From Candidatus Bathyarchaeota archaeon (GTDB taxonomy: Archaea; Thermoproteota; Bathyarchaeia; JAPDIZ01), in contig JAPDIZ010000003.1 in NCBI GenBank assembly GCA_029259355.1, positions 147,710 to 211,709 of the forward strand: 64,000 nucleotides of DNA, written 5' to 3'. Below, in pieces: positions 1-64,000 of the stretch (positions within the stretch are counted from its first letter, which is position 1; each line of letters starts with the position of its first letter). The position numbers and the translations under genes are program-made. The notes under the pieces were generated by a model. That model searched no databases, was not told the origin of the DNA, and saw nothing but the letters and a program-made list of their open reading frames with translations.

Positions 1-347
1 GTCAAAACCACACCCCTAACCTCAGGGTGCTCCTCGGCAAAGCGACACACGAAGTCAAGCCCAGCCACATTAACCTCATAAGCAAGCCTAGGCTCTTCAT
101 TTATACGAGGAATCTGAACAATAGCTGAGTATATCAAGAAAGAAGGCTCAAGCTCACGAAGCAACCCCTGGACATATGAATGATCCGTTACATCACAGAA
201 GACAAAATCGACGTTGTTCACCCGTTTCCTCGGAGGTTTGATGTCCAAAAGATAAACCGTATAGCCCCTTTCACCCAAATACCTACCAACCTCAGAACCA
301 ACAAACCCAGAGCCACCAACCACAGCGATCTTCGTCAAAACAACCAC
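1..347 (-). CDS. NAD-dependent epimerase/dehydratase (extended SDR), N-terminal part; the gene continues past the left edge
   Basis: Not in the ORF track because no stop lies in the window. Minus-strand translation from GTG 347..345 (or TTG 338..336) gives VVLTKIAVVGGSGFVGSEVGRYLGERGYTVYLLDIKPPRKRVNNVDFVFCDVTD... GGSGFVG is the GxxGxxG Rossmann motif typical of sugar-nucleotide epimerases/dehydratases. Confidence 0.75.
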   Translation of the reverse strand, partial: MVVLTKIAVVGGSGFVGSEVGRYLGERGYTVYLLDIKPPRKRVNNVDFVFCDVTDHSYVQGLLRELEPSFLIYSAIVQIPRINEEPRLAYEVNVAGLDFVCRFAEEHPEVRGVVL

Positions 348-1249
348 CTAGACACATAAGCCATTATTGGGAGACAGCTTAATCCACACTTCACGTTAAA
401 AATGTATTCCAAAACAAGGAAGAACAAGACATAAATTAAAGTTATTTTTGCATCGAAGAGCGTACACATAAAGCTTTATGTAGCTGAACGAGAGAATCAC
501 TCTAAAAAGTTTTTATGGTTGGTTATTGATGAATAGGGCAAAATTTTCGTCAGAAAAAGAAATCACCGAACTCCTCGATAGTATTGATGCCTTAATAAGG
601 AAAAGATACGGCATCACAACCAAAAACATCGTAGACAGAATAGAAACAACAAACCGCGAACTTATAGAAATTTCAAAAAATTGACACACTAGACAAGAAC
701 ATCAGCATACTCAATGAAAGAACCGTGATTATGCTACGTATACAGTATGCACTAATCGGCAGAACCATCAGAACACTAGTAGGCATCATCCTAATGCTAG
801 CGCAGCTCCTAGCACGTTAACAATTTTGAAGTCCATCTCATTCATTAAATAAGCACTTTCTACGCCGATTTTTCAACTAACTGCCAAAAATAGAAAACAT
901 ATACAACACCCATCAAACACAGGCTTAAAACCCAAAGCAGACCTATACATACTCCCAACAGACCAAACACCAGCCCCCTCGCAACAGTAGGAGCAAACAT
1001 AGTACTACGAAAAACACCAAAATGGAACACCTACAACACTCACAGAATGGATGGAATATTCCTATTCCACAACAATTCCCCGAAAAACGACAGATCACAG
1101 CTACTGCTCGCTAAAGACATAGCAAAAACAGTCTTTGACATTATTAGCGACTAATGGGCAGCATAGCTAATGATGGTAGTAAAGTGTTTTCCCAATCTTC
1201 ACATCGATTCACCGAGAAAACCTAGGAGAATTTCCAGAGAGAAAGAAAG

Positions 1250-1411
1250 GGTTTCGCCAAACAAACTGAATTTGATCGTGTTAAGTTCTTACCACATCAA
1301 TCCAGCATAGGAGGCTTAAGCGATAAACCGCATAACTCCCATCGCTCAAATACCTCCCAAATTCCCAAAACCAACAAACCCAGAACCACCAACCACAGCA
1401 ACCTCTGTCAA
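1250..1411 (-). pseudogene. Decayed relic of a second SDR epimerase 5' end
   Basis: DNA at 1340-1415 visibly parallels 270-345 (..caaatacct.c.aa..c..aaccaacaaacccaga.ccaccaaccacagc.a.ct..gtcaaaacaacc). Minus-strand translation from TTG 1411 gives LTEVAVVGGSGFVGFGNLGGI*. After a frame change it gives YLSDGSYAVYRL (compare YLGERGYTVYLL), then a stop, then IQFVWRN (compare VDFVFCD). Confidence 0.5.
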
Positions 1412-1603
1412 AACAACCCAACGACGCAATACGACTCAACCACGCTTATGAAAAGTATTTGCAGGAGGAGGACACGTCCTCACATTTTACATGGCACAAT
1501 CTACAATTTTTTAAATTAAAGCCGTAATAGAGTGATAGGCTAAGTAGAACAAAAGCAAACGAAACGACCGCGACCATTAAGTCGGAAACCACAGCCCAAG
1601 CGT

Positions 1604-2935
1604 GTGATTATGAAAAAGAAAAGAATTTCACCGTCCTCATTAGTAGTTGTGATAGCTCTTTTTTCCATAATCTTAGGCCTATATCGGCTAATTTTTCTTC
1701 AGAAGACAACATTACCTACGATTCGTCTACTTGAACTAGGCATATTTTCGTTAACTCTATACATATTGTATAAAATTAGAGATTTTTCAAAGATTTTCTA
1801 TAAGAAATTTATTATCTCCAAGAAATTTACTCTAATAGCTAGCATAATAATCGGTTATGTACATTGTGCGTATTGGGCGATAGTCTCGCCTCAGCCAACA
1901 AGCATCGACATACCAAGGTATTCACAATGGACACAAGAACTTGCAGCACACCTCTTTGATCCAATTTTTCTTAAGAGCTTCTTCACCAGCCACCTACTTG
2001 AACCGCTTCCACTCCTTCTCTTTGCAACACTATATAGGCTGGGGCTACCCTTTGAAGCCATCACAACAGTAGTCGTTCCATCTTTCATCGCCTCCTCCGT
2101 CTTTGTTTTTTACAAGCTATCTAAGGAGTTCGTTGATGAAAGAGAAGCTGTTATGGGAGCGCTGATTTTCGCTGTTTCCCCACTACACCTAAAGCTAGCT
2201 CTCGATGTACTCAGGCACACCATAGGATACTTTTTCGCGCTCATAACGCTGTACTTCGCTTGCACTGAGAAAAGAAGAATTCCTTGGAAAACAACCACCT
2301 TTTTGTTGTTGACCGCATTATCTCACGCTGTCCCAGCAGTAACGCTAATTCTAACAGCGATAACCTTTGCAATTATTACGTGGAAAAAGTGGGAGCCTCT
2401 AAAAAGAAGCGAGCAAGAAATTGTTCGCAACAATCTCCTAAAAACAATCGCAATATACTTCGTCTGCGCTCCAATAATAGCTCCCTACACCTATTGGCCT
2501 CTATGGATAGAGATGCGATATTACAAAAAGCTACATTCTTATCTAGAAAAACCCCTACTACTGATGCATCCAGAGGCATTTCATCTCCGTCTATTGACAA
2601 CGACTTGGCTATTTGAATGGTGCTTCTCCATAGCTGTCGTTGGTTTCTTAGGCTTCTACACCGCTTTGAAAAACAAAGAGCTAGAACCTCTACCAACTTC
2701 ACTACTGCTATCAGTGCTTACAACGATTTTATTTGCGCTGCTCTTCCCCTTCTTCCTGTGGAATCAGCCAGATAGATGGGGGCTTATGATAGACATTCCG
2801 CTAACATTCTTCACAATCTACTATATCTCTAATCGATTTAACGACTCAGCTATGAAAGCAGTTTTGATCGTCATGATTTGGACGCTGATAGATTCGATAT
2901 CATATGTTTTTGCTTATGTATTACCAAAGACATAA
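1604..2935 (+). CDS. Polytopic membrane protein, family D (paralog of 13441..14808); function unknown
   Basis: 443-aa ORF whose likely real start is ATG 1610 (MKKKRISP). It has many hydrophobic segments. It shares RLALDVLRHTIGYFFAL / RLVLDLYRQVIAYFFAL and QPDRWGLMIDIP / EPDRWGLTLDIP with the ORF at 13441. T-rich stretches follow the stop. Confidence 0.8.
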   Translation: MIMKKKRISPSSLVVVIALFSIILGLYRLIFLQKTTLPTIRLLELGIFSLTLYILYKIRDFSKIFYKKFIISKKFTLIASIIIGYVHCAYWAIVSPQPTSIDIPRYSQWTQELAAHLFDPIFLKSFFTSHLLEPLPLLLFATLYRLGLPFEAITTVVVPSFIASSVFVFYKLSKEFVDEREAVMGALIFAVSPLHLKLALDVLRHTIGYFFALITLYFACTEKRRIPWKTTTFLLLTALSHAVPAVTLILTAITFAIITWKKWEPLKRSEQEIVRNNLLKTIAIYFVCAPIIAPYTYWPLWIEMRYYKKLHSYLEKPLLLMHPEAFHLRLLTTTWLFEWCFSIAVVGFLGFYTALKNKELEPLPTSLLLSVLTTILFALLFPFFLWNQPDRWGLMIDIPLTFFTIYYISNRFNDSAMKAVLIVMIWTLIDSISYVFAYVLPKT

Positions 2936-3119
2936 GTTTTTGATCGTTTTTAATCGACGACACTACAATTTACAAAAACTTTTCTCCAAATAGGATCAGC
3001 AACTAAACCAGTTAAAGAGAGTTGCTAGCAAATTTGATAAAGCCCTCAACTTCCAAAACTACCATAGTTGAGGTGAAGCAGCCTCGAAAGCGAAAACAAC
3101 TGTAAGCATCATAGTTCCT

Positions 3120-3812
3120 ATGTACAATGAAGAGGAGAACGTAGATATTGTTGTAACTCAACTAATGAATGTTCTCAACTCTTGTGAATTGATTAGCGAA
3201 TGGGAGTTAATAGTTGTAGATGATGGAAGTGTTGACAACACACTTCAAGCTGTGAAAAAGTATGCAAAAGAAGAAGCTCGAATAAGAGTCTTCAGACATT
3301 TCACTAACCTTGGGCTGGGTAAAGCATTAGAAACAGGTTTTAAACAAGCTTCGAAGGAGATAGTAGTTACAATAGATGCGGATTTATCGTATGATCCCAA
3401 AGACATCCCAAAGCTGATTCTTCCTCTGATCCAAGAACCCTATGTAGACATCGTAGTTGGTTCGCCCTATCTAGGAAGAGGTTTGGTTAAAAACGTGCAA
3501 ACATACAGAATAATCCTCAGCAAATTCGTTAACTATTTATATAGGTGGATCACTAGATCATCGCTAACCTGCTATACAAGCATCTTCAGAGCTTATAGAG
3601 CGAACGTCGTTAAAGATTTGAGAATAAAGTCTCGAAGATTTGAGGCACAACCCGAAATTCTCCTTAAGCTAATCCAAAGGGGTTGTAAAGTTAAAGAAAT
3701 TCCTGTTGTCCTAAGGAGTAGGGAAAAAGGAAGGTCGAAAGTAGTATTACCACGTGAGGTAGCTCTACATATCAAGTTATTGGTAGCATTTATCACCAAA
3801 AAAATTAGATGA
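3120..3812 (+). CDS. GT2 glycosyltransferase, dolichyl/polyprenyl-phosphate sugar synthase-like (DPM1/GtrB-like); the 5' end is probably frameshifted
   Basis: Motifs seen: PMYNEEENV, VVDDGSVDNT, TIDADLSYDP. The reading frame stays open upstream to 3072 and encodes KTTVSIIVP, the normal first beta-strand of GT2, but has no ATG/GTG/TTG there. A GTG at 3073 in another frame reads MKQPRKRK. A 1-nt indel around the A-run 3093-3096 would join the two. Confidence 0.85.
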   Translation: MYNEEENVDIVVTQLMNVLNSCELISEWELIVVDDGSVDNTLQAVKKYAKEEARIRVFRHFTNLGLGKALETGFKQASKEIVVTIDADLSYDPKDIPKLILPLIQEPYVDIVVGSPYLGRGLVKNVQTYRIILSKFVNYLYRWITRSSLTCYTSIFRAYRANVVKDLRIKSRRFEAQPEILLKLIQRGCKVKEIPVVLRSREKGRSKVVLPREVALHIKLLVAFITKKIR

Positions 3813-3843
3813 AAAATTTTTTGAGAGAAACGTTGGTAGTAAC

Positions 3844-5184
3844 TTGGTCTCATCCATGAAGGTGTGTGTGGTAACTGGAACAAGACCAGAGATTATCAAA
3901 CTATCCTCGATAGTTTCTAAGCTATCCAAGCGTAATGACATCGATTTCGAATTCTTACACACTGGTCAACACTATGACTGGGAGATGTGGGAGGTTTTCA
4001 TCGACGAATTAAAGCTGCCTAAACCACATCAGTTCTTGGGGGTGAAGTCAGGTACACATGGCAAGCAGTTAGCCAAAGTTATTCAAAGAGTTGAAAGCGT
4101 CCTAAGAGCTTCAAAACCAGATATTGTCGTTGTTGAGGGAGATACGAATTCAGCTCTTGGAGCTGCACTAGCTGCGCAAAAGCTGGGGATTTCTGTAGCA
4201 CACGTTGAGGCAGGGTGTAGATCTCATGACTTTTCAATGCCAGAAGAAATCAACAGAAGATTGATTTCACAATGTGCTACGCTAAATTTTTGCCCTACCA
4301 AAAACACTGCGGTAAACCTTCTCGCAGAAGGTATTTTGCCAGATCAAATTTTCCTTACTGGACACCCCTTAGTTGACGTTTTATATAAAAGCTTAGATGC
4401 AGCTAGCAAAAGCGATGTTTTGGAAAGATTGAGCGTTTCTCCACGCGAATACCTCTGCTTAACGATTCATCGCGCAGAAAACGTAGAAAACTTTGAGAAA
4501 ATGCTGAACATCTTCAAGGCATTAAAAGAAATTGGTAAAGAAATCGTCTTTCCAATCCACCCAAGGACAAGAAAATCTCTTAAAAAATTCGGCTTATGGC
4601 CACCTCCCAAGAACGTTAAAGCAACACCACCTCTGAGCTACTTTGACATGATTAAGCTTGTGAAAAACGCTGAATACGTACTTACGGATTCTGGCGGAAT
4701 TCAGCAAGAGTCATTTCTTCTAGAAGTACCCTGCATAACGTTGAGGGAGAATACGGAATGGGTAGAAACTGTAATTCTTGGAGGAAATTTCTTAACAGGA
4801 ACATCCTATGATAGAATTCTACTAGCTGTGAAAAAAGTAGAGGAAAACCTCAGAGAAATCAGAGCTACTATAGGTAAGCATAAGAAAGTGTTTGGAGAAA
4901 AAGGCGTTACAGACAAAATTCTGCAAATTCTTTTGGACATCGACCTTATACAGAAGGTAAAAACCAAGGGTTTCAGAAGAAAACTCAGTAAAATGTCTGA
5001 ATTTGGACTGCCAGAGTTAGTTGCAAAAAAAGCAGAAGACATCACAAGCGAAAACAAGGACGCCATTATTCAGCTGGTGTTCGATCCCGATGGCCGTCCA
5101 CATCTTTTGAAGAAGAGATCTACAGTCAAGAAAGGATCGACTCTAATCCTATACAGATTTCGTCAACTAAGCTATAACCACTGA
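3844..5184 (+). CDS. wecB: UDP-N-acetylglucosamine (or derivative) 2-epimerase, WecB/WbpI-like, with an extra C-terminal tail of about 80 aa
   Basis: MKVCVVTGTRPEIIKLSSIV, HTGQHYD, PDIVVVEGDTNSALGAALAA, HVEAGCRS, PEEINRR and DSGGIQQE are the classic epimerase_2 motifs. The likely start is ATG 3856. Confidence 0.88.
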   Translation: MVSSMKVCVVTGTRPEIIKLSSIVSKLSKRNDIDFEFLHTGQHYDWEMWEVFIDELKLPKPHQFLGVKSGTHGKQLAKVIQRVESVLRASKPDIVVVEGDTNSALGAALAAQKLGISVAHVEAGCRSHDFSMPEEINRRLISQCATLNFCPTKNTAVNLLAEGILPDQIFLTGHPLVDVLYKSLDAASKSDVLERLSVSPREYLCLTIHRAENVENFEKMLNIFKALKEIGKEIVFPIHPRTRKSLKKFGLWPPPKNVKATPPLSYFDMIKLVKNAEYVLTDSGGIQQESFLLEVPCITLRENTEWVETVILGGNFLTGTSYDRILLAVKKVEENLREIRATIGKHKKVFGEKGVTDKILQILLDIDLIQKVKTKGFRRKLSKMSEFGLPELVAKKAEDITSENKDAIIQLVFDPDGRPHLLKKRSTVKKGSTLILYRFRQLSYNH

Positions 5185-5206
5185 GTCACAGCCGAGGGAG
5201 GCAGAA

Positions 5207-6196
5207 ATGGAAAAAATAAACGCTGCAGTCGTAGGCTTAGGCAGAATGGGTAAGAACCACGCAAGAGTACTCTCCACAATATCCTCCGTAAAACTCTTTG
5301 GAGTATGCGATGTTGATGAGTCAGTAGCAAAAAACGTAGCGAAGAAATATCGAACGAGTTATTACTTAGACTACAAAGAATTAGCGGAAGAAAGAGAGTT
5401 AGATGTGGTAATCATCGCCACACCAACTTCATTACACAAAACAGTAGCTTGTGAATTTATTAAGAACAACAAACATGTTTTAGTAGAAAAACCTATTGCA
5501 ACAAACGTAAGAGATGCGCAAGAGATTGTGAGATTAGCTGAGGTAAAAAATGTAAAGCTGATGGTTGGTCATGTAGAGCGGTTTAACCCAGCAGTAAATC
5601 GTCTAAAAGAAGTAATAGATCGAGGAGACATAGGAGATATAATTTCGATACAAGCAAAGAGAATAGGTCCACATCCTCCCCGCAATATAGACGTAGGCGT
5701 AACGATAGACCTAGCAATACATGACATCGACATCATTGCTAACTATATTTTGGAGAGGAGAAAAATTAGAAGAATTTACGCTGTAACAAGATCAGTTTTT
5801 TCAGAATATAGCGACATCGTACACGCTTTAATCAAATTCGAGGGAGATGTAATAGCCAGCCTTACCGCTAACTGGCTCACACCCACAAAAATTCGCAAGC
5901 TTGAAGCTATAGGTGATAAAGGTTTCATCAATCTAGATTACATATCGCAAAATATCCAGCTCCTTAGAAAATATGAAGAAGTCCACCAAGATGTTTATTT
6001 AGAGTCAGAGAACATCTTTGTAAAAAAAGAGGAGCCATTAAAAAGAGAATTAGTTCATTTCATAAACACCATCATCCACGATGAACAACCCCCACTTACT
6101 GGCCAAGATGCGGTTAATGCACTAAAAATTGCTGAAGAGATAGAGAAAATCTCAAAGAGTGAATTAGTTGGCGTACGTTATGAAGAGCTTGGCTAG
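5207..6196 (+). CDS. Gfo/Idh/MocA-family NAD-dependent sugar oxidoreductase (WbpB / UDP-GlcNAc 3-dehydrogenase-like)
   Basis: N-terminal Rossmann segment INAAVVGLGRMGKNHARVL and the VLVEKPIA (EKP) motif. It is a paralog of 39607..40602; both contain GVCDVDE. Its 3' end overlaps the convergent gene at 6164 by 33 nt. Confidence 0.85.
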   Translation: MEKINAAVVGLGRMGKNHARVLSTISSVKLFGVCDVDESVAKNVAKKYRTSYYLDYKELAEERELDVVIIATPTSLHKTVACEFIKNNKHVLVEKPIATNVRDAQEIVRLAEVKNVKLMVGHVERFNPAVNRLKEVIDRGDIGDIISIQAKRIGPHPPRNIDVGVTIDLAIHDIDIIANYILERRKIRRIYAVTRSVFSEYSDIVHALIKFEGDVIASLTANWLTPTKIRKLEAIGDKGFINLDYISQNIQLLRKYEEVHQDVYLESENIFVKKEEPLKRELVHFINTIIHDEQPPLTGQDAVNALKIAEEIEKISKSELVGVRYEELG

Positions 6197-7465
6197 TAAG
6201 GTTTCTGACCGCTTCTCTTCGACCATAAACACAAGTTTTGAAATAGCTCCAAATTTGTCCCAACACATTTTCTGATAAAGAGTTATGGGTATATAGAAAG
6301 CTTTTCTGCTAAAAGAGTAAAATAGTGGTGGACCATATAAGTTTGTGTTGACCAATATGAAAGCAATAAATAGCCCTGAAATTATTAAATACACCTGTTC
6401 TTTATTGCCTAGCCTATACCTTATAGCGTCTAAGATACGCCACAACCCGTAAGAAGCAGCGATTATGAGTAAAGGAGTATAGTGTATTGAATAATGATCA
6501 TATACTCGGAAGGGATAGATAAATACATAAATTGATAAGAGAAAGAAGAACCATAAAGGTATCAACAACTTTTTACATTTGATGAGGAGAAATAAGCCAA
6601 ATACGGCCAGAAGAGTGACAAAAAGGCCTAAGGCGAAAAGTATCCAGTAGATGTAGTAGGTGTGGAAGAACAAATACCGCTTATGCGCAGAACCTGTAGC
6701 ATAGAGATACTTATGAACTTTTAACAAAAAAGGTAGGATAGGATTGCCGAGTTTCAGAGCACATATCGCCATAAATGGAGTAGAAACAACGACAGTTGAA
6801 AAGATGATGCATAGAATATCCCTTAGAAGAGTTTTGTGAGGTATTTGTCTAAGACGTACTATGATGAAGTATACCAAAAATGGAAGGAGTATGTAGAGAG
6901 AAACTTCCTTTGTCCACAAAGCAAGTCCTGCTACTACACCAGAGAATACTAAATAACGAAGACGAGGCTCTCGAAGGTATAAGCTGAGCAACCCAGCTGC
7001 TACCAAAGCTAAACCTACAGCCATCACATCGTTGAGTAGTCTATGAGCATACCACCCAATGTGCCAATTCCACCCAACTATTAGCGTAGCTATATACGCA
7101 GTTCTTTTGTCAAGCACTTCCCTTGCTAACAAATACACCCCCAACATCAGAAAACCGATTTGAGCAACCCCCCATGTAAACAAGATATAGAGGAATGTTG
7201 GAAAACCAAAGAGCTTAAAGGAATAACCGATGAAAAGAGGCAAAAGCAGGGGTTTATCCTTTGCAACCAAAGTACCTACGAACTCTTCAGGAGAAACATT
7301 TTCAACTAAATATATCCCAAGTGAAATAACCCATTCCTCGTCGGGGCAGCTACCGAGTGGAAAACCACCAAAGAGAAAACCAAGTATTACGTGATAAAAC
7401 AAGGTAATGAAAAAAGCCAGTCTAAATAAAGTAATAGACTTCAGCCTTAGTCCCCTATACGTCAA
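6164..7465 (-). CDS. Polytopic membrane protein, family C copy 1; GT-C (ArnT/PMT_2-like) glycosyltransferase candidate
   Basis: 433 aa with a TTG start. An acidic motif, CPDEEW, lies in the first loop. Also present are LFGFPTFLY, VGWNWHIGWYAHRLLNDVM and LWTKE. All are shared with 24324..25616 and 53867..55138. Confidence 0.8.
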   Translation of the reverse strand: MTYRGLRLKSITLFRLAFFITLFYHVILGFLFGGFPLGSCPDEEWVISLGIYLVENVSPEEFVGTLVAKDKPLLLPLFIGYSFKLFGFPTFLYILFTWGVAQIGFLMLGVYLLAREVLDKRTAYIATLIVGWNWHIGWYAHRLLNDVMAVGLALVAAGLLSLYLREPRLRYLVFSGVVAGLALWTKEVSLYILLPFLVYFIIVRLRQIPHKTLLRDILCIIFSTVVVSTPFMAICALKLGNPILPFLLKVHKYLYATGSAHKRYLFFHTYYIYWILFALGLFVTLLAVFGLFLLIKCKKLLIPLWFFFLLSIYVFIYPFRVYDHYSIHYTPLLIIAASYGLWRILDAIRYRLGNKEQVYLIISGLFIAFILVNTNLYGPPLFYSFSRKAFYIPITLYQKMCWDKFGAISKLVFMVEEKRSETLLAKLFITYAN

Positions 7466-8052
7466 GGGGATTTAAGACCCTCCATATAGAGCCATACATT
7501 CCCAAAACAACCTCACTACAGAGCTAATTTCCAGAAGAAGGAGTTTATCCATAAAATCGTTGCGTCCTCACAAATCTCGTTCTTAAAAATCTAGAAGAAA
7601 AATTGCTGAGAGAAGAAAGAACAAAAAGCAGTCAAGAAAACTCAGCTAAACCGCTTATGACTTTAGTGTTAAGTAAACCTGCTTCTACCACCCACTACCT
7701 AAACAGTCGCTATTATTTCACACCCAAAGCAGTTTTTAAGACATAATCTTCTCACACAGAAAAAAATAGTTCGGCTATATTCTCCTTGTTTGTTAGCTCA
7801 CACATCAGATCTTTTAAATCGCTACGATATGCATCAATCGCCTTCTCAAACTTACACATAGGTTCTGAAACACACAAATCTAGATAGAGGAAAGCACAAC
7901 ATATCCTAGATCTAAAGCCATGTCGACTCCAAATCACTCCCATAGTAGATGTCTCCTTTAGTTGCTTTTTACACAATAAGTACTAGTTAGAGGAGCAATA
8001 TTTGGGAAAAAGACTCTAGTTTTATAAGACACAGCCATCAACTATTGCTACC

Positions 8053-9783
8053 CTAACCTAGGTTTTTAACAATCACTTCGAGGCCAAGCGGTGCCACTAC
8101 GTGTTCGATAGCAATTGCTGCAACACAGCTTCTTGCAGCTGCTTCAGACGCTGGGTTATAAAGAGAAAACAGCAGATGAGTGAAAATTATTGCAGAGATT
8201 AGGAGTAGCTTTAGGTTGTTTTCCTCTCTTACGAGAAAAGAGCCTACTATGGCTAGAGAAAAATTGATGACCCCTATAGGATACATAAACCAAGAAATCT
8301 GATGTATGAAATAGTGTGGAGCAAATCTTTTGAAGAAAAGTTGTGTATATCCCACATACGTAGTTGAATGGATAAACATAAAAACCAGAATAAATAGAAA
8401 TCCAATTAAGTAAGAAATTTTTCCGAAAATTTCTTTTGACCATACTCCATCAGCAATTGCTTTTACGGAAGGTAATGAGTAGATTAATATAGCCATAAAC
8501 AACGGGGTAATTGATGTTTCTTTGAAGAAAAAAGCCAACGTAAAGAACAAAGTCGATAAAAAGTAGTATCTATAAACTAAAAACAGTAAGCCTAGCAGCA
8601 GAGGCGCTACAGACCAATGCTCCATCATAAACCAGAAAAACCCCCTAGTGTAGAAGCTTAAGATATACAGTGCTGAGAGAACTCCCACGAAGGAATTGTT
8701 GCTAATTTTTCTAGCTATATAGAATGCGGCAATCACAGAACACGAGCTGATTAAAAAGTATTCTATCTTGATACAAAAAACTGTTTTGCAGAGAGCCCAC
8801 AGGTAAAATAGAATTGACCAATGTATCTGAGACTCCGCTACTGTTGGCCACACAATTTTCCATGCCTCATAAAGACCTATGCCTTCTTTCATACGAATCC
8901 AGATGCTGTAGTAAAGTCTGTCATCACACATGTAAAGATTAGGATCGTTAACAGGTTTCATTGTGAAGTTAAGAAAGAAAAGCCAAGAAATTACAAAAAA
9001 GACAGTTAAGTGATAGCATCGAAGTCTTAGCGTCTTACAGGAAACAAGGTGATTCTCGAGAAACTGATGAAATGACTGAGCAAGATTAGGCTTAATTATA
9101 AGCATTGGAAGAACAACATATGGAATCACGATAGTGGTGCATCTTAGATGATAAAACACTTTCAACATTGCAATAAGAAATATAGGCAATGTTCCTGAGA
9201 TTATTTTAATTAATGTAGATGAAATCAAACATATGGAAAGGACTATTAATGAGAATATAAATAAACGTCTGGCCACAACCCGCAAGTTGGTACTGCAAAA
9301 ATTTTTTACTTTATTTGCAACCAACAGCGTAATCCTTGCAATACCTACTTCCGGAAATACCACATAGACTAGTGTAGTTAGTAAAAAGAGATTAATAGTT
9401 GCAATGATCAAACCACGTAACTCAGTCTGAAAACAGCTGAGAAAATTAGTTGAGTATATATTGGGAAGAAAAAACAAAGTTACACCACTCGGATAACCAA
9501 AAGATGTTATAATTTTATTAATTTCGTCATAAAGATAGGTAGGTGTTGTTGCTATTGCTAGCAGAATCAAAACATAAACTAAAAAAATCGTTCTGAATGC
9601 AAGATACACTGGTGCTTTTTGTACAAGAAGTCGATAAAGCGTTAAGCTGAACAGCATCAGAATACTAACAGCCCAAAAGGGTGTAAATAGGAGGAAGTAA
9701 CTAACAAAAATGGCCGCTATCGTCATAATTTCTTTTCCTTTGTCTCCAATAATTGCGTTTTCGAAGATGACTTTATTTAGCAA
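8053..9783 (-). CDS. Polytopic membrane protein, family A copy 1; function unknown
   Basis: 576 aa, hydrophobic throughout. The conserved C-terminal half carries NDPNLYMCDDRLYY, EGIGLYEAW, CKTVFCIKIEYF, TRGFFWFMMEHW, FFFKETS, FAPHYFIHQISWFMYPIGVINFSLA and SEAAARS. These are shared with 28374, 52100, 59463 and 61269. Confidence 0.85.
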   Translation of the reverse strand: MLNKVIFENAIIGDKGKEIMTIAAIFVSYFLLFTPFWAVSILMLFSLTLYRLLVQKAPVYLAFRTIFLVYVLILLAIATTPTYLYDEINKIITSFGYPSGVTLFFLPNIYSTNFLSCFQTELRGLIIATINLFLLTTLVYVVFPEVGIARITLLVANKVKNFCSTNLRVVARRLFIFSLIVLSICLISSTLIKIISGTLPIFLIAMLKVFYHLRCTTIVIPYVVLPMLIIKPNLAQSFHQFLENHLVSCKTLRLRCYHLTVFFVISWLFFLNFTMKPVNDPNLYMCDDRLYYSIWIRMKEGIGLYEAWKIVWPTVAESQIHWSILFYLWALCKTVFCIKIEYFLISSCSVIAAFYIARKISNNSFVGVLSALYILSFYTRGFFWFMMEHWSVAPLLLGLLFLVYRYYFLSTLFFTLAFFFKETSITPLFMAILIYSLPSVKAIADGVWSKEIFGKISYLIGFLFILVFMFIHSTTYVGYTQLFFKRFAPHYFIHQISWFMYPIGVINFSLAIVGSFLVREENNLKLLLISAIIFTHLLFSLYNPASEAAARSCVAAIAIEHVVAPLGLEVIVKNLG

Positions 9784-10620
9784 AACCTCTCCCTATAGGT
9801 TTTCTATCTCTTCCTTTTTTAAACTTAATTTACCTCTTATTTTGTATTGTAAATATGGGAACGGAACTAATAGTTTAGCATAGGTGATGCTTATTTTTTC
9901 AAACTTTTTCTGTTTGCTCAAGACATTCCCACCAACTTTCCAACCCTTTACATCCCTAACCTAACTAATAATGACACTCAGTAATGTGATTTTTAATCAC
10001 CAATCCTTTCTCTATGAAATCTCACCACTTTATGATAATACATTCGATAGTACCTATTGCATAGGATTATTCGGCGGACTCCCGCCTAAAAGGCTTTGTC
10101 AAAATACTCAAGGAAATTTATAGATCACTCAAAAAGATGGAAGGCTTTATTTTAATGTCTGGAACAAATTTTCTTATAGCTACAAGTTTTTACTGTTTAA
10201 ACAACGCTTAACAAAAACACCAACATTACATCTTCCTCAACACATTTTAGAGCTTATGATACAAATGAAAATTAATTATGTTAAAGTCTCCGCACTTCGA
10301 TTCATATCCGCAACGAAAAAAATGAAAATTGTTATTGATGATAGATCAAGACTGATCAATAAGTTTTTCCTCTACATCGTTTTAGCCGAAAGTAACATAT
10401 TGTTAACTCAGGTAGCGATAACCGCAAGGAAATAATACGCCACATCAACGCAAAAAGGTCAGTTCGCAATAAAACTCCCGATCAACCAGCACATTTTACT
10501 TCAGTGAACTTGAAAAGTCTATTCATACCTAACCTAATAACCCTAACTCACTACATCTAGATGATGTACTAACACGGTCTAACTAATTAGATGCGCAAAG
10601 CCCCTATATTATAATCCTAG

Positions 10621-11832
10621 CTAATAAGCGGATGACAACGTATTGCCATTAGCCTCGATGACCTCATGGTAAATTCTTTCAAGTTTGCTTAAAACTACGC
10701 TCCAGCTATACTCCTTCTCCACTCTATCTCGAGCATATCGACCTAGCCTTAATCTAAGCCCCCTATCTGAAAGTAAAGCAATAAGTGCATTAGCTAACGC
10801 ATTTTCATCACGCGGCGGAACCAATACCCCAGCTTTGCCATATTCAAGAAACTCGGGAACACCACCACTCCATGTAGAAACAATAGGTTTCCCACAAGCC
10901 ATTGCCTCCAGAATGGATTTGGGGCTAGGGTCTCCTATGGAAGGTAGACAGTATACCGTACAATTCTGTAGCAGCCTTAGCTTAGTTTCACCAGAAACAA
11001 GGCCTAGAAACTTTACCGATTTTTGCAATCCAAGTCTTCTTACTAGCTTCATAAAGTCCCTGGTAGCGGATCCTACACCACAAACATACAGCCTTATATT
11101 GGGAAATTCTCTAACAACTACGGGCATAGCTTTTATCAGAAATTCGAGACCTTTTTTGCGTTCCAACCTTGCCATGAAAAGTATGTATTCATCTTCATTC
11201 CAAGTTGGTCTAAAATAGTGAGTATTTACTGCCCGAGGAACGACCTCAACATTACAATAATCTCTAGGGAGTAGTTTCTTAACAAAGTCAAATGTTACAA
11301 GGATTTTATTTGAATAATCAAGCGTCTTTTTAAATAGATAGCCTGACACTTGATAATAAATACGCCACATTAAGTACTTAATGAAGATGTTGTCTAGCAG
11401 TCTTGAACGTTCTGTCCAAGGGGGAGGAATTGGTCCGTATACGAAAGGGAGCCTGGCTTTTACAAAAGGTACAAAGCTAAATGAGTAATTAATCCATGCA
11501 GGAGCTACATGATGTATGACATCAAAACGCTTGGTTTTGAGGAGTTTGCGAACAAGTATAAAGCTTTCCACAGAAAACCTAAGCCAATTAGTAACATCAG
11601 TACCAAGTTCTGGTCGCCTTTCTAAACCACCAACTTCAATGATCTTTAGTTTCCCAGAAAAAGATTTAGAAATAAACGAACTCAACATCACTCTTGGTGC
11701 AAGCACAGTAATTAAGTGGCCACGTTTGACTAAATACCTACATAACTCCCAACACCACGCTGCCTCCGAGTCTAGCGTAATTGCGCAGCCATCATTAAAA
11801 ACCATACCAGTAGATGAAAAAAGAATTCTCAT
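10621..11832 (-). CDS. GT4 (GT-B fold, group 1) glycosyltransferase
   Basis: 403 aa. The C-terminal region reads LPSIGDPSPKSILEAMACGKPIVSTWSGGVPEFLEYGKAGVLVPP, the E-x7-E region typical of the Glycos_transf_1 family. Confidence 0.85.
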   Translation of the reverse strand: MRILFSSTGMVFNDGCAITLDSEAAWCWELCRYLVKRGHLITVLAPRVMLSSFISKSFSGKLKIIEVGGLERRPELGTDVTNWLRFSVESFILVRKLLKTKRFDVIHHVAPAWINYSFSFVPFVKARLPFVYGPIPPPWTERSRLLDNIFIKYLMWRIYYQVSGYLFKKTLDYSNKILVTFDFVKKLLPRDYCNVEVVPRAVNTHYFRPTWNEDEYILFMARLERKKGLEFLIKAMPVVVREFPNIRLYVCGVGSATRDFMKLVRRLGLQKSVKFLGLVSGETKLRLLQNCTVYCLPSIGDPSPKSILEAMACGKPIVSTWSGGVPEFLEYGKAGVLVPPRDENALANALIALLSDRGLRLRLGRYARDRVEKEYSWSVVLSKLERIYHEVIEANGNTLSSAY

Positions 11833-11868
11833 GGCGGAGACACCTTATGCGGTGGGGAATTAAAAAAG

Positions 11869-13455
11869 GTGACGTTCAGTATGCGCGTGCTTCTCATAGG
11901 AGTAGACGGGGCTGCTTGGCAAGTAATTGAGAAATTAATAGAAAGAGGAGAATTACCAACAATCAGCAGGTTATTGCAAGAGGGATGTAAAGGGATATTA
12001 AGATCCACTATTCCACCAAGCTCAGTCCCAGCATGGAACGCTATTACCACAGGGTTAAACCCCGGAAAGTTAGGTATATTGAACAAAATTCATAGAGGCA
12101 CCTACGAATATGTAAGTGCTTGGAACTCCATTTATGAACCACAAATACACATATGGGATTATTTAGGGAAAGCAGGCTACAAGGTGATAATAGCAAACCC
12201 ACCACACATTCCTTACGCATATAGAGTCAATGGAGTTATGCTCGCAGGTTTTACCTGCATAGATATGGAAAAACTCACGTACCCATCTTCGCTTAAGGAG
12301 GAATTGCAACAGGTAGTGGGAGATTATGAAGTAGATGTTTCAAATATTTTTGGAGTTGAAAGTAAGTTAAGAAGAATTTTGAAAAGTAAAAAGATGGTAA
12401 ATAAAGTACTGGAAGTTGAAAATAAACATCATCTAACATTCAGGCATTTGTTGAAAAAATATGCTTGGGATTTCGCGTTTATCGTTTACGTAAGTCCCGA
12501 TAGAATTCAACATATATCCAACAATTTAAAGGAAATTTATAAGATTTATATAGATTTAGACGAAAAGCTTGCAGACATACTTGAAATCATAGGTAATGAT
12601 ACTTATATCTTTTTGATATCTGATCATGGATTTACTTTTAATGCTAAAACTTTCTATATTAATAAGTGGTTAGAAGATAACAAATATTTAAGAAGTCGAA
12701 GAGGAATAAAAACAGCTGCTGGAGACAGATTAAGGAATGTTCTGAGCATCTACATTCCATGGATTACACCAAATGTCATCAGACTTCTACCTAATAAATT
12801 TTTGAGAAAGTTTGAAAGAAAGCTTTCAGTAGTAGAACTCGGGAAAGAAACAATAGATTGGGATAATACGTTAGCATTTAGTTATGGTATCTTTGGAGAA
12901 ATTTGGATCAACTTAAAAAGTGAAAGACCGCGTGGAATAGTAGCTCGGGAGGAATATGATTTATTAGTAAAGAAGCTACACAACGATTTAAAAAAGTTCT
13001 TTGATAGCGAAGGGATAAATGTAGATATTGCGAAAAAAGATGAGGTATGGAAAGGAAGATTTGTACATGGATGCGCTGATCTTGTAATAGTGATAAATAG
13101 CAAATCAGGAATAAAAATAGACCCATCTTTTAGAAGGAAGAGTTGTTTCTCGAGCCGTGTAGAAGGTGGAACTCATAGCATTGATGGCATCTTTATAGCT
13201 GTGGGCCCAGAGATTATGAAAAGTAAACACGTTGGGATAATATCCGCTTACGATTTACTCCCCACCATATTGCACATTTTTCAAGTAGCAATCCCCAGAA
13301 ATTGTGATGGTCGTATTATAAAGGAGCTTTTTGTTAAGGAAAGCAAATACTACCGTAGAGAGCCCATCTATAAGGACTACGATAATAGTCTGTTGAGTTT
13401 AGAATCCAAGTTGAGGAGTATAAGATTTAAATATAGAAAACTAATGAGGAGATAA
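11869..13455 (+). CDS. Alkaline-phosphatase-superfamily enzyme, type I phosphodiesterase / nucleotide pyrophosphatase-like
   Basis: LLIGVDGAAWQVI, TIPPSSVPAWNAITTGLNPGKLGI and FLISDHGF match the metal-ligand and nucleophile layout of the family. The likely start is ATG 11881 (MRVLLIGVDG). No obvious TM segment. Confidence 0.75.
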   Translation: MTFSMRVLLIGVDGAAWQVIEKLIERGELPTISRLLQEGCKGILRSTIPPSSVPAWNAITTGLNPGKLGILNKIHRGTYEYVSAWNSIYEPQIHIWDYLGKAGYKVIIANPPHIPYAYRVNGVMLAGFTCIDMEKLTYPSSLKEELQQVVGDYEVDVSNIFGVESKLRRILKSKKMVNKVLEVENKHHLTFRHLLKKYAWDFAFIVYVSPDRIQHISNNLKEIYKIYIDLDEKLADILEIIGNDTYIFLISDHGFTFNAKTFYINKWLEDNKYLRSRRGIKTAAGDRLRNVLSIYIPWITPNVIRLLPNKFLRKFERKLSVVELGKETIDWDNTLAFSYGIFGEIWINLKSERPRGIVAREEYDLLVKKLHNDLKKFFDSEGINVDIAKKDEVWKGRFVHGCADLVIVINSKSGIKIDPSFRRKSCFSSRVEGGTHSIDGIFIAVGPEIMKSKHVGIISAYDLLPTILHIFQVAIPRNCDGRIIKELFVKESKYYRREPIYKDYDNSLLSLESKLRSIRFKYRKLMRR

Positions 13456-14808
13456 ATAAACAAATGAAAAGGTTAATGAGTCTATTATGATCAGCAATAT
13501 AAGGATACAACATAATAAGGATAAGGATTTTTTGACGTACTTCTCCATTAAAGCTGCTGCAAATACGCAACATGGAATATCTAGCGTCAAACCCCAGCGA
13601 TCTGGCTCTGGCCAAATAATAGGCCAAAGTGCTTGTACTACTAAGAATAAAGTTGTTAAGAATAAGACTAAAAAGAAAATATAATTTTTAAGTTCTTTGC
13701 TTCTTAAAATGAATATTATTGAAAGTACTGTTAACCAAAATACCCATTCAAAAAGTTCGAATGTTAGGTGCAGTTTGTTGTAGAAATATTCTTGCATTGT
13801 AGGACTTAAAAACATTGGATTGGAGATTTGTTCAATAAATATTGATAAGCGATTTGGTTTGAGCCAATTTGCTACACGAATATAAAACATAAGAGAAGTA
13901 CCTGTTAGTAAACATGCAATAATCACCTTTACCAGTTTTGTCAAAAGAGATCTGTCTTTAGTTAACCATATGTATACTATAGTAGATAAGAAGAAGAACG
14001 TTGCTATCGCCTGATGAGAAAGCCACATAGCTGAAATTGCTAAATAAGTTTTAATTGGAAACTTGGGCCTATCTGTAATAATGAAATAAAATGCCAGTAA
14101 TGCAAAAAAATATGCAATAACTTGCCTGTAGAGGTCTAGAACCAAACGCATATGAAGTGTAGAAAATGAAAACAAAATCGTCGCCAGTCTAGTTTGAAAA
14201 CCATCACCATAAAAATGTCTAGAGATCATATAAAAAGGAATTATAGAAAGAGCTGAAAACATTGGAATCAGAACAGTATATATAAATCTGAATGAAAACA
14301 ATTCGAAGAAGAGCCAGAGGATTATCATAGGTAGTATATCATAACCACCCTTAACCGAAAGAATACAAAGTGGATCATCGTGCATCATTTCCAATAATTT
14401 CATGTATTTATAAGTGTCAGAGCCCATAGGTACGGAAGAGAAAACAAACCAGATGCAACGATACAAAAAAGCAAAAATAATCGTAGATAAAAGAAAGAAT
14501 TTACTATCTATTTGTAAAATAATTTCCCCCAATAATCGAAACCTAATTTCGAGGAGATTCTTAACTTTATCCCAAACATGGGGTACGCTGATAAGCGATG
14601 CCCCACCAAAAGTTAAGGCCATTCCAACTTCTAAAATTCTGTAGGAAGGGAGAGTCGGCTTGTATAACCATCTCATAGTTCCGACTATGATGAAAAAAAG
14701 CCCTAAGAGAAAAGCGACATAGGGCGATCTGTTACGTCGCACAGCTATGTTAAAGTTAACTTTGATCACCCCCATTTTATCATAGATCCCATTCATGATT
14801 TTTTGCAA
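13441..14808 (-). CDS. Polytopic membrane protein, family D copy 2; function unknown
   Basis: 455 aa and a paralog of 1604..2935 (motifs listed there). It overlaps the upstream gene at 14793 by 16 nt on the same strand, which suggests co-transcription. Confidence 0.8.
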   Translation of the reverse strand: MQKIMNGIYDKMGVIKVNFNIAVRRNRSPYVAFLLGLFFIIVGTMRWLYKPTLPSYRILEVGMALTFGGASLISVPHVWDKVKNLLEIRFRLLGEIILQIDSKFFLLSTIIFAFLYRCIWFVFSSVPMGSDTYKYMKLLEMMHDDPLCILSVKGGYDILPMIILWLFFELFSFRFIYTVLIPMFSALSIIPFYMISRHFYGDGFQTRLATILFSFSTLHMRLVLDLYRQVIAYFFALLAFYFIITDRPKFPIKTYLAISAMWLSHQAIATFFFLSTIVYIWLTKDRSLLTKLVKVIIACLLTGTSLMFYIRVANWLKPNRLSIFIEQISNPMFLSPTMQEYFYNKLHLTFELFEWVFWLTVLSIIFILRSKELKNYIFFLVLFLTTLFLVVQALWPIIWPEPDRWGLTLDIPCCVFAAALMEKYVKKSLSLLCCILILLIIIDSLTFSFVYLSPH

Positions 14809-16352
14809 GATATTTCCTCATATATTATATTTGCCGGGATTTCGTATACAAAGAAGCATTTTCTATCAGCAACTTCGATAGTTGTTATGTACTTAGCATT
14901 GCTAGAAATCTCACGCTCAAATTCGTCGACTTTTGGATCATCTGGACCAATTCTCGTTCTGGGCACGTTATTACTTTTCAATATAACGACAACCTTTGAA
15001 TAAGTAGCGGATATTTCTGGCCAATCTGTCACATATGGAGGATATGGCTTACCTTTTAGGTAGATGTGTAAGGGTTTATTGCTTAATAGTGTATTAACTA
15101 GTTCATCCATAAATATGAAATTGAAACCACGAAGATACCACCACCATTGAAACGTGTGAATATCATCATCAACAATTAGTAAATAGGATTCCTGACCACT
15201 TCCATAAGTTTTTACTAAAAAATTACGCAGAGAGCGAAAACCGTAATCTCTGTACCAAGCCGGGTGGTTTATTGTATCATATTTGCGGAAAAAGACAAAA
15301 TCAGGTTCCTTAAAAAGAAAATTATTCAGAATATAGGACATCCCAAGTAATGGTAGAGAAATTGTTATTAGAAGTATAACAACTTTAACGCATGTATTCT
15401 GTTTCTCCCTATATAAATTTGCAAGAAAGGACCCACATAAAAGCATCATTGGCGGAATAAGCATTACATATATTTGAGGGTGATAGCCACCAACTCCCTC
15501 TGTGATAATGAAATATATATCAAACAACTTATTGCCAAGATACTTTGGGCCGGGACCTATCATGCACAATATAAGGAGAAACGTTAAAAACCAAATGTCT
15601 ACAAAGTCCATCATAAAAAGAAATTTTCTCAAGTTAAGTCTACTCCTAACAATTTTCACGAAGAAATATGCTAATATTATAAAAAAGTAGATTAAAGAAA
15701 CTTGTCCAGAGAGTTCGTTTAAGAAGAAAAAGAAAGTAGATAATCCTCCTCCTATATAAAAGGGATTAAACATTCGTGGACCCCTAAGTAGAACAAAGGA
15801 CTTAATTTCTGATCCTAGGGAACCTTTGTAAAGCCATACAAGAAGGTTGAAGGGAATAGTTATTGAGCCTATTATGAAGAGTAATAAGACAATTGGCTTA
15901 AGTAAGTGCTGAGAGAAAAATCCCTTACCATATCTGTTACTTAGATAGAAATACCATACAGGTACCATAAAAATTGCTGTCATTTTAAAGAAAAATGCGA
16001 TAGATAATGCAATCACTGCAAGTAATAGGAGCCTACTCCGTATTTGACGTTCACCCTTAATGCCGTATAAAAAACATAATGAGGAAAGCAAAAGGAAAAA
16101 ACAAGATGATACATCAGCCCACGCAACCCTACTAAAGTAGACATGATAACCATCTACAGCTAATAATGTAGCTACGAGATATGCGATTTTCTTATCACCG
16201 TTATAGAGCTCCTTTGTTAAAAAATATAACAAGGGGATAGAGAGAGCCCCCATTAAGGCTGAAGGAAATCTAACAGCAAAGTCGTTATCTCCGAATATCA
16301 AAAATGTCAACATAACAGCGAAGCAGTAGAATTCGACTCTAAAGTTCCCCAT
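14793..16352 (-). CDS. GT-C glycosyltransferase, ArnT/PMT_2-like; the 5' end is probably frameshifted
   Basis: FGDNDFAVRFPSALMGALSIPLLYFLTKELY...AFFFKMTAI is the usual PMT_2 core. The frame stays open upstream to 16595. There it encodes a first TM segment plus LFNIEKPSLISDENIYAVAGYY (the expected DE loop), but with no in-frame start. A TTG at 16599..16597 lies one frame off, across a C6 run at 16581-16586. Confidence 0.85.
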   Translation of the reverse strand: MGNFRVEFYCFAVMLTFLIFGDNDFAVRFPSALMGALSIPLLYFLTKELYNGDKKIAYLVATLLAVDGYHVYFSRVAWADVSSCFFLLLSSLCFLYGIKGERQIRSRLLLLAVIALSIAFFFKMTAIFMVPVWYFYLSNRYGKGFFSQHLLKPIVLLLFIIGSITIPFNLLVWLYKGSLGSEIKSFVLLRGPRMFNPFYIGGGLSTFFFFLNELSGQVSLIYFFIILAYFFVKIVRSRLNLRKFLFMMDFVDIWFLTFLLILCMIGPGPKYLGNKLFDIYFIITEGVGGYHPQIYVMLIPPMMLLCGSFLANLYREKQNTCVKVVILLITISLPLLGMSYILNNFLFKEPDFVFFRKYDTINHPAWYRDYGFRSLRNFLVKTYGSGQESYLLIVDDDIHTFQWWWYLRGFNFIFMDELVNTLLSNKPLHIYLKGKPYPPYVTDWPEISATYSKVVVILKSNNVPRTRIGPDDPKVDEFEREISSNAKYITTIEVADRKCFFVYEIPANIIYEEISCKKS

Positions 16353-16726
16353 GCTCCATGATAAAGCAATATTCCAAGGAAGCTCTGGGAGGGATCCTCT
16401 GAAGATATTATAATAGTATCCCGCTACTGCGTAAATATTTTCATCAGATATTAGAGATGGTTTTTCAATATTGAATAATCTTAGGAAAAAAGCAAATAAA
16501 GTTATACTTAAAACTAGAAAAGCCTCCCTCAGATTAAATCTTTTTAAGTACTCTACTGCCTTTGGGGCTATAGTGCAAGACCCCCCTACCGAAGATCAAT
16601 TTTATTTAAACAAATAAAAAGTTTTAGACTCGATTTTCTTGTAAATTCTTCCATCAAGAAGATTAATAACTGACTTACATCATCTCTTTTTCGCGTATCC
16701 TGCAACAGCGTACACACCATCCTCCA

Positions 16727-18181
16727 TCAGAAAACGATAGCCTTGCTAATAATTTTATTTTCAATTTGCTCCCTAACTCTTCTCTTAAATAGAGCAGCTC
16801 TCCACTTTCGCAAAAGATATTTTAACTGATTGCCCGATTCATTTATACCTCTCGTAATAAGATTATAACTTTCCCAAGGATCTTCCTTTAGATTATACAA
16901 TTCTCTTACCCCGCCATGTATGCAACCGCAATATCTGCAAAAAGCTGACCTTTTTGTTGGAGCTTCTATATACTTCCAATTGAGAGTTCTAATGGCGTAT
17001 TTATCTTGCGTGAAATGTTCCTCCATATACGCGAAGTTTCTAAAATTATCCTTCAAATCTTTATATATGAGGGGAAGCAAACTTTTTCCTTCACACTTAA
17101 GACTCTTTTTCCAATGCTCATTTACTTGACTATTCTCGGAAATTAAATCTAAGATTGTAGGCGCTATATCGACATGTTGAACAATATCTCTTATAACTAA
17201 GCATTTTGGTAAAAATGAACCAGCAATTATCAGAGGTACATGAATAGTAGTATCGTATAATCCATGGTGGTGGAAAAAAATTCCATGCTCTCCAAGACTT
17301 TCGCCATGATCAGAGGTTACTACTATGAGTGTATCTTCAAAAAGGTCCTCAAGTTTGTGCAAGAGTCTTCCTATATGAAAATCAACTGACACCACTGCTG
17401 CATCGTAATTAACTAATATTTTTTCCAGGTTTTGTCTAACACGTAAAAAGTTAATTAATCCTTGAGTTTCAAAACATATTTTCGACCTTTTTTTGAACGA
17501 AAGACCTGTAAATGCTCCCATTTTGTTATATATTGTGGCATAGCGCTTATATAGACATTCATAAAATTCCCGAGGTGCTTTGTAGGGAGCGTGAACATCC
17601 CAATAATGAACTACTATAAAAAATGGTATATTTTCTCTTTTGAACTTCTCAATATAGCTAATCGCGATATCTGTAATTAGATTAGCAGGGGGTTTTTTGA
17701 AAAATGTCAACCAAAAACCTCTAATCAAAGACATAAGTTTAGTATGTTGATGGGGAATTATTTTCAGGAATTTGCGCGATATTTTAATCTGATTTTCCAT
17801 ACGCGAAACCCACGGATCGTGATATATTCCAAACTTTTTTTTGAACCACCTACCTAGGATATTGATCATTATTGTCTTATACCCGATTTTTTCGAGAAGT
17901 TCTGACACAAATGGTATAGACAAAACTCCGCGCATACTCTGAGGCTTAACTCTAGGTCCCTGATTCAGTATTCCATGTGTTGGGAGGTATCGGCCTGTTA
18001 AAATTGAGGTTAAAGAAGGATCTGTAACGTTTGTTGTTGAAAATGCGTTTAAAAATAGCACGCCTCTTGACGCTAATTTATCTAGATTGGGGCTTGTATT
18101 TACTTCATAACCATAACATCCTAAATTACTAGCTCTTAAGGAGTCTATCACTATCAATATAATATTGGGAAGTTTTGACAT
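16727..18181 (-). CDS. Sulfatase-fold (alkaline-phosphatase-superfamily) enzyme lacking the formylglycine motif
   Basis: NIILIVIDSLRASNLGCYGY, NAFSTTNVTDPSLTSILTGRY and VVTSDHGESLGEHG are present. The canonical C/S-x-P-x-R site reads T-D-P-S-L, so Thr sits at the nucleophile position and the Arg is absent. No TM domain. Confidence 0.75.
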   Translation of the reverse strand: MSKLPNIILIVIDSLRASNLGCYGYEVNTSPNLDKLASRGVLFLNAFSTTNVTDPSLTSILTGRYLPTHGILNQGPRVKPQSMRGVLSIPFVSELLEKIGYKTIMINILGRWFKKKFGIYHDPWVSRMENQIKISRKFLKIIPHQHTKLMSLIRGFWLTFFKKPPANLITDIAISYIEKFKRENIPFFIVVHYWDVHAPYKAPREFYECLYKRYATIYNKMGAFTGLSFKKRSKICFETQGLINFLRVRQNLEKILVNYDAAVVSVDFHIGRLLHKLEDLFEDTLIVVTSDHGESLGEHGIFFHHHGLYDTTIHVPLIIAGSFLPKCLVIRDIVQHVDIAPTILDLISENSQVNEHWKKSLKCEGKSLLPLIYKDLKDNFRNFAYMEEHFTQDKYAIRTLNWKYIEAPTKRSAFCRYCGCIHGGVRELYNLKEDPWESYNLITRGINESGNQLKYLLRKWRAALFKRRVREQIENKIISKAIVF

Positions 18182-18275
18182 GGTTGTGTCCCTCTTAAAT
18201 CAAGCAGAACTGGTAAGTTGATTTTAGAGCAGAATAAATTTTTCTAAACCTAAGAGTGACTATGGTTGAGATACG

Positions 18276-19028
18276 ATGATTATCAACGGACCTCTACGAA
18301 AAGCTAGGGAAAAGATATCCATCGTAATTCCAGCATATAATGAAGCTATGAATCTAAAAGAACTGATACCCAGCCTTGCTGATGTGCTGAGAGATTTGTC
18401 GATAATAGGGGAGATTATCGTTGTTAATGATGGCAGCAAGGATGAAACAGACGATGTTTGTGAAGAGATTATTAATAAATGGCATGCCTGGGGATATGAT
18501 GACTGTGGTATTAAGTTTAGAGTATTGAGACATGAAAAAAATTTGGGAAAAACACAAGCACTATCAACGGGTTTTTATAGCGCTGAGGGCGATTATTTGT
18601 TCCTTTTTGAAGCCGATATGCAATATAATCCAAGAGACCTCATCAGATTTCTTCCTCTACTCAACATAGGTTATGACATTGTCTGCGGATGGCGCCGCCA
18701 TAGAGCAGATCCCCCGCATAAAATAATATTGTCTAAGGTTCAAAACATTATTCAGCGAATTGTTTTTGGAACAAACATTAATGATCATAATGTAGGATTT
18801 ATAGGATATAGGCGAGAAGTTGCACGTATCCTATTCCATCCTAATTTCATAAAAGAGCTAGGCCTGGGAAGAGCTCATCATAGAACAGTTCTAGCATTAG
18901 CGAGATACTTGGGATTCACGATTGATGAAGTACCAGTAAGGCACTATTCACGTAAATGGGGGAAATCAAAGGTCGAAGGATGTAAGACGATTATAGAAAC
19001 GATTAAAGTATTCATAAATTATATGTAA
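18276..19028 (+). CDS. GT2 glycosyltransferase, polyprenyl-phosphate sugar synthase-like
   Basis: ISIVIPAYNEAMNL, VVNDGSKDET and FEADMQYNP are present. It is a close paralog of 22876..23652, with long identical runs such as GWRRHRADPPH and GFIGYRR. Confidence 0.88.
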   Translation: MIINGPLRKAREKISIVIPAYNEAMNLKELIPSLADVLRDLSIIGEIIVVNDGSKDETDDVCEEIINKWHAWGYDDCGIKFRVLRHEKNLGKTQALSTGFYSAEGDYLFLFEADMQYNPRDLIRFLPLLNIGYDIVCGWRRHRADPPHKIILSKVQNIIQRIVFGTNINDHNVGFIGYRREVARILFHPNFIKELGLGRAHHRTVLALARYLGFTIDEVPVRHYSRKWGKSKVEGCKTIIETIKVFINYM

Positions 19029-19094
19029 CGCTTACGTTTAAACGAGAAAAGGTTTTATCGATATACTCTAAGGTCGTAAAAGAAATTAGAGGGT

Positions 19095-19807
19095 ATGACT
19101 ATAGCCTTAACACGTCTTGACCTAAAGTTTCGAATACATAATGAAAGAGTGTTTAGTATATTTCCTCCGATTAAACTATTTTTCAATAGAAACCCTTTAA
19201 TCAAGTATTTAGAGAGAAAAAGGGCCGCCACTGTTGCTAAGTTATCCAACATTCGTCAAAATTCGCTCAAGCTCGATTTAGGCTGTGGAGACGGATTTAT
19301 TACCAAAGACTTAAGTGGATGTGTAGTAGGCTTAGACCTTTCTAGAAAGGCTCTCCAACTTGCAAAAAGCCTATTTTGTAAAGGATCTAGATTTGATTTC
19401 ATTCTCGGAGAAGCTTCGTCACTTCCGTTTAGGGATGAAGTTTTTGGTGCAGTAGTTTGTAGTGAAGTCTTAGAACATGTCCCCTATCCAGCGAGAACTT
19501 TTGATGAAAAAGTAAGGGTTATGGATAATCAGTCATACCTTATCATCACACTCCCTAAGGAAAGGAACATAAAAATGTGAAACGAATTCTTAAATTACTA
19601 AGGCTATCCAAGATTTTCTTGAGAGAGTTACCAGATGAAGAGATTACAGATAGTTGGCACATAAGTCATATAGAGATTCGGTGGCTAGTCAAAAAACTCA
19701 TAAGAAGCGGGTTAAGACTAAAAGTTCAAGGACGCATCCTATGGTTTTACCCAATTCGATCAATCCTTGTTTTTTACGAAGGCCGAAGATCAAAAGTAAA
19801 GGGCTAG
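19095..19807 (+). pseudogene. Class I SAM methyltransferase split by one frameshift (track ORFs 19095..19580 and 19577..19807)
   Basis: ORF 1 carries LDLGCGDGF, GLDLS, PFRDEVFGAVVCSEVLEHVP and LIITLPKERNIKM*. ORF 2 continues with KRILKLLRL...WHISHIEIRWLVKKLIRSGLRLKV, the expected C-terminal strands. The junction is at the A5 run 19571-19575 (ataaaaatgtga). Confidence 0.7.
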
Positions 19808-21757
19808 TTTGCGGAAATTCTCTCTTACTACAAATATTCTATACCAAAGACACAAAGTCAGTAGTGACCAGAGTTGTCGTGCATAAAAAAGCTGAGAATT
19901 ACTGTAGTTTTTTGAGATTTTTCCTATCATACTTTGTATATTTAGCATATTGGCTAAGTTCTCATCAGCTAAATTATAGAATAGATGTAGATAATCTTTA
20001 GATAGCCACTCTCCGATGGGAACTACAAAGCGATGCTTTCTACGTTTTACCATCTCTGGAGGCAAACAATTTTTTGCAGCCATTCTCAAAAGATATTTAT
20101 CTCTTATCAAGGAGATGTCTTGATAGATTTTATACTTTAGCGGCAATTGGAAAACATACTCCACCAACATGTGGTCTAGATAGGGGACTCTAGCTTCTAA
20201 AGAGTTAGCCATAGTCATCTTATCAACCTTCATCAATAAATTATCTGGTAAGTGAAACCTCGTTTCTACGCTTATCGCGAATTTTATAGTCTCTGATAGG
20301 CAATACGGTTTTGAAGAAACTCTTTCTATTAAGGGATTACCTCCGTGGTGTCTATAAGAGGGAATTAATTCAGAAAGTTCTCTCCCCCCAAATACTGAGA
20401 TAAGTTCTGTATATGCTTCTGAATATTTTTTAGATGCAACTAGTGATAAGTAGTCGATTAAGCGATCTACCCCACTCACTCCAAGCGAGGAGGCGTAAGG
20501 GACTAACGAATCCAGTAGTGAGCTAGGCATCTTTACAAAAAGCTTTTTCGCAAGTCGTCGAGCTAGATGTCGAACTTTATTTGCTCTGAACGTAAGCCTT
20601 ACGGCGGGTTCTAGTCTCTGTGTTGCAGCCAAGATCTTATACTGTTCGTATCCGCCAAATAACTCGTCTCCTCCTTCACCAGTAAGCACTACGGTTACGT
20701 GTTTTCTTGTTTCCTTAGCCAAGATGTAGGTAGGTATTGCTGCGGGATCTGCCACAGGCTCATCGAAATACCAAACTACCTCTGGCAAAAGCTTAAGTGA
20801 GTCTTTTGTTATAACGTACTCGTGGTGATCGGTCTCTAGGTATTCTGCTACAGCTCTGGCATAGGGTAGCTCACTATATCGCTCGTCTTCAAAACCTACT
20901 GAAAAAGTTTTGACACGCTCAGACATGAGTGAAGCGGCGAGGGCGGTAACATAGCTTGAGTCGATGCCTCCTGACAAGAAAACACCTAATGGTACATCGG
21001 CAATTAGCCTCATTTTCACAGATTCTCGCATCAGCTCCTTAAACCTATGCAGAGCTTCATCAAATGCTAGTGTATGTTCATCATTGACCGTGGGAAGCCT
21101 CCAATACTTAGTTAGTGTGTGAGACAGCTTATCTCCTACTGTTACCTCCAAAATCGATCCAGGTTCAAGTTTGAATATGTGTTTAAACATGGTTGCGGGA
21201 GCAAATACACACCTAAAGCGAAGATACTCCTCCAAAACGCTAAGGTTTATTTCGCGAGGAACTTCCTCGAACTCGAGAATCGATTTTATTTCTGAGGCAA
21301 AAACCAGCGCTCCATTTATCCATGTGTAGTATAGGGGCTTTATTCCCAGCCTGTCGCGAACCAAAAACAGCTTTTTTTCGTTGGAATCCCAGAGCGCAAA
21401 CGCAAACATTCCCCGAAGCTTGTTGACGAAATTAACGCCATATTCTTCGTAAGCGTGAACGATAACTTCGGTATCTGAGTTTGTCTTAAACTTATGCCCT
21501 CGCTTTTCTAACTCATCTCGTAACATTAGAAAATTGTATACCTCTCCATTATAAACTATCCAGATAGTCTCGTCTTCGTTTGAGAGGGGTTGGTGGCCCC
21601 CCGCTAGATCTATTACGGCAAGCCTCCTGTTACCCAAACAAACATTTTTGTCCGCATAAAAGCCAACATCATCTGGCCCTCGGTGAGCGATTATATCACA
21701 CATTTTTTTGATTAGGTTTCGATCCTCGAATCCCGCAAAACCACATATGCCGCACAT
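19790..21757 (-). CDS. Asparagine synthetase B-type glutamine amidotransferase (probable glycan/uronate amidotransferase in this context)
   Basis: 655 aa. MCGICGF supplies the N-terminal Cys nucleophile and FLSGGIDSS is the PP-loop. Its start codon directly abuts the stop of the upstream methyltransferase gene (21758). Confidence 0.88.
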   Translation of the reverse strand: MCGICGFAGFEDRNLIKKMCDIIAHRGPDDVGFYADKNVCLGNRRLAVIDLAGGHQPLSNEDETIWIVYNGEVYNFLMLRDELEKRGHKFKTNSDTEVIVHAYEEYGVNFVNKLRGMFAFALWDSNEKKLFLVRDRLGIKPLYYTWINGALVFASEIKSILEFEEVPREINLSVLEEYLRFRCVFAPATMFKHIFKLEPGSILEVTVGDKLSHTLTKYWRLPTVNDEHTLAFDEALHRFKELMRESVKMRLIADVPLGVFLSGGIDSSYVTALAASLMSERVKTFSVGFEDERYSELPYARAVAEYLETDHHEYVITKDSLKLLPEVVWYFDEPVADPAAIPTYILAKETRKHVTVVLTGEGGDELFGGYEQYKILAATQRLEPAVRLTFRANKVRHLARRLAKKLFVKMPSSLLDSLVPYASSLGVSGVDRLIDYLSLVASKKYSEAYTELISVFGGRELSELIPSYRHHGGNPLIERVSSKPYCLSETIKFAISVETRFHLPDNLLMKVDKMTMANSLEARVPYLDHMLVEYVFQLPLKYKIYQDISLIRDKYLLRMAAKNCLPPEMVKRRKHRFVVPIGEWLSKDYLHLFYNLADENLANMLNIQSMIGKISKNYSNSQLFYARQLWSLLTLCLWYRIFVVRENFRKLALYF

Positions 21758-22879
21758 TTAACCACGCTTCCTAGAAAGCACCCTCCAGCTATTTTTGTTT
21801 CTCCAGCTAACTGAAACTATCTCCAAACCAGCGTTCTTGACCAAACTACACGCTTCATCTTTGGTAAAGTATTGCGCTAATGGGGCGTATAGCAGATCAA
21901 AAACTATGTGTTGCTTATGTCGTAGAGTAAAAGCAGCTATCGATCTGAGGTATTCGCTATTCGGAAGCAGTGCTTTGAAGAAGTCAATGTGAGAAAAACG
22001 TGCGATAATGTCAAGAAACGAAGCTAGGAAAAGCGATAACCAAAGCAATTCTCTAGGAGCTAACCTAGTTGTAATTTTTTTAATATATGGCTCGATGATC
22101 TTTGTCATTAGGACATTGTTTTCAAAACCATATACCCACATGTGGAATAGGCCACCATTTTTCAGAGCACGAACAATTTCCTTGATCGCTTTAGATGGAG
22201 TGGGGATATGATGAATAACCCCTATTGAATATATTAGGTCAAAGACATTCCTAGTTAAAGGAAGAGTGCATAGATCTGCTTGAATTAAGTGTACATTATC
22301 TCTTTCTCCACAAATTTCTTTGGCTACATCGATCGACTGGCTGATATCTACGCCCACAACTTCATCCGCGTAGTGAGCCACTATACACAGGTGTCTGCCC
22401 ATGCCACAACCAGCGTCCATTACTACATTGTCTCTGAAGTCGCTAAGGGTCAGGGGATAAATCCAACTCAAAAACTCTTGAAGATACTCAGGGTGGTATT
22501 CACGGAATTCCATCCACTCGATTCCGAAGTGTTTAATGAGTTTGGCAAGCACATCTTCTTCTACTTTCTCATTGGATATTGAAGGATCGCGCTTAGGAAG
22601 CAACCTAGGTATTCCATTTGTGATGGGGTATACACGACCGCATCCCATGCATTGAAGTAGCCCCTTAGTGACTTCAATTGCCATACACTCTTTGCAATCT
22701 CTTCCCTTTATGGGATTTAGTTGAGCATAGCTACAGATATCCAGATGACGACAAAGCTCTGGCAAGCCCTTCTTGGCATACGAAGAACTTGCATAGATAA
22801 CGGAAGAATTCGTTAAATCGAGATTAAACTTCGAGCCGCATACGGGACATTGAAGAATGTTTAAAAGCCTAAGCTTCAC
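21758..22879 (-). CDS. SAM methyltransferase with an N-terminal Trm112-like zinc-ribbon
   Basis: CPVCGSKF...CMGCGRVYPITNGIPRLL provides four Cys. These are followed by VMDAGCGMGRH, IYSIGVIHHIP and LKNGGLF. The GTG start overlaps the stop of the upstream GT2 gene (GTGA). Confidence 0.82.
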   Translation of the reverse strand: MKLRLLNILQCPVCGSKFNLDLTNSSVIYASSSYAKKGLPELCRHLDICSYAQLNPIKGRDCKECMAIEVTKGLLQCMGCGRVYPITNGIPRLLPKRDPSISNEKVEEDVLAKLIKHFGIEWMEFREYHPEYLQEFLSWIYPLTLSDFRDNVVMDAGCGMGRHLCIVAHYADEVVGVDISQSIDVAKEICGERDNVHLIQADLCTLPLTRNVFDLIYSIGVIHHIPTPSKAIKEIVRALKNGGLFHMWVYGFENNVLMTKIIEPYIKKITTRLAPRELLWLSLFLASFLDIIARFSHIDFFKALLPNSEYLRSIAAFTLRHKQHIVFDLLYAPLAQYFTKDEACSLVKNAGLEIVSVSWRNKNSWRVLSRKRG

Positions 22880-23652
22880 GTTTCATCCTTCCTTAACAAC
22901 CTTGACTTTGACCTATGATAAGATGCCAGAAGTTTTTCCCATTTAAACGTAAACAAGAAATATAGCTTGACAAGAGCTTTAGCAGTTTCTAAGGTAGTTT
23001 TCCATCCACTTATGTATGATTTACCGCTTACGCGAGGATAGTGCCTAACAGAGACTTCATCGATTGTAAAGCCCAAACGTCTAGCAATAGATAGAACCAT
23101 ACGGTGATAACTACGACCCAAACCAATTTCTTCAATAAATTCGGGGTCGAATAGAATTAGCGCAACATCACGTCTGTAACCAATAAATCCAGAGTTATGG
23201 TCGGATAGGTTTGTACCAAACAAGAGTCGCTGAAGCAAGTTTTGCGCCTTTGAGAGGAGTATTCTATGCGGAGGATCTGCACGATGACGTCTCCATCCAC
23301 TAACTATATCATAGCCTATATCCAATAATGGCAGAAACCTGACTATGTCTCGGGGGTCGTATTGAAGGTCTGCTTCGAATAGAAAGCAGTAATCCCCAGA
23401 CGAGGCGTAAATTCCCGAGGAAAATGCCATAGTTTTGCCAAGGTTTCTCTCATGATTAACTACCTTAATGATGTCTTCCCAATTTTTAGCGAAACTTTCA
23501 CAAATCTCTTTGGTGTTATCTGTGCTTCCATCATTTACTAAGATTATCTCGCCATTGATTGAATATCTGTTAAATACTTCAAGAATGTTAGGGACAAGTC
23601 TCTTTAAATTATCAGCTTCGTTGTAGGCAGGAACTATCACTGAAACGCGCAA
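22876..23652 (-). CDS. GT2 glycosyltransferase, polyprenyl-phosphate sugar synthase-like
   Basis: VSVIVPAYNEADNL, LVNDGSTDNT and FEADLQYDP are present. It is a paralog of 18276..19028 in inverted orientation and is the first gene of a GT2 - MTase - AsnB run on the minus strand. Confidence 0.88.
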   Translation of the reverse strand: MRVSVIVPAYNEADNLKRLVPNILEVFNRYSINGEIILVNDGSTDNTKEICESFAKNWEDIIKVVNHERNLGKTMAFSSGIYASSGDYCFLFEADLQYDPRDIVRFLPLLDIGYDIVSGWRRHRADPPHRILLSKAQNLLQRLLFGTNLSDHNSGFIGYRRDVALILFDPEFIEEIGLGRSYHRMVLSIARRLGFTIDEVSVRHYPRVSGKSYISGWKTTLETAKALVKLYFLFTFKWEKLLASYHRSKSRLLRKDET

Positions 23653-23764
23653 CGTTAGAGACCCAGCCTATAGCTAAATAACCTTAAACCAGTGGTGACA
23701 AGTACCGTTATAAGTGATTTTTGCTTCCTTTAAAAAATCAAGTAGTTTGCATTAAAGATACTAA

Positions 23765-24022
23765 TTTCAGCTGAAGGCAGAGTTTTTACCGACAAAAGGA
23801 GAGATAACAACCGAAGGACAGTGGTTTTTTGAGCTATATACTAAGCTTTTGGAAAAAGAGGCCGTGAAAGTAGCTTCAAAGGCTTTGTTCTTCGATAGTT
23901 TTAACCAGCTACAGGTCATCGATTTAGGCTGTAGGTTAGAGAAAAAGATAATAGTATTGCCTACAATTGATGGAAATTTTTCAATAAGAAGAAAGGCACT
24001 ATTCATTAAGAAGCTTATATGA
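23765..24022 (+). pseudogene. Possible relic of a SAM methyltransferase N-terminal region
   Basis: An open frame with no start codon reads ...EGQWFFELYTKLLEKEAVKVASKALFFDSFNQLQVIDLGCRLEKKIIVLP...*. VIDLGC resembles motif I, but the GxG continuation is lost. The track ORF 23767..24039 on the opposite strand is probably its shadow. Confidence 0.3.
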
Positions 24023-24323
24023 AAAGAGAAGTTTGACATAACTCATCATATCTACTGGGGATTAGCTTTGAATGTAGAATGCATACAACAATGGATTTGC
24101 TTCAGCATGGCATCAATCATCCACTGACCCACTCTTTTAAAAAATACTTTACTAATAGCCGTTTTAGAATATTATATACCTCAAAGTAGAAACAAGAATA
24201 GTTGGAGAATTTTGTTAAGAAAACCAAACCCTTAGGAAAAAGTAACTCTTTACCTGTAAATGATGAGTGCTCGCTTACTTGAGCAGATTAAAGAAACACT
24301 TCTGTAAACCTCTTTTTGAATTT

Positions 24324-25616
24324 TTAATTTTCATATAGACAAGACAACCATTCGTAACCCTTTAAATCTTTTGCACATCGACAAAGGTTCCAAATCTTAT
24401 CGAATTTCTCAAAAGCGATTCTTTGGTGAAGAGGTGTCGGAATTACAAATTCCCCCCTTTTGAATGAGTAAATAAGGGGGGAGCCGTAGAGATTTGTCGA
24501 AAAGATTGCAAGAAGTATAAGTGCTGCATATAGAAGAGTTGAGAAACCTTTCTTATTTTGAAAAATTTTAGTAATTCTCTTTAGTCCATAGGCAGTTGCT
24601 GTAAGGAAGAAAGGCGTAAATTGCACCATATATTGATCAAAGTGTGTGGGAATGAAAAATATATAAAAGAGGTAGCAGTAAATAGCCCAGATAAAAAGGA
24701 AATATCTTCTTTCGACAAATAAGTGTATCATGCCGTATAGCATCAATACAAAACATATCAGACCAACGCCTAGAGATAGGGGAAGCCATAGAAGTATGTC
24801 GCTGTGAAAAAATGGAGGAAAAACATGACTTTTAGAAATGTGTCCCCTATACCAGTAAATTCTGTTAACGATTGGATAAATGGGGTGGCCGTAACGTATC
24901 AGACAAATGAAGGCAAACGGTAGAGAAGTTACTAAGAAAGAGAATAGTAAAGCAAATTTTTCCTGAAAACTAAGCCTTCTGATGTTTATAATGATCCAGA
25001 GTAATAATGGGAGTGTTAAGTAGGGAGCGCTTTCTTTAGCCCACATAGTTAATGCAAAAGACATTCCTACTAGAGATGTAAGCACGTACTTTCGTTTTTC
25101 GTCACTAGTGTAGCTTACGAATAGGATCGATGCAAGCCCAAAAGTTAGTATTGTAAAAGCAGCTAGCATAACATCGTTTATTAGTCTATGAGCATACCAC
25201 CCTATGTGCCAGTTCCACCCAACCAACAGAGCTGCTAAATACCCAATTTCTTCGTCCCCAAGGTAATGTTTGCCCACAAGATAAGCTCCTAGCATCAATA
25301 TAATCATAGAAAATAGACCCCAGCTACAGAGCACGTAGAGAAAGCTCGGAAAACCGAATAGCTTGTATAAAACGCCAATGTAAAGAGGCAACATTATCAT
25401 TTTGTCATCAACGATGGGGTATTGAAAAGCATTCCTCGATATATTCTCCACTAGATAAACACCAGTCGATATTATCCAATATTCGTCAGGGTAGCCTCCT
25501 CTCGGAAACCCTCCATAAAACCAAGCTAGAATGAAATGATAGACAATCGTTGCAAGGAGCAAGACCTTATACAAGACGCTCTTTGCATTACCTAAACTTA
25601 ATGCGCCGTGAAACAT
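24324..25616 (-). CDS. Polytopic membrane protein, family C copy 2; GT-C-like
   Basis: 430 aa with YPDEYW, LFGFPSFLY, VGWNWHIGWYAHRLINDVM and MWAKE. It is a paralog of 6164 and 53867. Confidence 0.8.
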   Translation of the reverse strand: MFHGALSLGNAKSVLYKVLLLATIVYHFILAWFYGGFPRGGYPDEYWIISTGVYLVENISRNAFQYPIVDDKMIMLPLYIGVLYKLFGFPSFLYVLCSWGLFSMIILMLGAYLVGKHYLGDEEIGYLAALLVGWNWHIGWYAHRLINDVMLAAFTILTFGLASILFVSYTSDEKRKYVLTSLVGMSFALTMWAKESAPYLTLPLLLWIIINIRRLSFQEKFALLFSFLVTSLPFAFICLIRYGHPIYPIVNRIYWYRGHISKSHVFPPFFHSDILLWLPLSLGVGLICFVLMLYGMIHLFVERRYFLFIWAIYCYLFYIFFIPTHFDQYMVQFTPFFLTATAYGLKRITKIFQNKKGFSTLLYAALILLAIFSTNLYGSPLIYSFKRGEFVIPTPLHQRIAFEKFDKIWNLCRCAKDLKGYEWLSCLYEN

Positions 25617-25829
25617 TTTTCATATAAGTCTGTCATGTTCCTCGCTTTTAAGGCTAAGCCTCCATCATTTTATCCAACAAATAGGAGCCACCACAAAACC
25701 ATACAAAAAATTATCACATGTATGTAATTGGTATTGAGCGCTTCATATCTACTCAAAACCAATCTCTTCACAAACTCGATATATTTGATGCTACACAATA
25801 TGTCACTCAAATATAACTTGAATCTTTAT

Positions 25830-27254
25830 TTATGGCTGTTTACGCTGTTGAAAACCTTCGCCCATTTGTTTATGCGCTAAGAAGGAACTTTTTTCTGCAG
25901 GAAAAATTAGATATAAAAGCGATGTGAAAGAAGAAATTATTAGCACATAATGAAGATAAAGCATTACGTTAAAAAGTAGAGGCCTACTGATTTTATCAAT
26001 TCCCTCTAAGTAAGAGATTATTTCACAAATCCTCCACGGGTTACTCCACGACAATATTTTTGGGTATGCAAAGCCCAATAAGACAGTTCTTATGTCGTAG
26101 AAGTTGATTTTAAGGTCTTCAAAATATATAAAAATGAGGGGATGAATTTGATTAATTGATACTACACATAGAAGGAGAACTAATAAACAAATATATCGAG
26201 AAATATATGGAGAGAGATTCGAAGCCCGTAAGTACGCGAACATCTCACGAAGGCCTAGAGCTTCCATTAATAGAAGAGAAGGCATGAAAATAGGGGGATA
26301 CCAGTCACAATAATATGCTACCACAGTAGAAGTCCCGCAAAACATAACGATGAAAAAGAGTAGTGCATAAAGATAGTTTTGTTCTCTTTTCTTTAGGAAA
26401 TACATAATTGAGATGCATACTCCATAGATAAAAATGACAAAATTAGGAAAGGGCAAGAAAAAATGTATGCGCTTGATATAAGAAAGATACATCCAATAAC
26501 CCTCCCTATAAAATGTTGTACTACGAATCTGCCATCCTCCTCCCATTAAATTTAACATAGGTCCAAAGGGAGAACCTGTGTGTACTGTATTGAGGTAAAG
26601 CCACGGAAGTAGCGTAAATATAATTGCAATAACGCCTAAGCTAAATTTTTCTATTTTCTCCATACTAAGATTTTTTCTTGTAAGAACCAAAAACAATATA
26701 TAAAAAATGAAGAGGAAAGAGGCAAAATATTCTGCCTCAAAAGCTAGAGCAGAAAAAATTCCTAATAGAGGGAACCAGTACCATTTGGAATTCTCTTGCA
26801 AGCACTTCCAAAATATATACGTAGAAATCAACATAAGTGTTGAACAAATAGTCGTTATGCGAGTTTGATTACTAAAATACCAATAGATATAGGATAAGCC
26901 AAGAAGTACGCTAAAGTAAAACCCTACTTCTTCATCAAACAGATCCGAACCTAAAACATATGCAAAAATAATAGCTAGCAAATTTATTAACGGAAAAGTA
27001 TAGAGAGAAAGTTGCACTGAATATTCGACAGGACAACAAAATGCATCGCATATACGAACAATTAAAGAAATAACGGATTGAATGAAAAGTTCTCCCCTAG
27101 TATCTAGCTGCGTTAAGGTTACGTCTATGTTATAGCCAGCTAAATAATAGCCAGCCAGTATTCTTTCTGGCCCCTCTCCACCTATATGCACATAAGGCAA
27201 TAAAGCTATGTGAGCAACAACTATGAGTAGCAACAAAAACTTACGCCACCACAT
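25830..27254 (-). CDS. Polytopic membrane protein, family E copy 1; GT-C (PMT_2-like) candidate
   Basis: 474 aa with AGYYLAGYNIDV, INLLAIIFAYVLGSDLFDEEVGFYFSVLL and GIFSALAFEAEY. It is a paralog of 55252..56640 (GMYLAGYDIPYD, MLFDRRVGLVAAAL, ALAFLTRY). Confidence 0.78.
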   Translation of the reverse strand: MWWRKFLLLLIVVAHIALLPYVHIGGEGPERILAGYYLAGYNIDVTLTQLDTRGELFIQSVISLIVRICDAFCCPVEYSVQLSLYTFPLINLLAIIFAYVLGSDLFDEEVGFYFSVLLGLSYIYWYFSNQTRITTICSTLMLISTYIFWKCLQENSKWYWFPLLGIFSALAFEAEYFASFLFIFYILFLVLTRKNLSMEKIEKFSLGVIAIIFTLLPWLYLNTVHTGSPFGPMLNLMGGGWQIRSTTFYREGYWMYLSYIKRIHFFLPFPNFVIFIYGVCISIMYFLKKREQNYLYALLFFIVMFCGTSTVVAYYCDWYPPIFMPSLLLMEALGLREMFAYLRASNLSPYISRYICLLVLLLCVVSINQIHPLIFIYFEDLKINFYDIRTVLLGFAYPKILSWSNPWRICEIISYLEGIDKISRPLLFNVMLYLHYVLIISSFTSLLYLIFPAEKSSFLAHKQMGEGFQQRKQP

Positions 27255-27342
27255 AGTAGTATGATTTTAACACCTAAATAAAATATTAAGGATTCGTTGT
27301 TTTGATTAAGACTTACCTAGGCTTTAGGAGCAAAAAGCCACA

Positions 27343-28031
27343 TGATGGAGCTTACAATCTATGAAGCTAAACTATAATGGGTACTCTACCAGAGATAACC
27401 AAGTTTGCCTCACTTATTCCTTTATTAATAGCTACTTTGACAACATTAGATAGTGTATATAGAGCAACATTTTGACCAATATATGAAAGATAATTTTCAA
27501 AGGAGTAGCCTTAGGCAACCAGATTTCTTAGTTAAAACAGGTTATTCCTCTATCATAGCCTAACAAATAGATGAGATGCCTTAGAACCTCACAAAACGAT
27601 CCAAGAACTTAAGCCAGATTTAGTAATCGTGTTAAGAGACACAAACCCCACACTAGCAAGCGTGTCGACAGCCTCAAAACTGCATATCTGAATCATCCAT
27701 ATAGAAGTAGGTCTAAGATGATTCGATAAATCGTTACCTAACCTAAAGAAATAAACAGGATCTTAGTTGATCATATGTCTACCCTCTTCTTCACCTCTTC
27801 AAAATAGCCGAAGAAAATTTAAGAAAAGAGAGACTTTGTAGAATTAAGAGGCTTGTGGCTCGTTATCCCGAGCTATCCGTTATCCCATACGTGTTTTTAT
27901 TATACGTGTCCATCCCCATACGTGTTATACACCAGAAGTAAATACCAGATCAAGGATGTGAGAAGTATTCTTTTCACTCTCACAGTAAACTTAGAGAAAT
28001 TTATATTTCTTGCTCACCCAAGACTTTCGTA
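27343..28031 (+). pseudogene. Heavily decayed UDP-GlcNAc 2-epimerase (wecB-like) pseudogene
   Basis: Fragments in shifting frames, with stops between them, follow the order of the intact copy at 3844. GTLPEITKFASLIPLL matches GTRPEIIKLSSIV. QELKPDLVIVLRDTNPTLASVSTASKL matches KPDIVVVEGDTNSALGAALAA. IIHIEVGLR matches AHVEAGCRS. PKEINRILVDHMSTLFF matches PEEINRRLISQCATLNF. FIFLAHPRLS matches IVFPIHPRTR. Confidence 0.7.
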
Positions 28032-28373
28032 GCTACCTGGTAATTATAAATTTTAAGTGTAGAGTAGAAAAAGAGAAGATGTCCATATCTTTAGGTTACA
28101 TAATAGCATGAATGGTAATGACGCTAAAAAAGGAGTTGAGAACGAGCTTTAGTGTGATTATACGAGTTTAACAAGATATGTGGGTAGTTTAAGATCTTAC
28201 AGCGATCATTATCTATTAAGGGAGATAAGAAATATGCAAAAATTCTGTTATAAAGTAAGGACTAACTTTAATTTTATACTATAAAAATTACGATACTCGA
28301 CGCTCGTACAAGATGTTAAATCAAAAAATTTAAAACAACAAAGAAGCAGTTTACCTACAACTCGTGATTAGGG

Positions 28374-30155
28374 TTGTCGAATCAAATTTTTTCAAGACAC
28401 ATAGATACCAGAAGCATTAGGAGAAGTACTGCTATCCTTTCTGTAGTAATGATTGCTTTTGGCTACATCCTTCTATTTACGCCCTTCTATACATTTGGTC
28501 TCCTCATACTATTTGGCTTAATATTGTACCATTATTTCTTGCAAAAAATGACGGTATATTCTCTTTTCAGGAAATTTTTTCTAATTTATGTTCTGATTCT
28601 ACTATCTATCGCTACGATTCTCAACAACTTCTATAATGAAATCAATAATGCCATAGTATCTCTTGGTTACACTTCAGATATCACTTATCTTTTCCTCCCC
28701 AACCTATCCTCTACCGGTTTTCTCAGGCTTTTTCCAAAAGAATTACGCATCCTCATCATTTTTTTCATAAATTTGTTTTTATTTTCCGCCATTATTTTTG
28801 TATTCTATCCAAATAGGTTTATCTCCATTAGAAAGGTGAAGTGGACTATAGATGCGGTTAAAATAAGTATTAAGAGAGAATTTATGCAAATCTTAACCAC
28901 ATACCTATTAGTTTTTTCTTCTATATGCTTAGTAGCTCTTACAATTATTAAATTGACTTCGGGCTTAGTGTTGCCTTCATACATCACCTTCCTCTTAAAA
29001 GTAGTTTATTACCTGCGGAATACGACGGTTATTATACCTTATATAGTCCTTCCACTACTCGTGTTAAAACCAAACATCTTCCGAATGTTTCACCAATTTC
29101 TTGATGAAACTATATTATCTTGGAAATCTACAAAGCTAAAGCTTTATCACTTCGTAATTATTCTCATAATTTCTTGGTTCTTTTATCTTAATTTTGCAGT
29201 AACACCTGTTGATAACCCCAATCTCTGTATGTTTGATGATAGATTGTATCATCATATCTGGGTATATATGAGGGAAGGAGTTAATTTTTATGAGGCATGG
29301 AAAGTATTCTTTCCATCGAATACAGAAGCCTATATGCACTGGTCTCTTCTTTTCTATCTATGGGCAGTTTGTAAAACAGTACCTTGCGTCAAAGTAGAGT
29401 ATTTTCTTCTCAGTACAGTAGCTGTGGTTAGTTCGTTTTACTTAACAAAAAAGCTTACTGAGAATTCGTTTATAGGAGTGCTTTCGATGCTATACATTAT
29501 GTGCTTTTACTCGAGAGGGTTTTTCTGGTTTATGTTGGATCAGTGGGCTGCTGTTCCTCTATTGATAGGCTTGATGTTTTTAGCTTATGGAAAACACTCG
29601 CTATCGGCTACATTTTTTGTTTTGGCGTTTTTCTTTAAAGAAACTACTGTTATTCCACTGTTTGTAGCGACGCTGCTTTACTCCATACCTTCTGTGAAGA
29701 GGATAGCTTTAGGAGATAGATCTAGGGAAAGCCTTGAGAGAACATCGTATTTAATTGGATTTTTATTGATTCTGGTATTTATGATGATACATTCAGCAAC
29801 TTACACCGGGTCAGAGTATGCGCAAAAATTCCTCAAAATATTTGCTCCACACTATTTTGTGCACCAACTTTCTTGGTTTATGTATCCAGTAGGAATCATC
29901 AACTTCTCTCTAGCCATCACTGGTGTTTTCCTCATTAAAGACGATAATAGGAAGAAACTCTTTCTAATATTGGCAATAATCTCTACTCATTTATTATTCT
30001 TTGCATACAATAAACCATCTGAGGGCTCCGCAAGAAACTGTGTAGCAGCCATTGTAATTGAATACATACTGGCGCCCATAGGGCTGAAAATAACAGAGGA
30101 AAGAGTGGCTGAGCTAGTCCTAGGCAATTCTCAGATAAAAGTAGCAAAGAGATGA
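28374..30155 (+). CDS. Polytopic membrane protein, family A copy 2; function unknown
   Basis: 593 aa with a TTG start. Motifs: DNPNLCMFDDRLYHHIW, EGVNFYEAW, CKTVPCVKVEYF, SRGFFWFMLDQW, FFFKETT, FAPHYFVHQLSWFMYPVGIINFSLA, SEGSARN. Confidence 0.85.
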   Translation: MSNQIFSRHIDTRSIRRSTAILSVVMIAFGYILLFTPFYTFGLLILFGLILYHYFLQKMTVYSLFRKFFLIYVLILLSIATILNNFYNEINNAIVSLGYTSDITYLFLPNLSSTGFLRLFPKELRILIIFFINLFLFSAIIFVFYPNRFISIRKVKWTIDAVKISIKREFMQILTTYLLVFSSICLVALTIIKLTSGLVLPSYITFLLKVVYYLRNTTVIIPYIVLPLLVLKPNIFRMFHQFLDETILSWKSTKLKLYHFVIILIISWFFYLNFAVTPVDNPNLCMFDDRLYHHIWVYMREGVNFYEAWKVFFPSNTEAYMHWSLLFYLWAVCKTVPCVKVEYFLLSTVAVVSSFYLTKKLTENSFIGVLSMLYIMCFYSRGFFWFMLDQWAAVPLLIGLMFLAYGKHSLSATFFVLAFFFKETTVIPLFVATLLYSIPSVKRIALGDRSRESLERTSYLIGFLLILVFMMIHSATYTGSEYAQKFLKIFAPHYFVHQLSWFMYPVGIINFSLAITGVFLIKDDNRKKLFLILAIISTHLLFFAYNKPSEGSARNCVAAIVIEYILAPIGLKITEERVAELVLGNSQIKVAKR

Positions 30156-30211
30156 ATTCGGAAAAATATGTACCAAAAAGGGTTTAAATTACGCTAAACA
30201 GAGGATAAGGC

Positions 30212-31912
30212 GTGAGAATACTAGCCTTTATTTTTCAAAGATTTTTCCTATTTCCTATTGATTTGTACAGTATTTTTAGGATGGTGGCTATCGCTTTCAT
30301 CTTAACTACCTCATCTATGCTAAGTTTGGCATTTATTGCCGGAAGCGACGTTAGGTATAAGGTATTTGTTGTTGCGGAAGGAGAAGATGAGTTCCAAGAA
30401 GTTAAGCAGGTTTTGGAAAAATCCCTTGAAAACGTAGTGGTTTACGATATCCGCTATGAAAACAACGAACTCGCTACGCTTACGGAGCTTAACTGCGTGA
30501 GAACGATTGTTTTAGTATACGATGGCGACATTCAATTCCTGCTCCAAAGAAATGTCCTTATTAGCTTGGAGAGGGTAGATGAATGCGTGCTTTTTTCCAG
30601 AGGTGAGCTACCTCCCGAGGAGGTTCTGCAAATCCTTGACAGTCTACTGAGATCTAGGCTTAAGGTTGCGAAGAGCTACTCTGAATTAATCAGCAAGCTC
30701 CCCGTGTATAGGCGCAGAAGCTTCTTCAGCATAAACTGGGATACCGAGACATACTTCCTTCTCGTTAGAGCTGTCGGCGTCGCTTCTCTGCTCACCATCT
30801 TCTTTGGCGCTGCTCTCTTGAGTATAACGTGTTTTTTGCTGAGAGCCCTTGTCAGAGATGAGCTAGCTTTCTTTTCGGCATCGCTTACCTCGGCATTCTT
30901 GATCTTTACCACCATACAGATGGCTTACGTCGTATGTAGCTCCGTTTTGGAAATCCCCTTAGGACTGCACTGCACAAAAATAGGATCTAGCCCGTGGAAT
31001 TCGCTTACCATCATAGGTATGTTAGGGCCTTTTGGCGGAGGAACTTTTCCAAGACTTTTCGCTGGGTTAACTGGCTTTTCGCTAAGCACAATCGCTATCA
31101 CGTTAAGAAGAGAAGCTGATGAAGCTGTATGCTATCTACCCTCTCTAAGGACTAGACTTTTCATAGCTTCCTTGGTTCTGGTGGGAGCATACTTTGCGTA
31201 TACCATTTCATCGCTTAATGAACTCATTAACCAGCCCATTGTTGGGGAAGTACTTTGCCGCAAAATGATAAACTCATTCGCCATCTACCAAGATTTGCTA
31301 GTTGGTAAGGCCGTTCCGTCGAGGGGGATAATCCTATACTACATCGGCGTCTCTCTGTTTTGCGCCCTACTCTTAGCGAGGTCTAAGGCGTTCTCAGCAG
31401 CTTCGCCTATAGCGGCTGTTTTGATTGCTTGGGGGTTGATGAGGGTGGGTAATCTCAACCTTGAGCAAGCTATGTGCAGCTCGATTATCGGAGTGATGCT
31501 TGGCTTTGCAACGTTTCTGCTATGCGCAGCGTACCTCAGCCTCCTAAATAATTTTCACAGACTTTCGAGCACGGATGCTAAGAAGCTTCTACACAGCTCT
31601 GAGTTTAGACGAGAAAGCATCGTCTTAACGTGTATAGCGCTTCTCTACTGTACGGCTTGGAGTAAGCTTAGCGGTACTTTACTCCCACTTTTCGCGCTAT
31701 GTACAACATACTTTCTCTTGCGCACCAACTTGAGGAAAAAGCCCTACATAGCAGCGATGTGGATGATTCCAGCAGCTGCTTCTATGCTGCTACTAATGCT
31801 GTGTATACCTACTGAGGTCTTGTTTCCTGCTATTCTCAGCGCATGCGCTGCTAGATGCTTTGACACATATCATAAACCATTCAAAAGACTAAGCTCTGTA
31901 CTGTGCAGTTAG
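30212..31912 (+). CDS. Membrane protein, family B copy 1: N-terminal anchor, a soluble domain of about 150 aa, then a polytopic domain; function unknown
   Basis: 566 aa with a GTG start. Motifs: KVFVVAEGEDEF...LNCVRTIVLVYDG, LEIPLGLHCTK, LGPFGGGTFPRLFAGL, AWGLMRVGNLNLEQ. All are shared with 50251..52011. It lies 56 nt downstream of family A copy 2. Confidence 0.85.
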   Translation: MRILAFIFQRFFLFPIDLYSIFRMVAIAFILTTSSMLSLAFIAGSDVRYKVFVVAEGEDEFQEVKQVLEKSLENVVVYDIRYENNELATLTELNCVRTIVLVYDGDIQFLLQRNVLISLERVDECVLFSRGELPPEEVLQILDSLLRSRLKVAKSYSELISKLPVYRRRSFFSINWDTETYFLLVRAVGVASLLTIFFGAALLSITCFLLRALVRDELAFFSASLTSAFLIFTTIQMAYVVCSSVLEIPLGLHCTKIGSSPWNSLTIIGMLGPFGGGTFPRLFAGLTGFSLSTIAITLRREADEAVCYLPSLRTRLFIASLVLVGAYFAYTISSLNELINQPIVGEVLCRKMINSFAIYQDLLVGKAVPSRGIILYYIGVSLFCALLLARSKAFSAASPIAAVLIAWGLMRVGNLNLEQAMCSSIIGVMLGFATFLLCAAYLSLLNNFHRLSSTDAKKLLHSSEFRRESIVLTCIALLYCTAWSKLSGTLLPLFALCTTYFLLRTNLRKKPYIAAMWMIPAAASMLLLMLCIPTEVLFPAILSACAARCFDTYHKPFKRLSSVLCS

Positions 31913-32162
31913 GTTACCTTAACATATTTATGAAGAAAATTTTTTAATTGTTTTTATGGGTTTTGCGAGGGAAATATTTCCCAGGCTTATCATTTCGCTA
32001 CCTAGATTGTTCGTTGGTTTATTGCAGCTTATTCTAGACAAATCTGAGAGGAAGTGTCCTGCTAATTTATCACTAATTGGGAAAACGGAACTATCTCGAG
32101 GAGTGATATTGCTTTTTTAGGCGCATTAGCGCTATCAACTACTTTATACGTAGAGGAGCATC

Positions 32163-32502
32163 ATGGCGAAGGCATCAGCAAAAAAGGGATTAGGGCTTTT
32201 CGGAGCCCCGATTATATCCATTTCGTTGACTTTCTTATACCTCCTTGTTTTTCATGATTAGTTGGGGTTGACTGAGGTAGGCAATATTGTCTTTCGTTCG
32301 GTCTTTAGTTAGCATATTCCTTGCTATGATTATCTCATTTGAAGTGATAATCGCATTTTTCGGCTTGGATAACCTATTGGCGACTTTATCCTTCAGAGAC
32401 GCAACCAAATTTCAAAACCATACTTCGGAAATGTTTGGGCTATTTATCGTATTATGCAATTTTCAAGGGAAATTTGCACGATTTCTAACAATAATTTTGT
32501 AA
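32163..32502 (+). pseudogene. Possible relic of a second Wzx-type flippase 5' region
   Basis: MAKASAKKGLGLFGAPIISISLTFLYLLVFHD is followed by an in-frame TAG and then LGLTEVGNIVF. After a frame change it reads SLVSIFLAMIISFEVIIAFFGLD.. (track ORF 32287..32502). The pattern resembles the ..G..........RLLGPQDYG....... opening of the intact flippase at 32890. Confidence 0.3.
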
Positions 32503-32889
32503 TCCTTAGTTCACTTTTGATAACCCGTAAACTGCTTAAAATTAGAGAAGCATGGTAATCTGTAATTGCCTCCTTTTCGATATTTGTCGTTATCACGCCG
32601 ATAATGCTTTACCTACTTGTTCAGCACATTCCTTTACAATTCTTCTTAACATCCATCCTTCTTCTAATTAGCTATTAGTGCGACATAGCCGATGTACTAA
32701 GACAGTACAGCTCTTCTAACAGACCCCAGTTCTGATTGATTGCAGAAAAATTAAGGGGTAAAGCACAATAAGAGGTCTACGCGGCTACTCTACTCGCTCT
32801 ATGAACAACGGGGGAAATCAGCTATTAGGCAACAAATTGACTCTCAGGAATGGTCGTCAGGTAAAGCGCTCGCAACTGGTTCCTTTGCT

Positions 32890-34380
32890 ATGTTGCTTGG
32901 ATCGACCATAGCAAGACTATTTCAAATTATTTACGTAATCTTTGTTGTACGCCTTCTTGGTCCACAAGACTACGGTCTTCTCGCGCTTGTACTCGCCGTA
33001 ACTGGAGTTATTACTTCAGTAATAGATCCTCACGTAGGTCTCGCTACCGTTAAGCTTTACACAGAGAAGCAAGACCAACACTTTCTATACATCGCCCTCA
33101 TTTTCTATATTTGTGTAGGAGTAGCTTCAGCAGTTGTAATCCTTCTCTTTGGTGATATTGTAATTGCTAACCTAGCTGGGTCGCAAGCTAGCGAACGTCG
33201 TTTTGACCTTGTATTGATCTTTATTAGTCTTTTGATAATATTGATAACTACTAATAGTTTGTATTCAACACTCTTCGAATCCTTCTTTTTATTCAGCTAT
33301 GAGGCGCTTATGATAGCTACTAGACGCATACTCATCTGTATACTTGCAGTAGTAGCTCTGTTTTGGGGATACGGGCTCTTAGGGGTATTTGCCGCAATAA
33401 TCGCCGGGTACTTGATTCCCCTTATAATCCTTATGCCAATAGCTTACGAAATACTAAAAGCGCAAATTAAGACAAGGATTCGTGTAGGCATTCTGTGGAG
33501 CAAATTTGTCGAAGTTCTACAGTTTGGCATTCTTGCCTATATCGCTACCGTCATGTATCAATTTTACACATCATCCGACGTTATCTTAGTTGGATACTTT
33601 AGATCGCTCTGGGATGTTGGACAATATAGCGCAGCACTTCGCTTAGTTAATGTTGTTTTGCTTATCCCATCAGCGTTTATCTCGGTATTAATGCCAGTTG
33701 TGTCGAGGATTTCTGGAGAAAAAACTCTAAGTGAGCGCGAGATATCATCCATAGTAGGACTTACGCTTAAGTATACAATGATCCTAGCAGTACCCTTTTG
33801 CATGGTTTTATCTGCCAATTCTTTCCTAGTGATAACAAGCCTTTTTGGGATTAGTTATCAATATTCGACGGAAGTGCTTCCCCTATTATCAATTTTTGCA
33901 ATATTATTAGCATCTTACATCGTTTTCGACTCTACTTTGGTGGGGTTGGGTAAGCTCATCGAGAGGATATTAGTTTCGCTGACCATGTTAATATGTGGAC
34001 TGATTCTGCACATAGTTCTAATACCTACGATAGGCATATACGGGGCAGCGCTATCTATGCTTCTCTCAGCTGGAATTGGTACTCTCTCTGCTATGTTCGC
34101 TCTTCGCTTAACACCCTCAAATCTCCTGGCTGCTAACGTTGCCAAATTCGCGATAGCCTTAACTCCCTTAGCCCTTTCATCGCTAATAGCAACTACTCTC
34201 ATGAACAGCTTAGCAGGTATTTGTTTGTTAACGATCTCTTTAGCAGGCTATGCTTTGCTGCTTTTGCTTCTAGGAGTAATCGATGAAAAAGATCTCGATA
34301 ACTTCTCAAAAGTATCCATGCTTTCCCCAATTGCTAAATTTGGGAAGAGCGTTCGGAAGAAAGTTTTGAAAAGAGGCTGA
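32890..34380 (+). CDS. wzx: Wzx-like polysaccharide/oligosaccharide flippase (MOP superfamily); the 5' end is probably frameshifted
   Basis: About 12-14 TM segments, with FVVRLLGPQDYGLLALVLAV near the N-terminus. The frame is open upstream (..SGKALATGSFAMLLGST..) with no start codon. An ATG at 32801 lies one frame off, across a G5 run at 32810-32814. Adding one G gives MNNGGKSAIRQQIDSQEWSSGKALATGSFAMLLG. Confidence 0.82.
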   Translation: MLLGSTIARLFQIIYVIFVVRLLGPQDYGLLALVLAVTGVITSVIDPHVGLATVKLYTEKQDQHFLYIALIFYICVGVASAVVILLFGDIVIANLAGSQASERRFDLVLIFISLLIILITTNSLYSTLFESFFLFSYEALMIATRRILICILAVVALFWGYGLLGVFAAIIAGYLIPLIILMPIAYEILKAQIKTRIRVGILWSKFVEVLQFGILAYIATVMYQFYTSSDVILVGYFRSLWDVGQYSAALRLVNVVLLIPSAFISVLMPVVSRISGEKTLSEREISSIVGLTLKYTMILAVPFCMVLSANSFLVITSLFGISYQYSTEVLPLLSIFAILLASYIVFDSTLVGLGKLIERILVSLTMLICGLILHIVLIPTIGIYGAALSMLLSAGIGTLSAMFALRLTPSNLLAANVAKFAIALTPLALSSLIATTLMNSLAGICLLTISLAGYALLLLLLGVIDEKDLDNFSKVSMLSPIAKFGKSVRKKVLKRG

Positions 34381-34387
34381 TCCCAGA

Positions 34388-36346
34388 ATGCGATTCGTAT
34401 TAACCATTAGCAACTTATGCGCAGTTAGCGATGCTGAAAAATTTTGCTACGGTTCAAGAGAGATTCTCAGACGCATTGGCATTTCTTGGATTGAAGCCCT
34501 AGTTAATGATACGAATGACTTTATAAGCAAAATACACTCCCTAAATGATACAATTCTTGGATTCTTCTTGCTCGAAAGAGATCCACTTTTACCTGATTTA
34601 ATAAGAGCTATTGAAGAATGTAGGAAAACCTCCCTCATATACCTATTCCAAGAAACGCCCAGAATTTTCGTAAGCTCTCCGAAAATACTGAGATGGAAAC
34701 TTTTTAATAAAATGAAAGAATTTCCAATAATCTTTCAAGCAAAAACCTGTAATATCTCAAGTTATTGCAAGAATTCCGAATTCTTTTTGGAAGTTGCAGA
34801 ATTATTAGATTTAGAGCGAAAAAAATTGGGAACTTGCGTTGCTAGCGCACGTAAGCTAAATCCTCCCTACGTATTTTATTGCCTATTTGGCTTTGAGCTA
34901 CCCCTAGTAGTAGCTGATTTTTTGAGCGGCTCTGCTCAGCTAACGCTCGCTAAGCGAACGCATAACTCAAGATTACTATGCCAAGGAAGTTTGCTAATGA
35001 AGTACAAGCTTAACGTCCAACCTCTCGTCGATGAGCTGTCTAGGATTGTTCACGCGTCATTAGTAACACAGCTTGGTCACTTGAAGATCCCTCTTTTAAC
35101 AAAAGCCATATGGCCACCTAACAAGATAGCTTGCGTGTGTCTAACACACGATGTAGATAAGCTAACTCCTCACTGGTCTCAACTGTTGAAAAGAACAAAG
35201 CTTTACACAGCAAAGAGAAGACTTGCTGAAATAATCCCCTCGATTTTATCATCACTCCTCATAGGCCTTTCTAGAGCTCAGCACAGAATAAGGTCTAGGG
35301 CAAAAAATGGATTTGATGCTCTGAAGTTTTTCCCCTATAGCTTACTTAGGAAATTCCAAGATATTTTATACGTTGGAGGATTTGAAAAATACATGGATGT
35401 TGAGAAAAAAAATGGCGCAAGCTCTACATTTTTCATTCTGATAAACAAGAGCGATATGGACAGCAACTATGACATAAACTCTCCAGCACTTGCGCTGATT
35501 TTGCGGGACATTATACAGAGAGGCTGGGAAGTATCCTTACATGCAAGTTATTTCTCCCTTGATTTGGAGCAAATTCTTCAAGAAGAGAAAAAATTGCTTG
35601 AAGCAGTTATTAAGGAAAGAGTTGCGGGTGTCAGACAACACTACTTTAGGTTTAATCCTCCGAATACGTGGATAGCACAAAGTAATGCAGGCTTTACTTA
35701 CGATACAACACCCTACTTCCCTGACGAAGTAGGTTTCTACTTCAGCACATGCTTACCTTTCTTCGCTTACGATTATGTAAACAACAGAGAGCTAGACTTA
35801 GTTGAAATTCCATTATCTATTAACGATACCACACTCTTTCACTATATGAAGCTGAACATCGAAGAAGCTTTTCACCGTTGTAAGGAACTTATTGATACAA
35901 TTTATGATCATATGGGGGTTTTAGTAATTAACTGGCATATGCGCGCCTCTCATAACGACGATTTTCCAAGGTGGTTTTACCTTTACGAAAAGATCTTAGA
36001 ATATGCTTGTCGATCCAATGTATGGGTGCCTACATGCAGAGAGGTTGCGCAGTGGTGGAAGATACGAGATAAAACCAAAGTGCGAGAATTCATCTTTGGT
36101 GATGGAGTACTGAAAGCGACGATCGATTTGCCAGATATGTGCGAAGAAATCGCCTTTGAGCTAGTTATACCGAGTGGTATGAAAGTACGAAGAGCCTACT
36201 TGTTGCACAGAGATCTAGTCAAGGAGATTAGTGTTAGCAAAGTTGGGGAGATTCATGCAGAATTCGGTGTTTTTCAGAAGTATTCCCTTTCGCTCCATAG
36301 ACCGCAGGTAGGTGTTAGCGAATTGGTGGTTAAAATTGAAAGATGA
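34388..36346 (+). CDS. Two-domain protein: an uncharacterised N-terminal region of about 240 aa plus a polysaccharide deacetylase (CE4-like) domain
   Basis: 652 aa. CVCLTHDVDKL, SSTFFIL, GWEVSLHASY and AGVRQHYFRF fit the D-D / H-H metal-site layout of CE4 deacetylases. I recognise no motif in the N-terminal region. Confidence 0.7.
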   Translation: MRFVLTISNLCAVSDAEKFCYGSREILRRIGISWIEALVNDTNDFISKIHSLNDTILGFFLLERDPLLPDLIRAIEECRKTSLIYLFQETPRIFVSSPKILRWKLFNKMKEFPIIFQAKTCNISSYCKNSEFFLEVAELLDLERKKLGTCVASARKLNPPYVFYCLFGFELPLVVADFLSGSAQLTLAKRTHNSRLLCQGSLLMKYKLNVQPLVDELSRIVHASLVTQLGHLKIPLLTKAIWPPNKIACVCLTHDVDKLTPHWSQLLKRTKLYTAKRRLAEIIPSILSSLLIGLSRAQHRIRSRAKNGFDALKFFPYSLLRKFQDILYVGGFEKYMDVEKKNGASSTFFILINKSDMDSNYDINSPALALILRDIIQRGWEVSLHASYFSLDLEQILQEEKKLLEAVIKERVAGVRQHYFRFNPPNTWIAQSNAGFTYDTTPYFPDEVGFYFSTCLPFFAYDYVNNRELDLVEIPLSINDTTLFHYMKLNIEEAFHRCKELIDTIYDHMGVLVINWHMRASHNDDFPRWFYLYEKILEYACRSNVWVPTCREVAQWWKIRDKTKVREFIFGDGVLKATIDLPDMCEEIAFELVIPSGMKVRRAYLLHRDLVKEISVSKVGEIHAEFGVFQKYSLSLHRPQVGVSELVVKIER

Positions 36347-37103
36347 AGATAGATCGTTAAAAAGAGAGGTAGCGAAGTTTTTCGATAAAGATCATGTTAT
36401 CAAGAAGCGGAAACATCCCCCGTGGATGGACAAGGTATACTACCCGCTCTTTAAAGGGCGCGTCCTAGAGATTGGATTTGGTATGCTACTTCCACCACAG
36501 CATTTGAGAAAAAACTACGTGGGTGTAGAGCTTTCAAAACATGCCTTGATGTATGCAAAAGCAAATAATGTAGATTGTGTGTGCGCAGATGGAGAAAAAC
36601 TTCCCTTTAAAAACAAAAGCTTCGAAACAGTCGTCTGTCACGACGTTCTTCCATATTTTCCTAATCCGCAGAATTTTTTGGCTGAAGCCAAAAGAGTCTC
36701 AAACAACAGAATTATAATAATTGATGCGAACTACATCTTAGATAAACGAAGGCTTTCCGAGATGAGCTTGAGAGATGTTGTCAAACTTCTGAGAGAGTTT
36801 ATCACTAAACCTAAATGCTATAGAAGAGCCGGGGATATTTGGAGACACGTCAAGAATGGTGGAGCGATTACGGGAGTTAATTTACGCTTTGTAGAATATT
36901 GGATGAAAAGGGTGGGATGTGAAATAATCTTATCTACTAGCTTTATGTATAATTTCATATCTTATTACATTTTGCTCCAAAAATCTTTAAAAAACTTCAT
37001 CAAACTTACGGTGAGCAGACTACCTTTATTCAGATTTTTAGGTCCGATGATGTTCATAATAGCAAAAGTAGAGTCAATAACGAAACAAAACACTTATGCT
37101 TAG
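36312..37103 (+). CDS. Class I SAM methyltransferase (Methyltransf_11-like), apparently intact
   Basis: VLEIGFG is a degenerate motif I. ADGEKLPFKNKSFETVVCHDVLPYFPNP is also present. It overlaps the 3' end of the upstream gene by 35 nt, and the exact start is uncertain. Confidence 0.7.
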   Translation: MLANWWLKLKDEDRSLKREVAKFFDKDHVIKKRKHPPWMDKVYYPLFKGRVLEIGFGMLLPPQHLRKNYVGVELSKHALMYAKANNVDCVCADGEKLPFKNKSFETVVCHDVLPYFPNPQNFLAEAKRVSNNRIIIIDANYILDKRRLSEMSLRDVVKLLREFITKPKCYRRAGDIWRHVKNGGAITGVNLRFVEYWMKRVGCEIILSTSFMYNFISYYILLQKSLKNFIKLTVSRLPLFRFLGPMMFIIAKVESITKQNTYA

Positions 37104-37817
37104 AATTGCTTTTTAGCGACTATGAGGTATCCTGCTGAAAAAGCAGAAGGTGGTTCTAAGGGTTTTAACACAAATTTCGCAACAACATATACAAAGATAG
37201 CAAAAGGCAACCCAACTAGACGAAGGAAATAGGACGTTGAACGTCGGAGCATTTCATGAAGGGTAAAGAGTATAAAGAACAGTTGACCTTCAACCGACGA
37301 TATAAAAAACAAATTAAGGTCATGTGCTGAGAGAAAATGTCTCAAACCACTTGGTGTAAATCTCCAAAAATCATGCGCGACAAGCACAGAATCCTTACGC
37401 GAAAACCATCCAAAAGCATCGTGAACAGGATAAAAAAAGGAACAAACAGTACCAACTTACCATTGTTTTTAAAACTCTACTTATTTCTTCTATCACAGAG
37501 CGGTAATCTTGTATATGCTCAAGCAAACTTATGCAGAAAACCGCATCCACAGCCTCCTCTTTTATGGGCAGAGCCGAAGCTTCGCCAACGAGTGTAACCC
37601 CATCCTTCTTTACAATATCGATGTTCGCGTAGTTCGTAGTAGAGCATAAATAGCTTTTAACCCAACCAGTTCCTCCACCGATATCAACAACAAAATCGCC
37701 GTGAACAAACTCTGGCAATATTTTTCGTAGTGCTCTTTGAAGAAGTACTCTTACAACGCTCTTGCTATAATATTTATGAAAGGTTTTCCTCCACAATAGC
37801 TTTATAAACGACATCAC
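37100..37817 (-). pseudogene. Class I SAM methyltransferase broken by two frameshifts (track ORFs 37395..37817 and 37100..37387)
   Basis: Reading across three frames restores VVDIGGGTGW...ASALPIKEEAVDAVFCISLLEHIQDYRSVIEEISRVLK / NNGKLVLFVPFF / YPVHDAFGWFSRKDSVLVAHDFWRFTPSGLRHFL. The frame switches fall at the minus-strand A5 run (plus-strand T5, 37466-37470) and the minus-strand T7 run (plus-strand A7, 37432-37438). Confidence 0.75.
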
Positions 37818-38941
37818 AAATCCCTGAAAAATTCAGCAATACAATTCGTGATATATTCTGTTTCTTCATCTCGTAGCTCCGGGAATATGGGGAGAGATAT
37901 TATTTCGCGAACAAGGCTTTCTGTGATGGTTAAGGAATGGGGAACAGTCTTGATGGTATATTTATTGCAAGCAGGTTGCATATGGCAAGGTACTGGATAG
38001 TGTATTCCCGTCTCCACACCTTTTTGTGAAAGCCATTCACGTAGCCTATCTCGCAGATCTGATCGAACTCTTACAACGAATAAATGATATACGTGAAAAG
38101 CCCATTCAGCTTCGGTAGGTGTTTTAAGCGGGAGCTCATCAAGAAGCTTTGCGTAAAGCCTAGCTATTTTACGCCTTCGTTCCGTATAGCCGTTAAGCTT
38201 CTTTAGCTGAGCAAGGCCTATAGCTGCTTGAATCTCGTTGAAGCGCATGTTATACCCAAGGATTTCGTGCACATACTTCTCCCTTCGACCATGATCTCTT
38301 AGCATTCTAACCTTCTCAGCAACTTCCTCGTCATTAGTTACCACCATCCCCCCATCTCCGCAGACCGTTAGGTTTTTTGAGGGATAGAAGCTGAAGCATG
38401 CAACGTGTCCGATGCTTCCTACAGGCCTTCCCTTGTATTTAGCTCCGTGAGCTTGGCACGCGTCTTCGAGGAGAAAAAGCCCCTTCTCCTCAGCTAACTC
38501 TAAGATGGGGTCTAGATTTGCGGGGTGCCCGTACAAATGGACAGCAATTATTCCTCGGATTCCCTCAACCTCTGAGACCGCCTTCCTTATGCAGTCTGGG
38601 TTTGCGGTGTAGGTTTCGGGATCTACGTCTACGAAGACTGGTATAGCTCCGACGTGCAGAATAGGGGACACTGTAGGAAAAGCCGTATGCGATGGAACAA
38701 CTATCTTATCGCCTGGTTTAACTCCTAATGCGAGAAGCGAGAGCATTATAGCTGATGTCCCTGAACTTGTCCCCACGCCAAATTTAACTCCGATGAATCT
38801 AGAAAACTCTTCTTCAAATTTTCGAGTATATTCGCCCAGGATGTACCTCCCACTTTCTAAAGCATCAATGGCTGCGCGCCTTACTTCATCGTCTATGGGA
38901 ACCTTTGAAAGTGGGATATTACTCCTAGCTTTTTTTACCAA
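37814..38941 (-). CDS. DegT/DnrJ/EryC1/StrS-family PLP-dependent sugar aminotransferase (WbpE-like)
   Basis: 375 aa with GTSSGTSAI, LEDACQAHGA, and FSFYPSKNLTVCGDGGMVVT containing the PLP lysine. Confidence 0.9.
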   Translation of the reverse strand: MVKKARSNIPLSKVPIDDEVRRAAIDALESGRYILGEYTRKFEEEFSRFIGVKFGVGTSSGTSAIMLSLLALGVKPGDKIVVPSHTAFPTVSPILHVGAIPVFVDVDPETYTANPDCIRKAVSEVEGIRGIIAVHLYGHPANLDPILELAEEKGLFLLEDACQAHGAKYKGRPVGSIGHVACFSFYPSKNLTVCGDGGMVVTNDEEVAEKVRMLRDHGRREKYVHEILGYNMRFNEIQAAIGLAQLKKLNGYTERRRKIARLYAKLLDELPLKTPTEAEWAFHVYHLFVVRVRSDLRDRLREWLSQKGVETGIHYPVPCHMQPACNKYTIKTVPHSLTITESLVREIISLPIFPELRDEETEYITNCIAEFFRDL

Positions 38942-39603
38942 GAATACACCTCCTTGAATAGATTTACCTTACATCTCAGCTCTTTAATTCCTTTAACAAC
39001 CCTTGCTGGAGTTCCGAATGCCACAGAATTGGAGGGGATGTCTTTTGTAACCATCGAGCCTGCTCCAATAAGAGCGTTTTCTCCGATTTCAACTCCTGGA
39101 AAAATAATGGAGCCAGCGCCTATTTTCGCGTTTTCCCCTATAATCGGTCCCTTTACACACTTATACCGTCTTTCACGAGCTGCGGGGCATCTCGGGTGCA
39201 GAGTATTTATTGTTATTACGTTTGGTCCAATCCACGCATTTTTTCTAATAACGGTGTTTTCTCCTATAAAGCAGTTTGAATGTATCCGCACAAAGTCTTC
39301 AACGACACAATCAGTCTCGATCACCGAATGCGTTCCGATAACAACATTGCTCCCTATTTTGTTAAACTCCCTTATTCGAGCAGCATCTCCTGTTTGGAAA
39401 TTATTCCCTATTTCGTTACCTGCGTAAATTATGGAATGCGATCTAATGTGGGCTTTTTCGCCAATAACTAATTTGGGAGTCGCGCCATCAGCTAAGGGTT
39501 TTCCCAAAACCGCATAATCCTCTACGATAGAGTCGTTTCCTATGACAACATTTTCATAAACTATTGCTTTGTCAGATATTATGGTCTTCTTCAACAAAAT
39601 CAT
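38935..39603 (-). CDS. Left-handed beta-helix (hexapeptide-repeat) sugar N-acetyltransferase (WbpD-like)
   Basis: 222 aa with repeated [LIV]-G-x4 hexapeptides, for example IGENAKIGAGSIIFPGVEIGENALIGAGSMV. It overlaps the downstream aminotransferase gene by 7 nt. Confidence 0.85.
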   Translation of the reverse strand: MILLKKTIISDKAIVYENVVIGNDSIVEDYAVLGKPLADGATPKLVIGEKAHIRSHSIIYAGNEIGNNFQTGDAARIREFNKIGSNVVIGTHSVIETDCVVEDFVRIHSNCFIGENTVIRKNAWIGPNVITINTLHPRCPAARERRYKCVKGPIIGENAKIGAGSIIFPGVEIGENALIGAGSMVTKDIPSNSVAFGTPARVVKGIKELRCKVNLFKEVYSW

Positions 39604-39606
39604 CCC

Positions 39607-40602
39607 TTAATACCGTATTACCAAAGGCTTACCTGCTCGAGCAGATTCTAATGCGGTTTCTGCTATTCTGACAGCGTAGTAGCCGACCCATCCATCTGTA
39701 GGAGGTTTCCTTCTCTTTCTAATGCAGTTAACAAACTCCACTAGCTCTATTTTTAAAGGCTCTTTGTATTCAATTGGCACATCACTAGTTATGAGCTCTT
39801 TCACGAGCCTTCTATCGACGTATTTGTCTCTTGCTTCATGTAGTCTTACGGTTTGAGCCAGTAAGTCGCTAGTTATACTCTTTTGCGTACCGACTATAAC
39901 CAAGTCCCTCAATTTAGCAGGAGATAAGCAACTTGTTTCGACATAAGCTATTGATCCACCATAGTCTAAGAACACAACCGAGGTATCGTCAAGAGGACCT
40001 CCTAAGTAACTTTTCACGATTCCCCAAGCCCTATTGGGCAACCTATCCATCAAGTAGTTGAACACTTCTATATGATGTACCGCGTCTCCCAAAGTTACTC
40101 CGCAATCGTTTCGCCTAGGCTTAACCCCCATGAAGTGTCCGTACATAAACAGAATATCTCCAACAACTCCTTCCTGTATAAGACCCTTAACTCTTTGGGT
40201 AGCAGGATTGTAGTGAAATATGTGCCCAACCATTAACACCAGTTTTTGTTCATCAGCTAATTCCGCCAGCTCCTTTGCTTGTGAAGCAACATCGGTTATG
40301 GGTTTTTCGACAAAGACATCCTTACCTGCTTCCAAAGCCTTTTTACAGATCTCGTAGTGTGTATCTATGGGAGTTACGATATCTACAGCCAATACTTCAT
40401 CATTTTTTATCTCTGCTTCGTAATCGGTTGTACACTTTATTTCATATTTCTTTTTAACTTTATTCAAAACTTCCTCATCAACATCACAAACACCATATAA
40501 TTTGCATAGGCCTTCAACCTCTAACTGCTTGAGAACTCGCAAATGATTCATACCCCAGCGACCTACACCTACTAACAAGATGTTAGGTTTTTTGCGGGAC
40601 AT
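39607..40602 (-). CDS. Gfo/Idh/MocA-family sugar oxidoreductase (WbpB / UDP-GlcNAc 3-dehydrogenase-like)
   Basis: 331 aa with ILLVGVGRWGMNHLRVL (Rossmann) and VFVEKPIT. It is a paralog of 5207..6196 and the first gene of an oxidoreductase - acetyltransferase - aminotransferase run. Confidence 0.85.
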   Translation of the reverse strand: MSRKKPNILLVGVGRWGMNHLRVLKQLEVEGLCKLYGVCDVDEEVLNKVKKKYEIKCTTDYEAEIKNDEVLAVDIVTPIDTHYEICKKALEAGKDVFVEKPITDVASQAKELAELADEQKLVLMVGHIFHYNPATQRVKGLIQEGVVGDILFMYGHFMGVKPRRNDCGVTLGDAVHHIEVFNYLMDRLPNRAWGIVKSYLGGPLDDTSVVFLDYGGSIAYVETSCLSPAKLRDLVIVGTQKSITSDLLAQTVRLHEARDKYVDRRLVKELITSDVPIEYKEPLKIELVEFVNCIRKRRKPPTDGWVGYYAVRIAETALESARAGKPLVIRY

Positions 40603-40701
40603 TAGCCTCCTCCAACAAGGCTATTGGAACCATTGAGGATGAATTTGGCTTCCTGATAAAAAGATTAAAGTCTTGTCTTTTCACTACCATAGTAGAACAC
40701 C

Positions 40702-41985
40702 ATGAAGATTATGATGCTTACAAGAAGTAGATTCCCCAGCGAAAGAGCGGAGTCAATGACTACTATCTATACAGCTGAAGCCTTAGCTAAAGAGGGGTGT
40801 CAAGTGGAAGTATTGTTTAGGTCAGAACGCACATTTCTTGAACCCATAACAGCGAGTTATTTAAACAACCCCATCGATTTTTATGGAATAGACTCTAGCA
40901 TCATAGACAACGGGCTGTTAAGAATTACAAAGATACCTGCACCATGGTTTTTATTAGAGCTAATCTATCGGCTAAGTGAGAGTTTTCAGAGAAAACTTTT
41001 AGAGAAGATTTATTTTTTAGCATATAATTCTGTTCTCTTGTTATATGTCTTCATAAAATCGATTTTTAATAAACCTGATGTAATTTATCTCCGAACCACA
41101 TCCATAGCATTCTTCTTACTACTTTTAAAGCCTATTATTAAGGCAAAAATCGTATATGAAGCACATAATCTTTCAAACATACCCCCCACACATAAGGAAA
41201 GAGTCGTCATAAACAGAGTTGATGGAATAGTTGCTCTCACAAAACCACTAGAGGAAATACTGATATCATTAGGTGTAAAGAAAGACAAAATATGTTACGC
41301 AATATCTGGTGTAAAAGCGGATTTTCTTCAAAAGATAAAATATGACAAAAGCATTATTCGCAAGAAAATCAACTTGCCTCTAGATGGAATAATTGTTATC
41401 TATACTGGCAGCTTATATCCGAGAAAAGGTGTTGAAGATACACTTTACGCCTTGAAAATAATTAAAGAAAAAAATAATCATCTCTATAAGAAATTATACT
41501 TCTTAATAGTAGGAGGAAACCTTAAAGAGCGAGAATTCTGGACAATATCCGCGCTATCAGATCAGCTTAGTATAAGGAAACACGTAATACTTCGCAGATT
41601 CATTCCTCCTTCAAAGCTATTTGATTATATCATTGCCTCAGATATCGCAATTTATACCCCGAGGCGAACTTTCTATCAAGATTTCTTTGGAGGAGGTGGA
41701 TTAAAACTTTGGCAATACATGTTAGCAGGAAAACCCACGATTTTATCCAGACTAAAATCTACTGAAGATATTGTAGTTGATGGCGTAAATTGCTTGTTGG
41801 TGGAACCGCAGAATCCTCAAGCAATTGCAGATTCCATAATGAGGTTAATAATCAATCCAGATCTTGCTCAAAGAATCGGGAAAAATGCGCAGGAAATAGC
41901 TTTGAAAGAATATACATGGGAAAAACGCGCACGTAAGATAATAATCTTCCTAAAGAATCAGGTTTTAGCACATAAAATTAACTAA
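40702..41985 (+). CDS. GT4 glycosyltransferase
   Basis: 427 aa with VIYTGSLYPRKGVEDTL and GGGGLKLWQYMLAGKPTILSRLKSTEDIVVDGVNCLLVEP. Confidence 0.8.
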   Translation: MKIMMLTRSRFPSERAESMTTIYTAEALAKEGCQVEVLFRSERTFLEPITASYLNNPIDFYGIDSSIIDNGLLRITKIPAPWFLLELIYRLSESFQRKLLEKIYFLAYNSVLLLYVFIKSIFNKPDVIYLRTTSIAFFLLLLKPIIKAKIVYEAHNLSNIPPTHKERVVINRVDGIVALTKPLEEILISLGVKKDKICYAISGVKADFLQKIKYDKSIIRKKINLPLDGIIVIYTGSLYPRKGVEDTLYALKIIKEKNNHLYKKLYFLIVGGNLKEREFWTISALSDQLSIRKHVILRRFIPPSKLFDYIIASDIAIYTPRRTFYQDFFGGGGLKLWQYMLAGKPTILSRLKSTEDIVVDGVNCLLVEPQNPQAIADSIMRLIINPDLAQRIGKNAQEIALKEYTWEKRARKIIIFLKNQVLAHKIN

Positions 41986-42326
41986 TATTATTTTTACTTC
42001 TAAAAGATTAACCAGAGAATATTTCATAAAATTGTTGGTCTAAAGCTTGAGATTTCTATAAGTTTCTTAAAATATTAGAAAAGAAGTTTTTAGTATTGGA
42101 AAGCCGCATCTCCATACGAAAGGATCCTGTACTTTCGTGTTACTTGTGATGTCCCCCAAAATTTTGGTTCACATAGCTAGCTAATTACATCCCTTCCATA
42201 CGGAAGATTGTATGCAAAAGAATCACTATTTTATCACTAGGTTTTCCCAGTAACCCTAAACTCAAATTCAAATTTAGCTTAAAAACTTGAAACTATAGAG
42301 ATTTTGTTAAAGAAATTCTCTATATT

Positions 42327-44174
42327 TTATTTGATTTTGAAGATGATTACTTCTTCATTCTCGTACACTGGTCTAAAAGCTTTGTAATATTCGAGAAGTT
42401 TAGTTTTGTTAACCTCATTCTTTGGTATCCAAAGATACTTAACGTCATATTTTTCGAGAACCTTTTTGACATCACTTATTGACCAATTAGAGCTTATTTC
42501 GCTAGAGTAGATGGTTTTGTTAAAACTTCGTCTAATATCTCTTTCGGAGGCGCTGATTAAGCTAAACGTGGATATAACTCCAGAAGTAGTTTTGTTTCCA
42601 GAAAGAGCTGGAATAAGCCAAGAAATTTCTGTAGGAGCCCATACAATGTCCTCAGGATTGGAGTTGCTCTCTAACCATTTAAAAGCGCGGAATTGATAAA
42701 TAGAGATGAAACAAGGATGTTTAGGAACCCATCGAAGAGTGAAAAGCATTAAACCAAAAAATGTTGATGCAATTAAGGAAATAGTCAATATAGTTAACAT
42801 AATATACGCAAAGAGTTTATGGATAACATTACTAACCTTGGCGATCTTATCAATAAAAACGATTACCACAACAGCACTTATTGGAACTAAACTTATTCTA
42901 AACAAACCCATTGAATAATCCTGCATAGGAAAAGTTGTGGGTATATTGAGATAATCTTTTGGTAAGAAAGGAGCGACTGAGAATACGGTCCCACTTACAA
43001 GGATGAGGACTAATATGGCGTTTAAATCCTTGATAAATTTCCTTAAGTCTAGTATTCTGATAATCTTCCAGCAAATAATGCCGAGAACAGTAAGTATAAA
43101 CATTAATCCAAAAGCCTCAGGATATTCCCATAAATACGGCATTTTTGGTCGGCCGTAAGGTGTGTATGCGTATCTAAGAGAATCAATTAATTGCCATGTA
43201 ACACTTACTATTTGAGGATTACTAAGATACAGCATTACTAGGGGGGATGTTATAGCCATATATATTAATACAACTATAACCAGTTTAATGAGAAATACCT
43301 TTATACCCTGTTTTATATCATGCTGTAATTCTACCATAAGTAGACATATGAGAGTAACAATTATCCAAACAGAGCTAATGGGGGCATGAGTTAATGTGGC
43401 AAATCCTAGCAACAATCCTACTAGAGCAGAATTTTTTGAGAAAATAGAAACTCGATCTACTTCTTTTGAAAAAATAACCAGCGATAAAGCCAGCACACCA
43501 AACGCAGTTGATAGTTTTCTGTAAGGAGGCATAAGAAAACAAACTCCACCTAGTCTTAAACGCATTCCCCAGAAATTATATAGAATATATGTAATCTTCA
43601 TTTTTATCTCGGCAGGAATAGAAAGAGTAGGTGATCCGGACAATATACCATGTACAAAGTTAGAGAGAAGGTAGTTATGTCTTACAGCAATATGTAGAAG
43701 CCTCAACCAAGATAGCGAATTACCATACATTACAAGCAACATCGCATGAAAAATGAACATACTCTTTTTCTGATTATAAAATATTTTCGAAAAAAATAGG
43801 TAGAAAGCAAAAAATAATCCTAAGTCTGCAAGCAACGAAATGAGAAAGTATGAAACAAAAACTGGAAGGCCAGTAACAATAGAGAGAAGAGCGCATAATG
43901 AGAAGAAGAAGGGGGGTTGTGGAATTGGGGGACTATGAGGATCAAAGGGGCTTCTGATAGGAAAAATTTTTCCTTCTAAAACCTCTCGGGCAGCTCCGAC
44001 ATATCCGGGTAGATCACCAAGTAAGCCTATGTATACTCCCTTTCTAACTCTCATTAAATAGCAACCATAAATAACGGGAAGAGCTTCTCCAAAGAAACAT
44101 AAGACAAGGAGGAGGGTAATCAAGATAGTTTGATTTTTCCATATCTTTACTCTTCTATACATTATAACACCCAT
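42327..44174 (-). CDS. Large polytopic membrane protein with a C-terminal soluble domain; GT-C-like candidate (singleton)
   Basis: 615 aa and hydrophobic for about 480 aa. A non-membrane tail follows (FKWLESNSNPEDIVWAPTEISWLIPALSGNKTT...YDVKYLWIPKNE...). I recognise no diagnostic motif. Confidence 0.7.
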   Translation of the reverse strand: MGVIMYRRVKIWKNQTILITLLLVLCFFGEALPVIYGCYLMRVRKGVYIGLLGDLPGYVGAAREVLEGKIFPIRSPFDPHSPPIPQPPFFFSLCALLSIVTGLPVFVSYFLISLLADLGLFFAFYLFFSKIFYNQKKSMFIFHAMLLVMYGNSLSWLRLLHIAVRHNYLLSNFVHGILSGSPTLSIPAEIKMKITYILYNFWGMRLRLGGVCFLMPPYRKLSTAFGVLALSLVIFSKEVDRVSIFSKNSALVGLLLGFATLTHAPISSVWIIVTLICLLMVELQHDIKQGIKVFLIKLVIVVLIYMAITSPLVMLYLSNPQIVSVTWQLIDSLRYAYTPYGRPKMPYLWEYPEAFGLMFILTVLGIICWKIIRILDLRKFIKDLNAILVLILVSGTVFSVAPFLPKDYLNIPTTFPMQDYSMGLFRISLVPISAVVVIVFIDKIAKVSNVIHKLFAYIMLTILTISLIASTFFGLMLFTLRWVPKHPCFISIYQFRAFKWLESNSNPEDIVWAPTEISWLIPALSGNKTTSGVISTFSLISASERDIRRSFNKTIYSSEISSNWSISDVKKVLEKYDVKYLWIPKNEVNKTKLLEYYKAFRPVYENEEVIIFKIK

Positions 44175-44454
44175 CTTATCGATTTGTTTATCCTAACTTT
44201 GCTCTTATAACTTTTGCAAAAAATATCTCAGAATTTTATTAGCGGTATATATACTGCCATGCAGTACAGCATATGTAAACTTCCAGAAAAGATTATACTA
44301 AGAAAAGCCGCAAATCGTTGAAGATACCACGGCTAGTATACTCGATACTATATCAGGAAACTACGATGGCTCTGAAGAGGTATATACCAAAATGCGATTT
44401 ATTACAAAAAATTTCAACAATAAGTAAATCGCTTTGAAAATAACCAATAACCTA

Positions 44455-45393
44455 CTAACTGAGATAACTAGAAGCTAAATCGCCAAAAGTTAAAAATTCG
44501 ATATCTTCTTTCTCCTTTAAAAGTTTTATTAGTTTATTCAGCCGATTTAAATTCTTTAAATTAATTCCGTTTCCCAAGAGAATTCCATGATATTCATTTT
44601 CAATATGCGCATGGACAGATACGACACCGCCCAAAGATGCTATCTTTAGAGCGCGGGAAAAATCACTTCGAGCGATGTCGAAGTTCCTCGGAATTAGTAC
44701 TAACTTTCTTGCTTCCTTCTCTAAGATCGTAGGTTTATAGATTGAAATACCCCTTAACCCGCTCCCTTGACACGTCGCATTACGAGAGATTGGTGTTTGG
44801 ATGTCGATCGAGGAAGCGCAGTAGAGATAATCTCTTTTTAAGAGAGCGTGACAAAGACCACAACTTATCCCCCATCCGGGCGGTGAAAAACCTTTAACGT
44901 AAACTAATCCAGCGCTATCCATAATTTTTTCAGCATCTACTAGCTTTTTAATACAACTTTCTTTGTCAAGATCATAAAATTCAGCTGAATGTCTGATAAA
45001 AAGATTTAGATGTGTACATCCATGTATACCGATTTCAAAGTTGCCAGTTTTCACCATATCATTTAAAAAAGCACACCAATTTCTGTAAACATCTGCATCT
45101 AATCTAAAGTAATTGTTTGGCCATTTCTTAACAAAAAACTTACCAACGAGGATGGCCATATTCTTCCCCCCAATTCTGTTTATAAGAATCTGCGTACGCG
45201 CTAGTCCCCTCATTTGGGGAAGGAATAGCCAATTCGGCGTAACGAAAAGCGTGATCTTAACTTCGGGATTGCTATCGATAAACTTTAGGAGAAGCCCTAG
45301 GACCCCTTTCTCTAAATCTCCTCCGCAATCATCGCCAATCACTGAACTCTCAGGGTGCACGTCATCTACTCCTATCACCAAGGACACAGTCAT
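44455..45393 (-). CDS. Polysaccharide deacetylase-like protein (DUF2334/CE4-related)
   Basis: 312 aa with VSLVIGVDDVHPE and FEIGIHGCTHL, a D-D...H-x-x-x-H layout. The functional call is tentative. Confidence 0.55.
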   Translation of the reverse strand: MTVSLVIGVDDVHPESSVIGDDCGGDLEKGVLGLLLKFIDSNPEVKITLFVTPNWLFLPQMRGLARTQILINRIGGKNMAILVGKFFVKKWPNNYFRLDADVYRNWCAFLNDMVKTGNFEIGIHGCTHLNLFIRHSAEFYDLDKESCIKKLVDAEKIMDSAGLVYVKGFSPPGWGISCGLCHALLKRDYLYCASSIDIQTPISRNATCQGSGLRGISIYKPTILEKEARKLVLIPRNFDIARSDFSRALKIASLGGVVSVHAHIENEYHGILLGNGINLKNLNRLNKLIKLLKEKEDIEFLTFGDLASSYLS

Positions 45394-45525
45394 ATTCTTG
45401 CACGTCCGAGTCCAATCAATGGGTCAAATCGTATTCTTTAGCTTGACATCTTCGACATAAGTAATTCTTAACGAGATTGATTGTCATAATCTTTAGAAGA
45501 CTAAAGTATTAGGCCTATAGATGAG

Positions 45526-46284
45526 TTGAGAGGACCCCTAAACTACGCCTCGGAGAGCATTTGCATGTCCTTAGAGGAGAATGGTTGGAGATATGCTTTG
45601 AAAGCTCATGGAATTCAGAGAATTATCCCTGATAATGCCAAGAGGGGAATCGTTCTTGATTTGGGATGCGGAGATGGCAATCTTGCTGCAACCGTCTTTG
45701 GTAAGGAGTCGGTAGAAAGAGTTGTAGGAGTAGATATTTCACCTAACGCTTTAAAAAAGCCAAAAGAAGAATCGGTTCCTTAGTTTTAGGAGATGCTGCA
45801 CACCTACCTTTTCGCGACTTAGCATTTGATGGAGTAATCTGCAGCGCTGTGATTGCGCACTTAACTAGAGACAAAGCTATAGCTACACTACTAGAGGTTC
45901 ATAGAGTGCTTGCTGATGAGGGATTTCTCGTACTTCTTACGGTTAATCGAGAACCACTAAAAGAGAAGATTATGAGGAGAACTAAGAAAATACATTGTTA
46001 AGGAACACATATACGAGTACTCTTATAAGGAGCTAAAGGGTTTGGTAGAAAGCTTCTTCTATATCACAAAAAAATTAGGAGTGCATCTCAATGTTTTATA
46101 TAGTCTTCAAAAACATCTAATTAAATACAAACTTTTTTCCTCTCTTATTAAACGTATGATACGTTTTGCTCCCATCTCTTTGAGTACATGGATGATTCTC
46201 CTTTGCAGAAAAACAGAAGATTCAAAAATCTCAGAGAAAAAGTTGCGTACACAGGGAGTTGCTCAAGGTTTTATAAAACACTAA
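45526..46284 (+). pseudogene. Class I SAM methyltransferase broken by two frameshifts
   Basis: Frame 1: VLDLGCGDGNLAA...VVGVDISPNALKK then PKEESVP*. Frame 2, from the A6 run 45753-45758: AKRRIGSLVLGDAAHLPFRDLAFDGVICSAVIAHL...LADEGFLVLLTVNREPL...KKIHC*. Frame 3, from around the A4 run 45987-45990: IVKEHIYEYSYKELKGLVESFFYITKKLGV... (track ORF 46042..46284). Confidence 0.75.
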
Positions 46285-46325
46285 CCGTGGAGGTAAATTA
46301 GTGGGTGAGCTGGTGAGTCGCGTCT

Positions 46326-47519
46326 ATGAGAATATGTAGAGTGGTTAATGAGTTCCCATCTTCTCAAGATAGGTGGGGGAGTTTAGGGCCAAATTATTAC
46401 TACTTCTCAAAGTTAAGCCTTAAACGCGGAATTGAAGTACATATAGTTGCAGGTAGAAATCCTGGAGAGAATGTTGAAGAGGTTGTCGATGGAATTCACG
46501 TTCATAGGATAGCTCCCGTAAAGAAGATAACTGATGGTTTCAAAGGGCGATTTGCTGTAGAATTGCGGAGAAAGATAAAGGAACTCTCTCCTGATATCGT
46601 ACATGGTCATAACAGCATACACATTTCGCTATTGTTAGAGAGAGATAAATTGGATATTCCAATTATTACACATTTACACACGTCAATAGACCATTATAAA
46701 TTCACAGAAAAACTTCCAATAACATACGACTTTGTAAGAGGCTTGAAAGATCGCTTAAGTGAAAGATGGTTAGCATGGTTGAAGAAGGAAGCTGCTGAAA
46801 AAGCAAACTTAGTGATTACTGGGTCTAAGTATATAGCAGAGTCTGTATTAAGGTGCACTAGCAATCGGAGGCTATCTGTCGTTTACAATGGAGTTGATAT
46901 CAATATCTTCAAACCAATTAAAAGTAATTTGAAAAATGAAATGGAAGCTGATTTCTTAATTCTATACGTAGGAAGACCAAATCCTTGGAAAGGAGTTCAT
47001 TATTTGTTAGGAGCTTTAGCTAAATTAAAAAAAGAATATAGAAAAATAAAATGCATCTTAATTGGTGTAAAAAAAATGGATTCATTTCACAAACCGTACT
47101 ATGAATGGCTCGTCACACTAGCAAAGAGTTTAGGATTAGATATTGAAAAGGAGGTAATTACATTTTCTCATATTCCCTATCATGAACTGCCGAAGTACTA
47201 CTCTGGTGTAGATTGTTTCATCACTCCCGCATATCCCGAACCCTGTCCATCAAAAACCATACTCGAAGCGCAGGCATGTTGCTGTCCAGTTATAGCAGCA
47301 AATGGTGGTGGAGTATGTGAAATTTTTAGTGAAGAATCTGGATTACTTTTTAGGCCTAGAAATCTTCAGGACTTGGTAGAGAAAACTAAAATTGTCCTTA
47401 AAAATCCAGATAAGTTTAGAGGTGGAAGAAAGATTATAGAAGAAAAAGCTACTTGGGAAAAAAGCGTCGATGGTATAATCAAGTGTTACGAGGAGCTTTT
47501 ACATGAGAGATCACTATAG
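46326..47519 (+). CDS. GT4 glycosyltransferase
   Basis: 397 aa with LYVGRPNPWKGVHYLL and TPAYPEPCPSKTILEAQACCCPVIAANGGGVCEIFSEESGLLFRP. Confidence 0.85.
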   Translation: MRICRVVNEFPSSQDRWGSLGPNYYYFSKLSLKRGIEVHIVAGRNPGENVEEVVDGIHVHRIAPVKKITDGFKGRFAVELRRKIKELSPDIVHGHNSIHISLLLERDKLDIPIITHLHTSIDHYKFTEKLPITYDFVRGLKDRLSERWLAWLKKEAAEKANLVITGSKYIAESVLRCTSNRRLSVVYNGVDINIFKPIKSNLKNEMEADFLILYVGRPNPWKGVHYLLGALAKLKKEYRKIKCILIGVKKMDSFHKPYYEWLVTLAKSLGLDIEKEVITFSHIPYHELPKYYSGVDCFITPAYPEPCPSKTILEAQACCCPVIAANGGGVCEIFSEESGLLFRPRNLQDLVEKTKIVLKNPDKFRGGRKIIEEKATWEKSVDGIIKCYEELLHERSL

Positions 47520-48408
47520 ACGAAATAATTACAATCCTCTAGTTTCGGTTTTGCTTCCTACGTATAATGGGGCTTCAACGATAGGGGGATGTATAGAGTC
47601 TTTGCTCAATCAAAGCTATCAAAACGTAGAAATTATTGTAATCGATGACGGATCTGCCGATGAAACATACGCAGTTGTTTCAAAGTACCCAGTAAAATAC
47701 TATCGCATACCTCATGGAGGAAGAGCCCAAGCTGTAAACTTTGGATTAAGGAGGGCTAGGGGAGAGATTGTGGCGGTTGTAGAAGACGATGCAGTCTATC
47801 TGCCGAATTATCTACGGGAAGTAGTTAAGCATTTTGAAGATCCCCTAGTAGGGGTGGTAATGGGGCCTCACTACGTTTTAGATCCGAAAAGTTTTGTGGA
47901 GAAATGCAAAGATCTCGAGCGAAGAGTTCACTTTACAGATTATGTACCATATACTGGTTGGGTGTTTAGGAAAAATCTGCTTGAAAAAGTTGGTGGATTT
48001 GACGAATCCGTTGCTTCAGGGGACGAGGTTATTACCTCGCGTAGGATCGCTAGCCTCGGATATAAGATCGTTTTTGAACCCAAGGCGGTTTGGTTGCATA
48101 GAGAACCCGATAACATTGCGGGTTTGCTGAGAGATCGCTTTCGTGGAGGAATCAATCGAGCAATATATGGGATTAGACATGGAACAAAACCTCTATCTTC
48201 GTCTCTAAGCCATAAAGATCTTAATTTTGTCAGAGAGCTACGCAAGATAAGAATCGCGGCTCAAATTTCGCACAGTCTTCTGCTCACCTTAGGCTATATC
48301 ATGATTCTCTACTTAGGAAGGGTGGTAGCACTTCTAGGACTTGTTTATGGGAAAATGTTTCGCAAAAAGTCTCTCAAAATCTTAGGAGAATGGAGACCTC
48401 AAAAATAA
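47503..48408 (+). CDS. GT2 glycosyltransferase with a C-terminal membrane segment
   Basis: 301 aa with VSVLLPTYNGAST, VIDDGSADET, VVEDDAVY and a C-terminal hydrophobic stretch SLLLTLGYIMILYLGRVVALLGLVYG. It overlaps the upstream GT4 gene by 17 nt. Confidence 0.85.
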   Translation: MRDHYRRNNYNPLVSVLLPTYNGASTIGGCIESLLNQSYQNVEIIVIDDGSADETYAVVSKYPVKYYRIPHGGRAQAVNFGLRRARGEIVAVVEDDAVYLPNYLREVVKHFEDPLVGVVMGPHYVLDPKSFVEKCKDLERRVHFTDYVPYTGWVFRKNLLEKVGGFDESVASGDEVITSRRIASLGYKIVFEPKAVWLHREPDNIAGLLRDRFRGGINRAIYGIRHGTKPLSSSLSHKDLNFVRELRKIRIAAQISHSLLLTLGYIMILYLGRVVALLGLVYGKMFRKKSLKILGEWRPQK

Positions 48409-48839
48409 TCAAAAATCTTCATCACACAAATTATGAAACCATACCAAAGCACTTGAATGGAAATTTTTCACATAGTCTCCCTTCATGAAAGTAAATGAAT
48501 GCCGTCTCAGAGAGGAAAGTCCAGATGTGTAGATTACAGATGAACGCTATAATCCTCTAACAAGTCAGCCTATGGATTTTTACTTCATGCCTGACTTTTG
48601 AGGAGCTTAGCTAAGGAATCTTTTTCTCTATAGCTTCTACGATGACTACTGAGCGGCCCCATCGCGTCGAATGTGCTTTTTTTATACAAACCGTAGGCTG
48701 CTACTTCTCCCCTTTATCCGTATTTTTGTTGATAGCTTCTCTAACTACCCCATTTTCTTCCTCCTAAGCTATGTAACGAGAAACTAGTGGAGTAAAAAAC
48801 ACTTGCTTCGCATCTAAGACATCGTAATCGCTCTCTGCC

Positions 48840-50009
48840 TTAATGGCGACAAGCGGCTTGCAACACCTTCTCCAACACATCTGCGTAGCTTGGTGGCTGC
48901 TGTGGTAGGGGCTGCTCTTTACCAGCTAAGGTCCCTAAGATCGATTCAGCAAGCTTTTGGCTATCTATCTCCTCAAGAACGGAGACGCCGCGTTTGCCTT
49001 TTAGATGCGGTTGTTGCGCGGTTACCACGGGTTTTCCCACGCAAAGGGCTTCGTATATCTTGAAGGGTGTGTAATACATCCCTTTTCTCCTCGTTAGAGG
49101 ATGTTTTTCGGGGTTTAGAGGTGCTACCACCACATCTGCTGCGTTTAGGTAGTTGGGTACTTCATCGTGAGGAACTGGTCCTGTAAACACGAATGCCTCG
49201 CTTAGCCTAAGCTTGTGAACGAGTTGTTGGTGCTTTTGGTAGTGAGGGCCTATCATCAGAAACTTGGTTCTGGGCTCTTTTTTAAGCACTTTTTTAGCTG
49301 CCTTTATTAAGTCGTCTACTCCGTGCCATGGGGCGAAGCTTCCCACATAGGCTACTACTGGTCGATCTTCTTCGATTCCGAGCTTTTTTCTAACCGCTTT
49401 TCCCGCCTCGATATTTGGTCTGAACTTTTCGATATCTACGGGAACTGGTACTTCAGCTACTTTGTTTCGCATCAGCCTATGCCTCTTCAGAAGCGGAAAG
49501 AGCCCCGGATATGCCATAATCTTCTTTGCCCTTAGCGTGGAGAGGATGCTTATTTCGGGAGAGTTTGCAGCAACGACCATTGGCTTTCTAGTCAATATGC
49601 TGGCTATTGCTCCAGCTCCGTAGGAGCTCTCCCTCTCGATAACCACGTCAACTCTGTATCTCTTTATGATGAGCGCTGTGTAAAGTCCTACGTAAATGGG
49701 GTGTATGAGCTTTAGGTATATCTTATAGACTGGGGTTAGGAGCTTCTTCAACAGCTCGGCGAAGAAGCTCGGGGTTTTTTCCTCGAGCTTTGGCTGTGTA
49801 AGTGGCGGCTCCGCAACGATTCCTCTGTGTATTCTGTGAAGGAGATATCCATCAAGCTTTTGATGAGCTGGTTGACCAGATAGACGCCTACAGACTATGT
49901 GAACTATATGACCTCGCTTCACTAGCCCTTTTCCTAAGTGCTCGGCATGTATAGATGAACCTCTTTGATAAGGAATTATGACATCCGATGCCACATAGCA
50001 TATTCTCAA
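48840..50009 (-). CDS. GT4 glycosyltransferase (G+C-richer than its neighbours)
   Basis: 389 aa with a TTG start. Motifs: MRICYVASDVIIPYQRGSSIHAEHLGKGLVKRGH, YVGSFAPWHGVDDL, FKIYEALCVGKPVVTA. Confidence 0.8.
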   Translation of the reverse strand: MRICYVASDVIIPYQRGSSIHAEHLGKGLVKRGHIVHIVCRRLSGQPAHQKLDGYLLHRIHRGIVAEPPLTQPKLEEKTPSFFAELLKKLLTPVYKIYLKLIHPIYVGLYTALIIKRYRVDVVIERESSYGAGAIASILTRKPMVVAANSPEISILSTLRAKKIMAYPGLFPLLKRHRLMRNKVAEVPVPVDIEKFRPNIEAGKAVRKKLGIEEDRPVVAYVGSFAPWHGVDDLIKAAKKVLKKEPRTKFLMIGPHYQKHQQLVHKLRLSEAFVFTGPVPHDEVPNYLNAADVVVAPLNPEKHPLTRRKGMYYTPFKIYEALCVGKPVVTAQQPHLKGKRGVSVLEEIDSQKLAESILGTLAGKEQPLPQQPPSYADVLEKVLQAACRH

Positions 50010-50211
50010 CGCATAGACTCACCGCTTCCAATAAGTAAACGCCGATTTCATCCCTCTTTGTGTTTTAATATAAAATCAAATTTTTGCGTAACTCTGGTAT
50101 TGGATTACTATTCAGGTCGTAAATTTTTTGAGTGGCATCCCGTAGACTCATCGTCTGTTTTGCATTACTTAGAGAAATCTCTATAATTTAGAAACAGTCG
50201 CTTATGTGGAC

Positions 50212-50227
50212 AAAGTTAAATATTTTA
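50212..50227 (+). promoter_or_regulatory. Candidate archaeal TATA box (aaagTTAAATAtttta) for the family B / family A gene pair
   Basis: An A/T-rich TTAAATA element centred about 32 nt upstream of ATG 50251. This spacing would give a very short or absent leader. Based on sequence pattern only. Confidence 0.3.
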
Positions 50228-50250
50228 CTCACAATCAAACCTAATGCTTT

Positions 50251-52011
50251 ATGCGAGGAATTAGAGTTTTGAGCAACATATCTCTGCAAAAGCTTAGTAT
50301 GAAAAAACTCTTGAAACAAATCTTTACTGCAGCAAAGACTTATGACGATGACGCTATTATCAAAAATACTATTCTAGCTTTTTCTTTGTCTCTTCTACTG
50401 CTATTCAATTTGTGCTTAGTAGCGGGCAAAGACCCTAGGCTGAAGGTATTTGTAATTGCCGAAGATCAGAAGACGTTTTTCCATATGAAGGAGGAGATAG
50501 AGCAGATTTCGCCAAACATAGTTGTGTATGGTCTTGAAGATGAGAAAAATGAGTTGCCACTTCTCGCGAAGCTTAACTGTATAGGAGTCCTCGTCTTGGT
50601 TTATGAAAATAACCCACAGTTTTTTCTAAAAGAAGAGATTGTTCATACTATGGTGTGTGTAGATCGCTGCATAATTTTGCTTAAAAACTATTCACTAAGT
50701 GAAAAGGAAAAAATAGTATCCACGTTACGAAGTAGATTACCGCCCAATACAGGGATTATTGATAATGAACAACAATTGCTTGGTTACATCAAGGAATATA
50801 GCAGCAGGCGTCATTCTATTAATCTTCTTGGAGTTGAGTGGAATCTTCAACAATATATTTTCTTCGTAAGAGTGATATCGATTGTCTCATTGATTGTTTT
50901 ATTTATAGGTCAATTCCTAATTACATCGATGTGTATTGTAATGAATAACAAGTCGTATGAATTTCCGATAGAGTCTTTCCTCAGCGCTCTCCTCATTTCT
51001 GGAGCGATTTTCTTAATAATGCAGCTGTCTTATAGATCTTGTAGCGCATTACTTGAAATACCTCTTTCGCTGCACTGTACCAAAGCTTTTGAAAACCCTT
51101 TTCGTGCGCTTACTGCGATCAACTTTTTGGGGCCTTTTGGTGGAGGAACTATTCCTAGGCTTTTGGCGTCGCTTCTTGGCTCATTTACTGCTGTATGCTT
51201 CTTCGGTTGGACTCGAAGCAAAAGAGAATTGATTCCAAAAATTTTTCTTATAGGCTTATTTTTCTCAACTGCTCTTTTGATGTTTACGTTCGCTACTGTG
51301 AGCTATGGATCTGATTTGGTTGTAATTAAGTACTTTTTTGATAGGTCGGCGGATTTTGTGCAGTATTACCAGTATTGGTTTGTGGGTTTATCGGTAATTT
51401 CTAGAGGGATTATGTTGCTTTTTATTGGAGTGGCTATGATCTGTGCTTTTCGCAACGCATCGGACAAGATATACTCGTTTTTTGCTCCTTTCTCTGTTGT
51501 TTTGTTGGCTTGGGGTGGTATGCGAATTGGGAACATGAATTTTGAGCAAACCCTCAATAGCTTTATCGCAGGCTTGATCACTTCTTTAGGCATATACTTT
51601 ATCCTAACAACTTACTTGAGTTTTGAAAATAATGCGAGATATTTGTGGAGTAATAGAAAAATTGTTGTTAAAATGTCTTTAAGTAGGAAAAATGTTCTAC
51701 CTACCTATTGCTTAGCTATTGGCTTCGCATCTTTTGTAATCCTTTTGTTTAATGTAGCAGGGGTTTTGCATCAATTTTTGTTTTCACTATTGTTGATTGC
51801 TACCTCAATTCTTTTAATACCTAGTGTGAAAGTTTTATACGCAGATGACGTGAGGGTCAATTTCTTAAGGATTTTTCTTGTGCTTCCTGTAGCTGTGGCG
51901 CTATGGACTATTACGTGGATTTTGCCTGATGGGGTTTCACTTTTCTTCATCTTTGTAACAGGTTTTGTTGCATATATGAATATTGTCCTTCAGAAAATGA
52001 AAAAGTTCTAG
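50251..52011 (+). CDS. Membrane protein, family B copy 2; function unknown
   Basis: 586 aa with KVFVIAEDQKTF...LNCIGVLVLVYEN, LEIPLSLHCTK, LGPFGGGTIPRLLASL and AWGGMRIGNMNFEQ. It is a paralog of 30212..31912 and lies 88 nt upstream of family A copy 3. Confidence 0.85.
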   Translation: MRGIRVLSNISLQKLSMKKLLKQIFTAAKTYDDDAIIKNTILAFSLSLLLLFNLCLVAGKDPRLKVFVIAEDQKTFFHMKEEIEQISPNIVVYGLEDEKNELPLLAKLNCIGVLVLVYENNPQFFLKEEIVHTMVCVDRCIILLKNYSLSEKEKIVSTLRSRLPPNTGIIDNEQQLLGYIKEYSSRRHSINLLGVEWNLQQYIFFVRVISIVSLIVLFIGQFLITSMCIVMNNKSYEFPIESFLSALLISGAIFLIMQLSYRSCSALLEIPLSLHCTKAFENPFRALTAINFLGPFGGGTIPRLLASLLGSFTAVCFFGWTRSKRELIPKIFLIGLFFSTALLMFTFATVSYGSDLVVIKYFFDRSADFVQYYQYWFVGLSVISRGIMLLFIGVAMICAFRNASDKIYSFFAPFSVVLLAWGGMRIGNMNFEQTLNSFIAGLITSLGIYFILTTYLSFENNARYLWSNRKIVVKMSLSRKNVLPTYCLAIGFASFVILLFNVAGVLHQFLFSLLLIATSILLIPSVKVLYADDVRVNFLRIFLVLPVAVALWTITWILPDGVSLFFIFVTGFVAYMNIVLQKMKKF

Positions 52012-52099
52012 CTTAAAAAAGCTGTGATAGTATTGTTTTCCATGATGTCTTAGATGAGGGGTTCGTTTCATCCCCATAAAAAGTTTTTAAAGGTGCTAT

Positions 52100-53851
52100 A
52101 TGGTGATTGAGGTAAAATTTGGTGATTTGTTGCGGGATAAGCCGATTTGGCAGCGATCATTTGAACAAATGCATCAACAAATGCTTTTGTTCATAGTTGC
52201 GGCTATTGGGTATATTCTTTTGCTTACTACGTATTGGTTAATTGGATTTGCAATAATTTTTTGTTTAGCACTTTCTAGATTCGTTCATTTAAGACTATCA
52301 ACACCTATTATCATCAAAAGGGTTCTCGTGTTAGTTATCTTAATCCTACTTGCTGTTGCGTCGCTACCCTGTTCTTTCTATGGTGAGATTAGCGAATTTG
52401 TTGTAGAGAGTGGTTATACGGTGGGTGTGGCGTTTTTGCTTCTTCCAAATCTTTACTATATTTTTATGGGAATTTTTGGAGAGTTCTCCGATATCGTTGT
52501 CTATGCGATAAATCTTCTGCTCTTTTTTGCACTATTTTCTCTATTGCTTCATGAAGAGGAGAGATGTATCGGTGTTCGAAAGCTATTGAAAATTCACATT
52601 ATGAAGGTTCGTAGGGTAAAAGTTTCTAGAAATGCTTTGAGGTGGTTGTTTCTTCTTTTTTGTATGCTTCCCATTTTCTTAATGTTTCTTAAGCTTTTCT
52701 ATGGTACTCAAGGTTTTTGGCTGTTTTCTGTAGCAGATATGTTGCTACGTAAGCTACGAATCACGACAGTAGTAATACCCTACCTCGTCCTTCCACTTGT
52801 TATCATTTGGCCAAGAATTCTAGAAGTCTCTGACCAATTTCTCAAAAAAGAATTAGCATATATTGGGAAAAGGGTTGTAAAGTGTTACCACTTTATGATT
52901 TTGTTCATAATCCTTTGGTTTCTATTCTTAGATTTGACTCATGTATCGCTTAATGACCCCAACCTATGCATGACCGATGACAGACATTACTTTAGAATAT
53001 GGACTCATATGAGGAGTGGAGCAAGTTTTTACGAAGCGTGGGCGAGGGAAAATCCTGAAAATACTGAGGCTCATATTCACTGGTCAGCTCCCTTTTTCAT
53101 CTGGGCTCTCTGTAAAAACGTGTGGTGTATAAAGCTAGAGTACTTCATACTTGGTGCAGTTTCTCTCATATGCTCTTTCTTCTTCGCAAAAAAGATGACA
53201 GAAAATTATGTTATTGGGATTTTGTCGATGCTTTATTTGCTATGCTTTTACTCAAGAGGGTTCTTTTGGTTTATGTTGGATCACTGGGCTACTGTTCCAG
53301 AAATGCTTGGGCTCGTGTTTATGGTGTTTCAGCAACACGTTTTATCTGCAATCTTCTTGGGAATGTCGTTTTTCTTCAAAGAGAGCTTTATTACAGTAAT
53401 CGCATCCACAGCTGCTGTCTTCGCACTTTGGGCTATCTATCTTCACTTCGTAAAAAGAACAAAGATTTCGCTTGTAGAATACGGATCTTATAGCTTAGCT
53501 TTTCTCGCTGTGATTTCTTTTATAGCATACCACTCTGCAACTTATGCAGGTCCCGTATTCAGCAAGTTCTTTTTTGGAGAGATTCACCTAAACTTTTTGC
53601 TACACCACTTCTGCTACTACATGTATCCAATTGGTCTCGTAAACTTTTTGTTAGCTATTTTGGGAATCCTATCAATATCCGATAGAAAAATACAGGCTGT
53701 TTTGCTGGCAATCATTGTAGTCACTCATCTCTCTTTCTTGCTAATCATACATGGGTGCTCAGATGTTTTAGCAAGAAATGCGGCGCCAGCTGTTTTCGTC
53801 GAGTTCTTATTAGCTCCTCTTGGAATTGCAACGCTGTCATCCAAGTCTTGA
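52100..53851 (+). CDS. Polytopic membrane protein, family A copy 3; function unknown
   Basis: 583 aa with NDPNLCMTDDRHYFRIW, SGASFYEAW, CKNVWCIKLEYF, SRGFFWFMLDHW and FFFKESF. The start codon is uncertain. Confidence 0.83.
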   Translation: MVIEVKFGDLLRDKPIWQRSFEQMHQQMLLFIVAAIGYILLLTTYWLIGFAIIFCLALSRFVHLRLSTPIIIKRVLVLVILILLAVASLPCSFYGEISEFVVESGYTVGVAFLLLPNLYYIFMGIFGEFSDIVVYAINLLLFFALFSLLLHEEERCIGVRKLLKIHIMKVRRVKVSRNALRWLFLLFCMLPIFLMFLKLFYGTQGFWLFSVADMLLRKLRITTVVIPYLVLPLVIIWPRILEVSDQFLKKELAYIGKRVVKCYHFMILFIILWFLFLDLTHVSLNDPNLCMTDDRHYFRIWTHMRSGASFYEAWARENPENTEAHIHWSAPFFIWALCKNVWCIKLEYFILGAVSLICSFFFAKKMTENYVIGILSMLYLLCFYSRGFFWFMLDHWATVPEMLGLVFMVFQQHVLSAIFLGMSFFFKESFITVIASTAAVFALWAIYLHFVKRTKISLVEYGSYSLAFLAVISFIAYHSATYAGPVFSKFFFGEIHLNFLLHHFCYYMYPIGLVNFLLAILGILSISDRKIQAVLLAIIVVTHLSFLLIIHGCSDVLARNAAPAVFVEFLLAPLGIATLSSKS

Positions 53852-53866
53852 GGAAAGAGTGGTTTG

Positions 53867-55138
53867 TTAAAGGCTTTGTGTAGTGGGTGTGGGATGGTAG
53901 AAGCATTGCGCAGGTTTCATACTGTATAACCAGTCAGAATTTGATGCAGTTTGCACTAATTCTTGTATTTTTTCCAATTTGTTGTTTGCTATTTTAACGT
54001 GTAGTGGAATGATTTCCATCTTTGTTTTTCCGAGAAGAGATGAGGAGGGTATGTAGAGGTTTGTCGAAGCAATTATAAGCAGTATCAGTAGTGGAAGCAC
54101 TTGTCTCGGCAATGATTTTTCGCTAGAAATTTTCTCCAAGAATTCACTCAGTCCGTAGGAGGCTATTATTAGGAAGAGTGGGGTATAGTGCACCATGTGC
54201 TGATCGCTGTGGGGAAGTGTCGGCACTAGGAATATGTGGAATAGGTAGCAGTATATTGCCCAAGTAGGAAGAAAAAGCAACCTGTTTTTGTACAGATATA
54301 TGAAACCGAGTAAAGCAAAAAGAAGTGGAAGGAGTGTAGCTCCTAGAGCGAAGGGTAGCCAACAAGCTATGTTGGTGTTAAAGTAGAAGGGGATGTATTG
54401 CTTTTCGAAGATGCCATACCACTTGATTCTCATCAAGAGTGGGTATAGAGGATGCCCATAGCGGAATTGACATACCATCGCAAATAATGAGAATGTGAGC
54501 AGAAAAGAGATTGAAGAGATAGCTAGATGTTTTGCATCTAAACTATTTGTCAAAACCATTGCAAAAGCCCAAATTATTAGTGGTGGAATTAGGTAGAGAG
54601 CGCTTTCTTTTGCCCAGAGGCATAGCGCTAATGATACTCCGATTAGTGCAGCGACCTTTGCTTCTCTTTTCTCTAAATACGCTGCGATTAGCCCAAATGT
54701 AAGAACCATAAACGCGCCTAGGATTGCGTCGTTGAGCACTCTGTGCTCGTACCAGCTTAACTGCCAGTTCCATCCAACTAGTAGTGCGGAGAGATACCCT
54801 ATCTTCTCGCTTTTGAGGTAGTATCTTCCTACTAAGTAAGCTCCAAGCATTAGCAATAGCAGCGACAGGATGCCCCAGCTACAGAGACTATACAGAAACC
54901 AAGGAAAACCTAGTGCTTTGTACAAAGCGCCGATGTAGACGTGTAGCAGAATCATTTTGTCTGGTACTACTGGAGTTGAGGCTTCTCCAACTAAGTACAT
55001 CCCAGTGATGATGTTCCAGTACTCATCTGGGTAATGCTTTATTGGATATCCGCCGTAAAGCCAAGCAAGGATGCAGTGATAAACTACTGTGGCAAAAGCT
55101 CCCAATCGATATGATGCCTCGACTTTGCCATACGCCAC
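53867..55138 (-). CDS. Polytopic membrane protein, family C copy 3; GT-C-like
   Basis: 423 aa with a GTG start. Motifs: YPDEYW, LGFPWFLY, VGWNWQLSWYEHRVLNDAIL, LWAKE. It is convergent with family A copy 3, with 15 nt between the stops. Confidence 0.8.
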   Translation of the reverse strand: MAYGKVEASYRLGAFATVVYHCILAWLYGGYPIKHYPDEYWNIITGMYLVGEASTPVVPDKMILLHVYIGALYKALGFPWFLYSLCSWGILSLLLLMLGAYLVGRYYLKSEKIGYLSALLVGWNWQLSWYEHRVLNDAILGAFMVLTFGLIAAYLEKREAKVAALIGVSLALCLWAKESALYLIPPLIIWAFAMVLTNSLDAKHLAISSISFLLTFSLFAMVCQFRYGHPLYPLLMRIKWYGIFEKQYIPFYFNTNIACWLPFALGATLLPLLFALLGFIYLYKNRLLFLPTWAIYCYLFHIFLVPTLPHSDQHMVHYTPLFLIIASYGLSEFLEKISSEKSLPRQVLPLLILLIIASTNLYIPSSSLLGKTKMEIIPLHVKIANNKLEKIQELVQTASNSDWLYSMKPAQCFYHPTPTTQSL

Positions 55139-55251
55139 TGTCTCTAACCACCTAATGCTTCCAAGATTTGGGTATTTGAGAATGGGTTTCTAGCTACTCC
55201 ATTCTCTAAAACCTTTTTGGAGCTAGATTACTAAAAGAAACCACCACATTA

Positions 55252-56640
55252 TTAGCGTAGATTACTTGATGTAGATCTTTTCCCTAGGAGTTTGTGTGAT
55301 AAGTTCTGCGTAAGTATCGTGGCTAGCGGTATCACTATTGAGGAAGCGAGGAGTATGTCTAGATAAAGTGGCTTAGGATTTGTCAATGGATTCTCTAGTT
55401 GTTTAGCATACCAGTAGGCTAAGGGATACTTGTCTTGTGGAAGAGTTCTTCGCTTGATGACGTACTCATGAATAAACTCGTGTTTGTTTATGTCTAGAGA
55501 TAGGGCCTTTATCCAGTCCATGGGAGAAAGATTGTTTTGTAGCTTAATTGGCGGAGGAAACTTGCTATAGCTTAGCAAGATTGTAGCTATCAGCAGTAAA
55601 GAGCCCAGCCACTTGCCTTTGCGAAAAACTTCTTCAAATCCAATAGATGTTAAGACGATGAGCGGTATCAGCCACCACAGAAAGTACCTCTCGTCTTGGA
55701 AGCTGGATAGTAGAGCAATGATGAAAAAAGCCATTAACCACGTGATGAAAAGCCACGCTTCTTTGCCTTCTCTGAAGGCTTTTGCAAATCCTACTGCAAA
55801 TAGCACTAGTCCTATTGGTGAGATTACGTAATAGGCTTTTCCTACATAGTAAAGTAGCCTAAGCGCTATCGAGCGTAGAGGGCTTTCAACATGGGGTTCG
55901 ACGTTTCCGAGAACTGCTCTCCAGCTAAATACGAGGGGTTTGAATAGCTTTCCAAAGAAGAGGTAGCTATAGAGTTGCCAACAGATTATGGGGGCAGCTA
56001 AAAAAACTAATGAAAGTGCTAACGTTTTTCTGTCGATACGCATATGCTTTCTTTTGGTTAGTGTGTAATGAATCGCAAATACTGCAACTAGTAGGATGCG
56101 ATCGTATCTTGTTAAAAAGGCTAAAGCAGTAGCTGTTCCCACCAAAGGTAGGTATTTCTGGTTTTGTTTTATGCTGAGAACATATAGCCAAACAGCGAGC
56201 GTTGAAAAGAAAACGGCTAGCGCATCTGATGTTAGACAAAAGGAATACCACGTATAGAGGTAGTTAGCGGATGTTAGAGCAGCTGCGACCAACCCCACCC
56301 TTCTATCAAAAAGCATCTCACAGATAAGGTAGACCATGACTACGGTCAACGCGTTCAATACTGTGAAAAGTACTAGAACACATCTAAGGCTTAGCCCAGC
56401 CTTAAAGAATATCGACATTAACCACGCGAGCAAGAAGTGAGTCCCACCTTCTGGCCCTTGGACTAAGTCATAGGGTATATCGTATCCAGCTAGATACATC
56501 CCAAGGCCGAGAAAGTCTTCGACCCACCCGTTTAATCCCAGTGGGCAGACTACGAAAGTAGCGAGGTAGAGCTTAATCGCTGTCGTAACGATTATAGTTC
56601 CTAGACATATCGCAAGAATCGCTGTGTCTGAGGTGCGCAA
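55252..56640 (-). CDS. Polytopic membrane protein, family E copy 2; GT-C (PMT_2-like) candidate
   Basis: 462 aa with a TTG start. Motifs: GMYLAGYDIPYD, VMVYLICEMLFDRRVGLVAAALTSANYLY, GTATALAFLTRYD. Confidence 0.78.
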   Translation of the reverse strand: MRTSDTAILAICLGTIIVTTAIKLYLATFVVCPLGLNGWVEDFLGLGMYLAGYDIPYDLVQGPEGGTHFLLAWLMSIFFKAGLSLRCVLVLFTVLNALTVVMVYLICEMLFDRRVGLVAAALTSANYLYTWYSFCLTSDALAVFFSTLAVWLYVLSIKQNQKYLPLVGTATALAFLTRYDRILLVAVFAIHYTLTKRKHMRIDRKTLALSLVFLAAPIICWQLYSYLFFGKLFKPLVFSWRAVLGNVEPHVESPLRSIALRLLYYVGKAYYVISPIGLVLFAVGFAKAFREGKEAWLFITWLMAFFIIALLSSFQDERYFLWWLIPLIVLTSIGFEEVFRKGKWLGSLLLIATILLSYSKFPPPIKLQNNLSPMDWIKALSLDINKHEFIHEYVIKRRTLPQDKYPLAYWYAKQLENPLTNPKPLYLDILLASSIVIPLATILTQNLSHKLLGKRSTSSNLR

Positions 56641-57018
56641 GCCTAATCACCATGCCTAATTTGGGTTAAAGGAATCGGTTCTAAAAGCCTTATACAATTT
56701 TCTGAGCCTTAGAAGCGAGCCATTGCTTATGAGGTGAAAGAATCTGTTTTCTTAACTACTACCTTCCCTAAGTTTTTTCAGAAGAGTCTTTAGCAAAGAT
56801 TGAGAAAGTTTCATGGTCGTAGTCGACTGATGGCTTGGGAGAAGGCTAATCATGATTCTAATGTGAGGAGCTCTTTTGAAATCGTCTACGACTAATATGA
56901 GGTGATCGTTTTCCACGAAAAGGCCTTAGAGATTAGGGGACTAAAGTCGTTCTTGGTGTGGCGATGAGCTGTCTTGCGCTTTTTCTTCAAAGTTTTTGGC
57001 GCTGTATTCGGTGTTTTG

Positions 57019-57327
57019 CTAAGTTAGCTGTATGATGTGGTTGCTTGATTTCTTGAGGTAGTGTTTGGCTTCTGTTTTTGTTAGTAGGTGTATTTCGAAT
57101 GGGTGGTGTGGTGGGAGGTTTAGCTTTTCCTCGATTATTAGCTTGATTCGGCTTCTGTCTGCGGGTTTTTCCGGAACTCTATCCGATACCACCAATACGT
57201 CGACGTCGCTTGATGCTACGTAGTCTCCTCTTGCTACGCTTCCAACTACGTATACCTTGGCATCTGGCAAAAGCTCAGCTACTTCTTGAGCTATCTTCTC
57301 CACCCACTTCCTCCAGTTTTTGAGCAT
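57019..57327 (-). CDS. Minimal nucleotidyltransferase (MNT), antitoxin-type partner of the adjacent HEPN protein
   Basis: 102 aa. VYVVGSVARGDYVASSDVDVLVV carries the G-S...D-x-D polymerase-beta-type NTase motif. Confidence 0.85.
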   Translation of the reverse strand: MLKNWRKWVEKIAQEVAELLPDAKVYVVGSVARGDYVASSDVDVLVVSDRVPEKPADRSRIKLIIEEKLNLPPHHPFEIHLLTKTEAKHYLKKSSNHIIQLT

Positions 57328-57362
57328 GTTTGCTCTGGAGAGGAGTGTATCGATGTATGTGC

Positions 57363-57713
57363 TCAGAGCTCGTCACCCACGGCTTCTTTCACAACCTCTA
57401 TTGTTTTTTGGGCTATTTCAATAGCGTCTTCTGTGTCTTCTCGACTATATTCTTTTGCGAAGTACCTAGCCATTATGTACGCGTCTTCTAGGACGGATAA
57501 CTTAACTCTGTTTGTTTTGGCGAAGTCTTCTAGCTTCTTCGACTTCGTAGCCTTTGCTAGCTCGCTTAGTAGCTGTCTTATCCTGTGCGTTCGTGGGTAG
57601 TCGCCGACTGTTCGGAGGAGGGCGGATTTGAGGAATAGCTGGAGGGATTGTTCGGCTAAAAAACACGCTACATCATACGCACGTCTCCCAATGGCTTCTC
57701 GAGCGCTTTCCAA
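57363..57713 (-). CDS. HEPN-domain protein (toxin-type partner of the MNT)
   Basis: 116 aa, alpha-helical in character, with a TTG start immediately after an in-frame TAG. AYDVACFLAEQSLQLFLKSALL and YPRTHRIRQLLSEL fit the HEPN pattern. It lies 35 nt upstream of the MNT gene on the same strand. Confidence 0.75.
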   Translation of the reverse strand: MESAREAIGRRAYDVACFLAEQSLQLFLKSALLRTVGDYPRTHRIRQLLSELAKATKSKKLEDFAKTNRVKLSVLEDAYIMARYFAKEYSREDTEDAIEIAQKTIEVVKEAVGDEL

Positions 57714-57908
57714 AAAACTCTATTGCTCTTCTTTCTAGAACTTCGACTTCTCTCCTGTGTTCTGCATCCACCTAAGCGGCACACCCCAGATCTAGCCATA
57801 GGTTTGTGGACGCCCTTACTTAAGAGTGGTTTTGCGTGAGGGAAGTAGAACGCTTCACCACCAACCTATTTAGGGGGATTTTGCTGTTGGGTTTTTAGGT
57901 GCTGTTGA

Positions 57909-59069
57909 TTGCGAATAGCCTTTACAGTACCCTCCTTCTACCCCTTCGTCGGCGGTGTGGAGACATACGTGTTTTCGATTTCTAGGGAGCTCGTTAGCCT
58001 CGGGTGCGATATCGTAGTCTTTTCGCCGAACAGAGTCGCTGGTCAACGGGTTTCGCGCGACCTAGATACTGTTGGTGGCGTTGAGGTTAGGTATGTACAC
58101 GTGCCTATAGAGCTTAGCTATCGTGCGAGGGTTTGGCCTCGCTTAGCTAAGGAGTTGGCGAGAATTGGCTCTGGAGTTGACTTGATACACTGTATAGGCG
58201 ATGGCCACTTCCACTCCTTAGTCTCTCCCCACATCGCTAGCAAGTTGGGCAAGCCTTTGGTCGTTACCACTTACGGACCCCTATACCTCCAGACCGAGTA
58301 CTCAGTTCTTAAGAAGCCGTTTTTCGACTTCTACGACGCCTTTATCGATCCATACGTCTTTAGGAGGGCTTCAGCTGTCTGCATAAGGTTTCCAGAGCTT
58401 AGGGATTGGGCAATTGCTCATGGAGCGCGAAAGAACTCTATCTACTTAACGCCTTCGGGCTTGTCTAAGGAGTTTTTGGAGAAGGTGGATGGAAAGCTCT
58501 TCATGGATAGGTTTGGCCTCGATCCCCCCATTGTCCTCTACGTGGGTAGGCTTACTCCACAAAAAGGCGTCCACTACTTCGTAGCTTCAGCTAAGCAGGT
58601 GGCTTCTGAAATTCCCGACGCTAAGTTCGTGGTGGTCGGTCCCGATCAGGTTGGGTTTAGGCCCTATCTAGAGGCTTTGGCTCAGAAGCTCGGGGTCGAT
58701 AAGAACTTGGTGTTTCTTGACCCCATTAGGGATGCGCTTCTCGAGATGAGCGCCTACGCCGCATGCGATGTTTTTGCGATGTACAGCGCATTTGAGGGCT
58801 TTAGCCAAGCAGTTGTTAAGGCTATGGCTCAGGAGAAGCCTGTGGTGGTTTCTCAGGTAGGGGGGCTTCCCTACGAGGTAAGCTATGGTAGGTGTGGAGT
58901 GGTTGTTCCCTATGGAAGCGCCGAAAAGCTTGGGAAGGCGATTTTGGAGGTTTTGTCTAACCCAGCCTATTTCCGTGACATGGCTAGGAGGGCTCGCGAG
59001 AGAGCGAAGCTGTTTACGTTTGACAAGCTTGCTAGAGACCTCCTCAACGTTTACGAGAAGCTTGTCTAG
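57909..59069 (+). CDS. GT4 glycosyltransferase
   Basis: 386 aa with a TTG start. Motifs: MRIAFTVPSFYPFVGGVETYVF, LYVGRLTPQKGVHYF, YSAFEGFSQAVVKAMAQEKPVVVSQVGGLPYEVSYGRCGVVVP. Confidence 0.88.
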   Translation: MRIAFTVPSFYPFVGGVETYVFSISRELVSLGCDIVVFSPNRVAGQRVSRDLDTVGGVEVRYVHVPIELSYRARVWPRLAKELARIGSGVDLIHCIGDGHFHSLVSPHIASKLGKPLVVTTYGPLYLQTEYSVLKKPFFDFYDAFIDPYVFRRASAVCIRFPELRDWAIAHGARKNSIYLTPSGLSKEFLEKVDGKLFMDRFGLDPPIVLYVGRLTPQKGVHYFVASAKQVASEIPDAKFVVVGPDQVGFRPYLEALAQKLGVDKNLVFLDPIRDALLEMSAYAACDVFAMYSAFEGFSQAVVKAMAQEKPVVVSQVGGLPYEVSYGRCGVVVPYGSAEKLGKAILEVLSNPAYFRDMARRARERAKLFTFDKLARDLLNVYEKLV

Positions 59070-59072
59070 GAG

Positions 59073-59082
59073 CTTTTTTTTT
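59073..59082 (+). terminator. Oligo-T tract (T10) directly after the GT4 stop codon
   Basis: The sequence tag-gagc-tttttttttt lies 4 nt after the stop at 59069. Oligo-T runs are the usual archaeal intrinsic termination signal. Confidence 0.5.
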
Positions 59083-59230
59083 TCAGAGGCAGCGGGATAT
59101 GCCCGCCACTCGAGAGAGGGCTATATCTCAACTTCAACAATAAAGACTTCTGCTTCTGGAGGTTTTTGGACGGGTGTCCCGAGTATTTCCTTGTCTAATT
59201 CACCTTTGCTATTTCTAGTCCTATTCATTA

Positions 59231-59363
59231 GGTGGGGGAGAAGAAGCAAGAGCGTATGCGAGGAGAAGCTTTGCAAAGGGTGAAAAGGTTTACCTTTGAT
59301 AAGCTAGCAGCTGATCTGTTGTGGATTTATAGACGTATTCTACAAGATAGTGTTGCTCTTTGA
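59231..59363 (+). pseudogene. Relic of the 3' end of another GT4 gene
   Basis: GGGEEARAYARRSFAKGEKVYL* is followed, after a 1-nt frame change, by KRFTFDKLAADLLWIYRRILQDSVAL*. This parallels the end of the intact gene just upstream (..ARRARERAKLFTFDKLARDLLNVYEKLV*). Confidence 0.55.
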
Positions 59364-59462
59364 GGTCGTAGCTGTTTTCTCTAAGACTTGTAGGGAAGTA
59401 GGCGATATATAGGTGAGGCTGGTATGGTGTTGGTCTGCTAACGAGTATCATGGTGGTTTAGG

Positions 59463-61199
59463 GTGTTTGTTCAACGTTTCGAAAGCTTAAGAAGAGAGTC
59501 AGCTTTGTCTGCTGCTGCGCTAAGTAAGTCTCGGAGATTCCACATTTTTTCAGTTGTCTTTGTAGCTTTGGCGTATCTGCTTCTCCTAACGCCATACTGG
59601 ATTTTTGGTCTACTATCTCTCTGCTTTTTTGCAGCGATTTTTGCTGTGAATCGGGTTGTTTTTTGCTGGAGGCTCTTCGCAGTGGTTGTGATATCGCTTC
59701 TCGCTGCATCAACTATGTGGTGTCCGTTGTATGAGGGCATTAGCTTCTTGGTGACTTCATACGGCTACTCGCTTGGTGTGGCCTACTACCTCCTACCAAA
59801 TCTGGGGCTTTTACCCAAGATGCTTGATGAGTTGCTTGATCAGCGCTCATCGACCTTTCTTTACTGGGTCTTAGTTGTTTTCGCAAACTCGATACTGCTC
59901 GTAAGCATGGAGTTGGTATTTTTCTCAGGATATAGAGGTGGATTTAAGAGATTCTTGCAAAAATTTTCTGCTCGTACACATGTTTCGAAGATATTGGGTT
60001 TAGGCTTTATCGTTTTTTCTATAGCTTCAATGGGTTTTGTGTGTGCGATATTGCTTGGTGAAGCCTATGAGGTACTGCGCCCAATACTCTTCTTGTACTA
60101 CCCTCTGAGGATATCGTCCGTCCTAGCCCCCTTTGTCTGCATCCCGCTTTTCTTGGCTTATCCCGATCTCTTGAAGTGGCTTCACGAAGTATTGAACAAA
60201 CCCTTTTTCAGCGTTGGTGGGGGAGGAATTAGGTGCTACCACCTATTCATCTTGTTCTTGGTCTCAAGCTTTTTGGTTCTGGATTTTTCGATCACGGCTC
60301 CCGATGATGTGGAGTTTTGTAGCGTAGATGATAGGCTCTACTATCAGGTTTGGAGAGGTGTAAGAGAGGGCATCGGTTTTTACGCAGTTTGGAAAAGCGC
60401 TTTCCCAGAAAATACCGAGGCTTGTATGCACCACTCTTTGACTTACTCGATGTGGTTTTTATGTGACGAAGTCCGTTGCATCAAGATGGAGTACTTCTTG
60501 GTTTGTTCCCTCGGCTTGTTAGGCGCTTTCTTCTTCGCAAAGCGGATTTCGCAAAACGCGTTTTTGGCTGCATTAGCTGCACTGTATATGCTTAGCTTCT
60601 TTACGACTCGAGTGTTTTGGTTTATGCTCGACTACTGGTCTGCAGCTCCCATGGTTTTGGCTATGGCTTTTCTAGCTCACGATATGCACGTCGTATCCTC
60701 AGCGCTTCTCGTGATCGCTTTCTTTATGAAGGAAACTACTGCTCCTGTTCTCGCAGCTGCTGCGCTGCTGTATTCATTAATTCCTTTGGCGAAGTCGAGG
60801 AGGGGTGTTTTTGACGAAAGATACGCAGCTTATGCGTTGGGGTTGATCGTTGTTCTCTCTTTTGCGGCAATAACCTATGCGTTTTGGATGAGGGTCCAAG
60901 GGATGTTTCTACACGTTTTTCGACCACATCACTTCATTAGGCAAATTGCTTGGTTTATGTACCCAATTGGGTTGGTCAACTTTTTGCTGGCTTTTCCAGG
61001 GATGCTTTCGGTTAGAGATAGGAGGCTTAAGATGCTGCTGTTTTTAGTCGTTGTCGCTACGCACTTGCTCTTTCTTACCTACAACCAGCCTTCTGAAGGA
61101 GCTGCTAGAAACGCGATGGCAGCGATCGCTGTTGAGTACCTAATGGCTCCTCTTGGCATAGGTGCTCTTGCTGAAACAAGAAAAGCTGGTAGACTTTAA
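59463..61199 (+). CDS. Polytopic membrane protein, family A copy 4; function unknown
   Basis: 578 aa with a GTG start. Motifs: PDDVEFCSVDDRLYYQVW, EGIGFYAVW, CDEVRCIKMEYF, TRVFWFMLDYW, FFMKETT, FRPHHFIRQIAWFMYPIGLVNFLLA, SEGAARN. It is G+C-richer than copies 1-3. Confidence 0.85.
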   Translation: MFVQRFESLRRESALSAAALSKSRRFHIFSVVFVALAYLLLLTPYWIFGLLSLCFFAAIFAVNRVVFCWRLFAVVVISLLAASTMWCPLYEGISFLVTSYGYSLGVAYYLLPNLGLLPKMLDELLDQRSSTFLYWVLVVFANSILLVSMELVFFSGYRGGFKRFLQKFSARTHVSKILGLGFIVFSIASMGFVCAILLGEAYEVLRPILFLYYPLRISSVLAPFVCIPLFLAYPDLLKWLHEVLNKPFFSVGGGGIRCYHLFILFLVSSFLVLDFSITAPDDVEFCSVDDRLYYQVWRGVREGIGFYAVWKSAFPENTEACMHHSLTYSMWFLCDEVRCIKMEYFLVCSLGLLGAFFFAKRISQNAFLAALAALYMLSFFTTRVFWFMLDYWSAAPMVLAMAFLAHDMHVVSSALLVIAFFMKETTAPVLAAAALLYSLIPLAKSRRGVFDERYAAYALGLIVVLSFAAITYAFWMRVQGMFLHVFRPHHFIRQIAWFMYPIGLVNFLLAFPGMLSVRDRRLKMLLFLVVVATHLLFLTYNQPSEGAARNAMAAIAVEYLMAPLGIGALAETRKAGRL

Positions 61200-61268
61200 A
61201 TAAGCTCTTTGTTGAGAAAAAGTAGCTAGCGCCTCTCACCGAGGACTGAAGCAGCCAAGAACTCACAA

Positions 61269-63011
61269 GTGGGAGCTATGATATGTGTTTATAAATGCTG
61301 GGAGAAAAGAGGCGCTTTAACAAAACTTTTACTAACTACCTTGGGCTTTCTTTTGATATTGACCAATCTTTGGTTTGTTGGAGTAATCATTCTTTTTGTA
61401 CTCGCAGCCCTCACCTCAAGTTCGCGTAAAGCAAAAGTGGAGGCAGTTGCTTCGATAACAAAAAAATCCGTTCAGCTATTGGTCATCATATTGTTAGCTG
61501 CATCTACCTTGTGGTGTCCGTTGTATCAAAGTATTGTAGATGCTGTTGAGTGCTTGGGATATCAGTCAAAAATTGCGTTCTTTATGCTTCCAAACCTTTC
61601 GCTACTACCTCGATACTCACTGCTCTCTTGGATATACTCGTTCTACCAGTTGTTGGTCATAGTCATAAATGGCGCTATGCTTTTGGTTGCGCTATCGATA
61701 ATCGATGATGAGTTTAGGTCTAGTATTAGAAAGTTTGGACAAAGGCTTTCTCTTAACCTAAATCGTAGAGCAGCCATACGAATCGCATGTATTTTATTGT
61801 TCATTCTCTCAGCGATTTTCTACTTGTTAACGCTGAGGGTTTTGCTTGAAGGAACCTACGAGGGGTTCGAGCCCTTTATCTACATCGCTCACTTAATCAG
61901 ATATTCTTCAGTTGGTATTCCATACGTCATTATTCCGCTCATCGTAGTTAAGCCAGATTTGGTCAAGAAGCTTTCGCTTGCCTTGGAGACGGAGGTTGTT
62001 GAGCAAAATGATTTCAGGATCAAGTGCTACCACTTCCTCATAGTCTTTGTGATTACGAGCTTCTTGCTTGTGAGCTACACAGTTGTTGAGCCGAGAGACC
62101 CAAACATCGTAATGTTTGATGACAAGACATACCACGGTGTTTGGATGTACATCAAAGAAGGTGTTGACTTCTACAAGGCTTGGGAGAAATCCTTTTTTCC
62201 AGATCCCATACCTCACGTACACTATTCTTTAGCCTTTGTCATCTGGATGGTTTGCAAACGTGTAGAGTGTGTCAAGTTCGAGCTTTTTCTTCTCTGCTCA
62301 CTAGCTTTTATCAGCACGTTTTACGCTATACGGCGAATAACTGGAAGCGCTTTTTTGGGGGCACTATCCATGTTCTACGTCTTTAGCTTTTTCTCGATCA
62401 AGATTTTCTGGTTTATGCTTGAGCCATGGGCTGCTCCTCCCGCTATTCTCGGAATCGCTTTCTTGTCCTATGGCCAGTACCTACTCTCTTCGATTATGCT
62501 GACTTTATCCTTCTTCTTTAAGGAGACGATGCTGCCTTTGCTCTTAGTTGCGTCTGTGTTCTATCCGTTTTTACGGATATATTGGGAGGAGAGGCTTCAG
62601 CTGTCTAAGAAGTTCTATAGCGAATACTGCTTTCCTCTCTGCTTGCTCTTAACAGCAGTATTTATCTTGATGCACTCAGCTACCTACTTTAGTGAGCAAA
62701 GAGCGGCGTATTTCTTCGACATGTTTGCACCACACTTGTTCATACATCAAATCTCTTGCTTCATGTTTCCTATTGGATTGGTGAATTTTCTGCTCGCGAT
62801 TCTCGGGCTTGTAACCGCCCTCAGAAGCGATGCGCATAGAGCAACAGTTGCCTTTCTGCTGCTGGCTGTGGTGTTTACTCATTTCTTGTTCATCGTTTGT
62901 ACTGGAGGATGCTCTCTTTCGAGTGCGAGGCATGCAGAAGCTGCTCCCTTAATAGAGTTTATGACAGCTCCGCTAGGGTTGCGGGTTTTTGCGGAAGATG
63001 ATGGAGGGTAA
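61269..63011 (+). CDS. Polytopic membrane protein, family A copy 5; function unknown
   Basis: 580 aa with RDPNIVMFDDKTYHGVW, EGVDFYKAW, CKRVECVKFELF, IKIFWFMLEPW, FFFKETM and FAPHLFIHQISCFMFPIGLVNFLLA. It is in tandem with copy 4, with a 69-nt gap. Confidence 0.85.
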   Translation: MGAMICVYKCWEKRGALTKLLLTTLGFLLILTNLWFVGVIILFVLAALTSSSRKAKVEAVASITKKSVQLLVIILLAASTLWCPLYQSIVDAVECLGYQSKIAFFMLPNLSLLPRYSLLSWIYSFYQLLVIVINGAMLLVALSIIDDEFRSSIRKFGQRLSLNLNRRAAIRIACILLFILSAIFYLLTLRVLLEGTYEGFEPFIYIAHLIRYSSVGIPYVIIPLIVVKPDLVKKLSLALETEVVEQNDFRIKCYHFLIVFVITSFLLVSYTVVEPRDPNIVMFDDKTYHGVWMYIKEGVDFYKAWEKSFFPDPIPHVHYSLAFVIWMVCKRVECVKFELFLLCSLAFISTFYAIRRITGSAFLGALSMFYVFSFFSIKIFWFMLEPWAAPPAILGIAFLSYGQYLLSSIMLTLSFFFKETMLPLLLVASVFYPFLRIYWEERLQLSKKFYSEYCFPLCLLLTAVFILMHSATYFSEQRAAYFFDMFAPHLFIHQISCFMFPIGLVNFLLAILGLVTALRSDAHRATVAFLLLAVVFTHFLFIVCTGGCSLSSARHAEAAPLIEFMTAPLGLRVFAEDDGG

Positions 63012-63016
63012 GCGTA

Positions 63017-63238
63017 ATGGACCCCGCCTACGCGTTATGGATTATTGCCTCAGCTTTGGTCTTCGCAGCTTTCTTCACCCTGCTTTTGAAGAACAATACT
63101 CAACGTGTTTTGGCCGTAATCGCTTACGTCATAATTGTCGCTCACGGGGTTTTCTGCGACAACCTCCCCGCGGTTGTTGCTTCGTCTGTGGTGGGTTCCG
63201 TAACTCCCGTCGTGTTTAGAGTCATGGATCAGCTTTGA
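63017..63238 (+). CDS. Small two-TM membrane protein (hypothetical)
   Basis: 73 aa. The ATG lies 5 nt after the stop of family A copy 5. Two hydrophobic stretches are present: YALWIIASALVFAAFFTLLL and VLAVIAYVIIVAHGVF. It has no recognisable family, and the alternative-frame ORF 62989..63219 is less protein-like. Confidence 0.45.
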   Translation: MDPAYALWIIASALVFAAFFTLLLKNNTQRVLAVIAYVIIVAHGVFCDNLPAVVASSVVGSVTPVVFRVMDQL

Positions 63239-64000
63239 AGTACACTGTCATAGACTTGCTGTTGTATATGAGGTGGGTTTTCTCGAATTCGCATTCATAC
63301 TCCCATGGGTTGATGTAGTAGTAGGGTTTTTCAACGTGTTTCTGAAGCTTTCCGTAGTAGTCTCCTGTCCAAGAATCCATCAGCGATGGGGCTTTGGAGT
63401 TGCAGGGATGAGGAGCTTTCTCCATTAGCCAGTTGGTAGCAACGAGCCCGCTTTCGCTGATGAATGGCAAAAGACCTCCTTGGTATACGTAGGCGTGAGC
63501 CATTAAGCCCGCTGCAGATGTCGCTGTCAGCAGAAAAATCATCGAAACACACTTCACAAGCTTCATCCTCTCTCCGTGGAAGAGGGGATGTGTTAAAGCG
63601 AAGATACCGTAAGCTGATGCGATGCCTAAGGGGATTCCAGCGATTGTAAATAGCCTAGCTACTTGCCCAATATTGGGTACGCCTATTCCAAGTCTTCCGC
63701 TGTAGAAAATTATGAGTGTGCCGATGACGAGGCTTGCGAAAAACACGTCTTCCCTTCTCTTACCTACGTAGATCACTGCCAAGATTGAGAGGGGGAGAAC
63801 TACCTCGTTGTAGACGGCTATGTCGTGTAGAACGGGTGCCCAACCAGTTGTCTCTGGCTTCCATGGAGCGCTTATGTCGAAGGGGTACCAGCCACTTGCA
63901 GCGTGAGCGAAGACCCAGTTTATGATGGGGTAGGACGCGAAAAGTGTCAATAGTATAACAGAGATTAAGACCGCTCGCTTCGCACCAAGCGTAACACCTT
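63222..64000 (-). CDS. Polytopic membrane protein, C-terminal part; the gene starts beyond the right edge
   Basis: The track ORF 63222..63950 begins at an internal TTG. The frame stays open to nt 64000 (..GVTLGAKRAVLISVILLTLFASYP..). Several TM segments are followed by a soluble tail of about 60 aa. Confidence 0.7.
   Translation of the reverse strand, partial: GVTLGAKRAVLISVILLTLFASYPIINWVFAHAASGWYPFDISAPWKPETTGWAPVLHDIAVYNEVVLPLSILAVIYVGKRREDVFFASLVIGTLIIFYSGRLGIGVPNIGQVARLFTIAGIPLGIASAYGIFALTHPLFHGERMKLVKCVSMIFLLTATSAAGLMAHAYVYQGGLLPFISESGLVATNWLMEKAPHPCNSKAPSLMDSWTGDYYGKLQKHVEKPYYYINPWEYECEFEKTHLIYNSKSMTVYFKADP

Follow-up and report, generated by a model that had tools for sequence, protein, structure and literature searches.

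Frameshifts and lost start codons in a surface-glycan island, most likely the result of recent gene inactivation

Layout of the island and its disrupted genes

The window, that is, the whole 64 kb stretch of DNA analyzed here, is a large surface-glycan biosynthesis island of an uncultured hydrothermal-vent organism, probably an archaeon. Its genes code for GT2, GT4, and many GT-C transferases, for a Wzx flippase, for sugar-modifying enzymes, and for five SAM methyltransferases. Scanning it for Rfam families and tRNAs gave no match. A sequence-only reading had proposed nine ±1 frameshifts at short homopolymers, and all nine tracts, as well as both of its control tracts (A6 at 8528-8533 and A6 at 16096-16101), are present at the positions it gave. 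Five of the nine stand as frameshifts (19571, 37466-37474, 37432-37438, 45753, and 45987) and a sixth, at 675-680, is plausible but lies in a relic ORF, whereas the one at 3093 does not stand. The C6 at 16581 and the G5 at 32810 mark real 5′ lesions, each of which may be either an indel in the G-run or a start-codon substitution. The disrupted genes and relics of the window are:

529-817, forward strand: small ORF relic; the frame 484-681 continues in 668-817 across the A6 at 675-680 (six-frame reading)
1322-1418, reverse strand: duplicated 5′ fragment of an NAD-epimerase gene, frameshifted; the intact copy extends past the left edge of the window
3084-3812, forward strand: GT2 glycosyltransferase gene with TCG (3084-3086) at the start, where the ortholog has TTG
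14793-16599, reverse strand: GT-C (PMT-type) glycosyltransferase gene with no in-frame start until codon 82; G6 (C6 on the forward strand) at 16581-16586
19095-19804, forward strand: class I SAM methyltransferase gene with a 1-nt deletion at 19571-19576 (A5 then T)
27611-27804, forward strand: relic of a WecB (UDP-GlcNAc 2-epimerase) paralog, interrupted by two in-frame stops and a frameshift
32801-34380, forward strand: Wzx-type flippase gene; neither the ATG at 32801 nor the G5 at 32810-32814 is in the frame of the body
37103-37817, reverse strand: class I SAM methyltransferase gene with two 1-nt deletions, at T5/A4 37466-37474 and at A7 37432-37438
45526-46284, forward strand: class I SAM methyltransferase gene with a −1 shift at A6 45753-45758 and a +1 shift at A4 45987-45990

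The relics with stop codons are older debris in the same island. The WecB relic was matched in a tblastn search with the intact WecB (3844-5184) over residues 91-153, at 45% identity. The NAD-epimerase fragment belongs to a pair of direct repeats (251-345 and 1322-1418, 79-89% identity), and its translation reads VVLTEVAVVGGSGFVG before the frame changes. For the small ORF, the stretch of the related genome L094 homologous to the 675-680 region (1306-1455) stays in a single frame through the junction but carries two in-frame stops; contigs of the datasets X2 and X3 part from the window at 561. Two further candidates were dropped: at 57019-57713 lies an intact HEPN/nucleotidyltransferase pair, and the overlap at 57909-59283 showed no domain evidence of a split.

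Frameshifts within three methyltransferase genes

Continuity across the internal shifts is shown by an intact, 78%-identical ortholog at one of the five and by Pfam profiles at the other four. The ortholog, P0003 (238 aa), spans the 19571 junction and aligns with the gene at 19095-19804 over 227 aa, and the DNA alignment places a single 1-nt gap in the window at 19571-19575. The tail frame after the shift shows a pN of 0.19 versus a pS of 0.74, indicating purifying selection. Pfam profile continuity could not be demonstrated for this tail, and the P0003 alignment showed the continuity instead. The gene at 37103-37817 is split over three frames, and its repaired protein matches Methyltransf_23 positions 8-151, the C-terminal part aligning with an intact homolog (VPHDYFRFTPYGLRHL versus VAHDFWRFTPSGLRHF); in JGI metagenomes, the repaired protein had one 29% match only. 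In the gene at 45526, one frame contains Methyltransf_11 positions 1-37 and the next frame positions 39-95. The repaired protein reaches 70 bits for Methyltransf_11, and its match to Methyltransf_23 (positions 5-156) continues through the two junctions, which remote homologs span as well. A search of GTDB representative genomes with this repaired protein and with DegT returned no close relatives, the best matches being 35-57% and from mixed phyla. Among all the disrupted genes, close orthologs were found only for those at 19571 (P0003) and 3084 (P0041).

The suggestion that the lesions are not randomly distributed proved correct, in that the three methyltransferase genes, with 4.7% of the coding homopolymer runs, contain every one of the five internal shifts (p ~2e-7). 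These genes carry five shifts among 54 runs in 2.2 kb, compared with none among the 1097 runs of four or more bases, 130 runs of 6-8 bases among them, in 52 kb of intact ORFs. Counted by gene, three of the five methyltransferases are internally broken versus none of ~43 other genes (p ~6e-4). The association of lesions with homopolymers is better than chance for the longer runs and the G/C runs, and trivial for A4 runs, because a run of at least four bases occurs once per 45 nt. The 64 kb hold 29 runs of at least seven bases and 48 G/C runs of at least five; the longest G/C run is 6, and the only run of 10 is non-coding.

Every shift lies in or adjoins a homopolymer, coverage is low (a word depth of ~5-7x), no sequencing platform is recorded for the runs, and the broken genes are otherwise undamaged, as might be expected if these were sequencing or assembly errors in genes that are intact in the cell. 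However, independently built Logan contigs of two independent metagenome samples, X1 and X2, show the same single length at each covered tract, with the limit that contigs drop minority variants. An X2 contig spans 36558-38088 without gaps, as do X1 contigs at this gene, and contigs of both samples cover the A6 and A4 tracts of the 45526 gene gap-free. The GT-C C6 tract is likewise found in contigs of both samples; the Wzx G5 at 32810 is covered by an X1 contig only. Kilobase-long contigs match the window without mismatches, which points to accurate reads. The uneven placement of the shifts across runs also argues against error, as do lesions beyond its reach, namely the substituted start codon TCG, the wecB relic with its two nonsense codons, and the epimerase 5′ relic. 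Homopolymer error is therefore disfavored, and we consider it very unlikely as the source of the shifts.

The full-length proteins might also be expressed from the split genes, by programmed ribosomal frameshifting or transcriptional slippage at the runs. The −1 sites are indeed slippery heptamers (A_AAA_AAG at 45753 and T_TTT_TTT at 37432, coding strand), but a one-base deletion in a run yields such heptamers automatically. None of the seven junctions has downstream RNA folding better than that of shuffled sequence (z from +0.1 to +1.9), and one gene would require a −1 event followed by a +1 event. Efficient transcriptional slippage usually needs nine or more A/T bases, and the runs here are shorter than this minimum. 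The shift site at 19571 is not conserved, since the ortholog of this gene reads in frame. GeneTack, reportedly a catalog of reading-frame transitions compiled by Antonov and colleagues in 2013, poses the same four-way choice among error, pseudogene, phase variation, and recoding; unlike its recoding class, in which the shift is conserved across orthologs, the 19571 gene fails conservation. Taken together, these points make recoding highly improbable.

Lesions at the 5′ ends of glycosyltransferase and flippase genes

A frameshift had been proposed at the A-run 3093-3096 of the GT2 gene. It is contradicted by the DNA of the ortholog P0041 (67% identical), which aligns without gaps through this A4 run, so the run is not the lesion, and whose TTG start lies opposite the TCG at 3084-3086. 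A Shine-Dalgarno motif, GAGGTGA, is present at 3070-3076, with the TCG 7 nt downstream, and Pfam GT2 position 1 precedes the first ATG of the gene. As the ortholog has TTG where the window has TCG, the GT2 start codon has been lost. The same alignment ruled out a 5′ repair that combined the GTG at 3073 with a change from A4 to A5. The pN/pS of the gene is 0.27, similar to that of neighboring genes. With 3093 no longer a frameshift, the claim of three hits within the first ~30 codons is weaker than had been put forward.

The GT-C gene is open upstream of its first in-frame start, and the Pfam PMT positions 2-233 correspond to residues 30-252 of the open frame, with the N-termini of homologs aligning at residues 12-30. 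Shortening the G6 to G5 would link the TTG at 16599-16597, in another frame, into a single 601-codon ORF; an in-frame TCG at 16592-16590 is a possible former start position. A fusion over the G-run with the upstream ATG frame (MEEFTRK...) was ruled out, because that frame terminates at a TAG, the G of which already opens the run, and was replaced by the third-frame TTG at 16599. In the Wzx gene, the first in-frame ATG is at 32890, and Pfam Polysacc_synt position 3 falls five residues ahead of it. Lengthening the G5 to G6 would link the ATG at 32801 into a single 526-codon ORF, and an in-frame TCG at 32854-32856 is a possible former start position. A search of a protein database with the Wzx protein returned itself and one 23% match, with no close homolog.

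In the contingency loci of Campylobacter, Haemophilus, Neisseria, and Helicobacter, poly-G/C tracts switch capsule, LOS, and methyltransferase genes; these homopolymers are usually ~8 nt or longer, and their length varies within a culture. Here, too, the targets decorate or export glycans, two G-runs lie right after a start, and a change of frame would switch the gene. Some of the lesions could be reversible slipped-strand switches at short homopolymers, and the glycan coat would then vary within the population. The candidates that fit best are the G-runs at the 5′ ends of the GT-C and Wzx genes, together with the methyltransferase at 19571, which has a single hit. In these two membrane genes, the G6 and G5 sit 4-5 codons past a start codon, much like classic 5′ switch tracts, and a one-base change in either restores a long ORF. 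G/C runs of at least five are rare in the window, and a related genome also has broken methyltransferases.

Unlike classic contingency loci, however, the lesion tracts are 4-7 nt, with no G/C tract above 6, and there is no enrichment at 5′ ends: in intact genes, the density of runs of at least five is 7.9 per kb over the first 90 nt and 8.3 per kb in gene bodies, and that of G/C runs is 0.88 and 0.85 per kb. A single tract would toggle the ORF at 19571 and possibly at 16581 and 32810, but not in the two doubly hit methyltransferases, which would need two corrections at once. One 5′ case (3084) is a point substitution, as the other two may be, and the contigs, which would drop minority variants, hold one length per tract. 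Given tracts of at most 7 nt, double hits, and unenriched 5′ ends, slipped-strand on/off switching is not supported, and we regard it as unlikely.

A parallel for short tracts is inlA of Listeria monocytogenes, a pseudogene created by an A7-to-A6 frameshift (Orsi et al. 2010, PMC2831843). The measured reversion from A6 to A7, ~5.5e-7, and the reported enrichment of short A/T tracts (up to 7 bases) at 5′ ends in bacteria and archaea (PMC2831843) both count for switching. As in inlA, an indel of one base within an A5-A7 run cuts short a surface-related gene that is otherwise intact, and the likeness extends to a lineage-fixed lesion for which low-rate reversion is possible in principle. In contrast to inlA, several genes of one island are struck, two of them twice, the host is an uncultured vent organism, and the contigs show a single tract length. 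It could be imagined that the G5-G6 tracts after the start codons and the A5-A7 tracts in the Lys-rich helix after sugar-methyltransferase motif I are low-rate reversible glycan switches, and that the split methyltransferases of two related genomes, broken at the same position of the fold (Methyltransf_11 ~37-40), are two OFF states, but we hold this version to be quite improbable.

Probable gene turnover in the locus

The broken genes show no decay or nonsense codons beyond the listed lesions, an appearance that a switch or an error would equally produce. Their pN/pS, post-shift tail included, equals that of intact neighbors, which indicates that the lesions are recent. Of the three explanations offered from the sequence alone, fixed pseudogenisation is the best supported, through the intact orthologs, the reproduction in two samples, and the lesions outside homopolymers. 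The lesions are likely real mutations of the dominant genotype, reflecting recent inactivations and gene turnover in a hypervariable glycan locus. Gene flux and decay are well known in hypervariable O-antigen, capsule, and archaeal N-glycosylation islands. The present island resembles them in its partial synteny, variably intact or broken members, and relics between genes, with no essential difference, and this known category fits best.

Under such turnover, single-base indels at short A/T runs, of the kind that replication slippage produces, probably knocked out the three methyltransferase genes, two of which would later have gained a second lesion, as neutral decay predicts. In the GT2 gene, a T-to-C substitution removed the start codon, and the GT-C and Wzx genes have lost their in-frame starts, through either a one-base change in the 5′ G-run or a start-codon substitution. 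Decorating enzymes would thereby have been struck preferentially amid ordinary gene turnover. For annotation, at least six genes of the island should be flagged as disrupted, one of them by start-codon loss, and none silently repaired. The importance of the locus would rise only if reads showed heterogeneous tract lengths, as this would be evidence that an uncultured, possibly archaeal lineage switches glycan genes at homopolymers.

The island is a further case in which decorating enzymes, in this instance methyltransferases, are lost first from a surface-glycan locus, with losses that differ between related genomes. The relatives share partial synteny with the window at 58-82% protein identity, with relics between genes, and different members of the gene set are broken, lost, or intact in different genomes. 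L094 retains only a stop-ridden remnant of a 373-aa methyltransferase that is intact in the window, and L095 carries a frameshift-split methyltransferase of its own.

Frameshifts within three methyltransferase genes

A glycan-biosynthesis island with a G+C content of ~39% fills nearly all of the 64 kb window. Pfam searches identified GT2, GT4, and numerous GT-C/PMT_2 membrane transferases, together with a Wzx-type flippase, WecB, DegT, GFO/IDH oxidoreductases, an acetyltransferase, a sulfatase, a phosphodiesterase, AsnB, and five class I SAM methyltransferases; scans of the 64 kb for tRNAs and Rfam families found none. A search of GTDB representative genomes with conserved window proteins returned no close relative, the best matches being 35-57% identical and scattered across Bathyarchaeia, Thermoplasmata, Omnitrophota, and others; the source is therefore likely archaeal. 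The contig from which the window was taken measures 212.5 kb.

The sequence-only reading had proposed nine +/-1 frameshifts at homopolymer tracts, and every tract is present where it was placed. The proposal was mostly right. Five of the shifts stand as solid, a sixth falls within a relic, two more are ambiguous, and the one at 3093 is wrong. Among the three explanations put forward (sequencing or assembly error, pseudogenisation, and on/off switching), recent pseudogenisation that has become fixed has the best support and is probably correct. The loci concerned are as follows.

529-817, small ORF, proposed shift at 675
3072-3812, GT2, proposed shift at 3093
14793-16599 (-), GT-C, proposed shift at 16581
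19095-19804 (+), SAM methyltransferase, shift at 19571
32801-34380 (+), Wzx, proposed shift at 32810
37103-37817 (-), SAM methyltransferase, shifts at 37466-37474 and 37432-37438
45526-46284 (+), SAM methyltransferase, shifts at 45753 and 45987

The five shifts in the methyltransferases are borne out by an ortholog or by Pfam continuity after repair. In 45526-46284, the Methyltransf_11 profile breaks off at position 37 and resumes at 39, the break coinciding exactly with the A6 run; with both junctions repaired, the score rises to 70 bits and Methyltransf_23 positions 5-156 span both. Three frames are used in 37103-37817, where repair gives ...RVLK/NNGKLVLFVPFF/YPVHDAFGW..., aligned over Methyltransf_23 positions 8-151, and the third fragment aligns to the C-terminus of an intact homolog. 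As the domain of 19095-19804 ends ahead of the junction, Pfam is unable to show its shift. A database search, however, turned up an intact ortholog of 238 aa with 78% identity across 227 residues that include the junction, and when the two genes are aligned as DNA over their whole length (77.5% identity), a single internal gap appears, where the window reads ACATAAAAA-TGTG and the ortholog ATATAAAGATTGTA.

Part of the 37103-37817 gene (37466-37611) is also covered by low-depth (2x) variant contigs from X1, a hydrothermal-vent metagenome run. One is only 87% identical and the alignment of one starts exactly at the T5/A4 tract; these contigs may represent a co-existing strain or a paralog.

Sequencing error, recoding, and switching as possible alternatives

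Two samples of one hydrothermal-vent study, runs X1 and X2, one of them SRR22064146, contain the window sequence. Contigs assembled independently from each match the window over kilobases without mismatch and with zero indels at the tracts covered, at a depth of only ~5-7x and in contigs, which mask minority variants. The C6 at 16581 and both tracts of the 45526-46284 gene are seen in X1 and X2, those of the 37103-37817 gene in an X2 contig and in short X1 contigs, and the G5 at 32810 in X1 only, where the contig ends 5 nt beyond the run. Homopolymer sequencing or assembly error is disfavoured, since contigs of each run give the window's lengths at the tracts they cover and, whatever the platform, a model of random error fails against the clustering of the shifts in three methyltransferases. 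Across the 52 kb of intact ORFs there are 673 runs of 4 bases, 294 of 5, 107 of 6, 20 of 7, and 3 of 8, none of them broken, whereas the five internal shifts all fall among the 54 runs of these three genes (p ~2e-7). Counted by gene, three of five methyltransferases are internally broken vs 0 of ~43 other genes (p ~6e-4). The coincidence of shifts and runs carries weight at A6, A7, C6, and G5 but is uninformative at A4, because runs of at least 4 occur every 45 nt.

There is a slight chance that the shifted genes are instead read through by recoding, as the -1 sites make slippery heptamers. However, such heptamers follow automatically from a deletion within a run, the shift at the only testable site (19571) is not conserved in the ortholog, and none of seven segments downstream of junctions folds better than shuffled sequence. 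Reversible on/off switching at short tracts, as in contingency loci, may also operate, with low probability. Short A/T tracts at 5' ends have been argued to be general inactivation devices, archaea included, with A6 to A7 reversion measured at ~5.5e-7 (Orsi et al., PMC2831843). At that rate any large population contains revertants, which would not be visible at the present depth. Such 5' tract inactivation, if true here, would be an already-known idea. Nevertheless, the hallmarks of contingency loci, long tracts and 5' enrichment, are missing in the window: no tract exceeds 7 nt and no G/C tract exceeds 6, intact genes show no enrichment of runs over their first 90 nt, and two genes would each require two corrections.

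Lesions at the 5' ends of GT2, GT-C, and Wzx

In GT2, Pfam profile position 1 precedes the first ATG, and the 5' end must therefore be wrong somehow. The frameshift proposed at 3093 is not the cause: an intact ortholog, 67% identical and syntenic (GT2-WecB-GFO), aligns across the A4 run without gaps, and its TTG start stands opposite a TCG at 3084-3086, 7 nt downstream of a GAGGTGA Shine-Dalgarno motif. Judged from this alignment, the lesion is a start-codon substitution.

For GT-C, an exhaustive phmmer search placed the N-termini of homologs (residues 2-15 in their own numbering) at residues 12-30 of the open frame of 600 codons. The loop-1 Asp-Glu (SDENIYA) and the first transmembrane helix likewise lie upstream of codon 82, which is the first in-frame start. 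Because all three precede that start, the 5' lesion is real. Its nature is ambiguous, as is that of Wzx, since a G-run shift and the loss of a start codon both fit. If G6 were G5, the third-frame TTG at 16599 would open a single 601-codon ORF, and the ATG at 32801 would give Wzx a single 526-codon ORF with G6 in place of G5. Alternatively, both genes may have lost their start by TTG to TCG, like GT2: an in-frame TCG, a codon making up 0.82% of the total, stands at a plausible start position in GT-C (16590-16592, -) and in Wzx (32854-32856). A search for orthologs of GT-C and Wzx that would decide between these readings found none. Fusion of the upstream ATG frame of GT-C across the G-run was ruled out, as its TAG stop overlaps the run.

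The GT-C open frame contains 81 codons (16352-16595, -) without ATG, GTG, or TTG, codons with an expected frequency of 5.6% (chance ~0.01). A TCG is found at a possible start site in all three genes that have no in-frame start, with an exact TTG match only in GT2; this recurrence could be coincidence or a common T-to-C mutational pattern.

Gene decay in the island and its relatives

Judged by pN/pS, the window's lesions arose recently. For the 19095-19804 gene the values are 0.088/0.475 upstream of the shift and 0.186/0.741 downstream, where the shifted frame was used, much as in its intact neighbours; the GT2 body gives 0.27 vs 0.21-0.23 for WecB and GFO. A relic of a WecB paralog (27611-27804, +), carrying two nonsense codons and one frameshift, aligns with the intact copy over its residues 91-153 (45% identity) and sits in an otherwise gene-free stretch of 1.1 kb.

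The relative L094 is syntenic with the window (sulfatase 70%, GT2 82%, methyltransferase 78%, AsnB 81% identity). A Trm112-fused 373-aa methyltransferase, intact in the window (21758-22879), survives beside AsnB in L094 only as a C-terminal remnant with stops and a frameshift (12693-12984, -). In the related contig L095 (ENA NODE_260), a frameshift splits a different class I methyltransferase (13976-14639, -). Its fragments match positions 20-59 of Methyltransf_23 and 40-95 of Methyltransf_11; once repaired, the protein scores 62 bits over positions 1-95. With a remnant in L094 and a split gene of its own in L095, island genes have therefore been lost in both directions among relatives. These losses fit a fluid surface-glycan island from which methyl-decorating enzymes are preferentially lost; such gene loss in a glycan island is a known kind of phenomenon. 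The break in L095, near Methyltransf_11 position 40, falls within a Lys-rich stretch (AKKK) that has an A6 run, at the same fold position as 45753 in the window.

The small ORF 529-817 has a homologous stretch in L094, upstream of the orthologous membrane-protein gene, which stays in a single frame where the window has the A6 but is itself interrupted by two stop codons. The shift at 675 is plausible but lies in what is, from its sequence, a relic in the window and in L094. Contigs from X2 and from X3, a marine-sediment run, match the window up to 561, inside this ORF, and then run on into other sequence (GAAAACAACTTCATAGCCGCTGCAGAAAAA); this junction is strain-variable as judged from the contigs and possibly marks the edge of the glycan island. 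Nearby, the 5' end of an NAD-epimerase gene (251-345, -) is duplicated ~1.07 kb away at 1322-1418 with 79-89% identity, the fragment changing frame after GSGFVG. No convincing gene was seen in 346-1603, where the + strand is A+C-rich.

Within the island, an intact HEPN and nucleotidyltransferase (MNT-type) gene pair (57019-57713, -) is likely a toxin-antitoxin module. Three tandem pairs of ORFs, each ORF ~570-590 aa, were also noted.

28374-31912 (+), tandem ORF pair
50251-53851 (+), tandem ORF pair
59463-63011 (+), tandem ORF pair

A Pfam scan of four of these ORFs gave no match; those at 30212 and 50251 both match one L094 gene of 550 aa, with 26-29% identity, and the ORFs may form an uncharacterised family peculiar to these islands. 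The longest homopolymer of the window, a T10 at 59074-59083, is non-coding and lies just downstream of the stop codon that ends the GT4 gene 57909-59069.

Follow-up and report, generated by a model that had tools for sequence, protein, structure and literature searches.

Separable GT-C gene units, a rare GT-C branch and an orphan membrane protein in a probable archaeal surface-glycan island

Gene Content of the Island

Four families of membrane protein genes, here called A, B, C and E, recur in the window, the whole ~64-kb stretch of DNA that was analysed (Table 1), and are parts of one large, fast-shuffling cell-surface glycan island of a probable archaeal host. Two complete sets of the four genes are present, the first divergent (24324..31912) and the second convergent (50251..56640), together with a partial C-A set (6164..9783), and blastp confirms that the genes of the three sets are paralogous. 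All the open reading frames of the original prediction lie at the coordinates and on the strands where it placed them. The genes and paralogies that it listed are real, but it overlooked two copies of A (A4 and A5, at 59463-63011) and three further PMT_2 genes. With these included, the window holds 13 GT-C-type genes (eight PMT_2-type and five A-type), three polyprenyl-phosphate sugar synthases resembling GtrB/DPMS and one Wzx-type flippase, and sugar-modifying enzymes are also encoded around C, E, A and B. The earlier proposal of a machinery for making or decorating an extracytoplasmic glycan fits this company of GtrB/ArnC/DPMS-like GT2, flippase and sugar-modifying enzymes.

Table 1. Position of the genes and relics discussed in the text, in the order of the window.
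Feature	Coordinates	Strand	Remarks
PMT_2-like gene	1604-2935		
C3, third C-family member	6164..7465	-	Pfam PMT_2 49.9 bits
A2, A-family GT-C	8053..9783	-	Sister of A1; upstream of C3 on the same strand; no B nearby
PMT_2-like gene	13441-14808		
PMT_2-like gene	14793-16352		
GT2 polyprenyl-phosphate sugar synthase (GtrB/ArnC/DPMS-like)	22876..23652	-	Pfam Glycos_transf_2; adjoins C1
C1, PMT_2-type GT-C	24324..25616	-	Pfam PMT_2 28.0 bits; PDEYW first-loop motif (D44 E45)
E1, PMT_2-type GT-C	25830..27254	-	Pfam PMT_2 37.8 bits; upstream of C1 on the same strand, 213-bp gap
wecB-like UDP-GlcNAc 2-epimerase relic	27611..27804	+	Frameshifted, ~63 codons
A1, A-family GT-C, subfamily I	28374..30155	+	Extra N-terminal domain of ~7 TM helices
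B1, orphan polytopic membrane protein	30212..31912	+	N-terminal TM helix, alpha/beta domain, ~10 TM helices
Wzx/MOP-type flippase	32890..34380	+	Pfam Polysacc_synt_3 and Polysacc_synt
B2, second orphan B copy	50251..52011	+	Missing at the syntenic position in L077
A3, A-family GT-C, subfamily I	52100..53851	+	88 bp downstream of B2
C2, PMT_2-type GT-C	53867..55138	-	Pfam PMT_2 25.5 bits; convergent with A3, 15-bp gap
E2, PMT_2-type GT-C	55252..56640	-	Pfam PMT_2 59.9 bits; upstream of C2
A4, A-family GT-C, subfamily II	59463..61199	+	
A5, A-family GT-C, subfamily II	61269..63011	+	

The GT2 gene 0.7 kb away from C1 has its best PDB matches in GtrB sll0501 (5e-20), ArnC (7e-19) and Pyrococcus DPMS (8e-15), and probably supplies the GT-C enzymes with lipid-linked donors; blastp identifies two paralogues, at 18276-19028 and 3120-3812. 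The Wzx-type gene is the sole recognisable candidate for a lipid-linked-sugar flippase in the window, where neither a GtrA/SMR-type flippase (among open reading frames of at least 80 aa) nor an AglB/STT3 gene was recognised. The wecB relic reported between the two gene pairs of the first set is real: a tblastn search with the intact WecB (3844-5184) recovers residues 91-153 at 45-48% identity in two reading frames. A methyltransferase gives a second kind of relic in the window, and GC content is mosaic, gene by gene. The archaeal assignment comes from WecB and AsnB, both products of glycan-pathway genes prone to horizontal transfer, whose top matches (41-50% identity) belong to archaeal MAGs.

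C and E Are PMT_2-Type Glycosyltransferases

Pfam supports the original assignment of C and E to the GT-C enzymes. C1, C3, E1 and E2 pass the gathering threshold of PMT_2 (PF13231, 26.1 bits), and C2 falls just under it. The acidic PDE(Y/E)W motif described for the first loop of C is carried by all three copies, which share 48% (C1 and C2) and 37% (C1 and C3) identity in an all-versus-all blastp comparison. E1 and E2 have only 21% identity (E 8e-11), and a neighbour-joining tree of PMT_2 proteins does not place them as sisters.

Family A: a Rare and Divergent GT-C

A and B had been presented as two unknown families. B remains an orphan, but A qualifies as a divergent GT-C by its match to the PMT_2 profile and its conserved motifs. 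A is very rare, with 21 matches among 1.84 billion representative proteins, and finds no Pfam or NCBIfam match even at E 0.1 and no sequence match in the PDB. In the window A1 is 52% identical to A2 and 38% to A3 (blastp, all-versus-all); A1 probably starts at 28449, as its gene call in the database has 568 aa. Identical copies of A3 lie on the independent assemblies L081 and L082. The orthologue of A4 is P0007 in L076 (58% identical), and A5 has an orthologue at 13418-15160 of L076 (52%) and is 41% identical to P0008 of L077.

The C-terminal 340 residues of A (21 sequences) align with a 12-sequence PMT_2 profile in hhalign with a probability of 92.2% (E 6e-7), collinearly across 254-306 columns. 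This value is obtained with the pooled PMT_2 profile only: against the C or E families singly the comparison reaches an insignificant 3-14% (13.6% for A against C alone). In the hhalign registers, DD288-289 of A falls on the PDE motif of C and K422E423 on its WAKE motif. Four motifs are conserved in A, namely DD288-289, [DE]389xW391, K422E423 and R554x13P568. The D288-D289 pair is invariant in the nine full-length members, and D288 is kept in 17 of the 18 sequences ungapped at that position. [DE]389, W391 and [KR]422 are present in all 21 sequences and E423 in 19; R554 is found in 17, with a K in one more, and P568 at the x13 spacing in 14. GT-C enzymes have been described as sharing a DxD, DD or DE pattern in the extracytoplasmic loop that directly follows core helix 1, a conserved basic residue within the short loop EL3 and an R/K-x4-14-P pattern in the last helix cluster (PMC6801728). 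The four motifs of A correspond to these four loop patterns (PMC6801728).

Where do these motifs lie relative to the membrane? All five copies of A have 13-17 hydrophobic segments, where a GT-C is expected to have at least eight TM helices, and an alignment-averaged profile gives ~16 TM helices. Hydropathy and the positive-inside rule, applied by hand instead of with a dedicated predictor, yield a single self-consistent topology, with the four motifs all predicted on the outside and DD in loop 278-338. The DD motif follows helix 7 of the whole protein, yet helix 1 of short homologues (~370-480 aa). The N-terminal domain (~250 residues, ~7 helices) is an addition, because the short homologues begin at the core, and it is related to nothing against which it was tested by hhalign. 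The AF2 model of A is of low confidence (pLDDT 64, pTM 0.70); its top Foldseek matches are STT3 (probability 1.0, E 0.06, TM 0.30), DPY19 and PIGU, none of them with E <= 0.001. STT3, DPY19 and PIGU all have GT-C folds. On profile and motif grounds, A is a divergent GT-C with a PMT_2-like catalytic core behind an extra N-terminal domain of ~7 helices, and would constitute a new, very rare and previously unclassified branch of the superfamily.

Family B: an Orphan Membrane Protein Linked to A

Three members of the B family are known. B1 and B2 share 32% identity (blastp), and B has no match in Pfam or NCBIfam (E <= 0.1) or in the PDB. AF2 is confident for residues 48-165 of B1 only. This stretch has a flavodoxin/REC-like alpha/beta fold, for which Foldseek returns CpaE-N, REC and B12-binding folds (TMt 0.56-0.6). 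Both B copies of the window share the strand of a neighbouring A gene, from which 56-88 bp separate them, and a B accompanies three of the four A genes of subfamily I. By gene linkage, B is a partner of the subfamily-I enzymes.

In glycan loci, the genes for Wzy polymerases, ligases and flippases are as a rule hypervariable, and their polytopic products escape Pfam. It might be asked whether A, B or both belong to such a class, as a Wzy-like polymerase, a ligase or a flippase of lipid-linked glycans, instead of transferring single sugars. Both lack a Pfam match and have 11-16 TM helices, B matches nothing, and A is only 38-58% identical between relatives against 90% for the flanking GT4, a contrast typical of serotype-specific Wzy/Wzx. 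In the case of A, this is opposed by its match to the PMT_2 profile and by its four GT-C(A) motifs, which point to a transferase using polyprenyl-phosphate sugars; in the case of B, nothing speaks against it. Neither A nor B matches Wzy_C or related models (Pfam and NCBIfam, E <= 0.1); a polymerase-like function of B would be compatible with this, as Wzy proteins often escape such models. Altogether we regard a polymerase, ligase or flippase identity of A and/or B as very unlikely.

Do C, E, A and B Travel as a Unit?

The sets were originally thought to be alternative or serial cassettes, that is, versions of a single functional C-E-A-B cassette which, after duplication, would each make a different variant of the same glycan. 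The occurrence of two complete sets and a partial one in the same window is in keeping with this idea, and all copies are intact with their conserved motifs. Nothing suggests inactivating changes in any of the modules, since every copy retains catalytic-type motifs, and no B or E relics were found outside the called open reading frames. The gene trees tell another story: ((C1,C2)99,C3) is incongruent with ((A1,A2)100,A3)81, so that C groups the sets as ((set1,set2),set3) and A as ((set1,set3),set2), with bootstrap values of 81-100%. This speaks against duplication of the sets as blocks, as does the lack of a sister relationship between E1 and E2. Gene order and orientation also differ between the sets, and A stands three times without B.

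Related loci weigh against a fixed unit too, although only five are informative, two of them shorter than 2.6 kb, which leaves co-occurrence statistics thin. In L077, a close relative whose flanking genes are 75-92% identical in DNA, the orthologues of the GT4 gene at 48840, of C2 (62% identical) and of E2 (72%) form one uninterrupted run, and the B2-A3 pair is missing. The orthologue of E2 in L076 (53% identical) is flanked by an A gene on either side, with a C-like gene 4 kb off. The distant contig L079 has an A-like and a B-like gene 3 kb apart, at 24-31% protein identity to the window copies, and no PMT_2 gene within 12 kb; this B is the only one known from outside the window, and the A is the only one of its contig. 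Finally, L163, a 1.9-kb contig from another sample, carries a C-like gene divergent beside an A-like gene. The adjacency of C and A in L163 and the proximity of A and B in L079 are recurrences that a four-gene cassette would predict, but L077 with GT4, C2 and E2 and no B-A pair, L076 with E2 between two A genes, and L079 with A and B and no PMT_2 gene all contradict a module of four that travels together. We therefore consider the single cassette quite improbable. The repeated four-gene set is real, though it is no fixed unit, and what was taken for a four-gene module is two separable units, an E→C pair and an A/B pair.

Alternatively, the genes may have no functional relation, their juxtaposition being a by-product of a dense, recombining glycan island. 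As 13 of the 42 genes are of GT-C type, any two families would often be neighbours. The island is rich in paralogues, its turnover is visible in the wecB and methyltransferase relics, in the GC mosaic and in indels among close relatives, and the unlike orders and orientations of the sets agree with such shuffling. When the order of the 42 genes was shuffled 200,000 times, two runs of four genes, each made up of exactly A, B, C and E, appeared with a frequency of 0.0011, both B genes adjoined an A in 0.048 of the shuffles and both E genes adjoined a C in 0.017. By these figures a linkage through function cannot be told from common descent or from the local crowding of glycan genes. The clustering thus exceeds that of a random order, and the value for the four-gene runs would still allow all four genes to be truly linked in this genome. 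Besides these low frequencies, the absence of any relation is hard to reconcile with the spacing and shared strand of A and B in the window, with their proximity in L079 at such low protein identity, and with the pairing of C-like and A-like genes on a short contig of a different sample. It is, in our view, unlikely.

A Model for Glycan Diversification

The reading that we favour, and hold to be moderately probable, is that of separable cassettes encoding GT-C enzymes that would use dolichol-phosphate-linked sugars outside the cytoplasm and whose shuffling would diversify a surface glycan. In this model, cytoplasmic GtrB/DPMS-like GT2 enzymes (22876, 18276 and 3120) would put single sugars on dolichol phosphate, and the lipid-linked sugars would be flipped across the membrane by the Wzx-type protein (32890) or by another protein. 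At the outer face, C, E and A would each add one sugar to a glycan growing on a protein or lipid carrier. Gain, loss and shuffling of the E→C and A/B units among close relatives would then diversify the surface glycan, for which a selective reason may be presumed.

What could B contribute? It is conceivable, if rather doubtful, that A and B form an undescribed two-protein unit of extracytoplasmic glycosylation, in which the 7-helix domain of A docks with B. B could supply a function new to GT-C systems, for example as a new class of Dol-P-sugar flippase or as a subunit selecting the acceptor or controlling chain length, and the pair could move as a cassette that changes the type of surface glycan in this uncultured archaeal lineage.

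Comparison with Known Systems

Several GT-C enzymes act together in mycobacteria (EmbA/EmbB/EmbC and Aft), in fungi (Pmt1-Pmt2 heterodimers) and in the ER lumen (ALG3/9/12/6/8/10). The island resembles these assembly lines in having many GT-C paralogues that would work serially on one extracytoplasmic glycan, but sequence kinship to its genes stops at the superfamily. By analogy with Pmt1-Pmt2 or EmbA-EmbB, the two PMT_2 paralogues of the E→C pair may possibly form a heterodimer. The adjacent E→C pairs also recall obligate GT-C dimers (PMC12705809), although dimers in the island are purely inferred.

In three-component systems, a polyprenyl-phosphate sugar synthase (GT2 or other) and a dedicated flippase of the small GtrA/SMR or the MATE type serve a GT-C, which is the strain-variable specificity component, as in GtrB-GtrA-Gtr* of enterobacteria and in Citrobacter ORF15-ORF14-ORF12/GT136 (PMC11127046). 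In the island, GT2 genes resembling GtrB likewise occur together with GT-C genes that vary and with a candidate flippase of the MOP family. Differently to these systems, it has no recognised GtrA/SMR flippase and no one-to-one trios (three synthases, one flippase, 13 GT-C), its probable archaeal host would use dolichol and not undecaprenol, and B has no counterpart there.

In archaea, AglS of Haloferax volcanii is a Dol-P-mannose mannosyltransferase, and AglD/AglR/AglS provide a precedent for such a pathway (PMC3871713). As in that pathway, polyprenyl-phosphate sugar synthases and a Wzx-type protein are present in the island, but its 13 GT-C-type genes in 64 kb greatly outnumber those of the Agl clusters described so far. 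Among the PMT_2/ArnT-like GT-C enzymes (PF13231; CAZy GT39/GT83-type; AglS), C and E match the model directly; the core of A aligns with the profile, its acidic EL1 and K-E motifs in register, but A remains below the Pfam model and differs by its additional N-terminal domain.

Significance

In eukaryotes, mycobacteria and a few model archaea, the glycosylation that GT-C enzymes carry out outside the cytoplasm has been well charted. The 13 GT-C-type genes of one island suggest that an uncultured archaeon assembles much of a surface glycan outside the cell from Dol-P sugars. A adds a new GT-C architecture, the N-terminal 7-helix extension, that goes undetected by current domain databases, and B is a true orphan, its only known genomic partner being A. 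To our knowledge, most flippases of lipid-linked sugars in GT-C pathways still await proof, which makes this conserved membrane partner a concrete flippase candidate. The cassette indel between near-identical flanks offers a natural strain pair for relating genotype to glycan structure, and may also inform virus-host recognition.

Gene families and their arrangement

An all-against-all blastp comparison of the 42 window ORFs sorts the membrane genes into the paralogue families C, A and B and the E pair. The coordinates and strands of the ORFs named in the original prediction are correct, and so are the families it proposed, except that two A genes (A4 and A5) had been overlooked. Set 1 (24324..31912) and set 2 (50251..56640) hold genes of all four kinds, and the partial set 3 (6164..9783) consists of C3 and A2. 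The wecB relic placed in the 1.1-kb spacer of set 1 is real: in a similarity comparison it aligns, at 45-48% identity and with a frameshift between, to positions 91-153 of the intact WecB. When gene order was shuffled 200,000 times, two A+B+C+E runs arose at a frequency of 0.0011, which sets the arrangement apart from random order but does not tell function and shared history apart. No copy in any set carries inactivating changes, and the motifs are kept.

Positions of the membrane gene families and other features in the window
Feature	Coordinates	Strand	Remark
C1	24324-25616		C family, 35-48% identity
C2	53867-55138		C family
C3	6164-7465		C family
A1	28374-30155		A family, 34-52% identity
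A2	8053-9783		A family
A3	52100-53851		A family
A4	59463-61199		A family
A5	61269-63011		A family
B1	30212-31912		B family, 32% identity
B2	50251-52011		B family
E1	25830-27254		E pair, 21% identity (E 8e-11)
E2	55252-56640		E pair
PMT_2-like gene	1604-2935	+
PMT_2-like gene	13441-14808	-
PMT_2-like gene	start 14793
WecB	3844-5184		intact
wecB relic	27611-27804
GT2	22876-23652		adjoins C1
GT2 paralogues	18276; 3120
Wzx/MOP flippase	32890-34380
Type-I phosphodiesterase	11869-13455	+
Sulfatase-family gene	16727-18181	-
VimE-like-domain protein	34388-36346	+	652 aa
Membrane protein	42327-44174	-	615 aa
Methyltransferase relic	45655-45935	+
HEPN/nucleotidyltransferase pair	57019-57713	-
Last ORF	63222-63950	-
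Small ORF	23767-24039		90 aa

C and E are PMT_2-type enzymes

All five C and E proteins match Pfam PMT_2, C2 falling slightly under the cutoff (25.5 bits) despite its 48% identity to C1. Profile comparison shows C and E to be homologous (hhalign 98%, E 2e-13), and P-D-E-[YE]-W is invariant in the first loop of C. The PMT_2 matches and the PDE motif uphold the assignment of C and E to the GT-C enzymes. E1 and E2, however, make no clean family, given their low identity and their separation in a neighbor-joining tree of 12 PMT_2 proteins, where E2 clusters with its orthologues from the external loci L076 and L077 (bootstrap 100) and E1 lies loosely closer to the C clade. A PDB sequence search with E2 returned nothing meaningful. 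Among the three additional PMT_2-like genes, those at 1604 and 13441 encode distant polytopic paralogues (27.5% identity, E 1e-32) that form their own clade, one member having a weak PMT_2 match.

A is probably a divergent GT-C family

Neither Pfam, NCBIfam nor PDB sequences contain a match to A, comparison of the A profile with the PDB likewise gave nothing meaningful, and word-indexed protein searches recovered nothing beyond the window's own proteins. No relatives turned up when GTDB genomes were scanned with patterns for A and C, or JGI metagenomes with patterns for A. An exhaustive HMMER search of 1.84 billion representative proteins, with the five paralogues as query, yielded 21 proteins: the window copies, four proteins from elsewhere that are full-length or almost so (P0007, P0008, P0009 and P0011) and about a dozen short homologues of 300-480 aa. 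The latter align solely to profile positions ~257-570. Since they cover the core alone, the C-terminal 340 residues of A constitute an independent unit and the first 250 (~7 helices) an addition. This N-terminal domain resembles none of the profiles tested (hhalign <1%), and its derivation as a copy of the C-terminal half was rejected (hhalign probability 0.1%).

What kind of protein is the core? Aligned with PMT_2 (21 against 12 sequences), it gives a probability of 92.2% (E 6e-7), and the match is collinear over 254 columns (306 in greedy mode). It places DD288-289 of A on the PDE of C, and F-F-K-E of A (K422 E423) on W-A-K-E of C. Among these 21 A proteins the conserved positions are D288 (17/18 ungapped), [DE]389-x-W391 and [KR]422 (both 21/21), E423 (19/21), R554 (17/21) and P568 (14/21). 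These residues correspond to the four patterns described for GT-C extracytoplasmic loops, namely DxD/DD in EL1, acidic/polar residues in EL2, a basic residue in EL3 and an R/K-x4-14-P motif in the last cluster of helices (PMC6801728). When the alignment was analysed for hydropathy and by the positive-inside rule, one consistent topology emerged: the N-terminus and the K/R-rich loops 148-172, 359-363, 443-454 and 522-527 are predicted on the inside, each of the four motifs on the outside. AF2 gave a model of medium quality (pLDDT 64, pTM 0.70); its best PDB fold matches, STT3, DPY19 and PIGU, are all GT-C proteins, though weak (E 0.06, TM about 0.3). Thus A, taken at first for an unknown family, is probably a GT-C transferase. 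It is a new element, a rare GT-C architecture invisible to databases.

B is an orphan and a putative partner of A

B, in turn, lives up to its description as an unknown family. It has no match in Pfam, NCBIfam or the PDB; word-indexed protein searches, one of them with a three-sequence B profile, gave back the window's own proteins alone; scans of GTDB genomes and JGI metagenomes with B patterns brought up no relatives; and exact-sequence look-up of the window proteins gave no record. Kinship of B with A, C, E, Wzx or the 615-aa protein was rejected, every profile comparison giving an hhalign probability <1%. The sole known external B lies on a distant contig (L079, 6882-8243, 453 aa, 24-26% identical). 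The protein starts with a basic N-terminus and a single helix, continues with an alpha/beta domain (~48-165) and ends in ~10 helices, with no internal repeat found in the membrane part. Conserved loop motifs of the helical part are CSxxxxxPLxLH, LGPFxxG..R, SRGI and MRxG. The AF2 model is confident for residues 48-165 only and unusable elsewhere (pLDDT 42); the GPCR matches returned by Foldseek are noise. The alpha/beta domain resembles generic flavodoxin, REC, CpaE-N and B12-binding folds (TMt 0.56-0.6, Foldseek); the receiver aspartates are not conserved.

B remains an orphan, and this putative partner of A is also a new element. Each B gene of the window has a same-strand A gene as its neighbour, at a distance of 56-88 bp. 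L079 carries a single A-like gene (P0009) and a single B-like gene, separated by 3 kb, within a cluster of GT2, DegT, epimerase and methyltransferase genes that has no PMT_2 gene. In the A tree, A1, A2, A3 and P0009 group together (bootstrap 91), three of the four being B-linked, and the A4/A5 clade with its L076 and L077 orthologues is never adjacent to B. C and A are neighbours in sets 2 and 3 and also on L163, a 1.9-kb contig from another sample, where a C-like gene (33% identical) diverges from an adjacent A-like gene. P0013, a short homologue of the A core, lies amid GT2 and methyltransferase genes.

E-to-C and A/B are separable units

Does C-E-A-B travel as one unit? L077 (ERZ25515408 NODE_23) comes from a close relative and shares with the window 75-92% DNA identity over GT4(48840), E2, the HEPN/nucleotidyltransferase pair and GT4(57909), the GT4 glycosyltransferase genes being labelled by window coordinate. 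On L077 the orthologues of GT4(48840) (81% aa), C2 (62%) and E2 (72%) adjoin one another, GT4 and C being 94 bp apart; the window differs in that the 3.9-kb B2-A3 pair, whose GC (0.37-0.38) is below that of its neighbours (0.476 and 0.429), parts GT4(48840) from C2. The contiguity in L077 and the lower GC indicate a two-gene insertion or deletion of B-A. No flanking repeats were seen by eye at its borders. The window B2-A3-C2 segment also occurs at 99.9-100% identity in L081 and L082 (ERZ25515360 and ERZ25515786). Their accessions are near that of L077, and variants with and without the cassette may therefore coexist in related samples.

On L076 the E2 orthologue (53%) lies between two A genes (58% identical to A4 and 52% to A5), and the sole C-like gene is 4 kb off. 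The slot after GT4(57909) is occupied by a pair of A genes in the window (59463-63011), by A-E-A in L076 (10001-15160) and by a single A, ~40% identical, in L077 (10001-11692). Across this slot A identity is 38-58%, against 90% for the flanking GT4, which makes A a hypervariable element. Furthermore, the C tree, ((C1,C2)99,C3), conflicts with the A tree, ((A1,A2)100,A3)81, which argues against duplication as a block. The absence of B-A from L077, the position of E2 away from C in L076 and the conflicting trees thus contradict joint movement of C-E-A-B: E-to-C and A/B are separable, with strain-level variation.

A glycan island surrounds the sets

The entire window is a glycan island. Glycosyltransferases of the GT2 and GT4 families are represented by five genes each, alongside WecB, two Gfo/MocA oxidoreductases, a DegT aminotransferase, a hexapeptide acyltransferase, an AsnB-type amidotransferase and several methyltransferases, and the GT-C-type genes number 13 within the 64 kb, the five A genes included. 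The GT2 adjoining C1 has as its best PDB matches GtrB (5e-20), ArnC (7e-19) and Pyrococcus Dol-P-Man synthase (8e-15); by sequence, it and its two paralogues are polyprenyl-phosphate sugar synthases. Such synthases make the donors of GT-C enzymes. The small ORF was rejected as a GtrA-like flippase, since it lacks TM helices and its sequence is implausible. For AsnB and WecB, a comparison with 185,579 species genomes gave archaeal MAGs as the nearest relatives, at just 41-50% identity, which makes the host probably an archaeon with no near kin among sequenced genomes. Neither the window nor the related loci contain tRNA or Rfam families, and so they offer no RNA-based taxonomic marker.

The phosphodiesterase, the sulfatase and the VimE-like deacetylase are interspersed with the transferases, a hint that the product sugars are phospho-/sulfo-modified and de-N-acetylated. 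No Pfam/NCBIfam model matches the 615-aa protein (~13 membrane helices), nor does its profile resemble those of A, B, C, E or Wzx, which makes it a further membrane protein without a class. A second relic, in a 0.9-kb spacer without other content, consists of class-I methyltransferase fragments resembling residues 60-151 of protein 19095-19580 (37-46% identity). The toxin-antitoxin-like HEPN/nucleotidyltransferase pair, between E2 and GT4(57909), is the region's most conserved stretch (~92% DNA identity in L076 and L077). The last ORF corresponds, at 62-63% identity, to the C-terminal third of a protein of 656-658 aa that lacks a Pfam match and follows the A gene in both L076 (15337-17313) and L077 (11730-13700); either its frame is broken upstream or the gene runs past the window end. 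By gene, GC ranges from 0.34 to 0.52, with A1 at 0.351 beside B1 at 0.451 and the right end (57.9-64 kb) at 0.43-0.52. These shifts suggest a mosaic put together from differing sources.

A proposed mechanism

Overall, the original observation was largely correct though incomplete, and its interpretation half right: GT-C work on an extracytoplasmic glycan stands, while two unknown families in a fixed four-gene module do not. The logic of AglD/AglR/AglS (PMC3871713) and of Gtr-type three-component systems (PMC11127046) provides a template for the mechanism. The GT2 synthases would load dolichol phosphate with sugars, and either the Wzx-type protein or another one would flip the lipid-linked sugars across the membrane. 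C, E and A would then each add one specific residue to a surface glycan at the outer face, the E-to-C pairs possibly as heterodimers comparable to Pmt1-Pmt2 and EmbA-EmbB. B may be a partner of the subfamily-I A enzymes (among them A1, A2 and A3), with flippase, acceptor-presenting subunit and polymerase as candidate roles. Gain, loss and shuffling of cassettes would alter the glycan type, in a manner comparable to serotype conversion.

Follow-up and report, generated by a model that had tools for sequence, protein, structure and literature searches.

In WaaL, two Arg residues bind the diphosphate and one His activates the acceptor. Exosortase EPS systems often include an associated O-ligase-like membrane protein (TIGR03097), and AsnB-like and XrtA-type deacetylase-like genes are typical of the EPS loci linked to exosortases. 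In archaeal surface glycan pathways, to our knowledge, several of the enzymes that act outside the membrane still await identification, namely those for polymerisation, for ligation to non-Asn acceptors and for Dol-P-sugar flipping. Among the glycosyltransferases that use lipid-PP-sugars (CAZy GT119-GT135), conserved Arg and His (or Lys and Tyr) residues all lie at the outer membrane face, and the polymerases of clan GT-C3 (GT122-GT124) combine a long N-proximal outer loop with two Arg, one Asp and one His (PMC10920833).

The 64-kb stretch of Bathyarchaeota DNA analysed here, which we call the window, encodes two copies of an orphan archaeal membrane protein family, B, in an island of glycan genes. 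As in the lipid-PP-sugar-using enzymes, conserved residues of B (H253, R281 and R411) are predicted by positive-inside statistics to face outward, a feature that is necessary but not sufficient for such an activity. We consider that B probably deals with lipid-linked glycans at the cell exterior, and our preferred reading, to which we give a probability of about one in three, is that the first copy, B1, is an outward-facing lipid-linked-glycan transferase of a ligase- or polymerase-like kind.

Gene organization in the window

The second copy of family A (A2; 28374..30155, + strand) encodes a polytopic membrane protein of 593 aa when read from a TTG; the database gene call (P0003) starts at the ATG at 28449 and gives 568 aa. 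The initial annotation placed a 566-aa ORF 56 nt after A2 on the same strand, and the ORF coordinates give exactly this gap: B1 (30212..31912, +, GTG start), which is the same as the database call P0001 (566 aa), is preceded by a spacer at 30156..30211. The spacer carries TTTAAATT at 30183-30190 and a Shine-Dalgarno-like GAGGA at 30201-30205, 7 nt ahead of the GTG, and no terminator-like hairpin was found within it. When positions were checked in the sequence, TTTAAATT and all the quoted B1 motifs were where the annotation had put them. Since the window contains 7 copies of TTTAAATT where 12.6 would be expected, which is no enrichment, and TATA-like motifs show no positional enrichment upstream of the window's genes, TTTAAATT has no statistical weight as a promoter; Shine-Dalgarno-like motifs are common upstream of these genes. 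A scan of 27200-33000 for sigma-70 promoters and terminators did not exceed chance level, and Rfam and tRNA scans of the whole window returned no matches.

Altogether the window holds five A copies (34-52% identity) and two B copies (32% identity, E 1e-73). B2 (50251..52011, +) has its partner A3 (52100..53851, +) 88 nt downstream, in an order reversed relative to A2-B1. Two PMT_2-like GT-C genes on the minus strand, C1 (24324-25616) and D1 (25830-27254), together spanning 24324..27254, are divergent from A2-B1, and their paralogs C2 and D2 (53867-56640, -) flank the B2-A3 pair, so that a four-family module {C, D, A, B} is present twice. Two further A copies lie at 59463-61199 and 61269-63011, and a Wzx-type flippase gene (Polysacc_synt; 32890..34380, +) is found 978 nt downstream of B1.

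Sequence relations and predicted structure of family B

The proposal that B is a distinct membrane-protein family was supported. When B1, B2 and the 55 aligned members were run against Pfam-A with hmmscan (E<=0.01 to 0.1), no family was assigned, and neither an NCBIfam scan of the 55 members nor a PDB sequence search gave a match. An exhaustive HMMER search among 1.84 billion representatives returned 70 remote relatives at E<=1e-3. The 55-sequence alignment, on which the structure model and the conservation and topology figures are based, gave a profile too diverse for the design of scan patterns; patterns built on B1 plus B2, on P0005, the closest relative, and on the short-form profile matched nothing in GTDB or JGI, and a pattern scan of IMG/VR did not find the long-form profile. 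A word-indexed protein search with B, A and the B profile gave only the window's own proteins among the matches listed, and no description of the family was found in the literature searched. Family B looks rare and, so far, restricted to archaea. A relationship between A and B was tested and rejected, and the B profile showed no relation to that of the window's GT-C proteins (hhalign 0.1%).

An N-terminal anchor, an alpha/beta domain of about 150 aa and about 10 TM segments had been read from the sequence, and the AlphaFold model of B1 reproduces this layout as TM1, a five-strand domain, a core and C-terminal helices. With the 55-sequence alignment the model reached pLDDT 80 and pTM 0.78 (confidence mostly >90 at aa ~20-300 and ~370-450, and 58-75 at aa ~300-370); with a 2-sequence alignment pLDDT was 42 and the membrane part unusable. 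The TM1 anchor (aa about 18-43; 30269..30340, +, for aa 20-43) is predicted to be N-in, and the flavodoxin/CheY-like five-strand alpha/beta domain behind it (30341..30742, +, aa ~44-177) would then be extracytoplasmic. The family motif GPDPR, which is GSDVR in B1, opens this domain at the junction with the anchor, and KVFVVAEGEDEF (aa 50-61) and LNCVRTIVLVYDG (aa 93-105) follow. The conserved core, TM2-TM8 (30743..31549, +, aa 178-446), was assigned from the model and positive-inside statistics. It is followed by an extension (31550..31912, +, aa 447-566) of 3-4 hydrophobic helices with pLDDT <50, which the window copies share only with P0005 and which the short forms of ~430 aa lack; the seven core helices and these 3-4 low-confidence ones make up the roughly 10 TM segments of the model. 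Foldseek gave no PDB and no viral matches for the B1 model at E<=1e-3, and neither WaaL (7TPG) nor the SEDS proteins RodA/FtsW (6BAR) were among the best 50 PDB matches listed; the soluble domain alone resembles CheY/B12-binding-type folds (TM ~0.57).

Three motifs of the core stand out, all on the + strand: LEIPLGLHCTK (aa 246-256, nt 30947-30979), which contains H253, GPFGGGTFPRL (aa 272-282, nt 31025-31057), with R281, and AWGLMRVGNLNLEQ (aa 406-419, nt 31427-31468), with G408 and R411. Across the 55 sequences H253, G288 and G408 are invariant, and R281 and R411 are conserved at 98% and 91%; C254 of B1 is variable, with LHA as the consensus at this place, and D46, at 73%, leaves the family with no strongly conserved acidic catalytic residue. 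The net charge (K+R minus D+E) is +5 before TM1 and -5.2 in the soluble domain, then +1.5 in loop 4-5, +1.3 in loop 6-7 and +2.7 after TM8, and a neutral balance is seen in loops 3-4, 5-6 and 7-8, where H253, R281 and R411 are situated. Taken with the AlphaFold model, these statistics over the 55 sequences suggest a cytoplasmic N-terminus, an anchor, an outside domain and a core of ~7-8 helices ending in the cytoplasm. The conserved motifs GPDPR, PLxLH, GxFGGGxxPR, SRG and RVGxMxPxK would accordingly be expected at the outer membrane face, and we assume that the conserved residues cluster in one pocket. An internal repeat, which would suggest a carrier, was not found in the core.

Family A and its pairing with B

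Family A had been described as unassigned. This is true as far as Pfam is concerned, as no match, PMT_2 (PF13231) included, was found for A1-A3 (E<=0.1) or the other two copies (E<=0.001), but it probably does not apply to the whole protein. The A profile aligns with 13 PMT_2-like proteins of the window at an hhalign probability of 77.7% (E 1.9e-5) over 313 columns (A 235-575 against 8-352; 57% with a 6-sequence profile), and the C-terminal ~340 aa are therefore, by sequence comparison, probably a divergent GT-C (PMT_2-like) module. An invariant D288-D289 pair (A2 nt 29235-29240) follows a helix at aa 258-279, and an FFFKET motif lies at A2 nt 29628-29645. Pattern scans of GTDB, the JGI metagenomes and IMG/VR found no A relatives.

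Both B copies of the window adjoin a co-directional A copy, in opposite orders and with gaps of 56 and 88 nt. However, the conserved A-B neighbourhood that had been proposed could not be found elsewhere, the outcome named in advance as its refutation: in the 25 loci carrying a B relative, searched up to 10 kb on each side, the HMM built from the five A copies matched nothing. Because both pairs lie in two copies of one {C, D, A, B} module, they may amount to only one independent observation, and the pairing seems to be local to a single genome, which makes it matter less.

The pairing nevertheless raises the alternative that B is an accessory or partner of the outside-acting GT-C enzymes (family A and PMT_2-like), for instance by presenting the acceptor or delivering or scrambling a polyprenyl-P-monosaccharide donor. 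Besides the adjacency and the PMT_2-like character of A, it is favoured by the closest B relatives, which directly adjoin PMT_2 genes (PMT_2-B in locus L002, B-PMT_2-PMT_2 in L008), and by the content of the window, where small Dol-P-sugar-synthase-type GT2 genes and 13 GT-C-like genes occur and no GtrA-like flippase was recognised. Yet no PMT_2-like or A gene lies within 10 kb of B in the 17 Nitrososphaerota loci or in L005 and L091, so the adjacency is not family-wide, and with so many GT-C genes in these islands, lying side by side counts for little in any case. The conserved residues of B, moreover, lie on one face only, and the repeat typical of carriers was not found. We regard such a partnership as unlikely, and are just as doubtful of its corollary, that B is a functional analogue of GtrA/ArnEF-type flippases in a three-component glycosylation system.

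Genomic context of the B relatives

All 25 fetched loci that carry a B relative are glycan-assembly loci. The suggestion that B belongs to glycan assembly is thereby strengthened, every readable context containing GT4, GT2, PMT_2, Wzx, epimerase or deacetylase genes. A Wzx gene lies 1-2 genes from B in the window, in L002 and L004, and in L092, and sulfatase and phosphodiesterase genes recur across the loci. The long-form clade of B is that of the Nitrososphaerota and sits in a conserved operon, which begins with a Glycos_transf_4 phosphoglycosyl transferase, an enzyme that makes lipid-PP-sugar, and includes an ABC transporter ATPase. No Wzy, WaaL or STT3 was recognisable among the conserved gene clusters of this operon, which leaves B, besides an archaeosortase-like protein, as its only conserved polytopic protein without a function.

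This second protein is the source of another alternative, in which B would be part of, or coupled to, archaeosortase-type processing of surface proteins, perhaps linking C-terminal sorting or anchoring with glycosylation of secreted proteins. A co-directional gene of ~590 aa for the archaeosortase-like protein (cluster 5) lies directly upstream of the long-form B in 13/13 Nitrososphaerota loci with upstream sequence, and in 14 loci the gene behind B encodes a small membrane protein with a PGY motif. The cluster-5 member of L091 is a clear exosortase/archaeosortase (TIGR04178 64 bits, cutoff 23; XrtA 7e-27), and the window island itself holds AsnB-like and XrtA-type deacetylase-like genes. On the other hand, a six-frame HMM search of the window found no archaeosortase-like, DUF7982-like or small PGY-motif gene, none lies beside the short-form relatives, and the Nitrososphaerales cluster-5 proteins alone reach only E 8.6e-4 to Exosortase_EpsH. 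B is itself unrelated to cluster 5: the identification of B as an exosortase/archaeosortase (PF09721, TIGR04178) was rejected for want of any Pfam or NCBIfam match and on the hhalign value of its TM core against cluster 5 (0.1%). These enzymes have an 8-TM core with a Cys/Arg/His site, whereas C254 of B1 varies within family B. A was likewise rejected as the counterpart of the archaeosortase-like gene (hhalign 0.2%). We hold the coupling to be quite improbable.

A role for B in transport, as carrier or permease of a small anion or of a glycan precursor, is highly improbable. Examples would be a carrier of the sulfonate/sulfate type that works for the sulfatase-family genes, and an ABC-2-like permease whose extracytoplasmic domain is set between TM1 and TM2. 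The layout of TM1, outer domain and TM bundle is common in ABC-2 and MacB-type permeases, one member each weakly matches ABC2_membrane_2 (5e-4) and RbbA permease (1.4e-3), the sulfatase and phosphodiesterase genes recur, and GxFGGGxxP presumably resembles the glycine-rich motif of TSUP/TauE carriers. Against this, 54/55 members lack such a match and none matches TauE in Pfam, Foldseek finds no transporter fold, the core has no internal repeat, and Wzx or an ABC exporter is already encoded in the loci. ABC-2 permeases in particular were rejected on the single weak match in 55, on an ATPase gene adjoining B in no locus and on 0.1% against the putative permease cluster 13.

Proposed role of family B

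For the transferase reading it can be hypothesized that the conserved Arg/His/Gly-rich site of B takes hold of a polyprenyl-linked glycan by its phosphate or diphosphate head, after export of the glycan by the Wzx flippase or ABC transporter of the same loci, and that B would then pass it on, in the manner of WaaL or Wzy, either to a further repeat unit or to the final acceptor. The external alpha/beta domain may hold the acceptor or the growing glycan, and B may work beside its outside-acting GT-C neighbours, family A and the PMT_2-like proteins. Several points argue against this reading: B has no sequence or fold similarity to a known ligase or polymerase and no strongly conserved acidic residue that could serve in catalysis; Arg and His at the outer face form a generic pattern, which a phosphatase, the gate of a transporter or a protein that binds lipid head groups could show as well; and a ligase would not usually be present in two copies per island, or in two per related contig, as B is.

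With ~70 sequence clusters, a confident model that has no solved counterpart, outward conserved residues (H253, R281, R411 and the GGG) and two reproducible contexts, beside GT-C genes in this lineage and, in the Nitrososphaerota, flanked by an archaeosortase-like gene and the gene for a small membrane protein, B is a testable candidate for one missing step of archaeal glycan assembly, and it gives a handle on envelope building in soil and peat Thaumarchaeota. A bolder version, which we offer with considerable reserve, is that B represents an unrecognised class of ligase or polymerase that faces outward and transfers lipid-linked glycans. Its membrane fold would have no solved relative, it would occur in TACK-type archaea only, and in the Nitrososphaerota it would be mechanistically coupled to an archaeosortase. 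If this were true, the class would supply a missing enzyme for joining exported glycans to surface polymers or proteins where archaea do not rely on AglB alone.

Comparison with known systems

The three-component systems GtrA/GtrB/GtrC and ArnC/ArnEF/ArnT consist of a GT2 synthase, a small flippase and a GT-C enzyme, and the window resembles them in its small GT2 genes, its many GT-C genes and the position of B beside a GT-C-like gene. However, GtrA and ArnEF flippases are 4-TM proteins, whereas B1 has 566 aa, 8 or more TM helices and an outer domain, and the linkage of B to GT-C genes does not hold in the long-form clade. The XrtA/EpsH EPS loci are similar in that the long-form B is fixed beside an archaeosortase-like gene in a polysaccharide operon, but by sequence B is not an exosortase, EpsI or a Wzy_C ligase, and the window has no archaeosortase-like gene. 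Among known families, PMT_2/ArnT-type GT-C enzymes (GT39/GT83-like) come closest to A, though not to B. Within the 313-column alignment an AFFFKE helix of A corresponds to AFWAKE in the PMT_2-like proteins, and the DD pair of A lies ~130 residues upstream of this helix, which is the spacing of the PMT_2-like DE motif; A differs in reaching no Pfam GT-C model and in its extra N-terminal polytopic region of ~235 aa.

None of the 55 B members matched the Pfam polymerase and ligase models Wzy_C PF04932, O-ag_pol_Wzy PF14296, EpsG PF14897 and O_anti_polymase PF01901, and the B profile gave an hhalign value of 0.07% against the E. coli EpsG-family Wzy and the O2/O50 Wzy, a weak test, as these were single sequences with unconfirmed membership in GT122-124. 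Unlike WaaL and Wzy, B has only 8 core TM helices, and a folded, flavodoxin-like outer domain where those have a loop. Still, it shares with them a polytopic character and a place in glycan loci beside Wzx or ABC exporters, and its N-proximal outer domain, taken with two Arg (R281 and R411), one His (H253) and one Asp (D46), resembles the published description of clan GT-C3.

Family B and its relatives

Family B, represented in the window by B1 (30212-31912) and B2 (50251-52011), is a rare membrane-protein family that so far occurs only in archaeal or archaeal-like contexts. Neither copy matched a Pfam or NCBIfam model, word-indexed protein searches returned only the window's own proteins, and a PDB search with the B profile found nothing, all of which upholds the initial annotation's view of B as a membrane family without assignment. 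An exhaustive HMMER search of 1.84 billion representatives with a profile of B1 and B2 gave 70 relatives at E<=1e-3 (45 at E<=1e-10), in clusters of only 1-4 members each; none of the 55 members that were aligned fits a consistent Pfam or NCBIfam family, and no source names any B member. The relatives fall into two size classes, a short form of ~420-450 aa that corresponds to the core, and a long form of ~680-780 aa in which the core is preceded by a signal peptide, a sequon-rich outer domain of ~200 aa, a TM helix and a K/R-rich loop.

The AlphaFold model of B1, made with the 55-sequence alignment, has a mean pLDDT of 80 and a pTM of 0.78, with confidence mostly >90 at residues ~20-300 and ~370-450, 58-75 at residues ~300-370, and <50 in the 3-4 helices of the last ~120 residues, a C-terminal part that only the closest relative shares with the window copies. 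At E<=1e-3 Foldseek matched the model to nothing among PDB and viral structures, and the sole structural resemblance was that of the soluble domain to generic flavodoxin/CheY/B12-binding folds (TM ~0.57). The TM core, in which an internal repeat was not found, showed no relationship to any of the profiles with which it was compared (GT-C, family A, archaeosortase-like, putative permease), and B could be placed in none of the families tested. Positive-inside statistics over the 55 sequences gave one consistent topology, with the N-terminus predicted inside, the soluble domain (net charge -5.2) outside, the net-positive loops 4-5 and 6-7 and post-TM8 tail inside, and loops 3-4, 5-6 and 7-8 outside. 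All the conserved polar motifs are therefore predicted to face outward, namely GPDPR at the anchor/domain junction, PLxLH with the invariant H253, GxFGGGxxPR with R281 (98% conserved), SRG, and RVGxMxPxK with R411 (91% conserved; B1 numbering).

The A-B pairs and the nature of family A

As the initial annotation described, the 593-aa family A ORF A2 (28374-30155, + strand) is followed after 56 nt on the same strand by B1, which encodes 566 aa from a GTG start, and the positions given for the peptide motifs and for the TTTAAATT element in the spacer (30183-30190) are all correct. That element had been read as compatible with either a promoter for B1 or co-transcription with A2; its position stands, but it is not enriched in the window (7 observed against 12.6 expected), and the sequence alone would favour neither mode. 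TATA-like motifs have no positional preference upstream of window genes, a GAGGA Shine-Dalgarno-like motif of a kind frequent upstream of these genes lies 7 nt ahead of the GTG, and no terminator-like hairpin was found in the 56-nt gap. Between B1 and the gene for the Wzx flippase (32890-34380), a 978-nt stretch (31913-32889) is without any ORF >71 aa; the Polysacc_synt alignment of the Wzx ORF opens at profile position 9 with ORF residue 2, so that its actual start may lie further upstream or be disrupted. The 1.1-kb spacer upstream of A2 (27255-28373) contains a UDP-GlcNAc 2-epimerase pseudogene fragment (27611-27804) with 45-48% identity to residues 91-153 of WecB (3844-5184; tblastn E 9e-9).

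Besides A2, all-against-all BLASTP of the 40 window ORFs of at least 150 aa identified family A copies at 8053-9783 (-), 52100-53851 (+, A3), 59463-61199 (+) and 61269-63011 (+), the five sharing 34-52% pairwise identity, and paired B1 with B2 (32% identity, E 1e-73). Since A3 follows B2 after 88 nt, each B gene adjoins a same-strand A, once in the order A-B and once in the order B-A. Each pair also adjoins one copy of both of two PMT_2-like GT-C families, C and D, in the arrangements C1(-) D1(-) A2(+) B1(+) at 24324-31912 and B2(+) A3(+) C2(-) D2(-) at 50251-56640. Thus, a four-family module occurs twice, with differing order and strand layout and with paralog identities of 21-48%, and the two adjacencies may stem from one ancestral adjacency.

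The idea that A and B form a conserved neighbourhood in other genomes did not hold. With an HMM built from the five window copies, no A was detected in any of 25 loci carrying a B relative, A-profile pattern scans of GTDB genomes, JGI metagenomes and IMG/VR were negative, and the only database matches to A were the window's own genes, so that A and B are so far known as neighbours in this genome alone. Family A, for its part, is unlikely to be a novel protein type. Profile comparison with 13 PMT_2-like GT-C proteins gave a 313-column alignment of A residues ~235-575 (hhalign 77.7%, E 1.9e-5; a smaller profile had given 57%), which covers the AFFFKE/AFWAKE helix, and an invariant DD pair lies ~130 residues upstream of that helix. 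A would thus be a divergent GT-C that has an additional polytopic region at its N-terminus, a reading that is only moderately supported because A has no Pfam match. The earlier description of A as an unassigned family is probably not wholly right, given the C-terminal ~340 aa that align to PMT_2-like GT-C proteins. Counted with the eight PMT_2-like genes, the five A copies bring the GT-C-like genes in the 64 kb to 13.

Glycan-assembly context

The whole 64-kb window is a glycan-assembly island, and its density of outside-acting glycosyltransferases is unusually high. Its glycosyltransferase genes comprise eight PMT_2-like GT-C (at 1604, 6164, 13441, 14793, 24324, 25830, 53867 and 55252), four GT2 and five GT4 genes, and it also encodes polysaccharide-deacetylase-like proteins, methyltransferases, WecB, two GFO/IDH/MocA oxidoreductases, a DegT aminotransferase, a hexapeptide acetyltransferase, an AsnB-like amidotransferase, a sulfatase and a phosphodiesterase. 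WecB is <=50% identical to GTDB representatives, with best matches mostly archaeal (Bathyarchaeia, Methanomicrobia, Conexivisphaerales), and an ENA metagenome assembly holds an identical fragment of the contig. The 652-aa protein encoded at 34388-36346 matches VimE/XrtA-type polysaccharide deacetylases over its C-terminal ~200 aa (2.5e-25) and is without a family match over its N-terminal ~340 aa. A 615-aa ORF (42327-44174, -) and a 455-aa ORF (13441-14808, -) have no Pfam/NCBIfam match, the latter being a paralog of 1604-2935, itself weakly matching PMT_2. At 45394-46325, two frame-shifted pieces of a class I methyltransferase gene remnant match ORF 19095-19580 (tblastn E 2e-10).

The closest B relative (~24% identity) belongs to an island much like this one in a related uncultured organism, where it immediately follows a PMT_2 gene; the same contig has another B copy, next to a Wzx gene. 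On the 160-kb contig L002 (ENA ERZ25515408 NODE_23), from a related uncultured organism, a near-syntenic island has genes for sulfatase, GT2, methyltransferase, AsnB, DegT, PMT_2, Wzx and two copies of B, and no family A gene in the 21.7 kb read. Short-form B adjoins PMT_2 genes in locus L008, lies two genes from Wzx and three from PMT_2 in L092, and on short contigs is found with a GT2 or DegT gene as its neighbour.

The context of long-form B in Nitrososphaerota is striking and conserved. A GTDB search with a profile of one long-form clade gave 17 loci, all from Nitrososphaerales/Thaumarchaeota MAGs, and ORF clustering showed that they share a co-directional operon (for example, L111 7388-12453). 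Its order is Glycos_transf_4, DUF354 fused to HTH_45, polysaccharide deacetylase, GT4, epimerase, a fused ADH/GFO-IDH oxidoreductase, cluster 4 (grouping with DUF7982-annotated genes), cluster 5 (archaeosortase-like, ~590 aa), long-form B, cluster 6 (a 120-aa membrane protein with a PGY motif), a run of GT4/GT2 genes, and an ABC ATPase with a putative permease. Small 3-4-TM proteins (120-142 aa) with a PGY(A/L)(F/V) motif lie directly downstream of long- or intermediate-form B (L005 12232-12627; L090 2738-3166; L111 12091-12453); they have no Pfam or NCBIfam match and are presumably similar to the membrane portion at the N-terminus of archaeal DUF1616 proteins.

A candidate role for family B

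Glycan-assembly genes surround B in the window and in all 25 loci read for its relatives, as the initial assignment to glycan assembly would have it. The likeliest role for B would be that of a ligase- or polymerase-like transferase working on polyprenyl-phosphate-linked glycans at the outer membrane face, a reading to which we give a probability of roughly one in three. In known ligases and polymerases that use lipid-PP-sugars, all conserved residues are outside, an Arg holds the diphosphate and a His activates the acceptor, and clan GT-C3 has a long loop near the N-terminus with two Arg, an Asp and a His (PMC10920833). The transferase reading is suggested by the outward Arg and His of B, as in these enzymes, and by the Nitrososphaerota operon, which begins with a phosphoglycosyl transferase, includes an exporter ATPase and, in its conserved gene clusters, lacks any recognisable ligase, polymerase or STT3; apart from the archaeosortase-like protein, B is its only conserved polytopic protein without a role. 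Against this reading, B resembles no known ligase or polymerase in sequence or fold and has no strongly conserved acidic residue, and the Arg/His/outer-face pattern is generic.

An unlikely alternative, though the best of those considered, is that B is a GT-C partner or donor flippase: if A is indeed a GT-C, a B gene beside a GT-C gene would be common to the window, L002 and L008, and this pattern is not common to the Nitrososphaerota clade. In that clade the archaeosortase-like gene is directly upstream of B in all 13 loci with upstream sequence, and the cluster-5 member of L091 is a clear exosortase/archaeosortase family protein; the window has none of these operon partners (archaeosortase-like, cluster 4, PGY protein), and we find it somewhat more doubtful still that B is an archaeosortase-coupled component. 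It is improbable that B is a transporter, and the glycan-assembly loci in which it always lies have, besides B, genes for a Wzx flippase or an ABC exporter. The rest of the probability falls on none of these four readings.

The A-B pairing behind the original finding is not conserved, and the function of B is a candidate role, attached to a family that is well defined and testable. The system around B is an ordinary archaeal glycan island, though an unusually GT-C-rich one, a known pathway type with an unrecognised, structurally unmatched membrane component, which, as a ligase- or polymerase-like transferase outside the WaaL and Wzy families, would at best work like their members.

What the first reader, a model, noticed from the sequence alone, without database searches (positions are those of the whole stretch)
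50251..53851. Second A/B pair with the gene order swapped (B then A)
Family B copy 2 (50251..52011) lies 88 nt upstream of family A copy 3 (52100..53851) on the same strand. The same two families are adjacent at 28374..31912 in the order A then B. The protein sequences have diverged substantially, so these are not recent copies. Retention of adjacency in both orders therefore argues for functional coupling rather than a single duplicated block.
Basis: partly seen in the sequence, partly recalled or inferred. Interest (0 to 1): 0.75.

Follow-up and report, generated by a model that had tools for sequence, protein, structure and literature searches.

The report
Divergent glycosyltransferase plus orphan membrane gene
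Two neighbouring genes in a large cell-surface sugar-coating gene island encode a very divergent membrane glycosyltransferase and an unclassifiable membrane protein; they move together as a small cassette in this genome, but related genomes do not keep them side by side, so they are probably pathway-mates, not an obligate pair.

Summary
B2 (50251..52011) and A3 (52100..53851) are intact same-strand ORFs 88 nt apart. A2-B1 (28374..31912) is the same two families in the opposite order. The window holds five A copies and two B copies.

Both families are extremely rare and have no Pfam or NCBIfam match. Family A's C-terminal ~330 aa is a remote homologue of PMT_2/ArnT-type GT-C glycosyltransferases (hhalign 93.6%, E 2e-7; controls negative), and it carries an extra ~6-TM N-terminal domain. 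Family B remains an orphan: one TM, an alpha/beta ectodomain, then at least 7 TM with invariant Cys/His/Arg predicted on the outer face.

B2-A3 is a single 3.9-kb, low-GC insertion/deletion relative to a colinear locus in a related genome. In every other genome found, A and B are not adjacent: 22 kb apart, 3 kb apart and convergent, or alone.

B1/B2 and the A2/A3 clade are both lineage-specific expansions. One ancestral pair that duplicated can therefore explain both orders. Adjacency in the window is only marginally above chance (P=0.05).

Verdict: same glycan-assembly system, likely; obligate A-B coupling, not supported. Moderate interest.

The parts
50251..52011 (+). B2: orphan family B membrane protein (586 aa). 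It has an N-terminal TM, an alpha/beta (flavodoxin-like) domain at about aa 61-198, then at least 7 TM plus a C-terminal TM extension.
   Evidence: ORF. No Pfam or NCBIfam match. The AF2 model is confident only for aa 61-200, and its Foldseek matches are flavodoxin/receiver-like folds. Invariant C264, S265, P271, L274, H275, G294, F296, S384, R385, G422, G427 and Q433 across 5 homologues.
52012..52099 (+). 88-nt B2-A3 spacer. It has an SD-like GGTG 6 nt before the A3 ATG and no terminator.
   Evidence: Sequence. No terminator-like site in 49800-54200. The fold is no better than shuffles, z = +0.95.
52100..53851 (+). A3: family A protein (583 aa). An N-terminal ~6-TM extension (aa 1-250) is joined to a GT-C-like glycosyltransferase module (aa ~255-583). 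The module carries the motifs D293-D294, H327-W-S, FWFM (389-392) and K427-E428.
   Evidence: ORF. Invariant residues. hhalign of the C-terminal module against PMT_2 proteins gives Prob 93.6%, E 2.1e-7, with negative controls. AF2 gives pLDDT 64, pTM 0.69.
50019..53890 (+). B2-A3 cassette: a ~3.9-kb segment present in the window but absent from the colinear locus of a related genome (L007). It is inserted antisense between the minus-strand PMT_2 and GT4 genes. The right boundary is approximate (53890-53966).
   Evidence: blastn matches L007 3362-4377 to window 49003-50018, and L007 4571-4999 to window 53967-54395. Junction alignment. GC3 is 0.375 and 0.387, against 0.44-0.58 in the flanks.
28374..30155 (+). 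A2: the family A copy upstream of B1.
   Evidence: It is 54% identical to the 8053 copy and is its sister at 100% bootstrap. GC3 0.36.
30212..31912 (+). B1: family B copy, sister of B2. It lies upstream of the Wzx flippase, as does its homologue P0025 in a related genome.
   Evidence: GC3 0.48.
32890..34380 (+). Wzx-type (Polysacc_synt) flippase, 977 nt downstream of B1.
   Evidence: Pfam PF13440/PF01943. B followed by Wzx is also seen in L001/L010.
8053..9783 (-). Family A copy without an adjacent B. It is followed on the same strand, 587 nt downstream, by PMT_2 gene 6164..7465.
59463..61199 (+). Family A copy. Its orthologue P0006 in L005 is 58-60% identical. No adjacent B.
61269..63011 (+). 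Family A copy. Related copies are L005 13418-15160 (52% identical) and P0007 (41%). No adjacent B.
53867..55138 (-). PMT_2 (GT-C) paralogue convergent with A3, 15 nt between the two stop codons. It belongs to the conserved backbone shared with L007.
   Evidence: Pfam match. 62.5% identity to L007 4462-5574.
48840..50009 (-). GT4 glycosyltransferase divergent from B2. It belongs to the conserved backbone shared with L007.
   Evidence: Pfam match. 81% identity to L007 3121-4368.
22876..23652 (-). One of three ArnC/DPM1-like small GT2 enzymes (the others are 3120..3812 + and 18276..19028 +). These are candidate polyprenyl-phosphate-sugar synthases that would supply donors to the GT-C enzymes of the island.
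   Evidence: The best NCBIfam hits are undecaprenyl-phosphate Ara4FN transferase, PgfS, PpgS, AglJ and dolichyl-phosphate hexose transferase.

Best explanation
B2-A3 is a two-gene accessory cassette inside a hypervariable surface-glycan (glycosylation) island.

A3 and its four paralogues are highly divergent GT-C-superfamily glycosyltransferases. The catalytic module (aa ~255-583) has the PMT_2/ArnT-type layout: a TM helix, then an extracytoplasmic loop that starts with an invariant Asp-Asp and two short helices, then further TM helices and a Lys-Glu motif. By analogy it transfers a sugar from a polyprenyl-phosphate-sugar to a glycan or protein acceptor on the outer face of the membrane. The donors would be made by the ArnC/DPM1-like GT2 enzymes of the island. 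The N-terminal ~6-TM extension is specific to this family and has no known role.

B is an orphan polytopic membrane protein. It has an alpha/beta ectodomain, and its invariant Cys, His and Arg residues are predicted to face outward. I infer that it works on the same outer face in the same glycan pathway, as a processing, polymerising or transport component.

The A-B adjacency is specific to this lineage. One ancestral A-B pair was duplicated within this genome's lineage. The B-A order can arise as the inner unit of a tandem A-B-A-B array. One copy was then inserted, or retained, as a 3.9-kb unit in a conserved backbone operon. The two genes are pathway-mates that travel together here. They are not an obligate conserved pair.

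What is shown: the ORFs, the paralogy, the rarity, the GT-C homology of A, the indel, and the lack of conserved adjacency. What is inferred: the donor type, the topology, B's role, and the duplication route.
For: - Paralogy and coordinates.
- Island context: at least 8 PMT_2 genes, GT2, GT4, Wzx and nucleotide-sugar enzymes.
- A as GT-C: hhalign of a 20-sequence profile of the A C-terminal module against 13 PMT_2 proteins gives Prob 93.6%, E 2.1e-7 over 307 columns. A's DD aligns on the PMT loop-1 D(E) motif, and FFFKE aligns on the PMT K(E) motif. Reversed-sequence controls give E 0.07-0.11, and B vs PMT gives 0.68.
- D293, D294, K427 and E428 are invariant in all five copies.
- The AF2 model places the DD at the start of two short helices that follow a TM helix.
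- GT-C enzymes (DPY19, ArnT, STT3) are among the top 7 Foldseek hits, although none is significant.
- Stand-alone proteins of 285-480 aa match only the C-terminal module.
- In L006 and L011 an ArnC-like GT2 follows A after 9 nt.
- Cassette.
- Lineage-specific expansions: B1+B2 are sisters at 97.5%. The A tree is ((8053,28374)100,52100)66, with no external sequence inside that clade.
- Adjacency is absent elsewhere.
- Co-occurrence of the two rare families on single contigs.
Against: - No Pfam or NCBIfam model recognises A.
- The Foldseek matches to GT-C structures are not significant (E >= 0.8), and the model is weakest (pLDDT 35-55) in much of the C-terminal module.
- B's function rests on topology inferred from hydropathy and the positive-inside rule only. 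Its model is poor (pLDDT 46).
- The A clade that joins A2 and A3 has only 66% bootstrap support.
- A2 and B1 differ in GC3 by 12 points, which a simple block duplication does not explain.
- The direction of the indel (insertion here or deletion in the relative) is not determined.
- Only parts of the L004 and L005 contigs could be read, so absence of the partner family applies only within about 10 kb.
Confidence: 0.55

Rival explanations
1. Direct functional coupling. A and B act as a complex or in consecutive steps. For example, B's ectodomain could bind the acceptor for the GT-C enzyme A, which has no large soluble domain of its own. Selection would then keep them adjacent and co-transcribed.
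For: - Both B copies in the window are next to, and on the same strand as, an A copy, with P = 0.03-0.05.
- B2-A3 is one indel unit of uniform composition, with a short spacer and no terminator.
- The two rare families co-occur on one contig in three organisms, and are 3 kb apart in L006.
Against: - Adjacency is not conserved in any other genome examined. Of 6 B loci only the 2 in the window have an adjacent A, and of 11 A loci only the 2 in the window have an adjacent B.
- Three of the five A copies in the window are unpaired.
- B1/B2 and A2/A3 can share one ancestral adjacency.
- Stand-alone homologues of the A module exist.
Confidence: 0.17
2. B is a transporter, specifically a flippase for the polyprenyl-phosphate-sugar donor of A. 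B, A and an ArnC-like GT2 would then form a Gtr-like three-component extracytoplasmic glycosylation system with a new kind of flippase.
For: - Three-component systems need a GT2 synthase, a flippase and a GT-C enzyme (PMC11127046, read). The island has ArnC-like GT2s and GT-C enzymes, but no GtrA-like flippase was detected.
- There are weak transporter-like hits for one B homologue: ABC2_membrane_2, E 5e-4, 19.8 bits, and the RbbA permease, E 1.4e-3. Both align on the TM helices that follow the ectodomain.
Against: - Both hits are below the curated cut-offs and are seen only for two forms of one gene (P0002/P0025), one of the six B homologues.
- No ABC ATPase was found in the window or the related loci.
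- The invariant polar residues are predicted on the outer face and an ectodomain is present, which suggests an enzyme more than a flippase.
- No internal repeat was detected.
- B occurs without a nearby A.
Confidence: 0.12
3. B is a Wzy-type polymerase or ligase-like enzyme that works with the Wzx flippase on lipid-linked repeat units, independently of A. Under this reading A merely sits beside it in a crowded island.
For: - B1 lies upstream of Wzx on the same strand, and so does its homologue P0025 in the related genome, which has no A nearby.
- L004 has a Wzx 3.8 kb from its B copy.
- No recognisable Wzy was detected in the island.
- From general knowledge, Wzy proteins are polytopic, very divergent and often lack Pfam hits.
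- B's invariant His and Arg are predicted on the outer face.
Against: - No profile similarity to Wzy_C/O-antigen ligase models or to GT-C proteins.
- An N-terminal alpha/beta ectodomain is not typical of Wzy.
- B2 and the second B copy of the related genome are not next to a Wzx.
- Two B copies sit alongside one Wzx in the window.
Confidence: 0.16

Closest known systems
PMT_2 / ArnT-type GT-C glycosyltransferases (Pfam PF13231; CAZy GT83/GT39-like)
   Same: A's C-terminal module aligns with them over 307 profile columns (Prob 93.6%). The loop-1 acidic motif and a Lys/Glu motif are in register. A is polytopic, sits in a glycosylation island next to bona fide PMT_2 genes, and ArnC-like GT2 donor synthases are present.
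   Different: No Pfam or NCBIfam model detects A. A has an extra ~250-aa, ~6-TM N-terminal domain found only in the full-length family. The catalytic module is short (~330 aa) and has no large extracytoplasmic domain. Only 8 representatives at E <= 1e-30, and 21 at E <= 1e-3, were found among 1.84 billion representative proteins.
Three-component extracytoplasmic glycosylation systems (GtrA/GtrB/GtrC; the GT136 system of PMC11127046)
   Same: The logic matches: a polyprenyl-P-sugar synthase (GT2) plus a GT-C transferase decorate a surface glycan, the genes are often accessory or mobile, and they determine serotype. B2-A3 is likewise an accessory low-GC cassette.
   Different: No GtrA/SMR/MATE flippase is adjacent. 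The GT2 is not part of the cassette in the window, although it is adjacent to A in L006 and L011. B is not a recognisable flippase.
Wzx/Wzy-dependent polysaccharide assembly
   Same: A Wzx (Polysacc_synt) flippase lies next to B1 and next to its homologue P0025. B is a polytopic orphan of the kind that Wzy proteins often are.
   Different: No sequence or profile evidence links B to Wzy or WaaL. The N-terminal alpha/beta ectodomain is atypical.
ABC-2 type permeases with an extracytoplasmic domain between TM1 and TM2 (ABC2_membrane_2; RbbA/YhhJ type)
   Same: The architecture is similar: TM1, then an ectodomain, then a TM bundle. Sub-threshold HMM hits fall on the TM helices after the ectodomain.
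   Different: The hits are below the cut-offs and come from a single homologue. No partner ATPase is nearby. B has more TM helices and strongly conserved outer-face polar motifs.

Membership tests
GT-C glycosyltransferase superfamily (PMT_2/ArnT-like), for family A | A polytopic membrane domain of 7-13 TM helices (definition quoted in PMC11127046). | tested here: met
   The AF2 model has about 16 helices, and the C-terminal module has about 9-10. The hydropathy scan agrees.
GT-C glycosyltransferase superfamily (PMT_2/ArnT-like), for family A | An extracytoplasmic loop after the first TM of the module that carries conserved acidic catalytic residues. | tested here: met
   D293-D294 are invariant in the five copies and conserved in most distant relatives. 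hhalign places them on the PMT_2 loop-1 D(E) motif. The outward orientation is inferred from the K/R-rich segment that precedes the TM.
GT-C glycosyltransferase superfamily (PMT_2/ArnT-like), for family A | Significant sequence similarity to a recognised GT-C family. | tested here: inconclusive
   Pfam and NCBIfam hmmscan give no hit, and a profile search against PDB sequences gives no hit. Profile-profile comparison against the PMT_2 proteins of these loci gives Prob 93.6%, E 2.1e-7, with negative controls. Smaller profiles gave 18-44%.
GT-C glycosyltransferase superfamily (PMT_2/ArnT-like), for family A | Structural match to solved GT-C enzymes. | tested here: inconclusive
   Foldseek against the PDB gives no hit with E < 0.6. 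DPY19 (7zli), ArnT (5f15) and STT3 (8agb) rank 2, 5 and 7 with TM-scores 0.10-0.24. The model pLDDT is 64.
GT-C glycosyltransferase superfamily (PMT_2/ArnT-like), for family A | Use of a lipid-phosphate-linked sugar donor. | not testable with these tools
   Context only: three ArnC/DPM1-like GT2 enzymes are in the window, and one lies directly after A in L006 and L011.
Conserved gene pair / operon-level coupling of A and B | Adjacency conserved across genomes that carry both families. | tested here: not met
   In the related genome NODE_23, A is 21.7 kb from one B copy and about 31 kb from the other. In L006 they are 3 kb apart, convergent, with three genes between. L004 and L005 carry one family with no partner within 10 kb.
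Conserved gene pair / operon-level coupling of A and B | Congruent phylogenies (co-duplication). | tested here: inconclusive
   B1+B2 are sisters at 97.5%. A2 and A3 are in one window-specific clade, but with 66% support and with the unpaired 8053 copy nested inside. Two B copies give no statistical power.
Wzy-type polymerase / O-antigen ligase, for family B | Match to Wzy_C/O-antigen ligase or EpsG-type models, or to the GT-C_B fold. | tested here: not met
   No Pfam or NCBIfam hit. The AF2 membrane domain is unusable (pLDDT < 50).
Wzy-type polymerase / O-antigen ligase, for family B | Genomic association with a Wzx flippase. | tested here: inconclusive
   Met for B1 and P0025, with a Wzx 3.8 kb away in L004. 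Not met for B2, for L010 19475-21127 or for L006.
ABC-2 type permease, for family B | Score above the curated family threshold, and a partner ABC ATPase. | tested here: not met
   ABC2_membrane_2 scores 19.8 bits against a cut-off of 27.2, and only for P0002/P0025. No ABC_tran protein was found among the scanned neighbours.

The most novel reading that the evidence does not exclude
A and B together form a previously unrecognised two-part extracytoplasmic glycosylation machine restricted to a small uncultivated lineage. In this reading, A is a GT-C enzyme with a fused 6-TM domain. B is a new class of partner, either a novel lipid-linked-sugar flippase or an acceptor-binding/processing subunit that supplies the ectodomain A lacks. 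The pair moves between loci as a serotype-switching cassette.
Probability: 0.12. Interest if true: 0.7.

Novelty: new variant of a known kind. Interest (0 to 1): 0.38.

Why it matters
If the reading is right, family A adds a very divergent branch to the GT-C glycosyltransferases. It has an unexplained fused membrane domain and is invisible to current Pfam and NCBIfam models. Family B is a true orphan that repeatedly accompanies it in giant, fast-evolving glycan islands of uncultivated microbes. Such islands determine surface antigenicity and probably virus and host interactions. The B2-A3 cassette is a concrete example of how they diversify, by gain or loss of small low-GC gene cassettes inside a conserved backbone. 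The finding does not overturn a known principle. Its value is in annotation (a new GT-C subfamily) and as a candidate for structural and biochemical study of B.

Tried and rejected
- Pfam and NCBIfam scans of A, B and their homologues gave nothing above threshold.
- Word-indexed homologue searches returned only the query itself plus one B homologue, even when an alignment was used as query.
- Pattern scans of the GTDB species representatives found neither family. JGI metagenomes gave one B locus and no A locus.
- Profile searches of A and B against PDB sequences gave only noise.
- Foldseek on the A model was not significant. On the B model it gave only generic flavodoxin/receiver-like matches to the ectodomain. 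The top hits there, GPCR-flavodoxin fusion crystal constructs, were rejected as artefacts of that domain.
- hhalign found nothing for: B vs PMT_2, B vs A, the A N-terminal domain vs PMT_2/B/Wzx, the two halves of B against each other, and orphan U615 vs A/B/PMT_2.
- The sigma-70 promoter and terminator scans were at chance level.
- Neither spacer RNA fold was unusual.
- No flanking direct or inverted repeats mark the cassette ends, so a transposon-like mobile element was rejected.
- No tRNA or Rfam RNA is present in the window.
- The sample accessions are not mentioned in the paper library, and the cluster look-up gave no names, so the organism is unidentified. The best solved relative of the WecB-like enzyme is 4NEQ, which from memory is archaeal. 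This is a hint only.


Full report
**Observation.** The ORFs are as described. B2 is at 50251..52011 + (586 aa) and A3 at 52100..53851 + (583 aa), separated by 88 nt. A2 is at 28374..30155 + and B1 at 30212..31912 +, separated by 56 nt. An all-vs-all BLASTP of the 41 large ORFs shows five family A copies (8053, 28374, 52100, 59463, 61269) that are 34-52% identical, and two family B copies that are 32% identical. There are no further fragments of either family in the window. The B2-A3-PMT_2 arrangement recurs almost identically in two other assemblies. In shuffles of the gene order, both B copies lie next to an A copy with P = 0.050, and on the same strand with P = 0.032.

**Context.** The whole window is a glycosylation island. 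It contains:
- at least eight PMT_2 (GT-C) paralogues;
- five GT4 and four GT2 enzymes;
- a Wzx-type flippase;
- WecB, a WbpB/D/E-like trio, and an AsnB-like amidotransferase;
- sulfatase/phosphodiesterase-type enzymes, methyltransferases and deacetylase-like proteins.

Three small GT2 enzymes are most similar to ArnC, PgfS, PpgS, AglJ and dolichyl-phosphate hexose transferases. These are polyprenyl-phosphate-sugar synthases, which make the donors used by GT-C enzymes.

**Rarity.** Neither family has a Pfam or NCBIfam match.
- An exhaustive HMMER search with the five-copy A profile against 1.84 billion representative proteins found only 21 hits at E <= 1e-3. Three stand for the window's own copies. 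Three are full-length relatives (P0006, P0007, P0008). One is a 369-aa protein that matches only the C-terminal module (P0010). Three are fragments (98-340 aa). The remaining eleven are distant proteins of 285-478 aa that match only positions ~257-575.
- Neither family was found in the 185,579 GTDB species representatives by pattern scan.
- B has five homologues outside the window's species: P0002/P0025, L010 19475-21127, L004 9938-11272 and L006 6882-8237.

**What A is.** The five copies share four invariant motifs: DD-x2-Y-x3-W...G-x2-[FL]Y (D293/D294), H-x-S...W, FWFM, and F[FM]KE (K427/E428). The distant stand-alone proteins share the same block.

A profile of the C-terminal module (20 sequences) compared with a profile of 13 PMT_2 proteins from the window and related loci gives Prob 93.6%, E 2.1e-7 over 307 columns. 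The alignment runs from the TM helix before the DD motif to the C-terminus. It places DD on the PMT_2 loop-1 D(E) motif and KE on the PMT_2 K(E) motif. Controls are negative: reversed profiles give E 0.07-0.11, B vs PMT_2 gives 0.68, and the A N-terminal domain vs PMT_2 gives 0.36. Smaller profiles had given weaker signals of 18-44%.

The AF2 model (pLDDT 64, pTM 0.69) shows a TM helix (262-278), then two short helices that begin at the DD motif, then further TM helices. From general knowledge, this is the GT-C_A layout. Foldseek gives no significant hit, but DPY19, ArnT and STT3 are among the top seven.

I conclude, at about 0.8 confidence, that A is a very divergent GT-C glycosyltransferase with a family-specific N-terminal domain of ~6 TM helices (aa 1-250). 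In L006 and L011 the A gene is followed after 9 nt by an ArnC-like GT2. This fits a polyprenyl-phosphate-sugar donor.

**What B is.** B has an N-terminal TM helix, a ~135-aa alpha/beta domain (the only part modelled with confidence, and flavodoxin/receiver-like by Foldseek), and then at least seven TM helices. B1 and B2 carry a ~100-aa C-terminal TM extension that three of the four other homologues lack. Across five homologues the invariant residues include E98, N100, E101, C264, S265, P271, L274, H275, G294, F296, S384, R385, G422, G427 and Q433.

Applying the positive-inside rule to the sequence (my inference, not a tool result) puts the N-terminus inside, and the ectodomain and conserved motifs outside.

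The only database leads are sub-threshold hits of one homologue to ABC-2 permease models. No ATPase is nearby. No profile relation was found to PMT_2, A, Wzx or U615, and no internal repeat was found. B remains an orphan. I infer an outer-face role in glycan assembly.

**Is the pair coupled?** Evidence for a link:
- L007, from a related genome (contig NODE_23, 160.7 kb), is colinear with window 48840-64000. The shared order is GT4, PMT_2, PMT_2, MNT/HEPN, GT4, A, and a 656-aa orphan, at 41-90% protein identity and 66-92% DNA identity.
- That locus lacks B2-A3. About 3.9 kb of the window (≈50019..53890) replaces about 110-190 nt of L007.
- The cassette lies antisense inside a co-directional minus-strand gene string.
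- Its GC3 is uniform (0.375 and 0.387), against 0.44-0.58 in the flanks. No flanking repeats were found.
- So B2 and A3 were gained or lost together.
- The two rare families also share a contig in three organisms.

Evidence against an obligate pair:
- In NODE_23 the A gene is 21.7 kb from one B copy and about 31 kb from the other. Those B copies have other neighbours: a phosphodiesterase and Wzx for one, a GT2 and a PMT_2 for the other.
- In L006, A and B are convergent with three genes between them.
- L004 has B with no A within 10 kb. L005 has two A copies with no B within 10 kb.
- Three of the five A copies in the window are unpaired.
- B1's conserved neighbour is Wzx, and A2 and B1 differ in GC3 (0.36 vs 0.48).

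**Are the two orders independent evidence?** NJ trees show B1 and B2 as sisters (97.5% bootstrap) relative to all other B proteins. They place A2 and A3 in one window-specific clade, ((8053,28374)100,52100)66, while the external A proteins pair with 59463 and 61269. Divergence is similar in the two families (38% and 32-36% identity). This is what a single ancestral A-B pair would give if it was duplicated within this lineage and A then duplicated alone (8053). Both genes are on the same strand in both pairs, so an inversion cannot swap the order. A tandem A-B-A-B array, however, contains an inner B-A unit that could be the 3.9-kb cassette. The two orders therefore probably record one ancestral adjacency. 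The GC3 mismatch of A2 and B1 is not explained by this scenario.

**Co-transcription.** Co-transcription is possible but untested. The spacers are short, with SD-like sequences before A3 and B1. There is no terminator-like site and no unusual RNA structure.

**Comparison with known systems.** Functionally, the closest analogues are extracytoplasmic post-assembly glycosylation systems. These are built from a polyprenyl-P-sugar synthase, a flippase and a GT-C enzyme (Gtr and the GT136 systems; PMC11127046), and are often accessory and serotype-determining. A fits the GT-C role. The GT2 role is filled elsewhere in the island. B does not match any known flippase, polymerase or ligase.

**Verdict.** The feature is an accessory cassette that encodes a new, very divergent GT-C subfamily and an orphan membrane family in a hypervariable glycan island. 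Obligate A-B coupling is not supported. Interest is moderate (0.38).

Noticed in passing
window 27611-27804 (+ frames): A frameshifted fragment of a UDP-GlcNAc 2-epimerase (WecB) gene, 45-48% identical to aa 91-153 of the intact copy at 3844..5184. It lies in the 1.1-kb gap between PMT_2 25830..27254 and A2, and is a sign of past rearrangement at the A2 site.
   Followed up: partly
window 45655-45935: A methyltransferase pseudogene fragment, related to 19095..19580, in the 932-nt gap between the DUF2334 gene and GT4 46326.
   Followed up: no
window 57019-57713 (-): A small MNT (nucleotidyltransferase, 102 aa) and HEPN (116 aa) gene pair, typical of toxin-antitoxin modules. It sits inside the island and is conserved at about 92% DNA identity in L007, and is also present in L005.
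   Followed up: partly
window 6164-7465, 24324-25616, 53867-55138 (PMT_2 group 1); 25830-27254, 55252-56640 (group 2): Each A copy of the clade (8053, 28374, 52100) lies beside a PMT_2 gene: a group-1 copy for 8053 and 52100, and group-2 25830, with group-1 24324 just beyond it, for 28374. The four families A, B, PMT_2 group 1 and PMT_2 group 2 occur together twice (24324-31912 and 50251-56640) in different arrangements. The PMT_2 group-1 tree (24324 closest to 53867) does not match the A tree (28374 closest to 8053). A next to PMT_2 is also seen in L005 and L012. In the window, A-PMT adjacency is not above chance (P = 0.24).
   Followed up: partly
window 1-64000; per-gene table: The island has a mosaic composition, with genes in roughly two GC3 classes (about 0.30-0.40 and about 0.44-0.58). 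The right end (48840-64000, except B2-A3) is the high-GC backbone shared with a relative whose locus has 49% GC. The variable part of that relative's island (L001) has 37% GC.
   Followed up: partly
window 42327-44174 (-): An orphan 615-aa polytopic membrane protein with no Pfam or NCBIfam hit and no profile relation to A, B or PMT_2. It is another unassigned membrane component of the island, possibly the Wzy-type polymerase.
   Followed up: partly
window 63222-64000 (-), runs off the window: The C-terminal part of a ~656-aa orphan protein with no Pfam hit. It is conserved at 61-64% identity, and in the same position downstream of an A gene and convergent with it, in L005 and L007.
   Followed up: partly
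window 34388-36346 (+): A 652-aa protein with no Pfam hit and a partial NCBIfam match (E 2.5e-25) to the UDP-2,3-diacetamido-2,3-dideoxy-glucuronate deacetylase VimE. Together with the WbpB/D/E-like genes at 37814-40602 and WecB, it suggests a diacetamido-uronic acid sugar in the glycan.
   Followed up: no
L006 3937-4650 and L011 11777-12490: In the most distant genomes that carry family A, the A gene is followed after 9 nt by an ArnC/DPM1-like 237-aa GT2. This is a tighter and more conventional pairing (donor synthase plus GT-C) than A with B.
   Followed up: partly
P0012, P0021, P0022 (distant relatives of the A module): Some stand-alone homologues of the A C-terminal module carry an N-terminal zinc-ribbon in place of the 6-TM extension, so the module combines with different N-terminal parts.
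   Followed up: no
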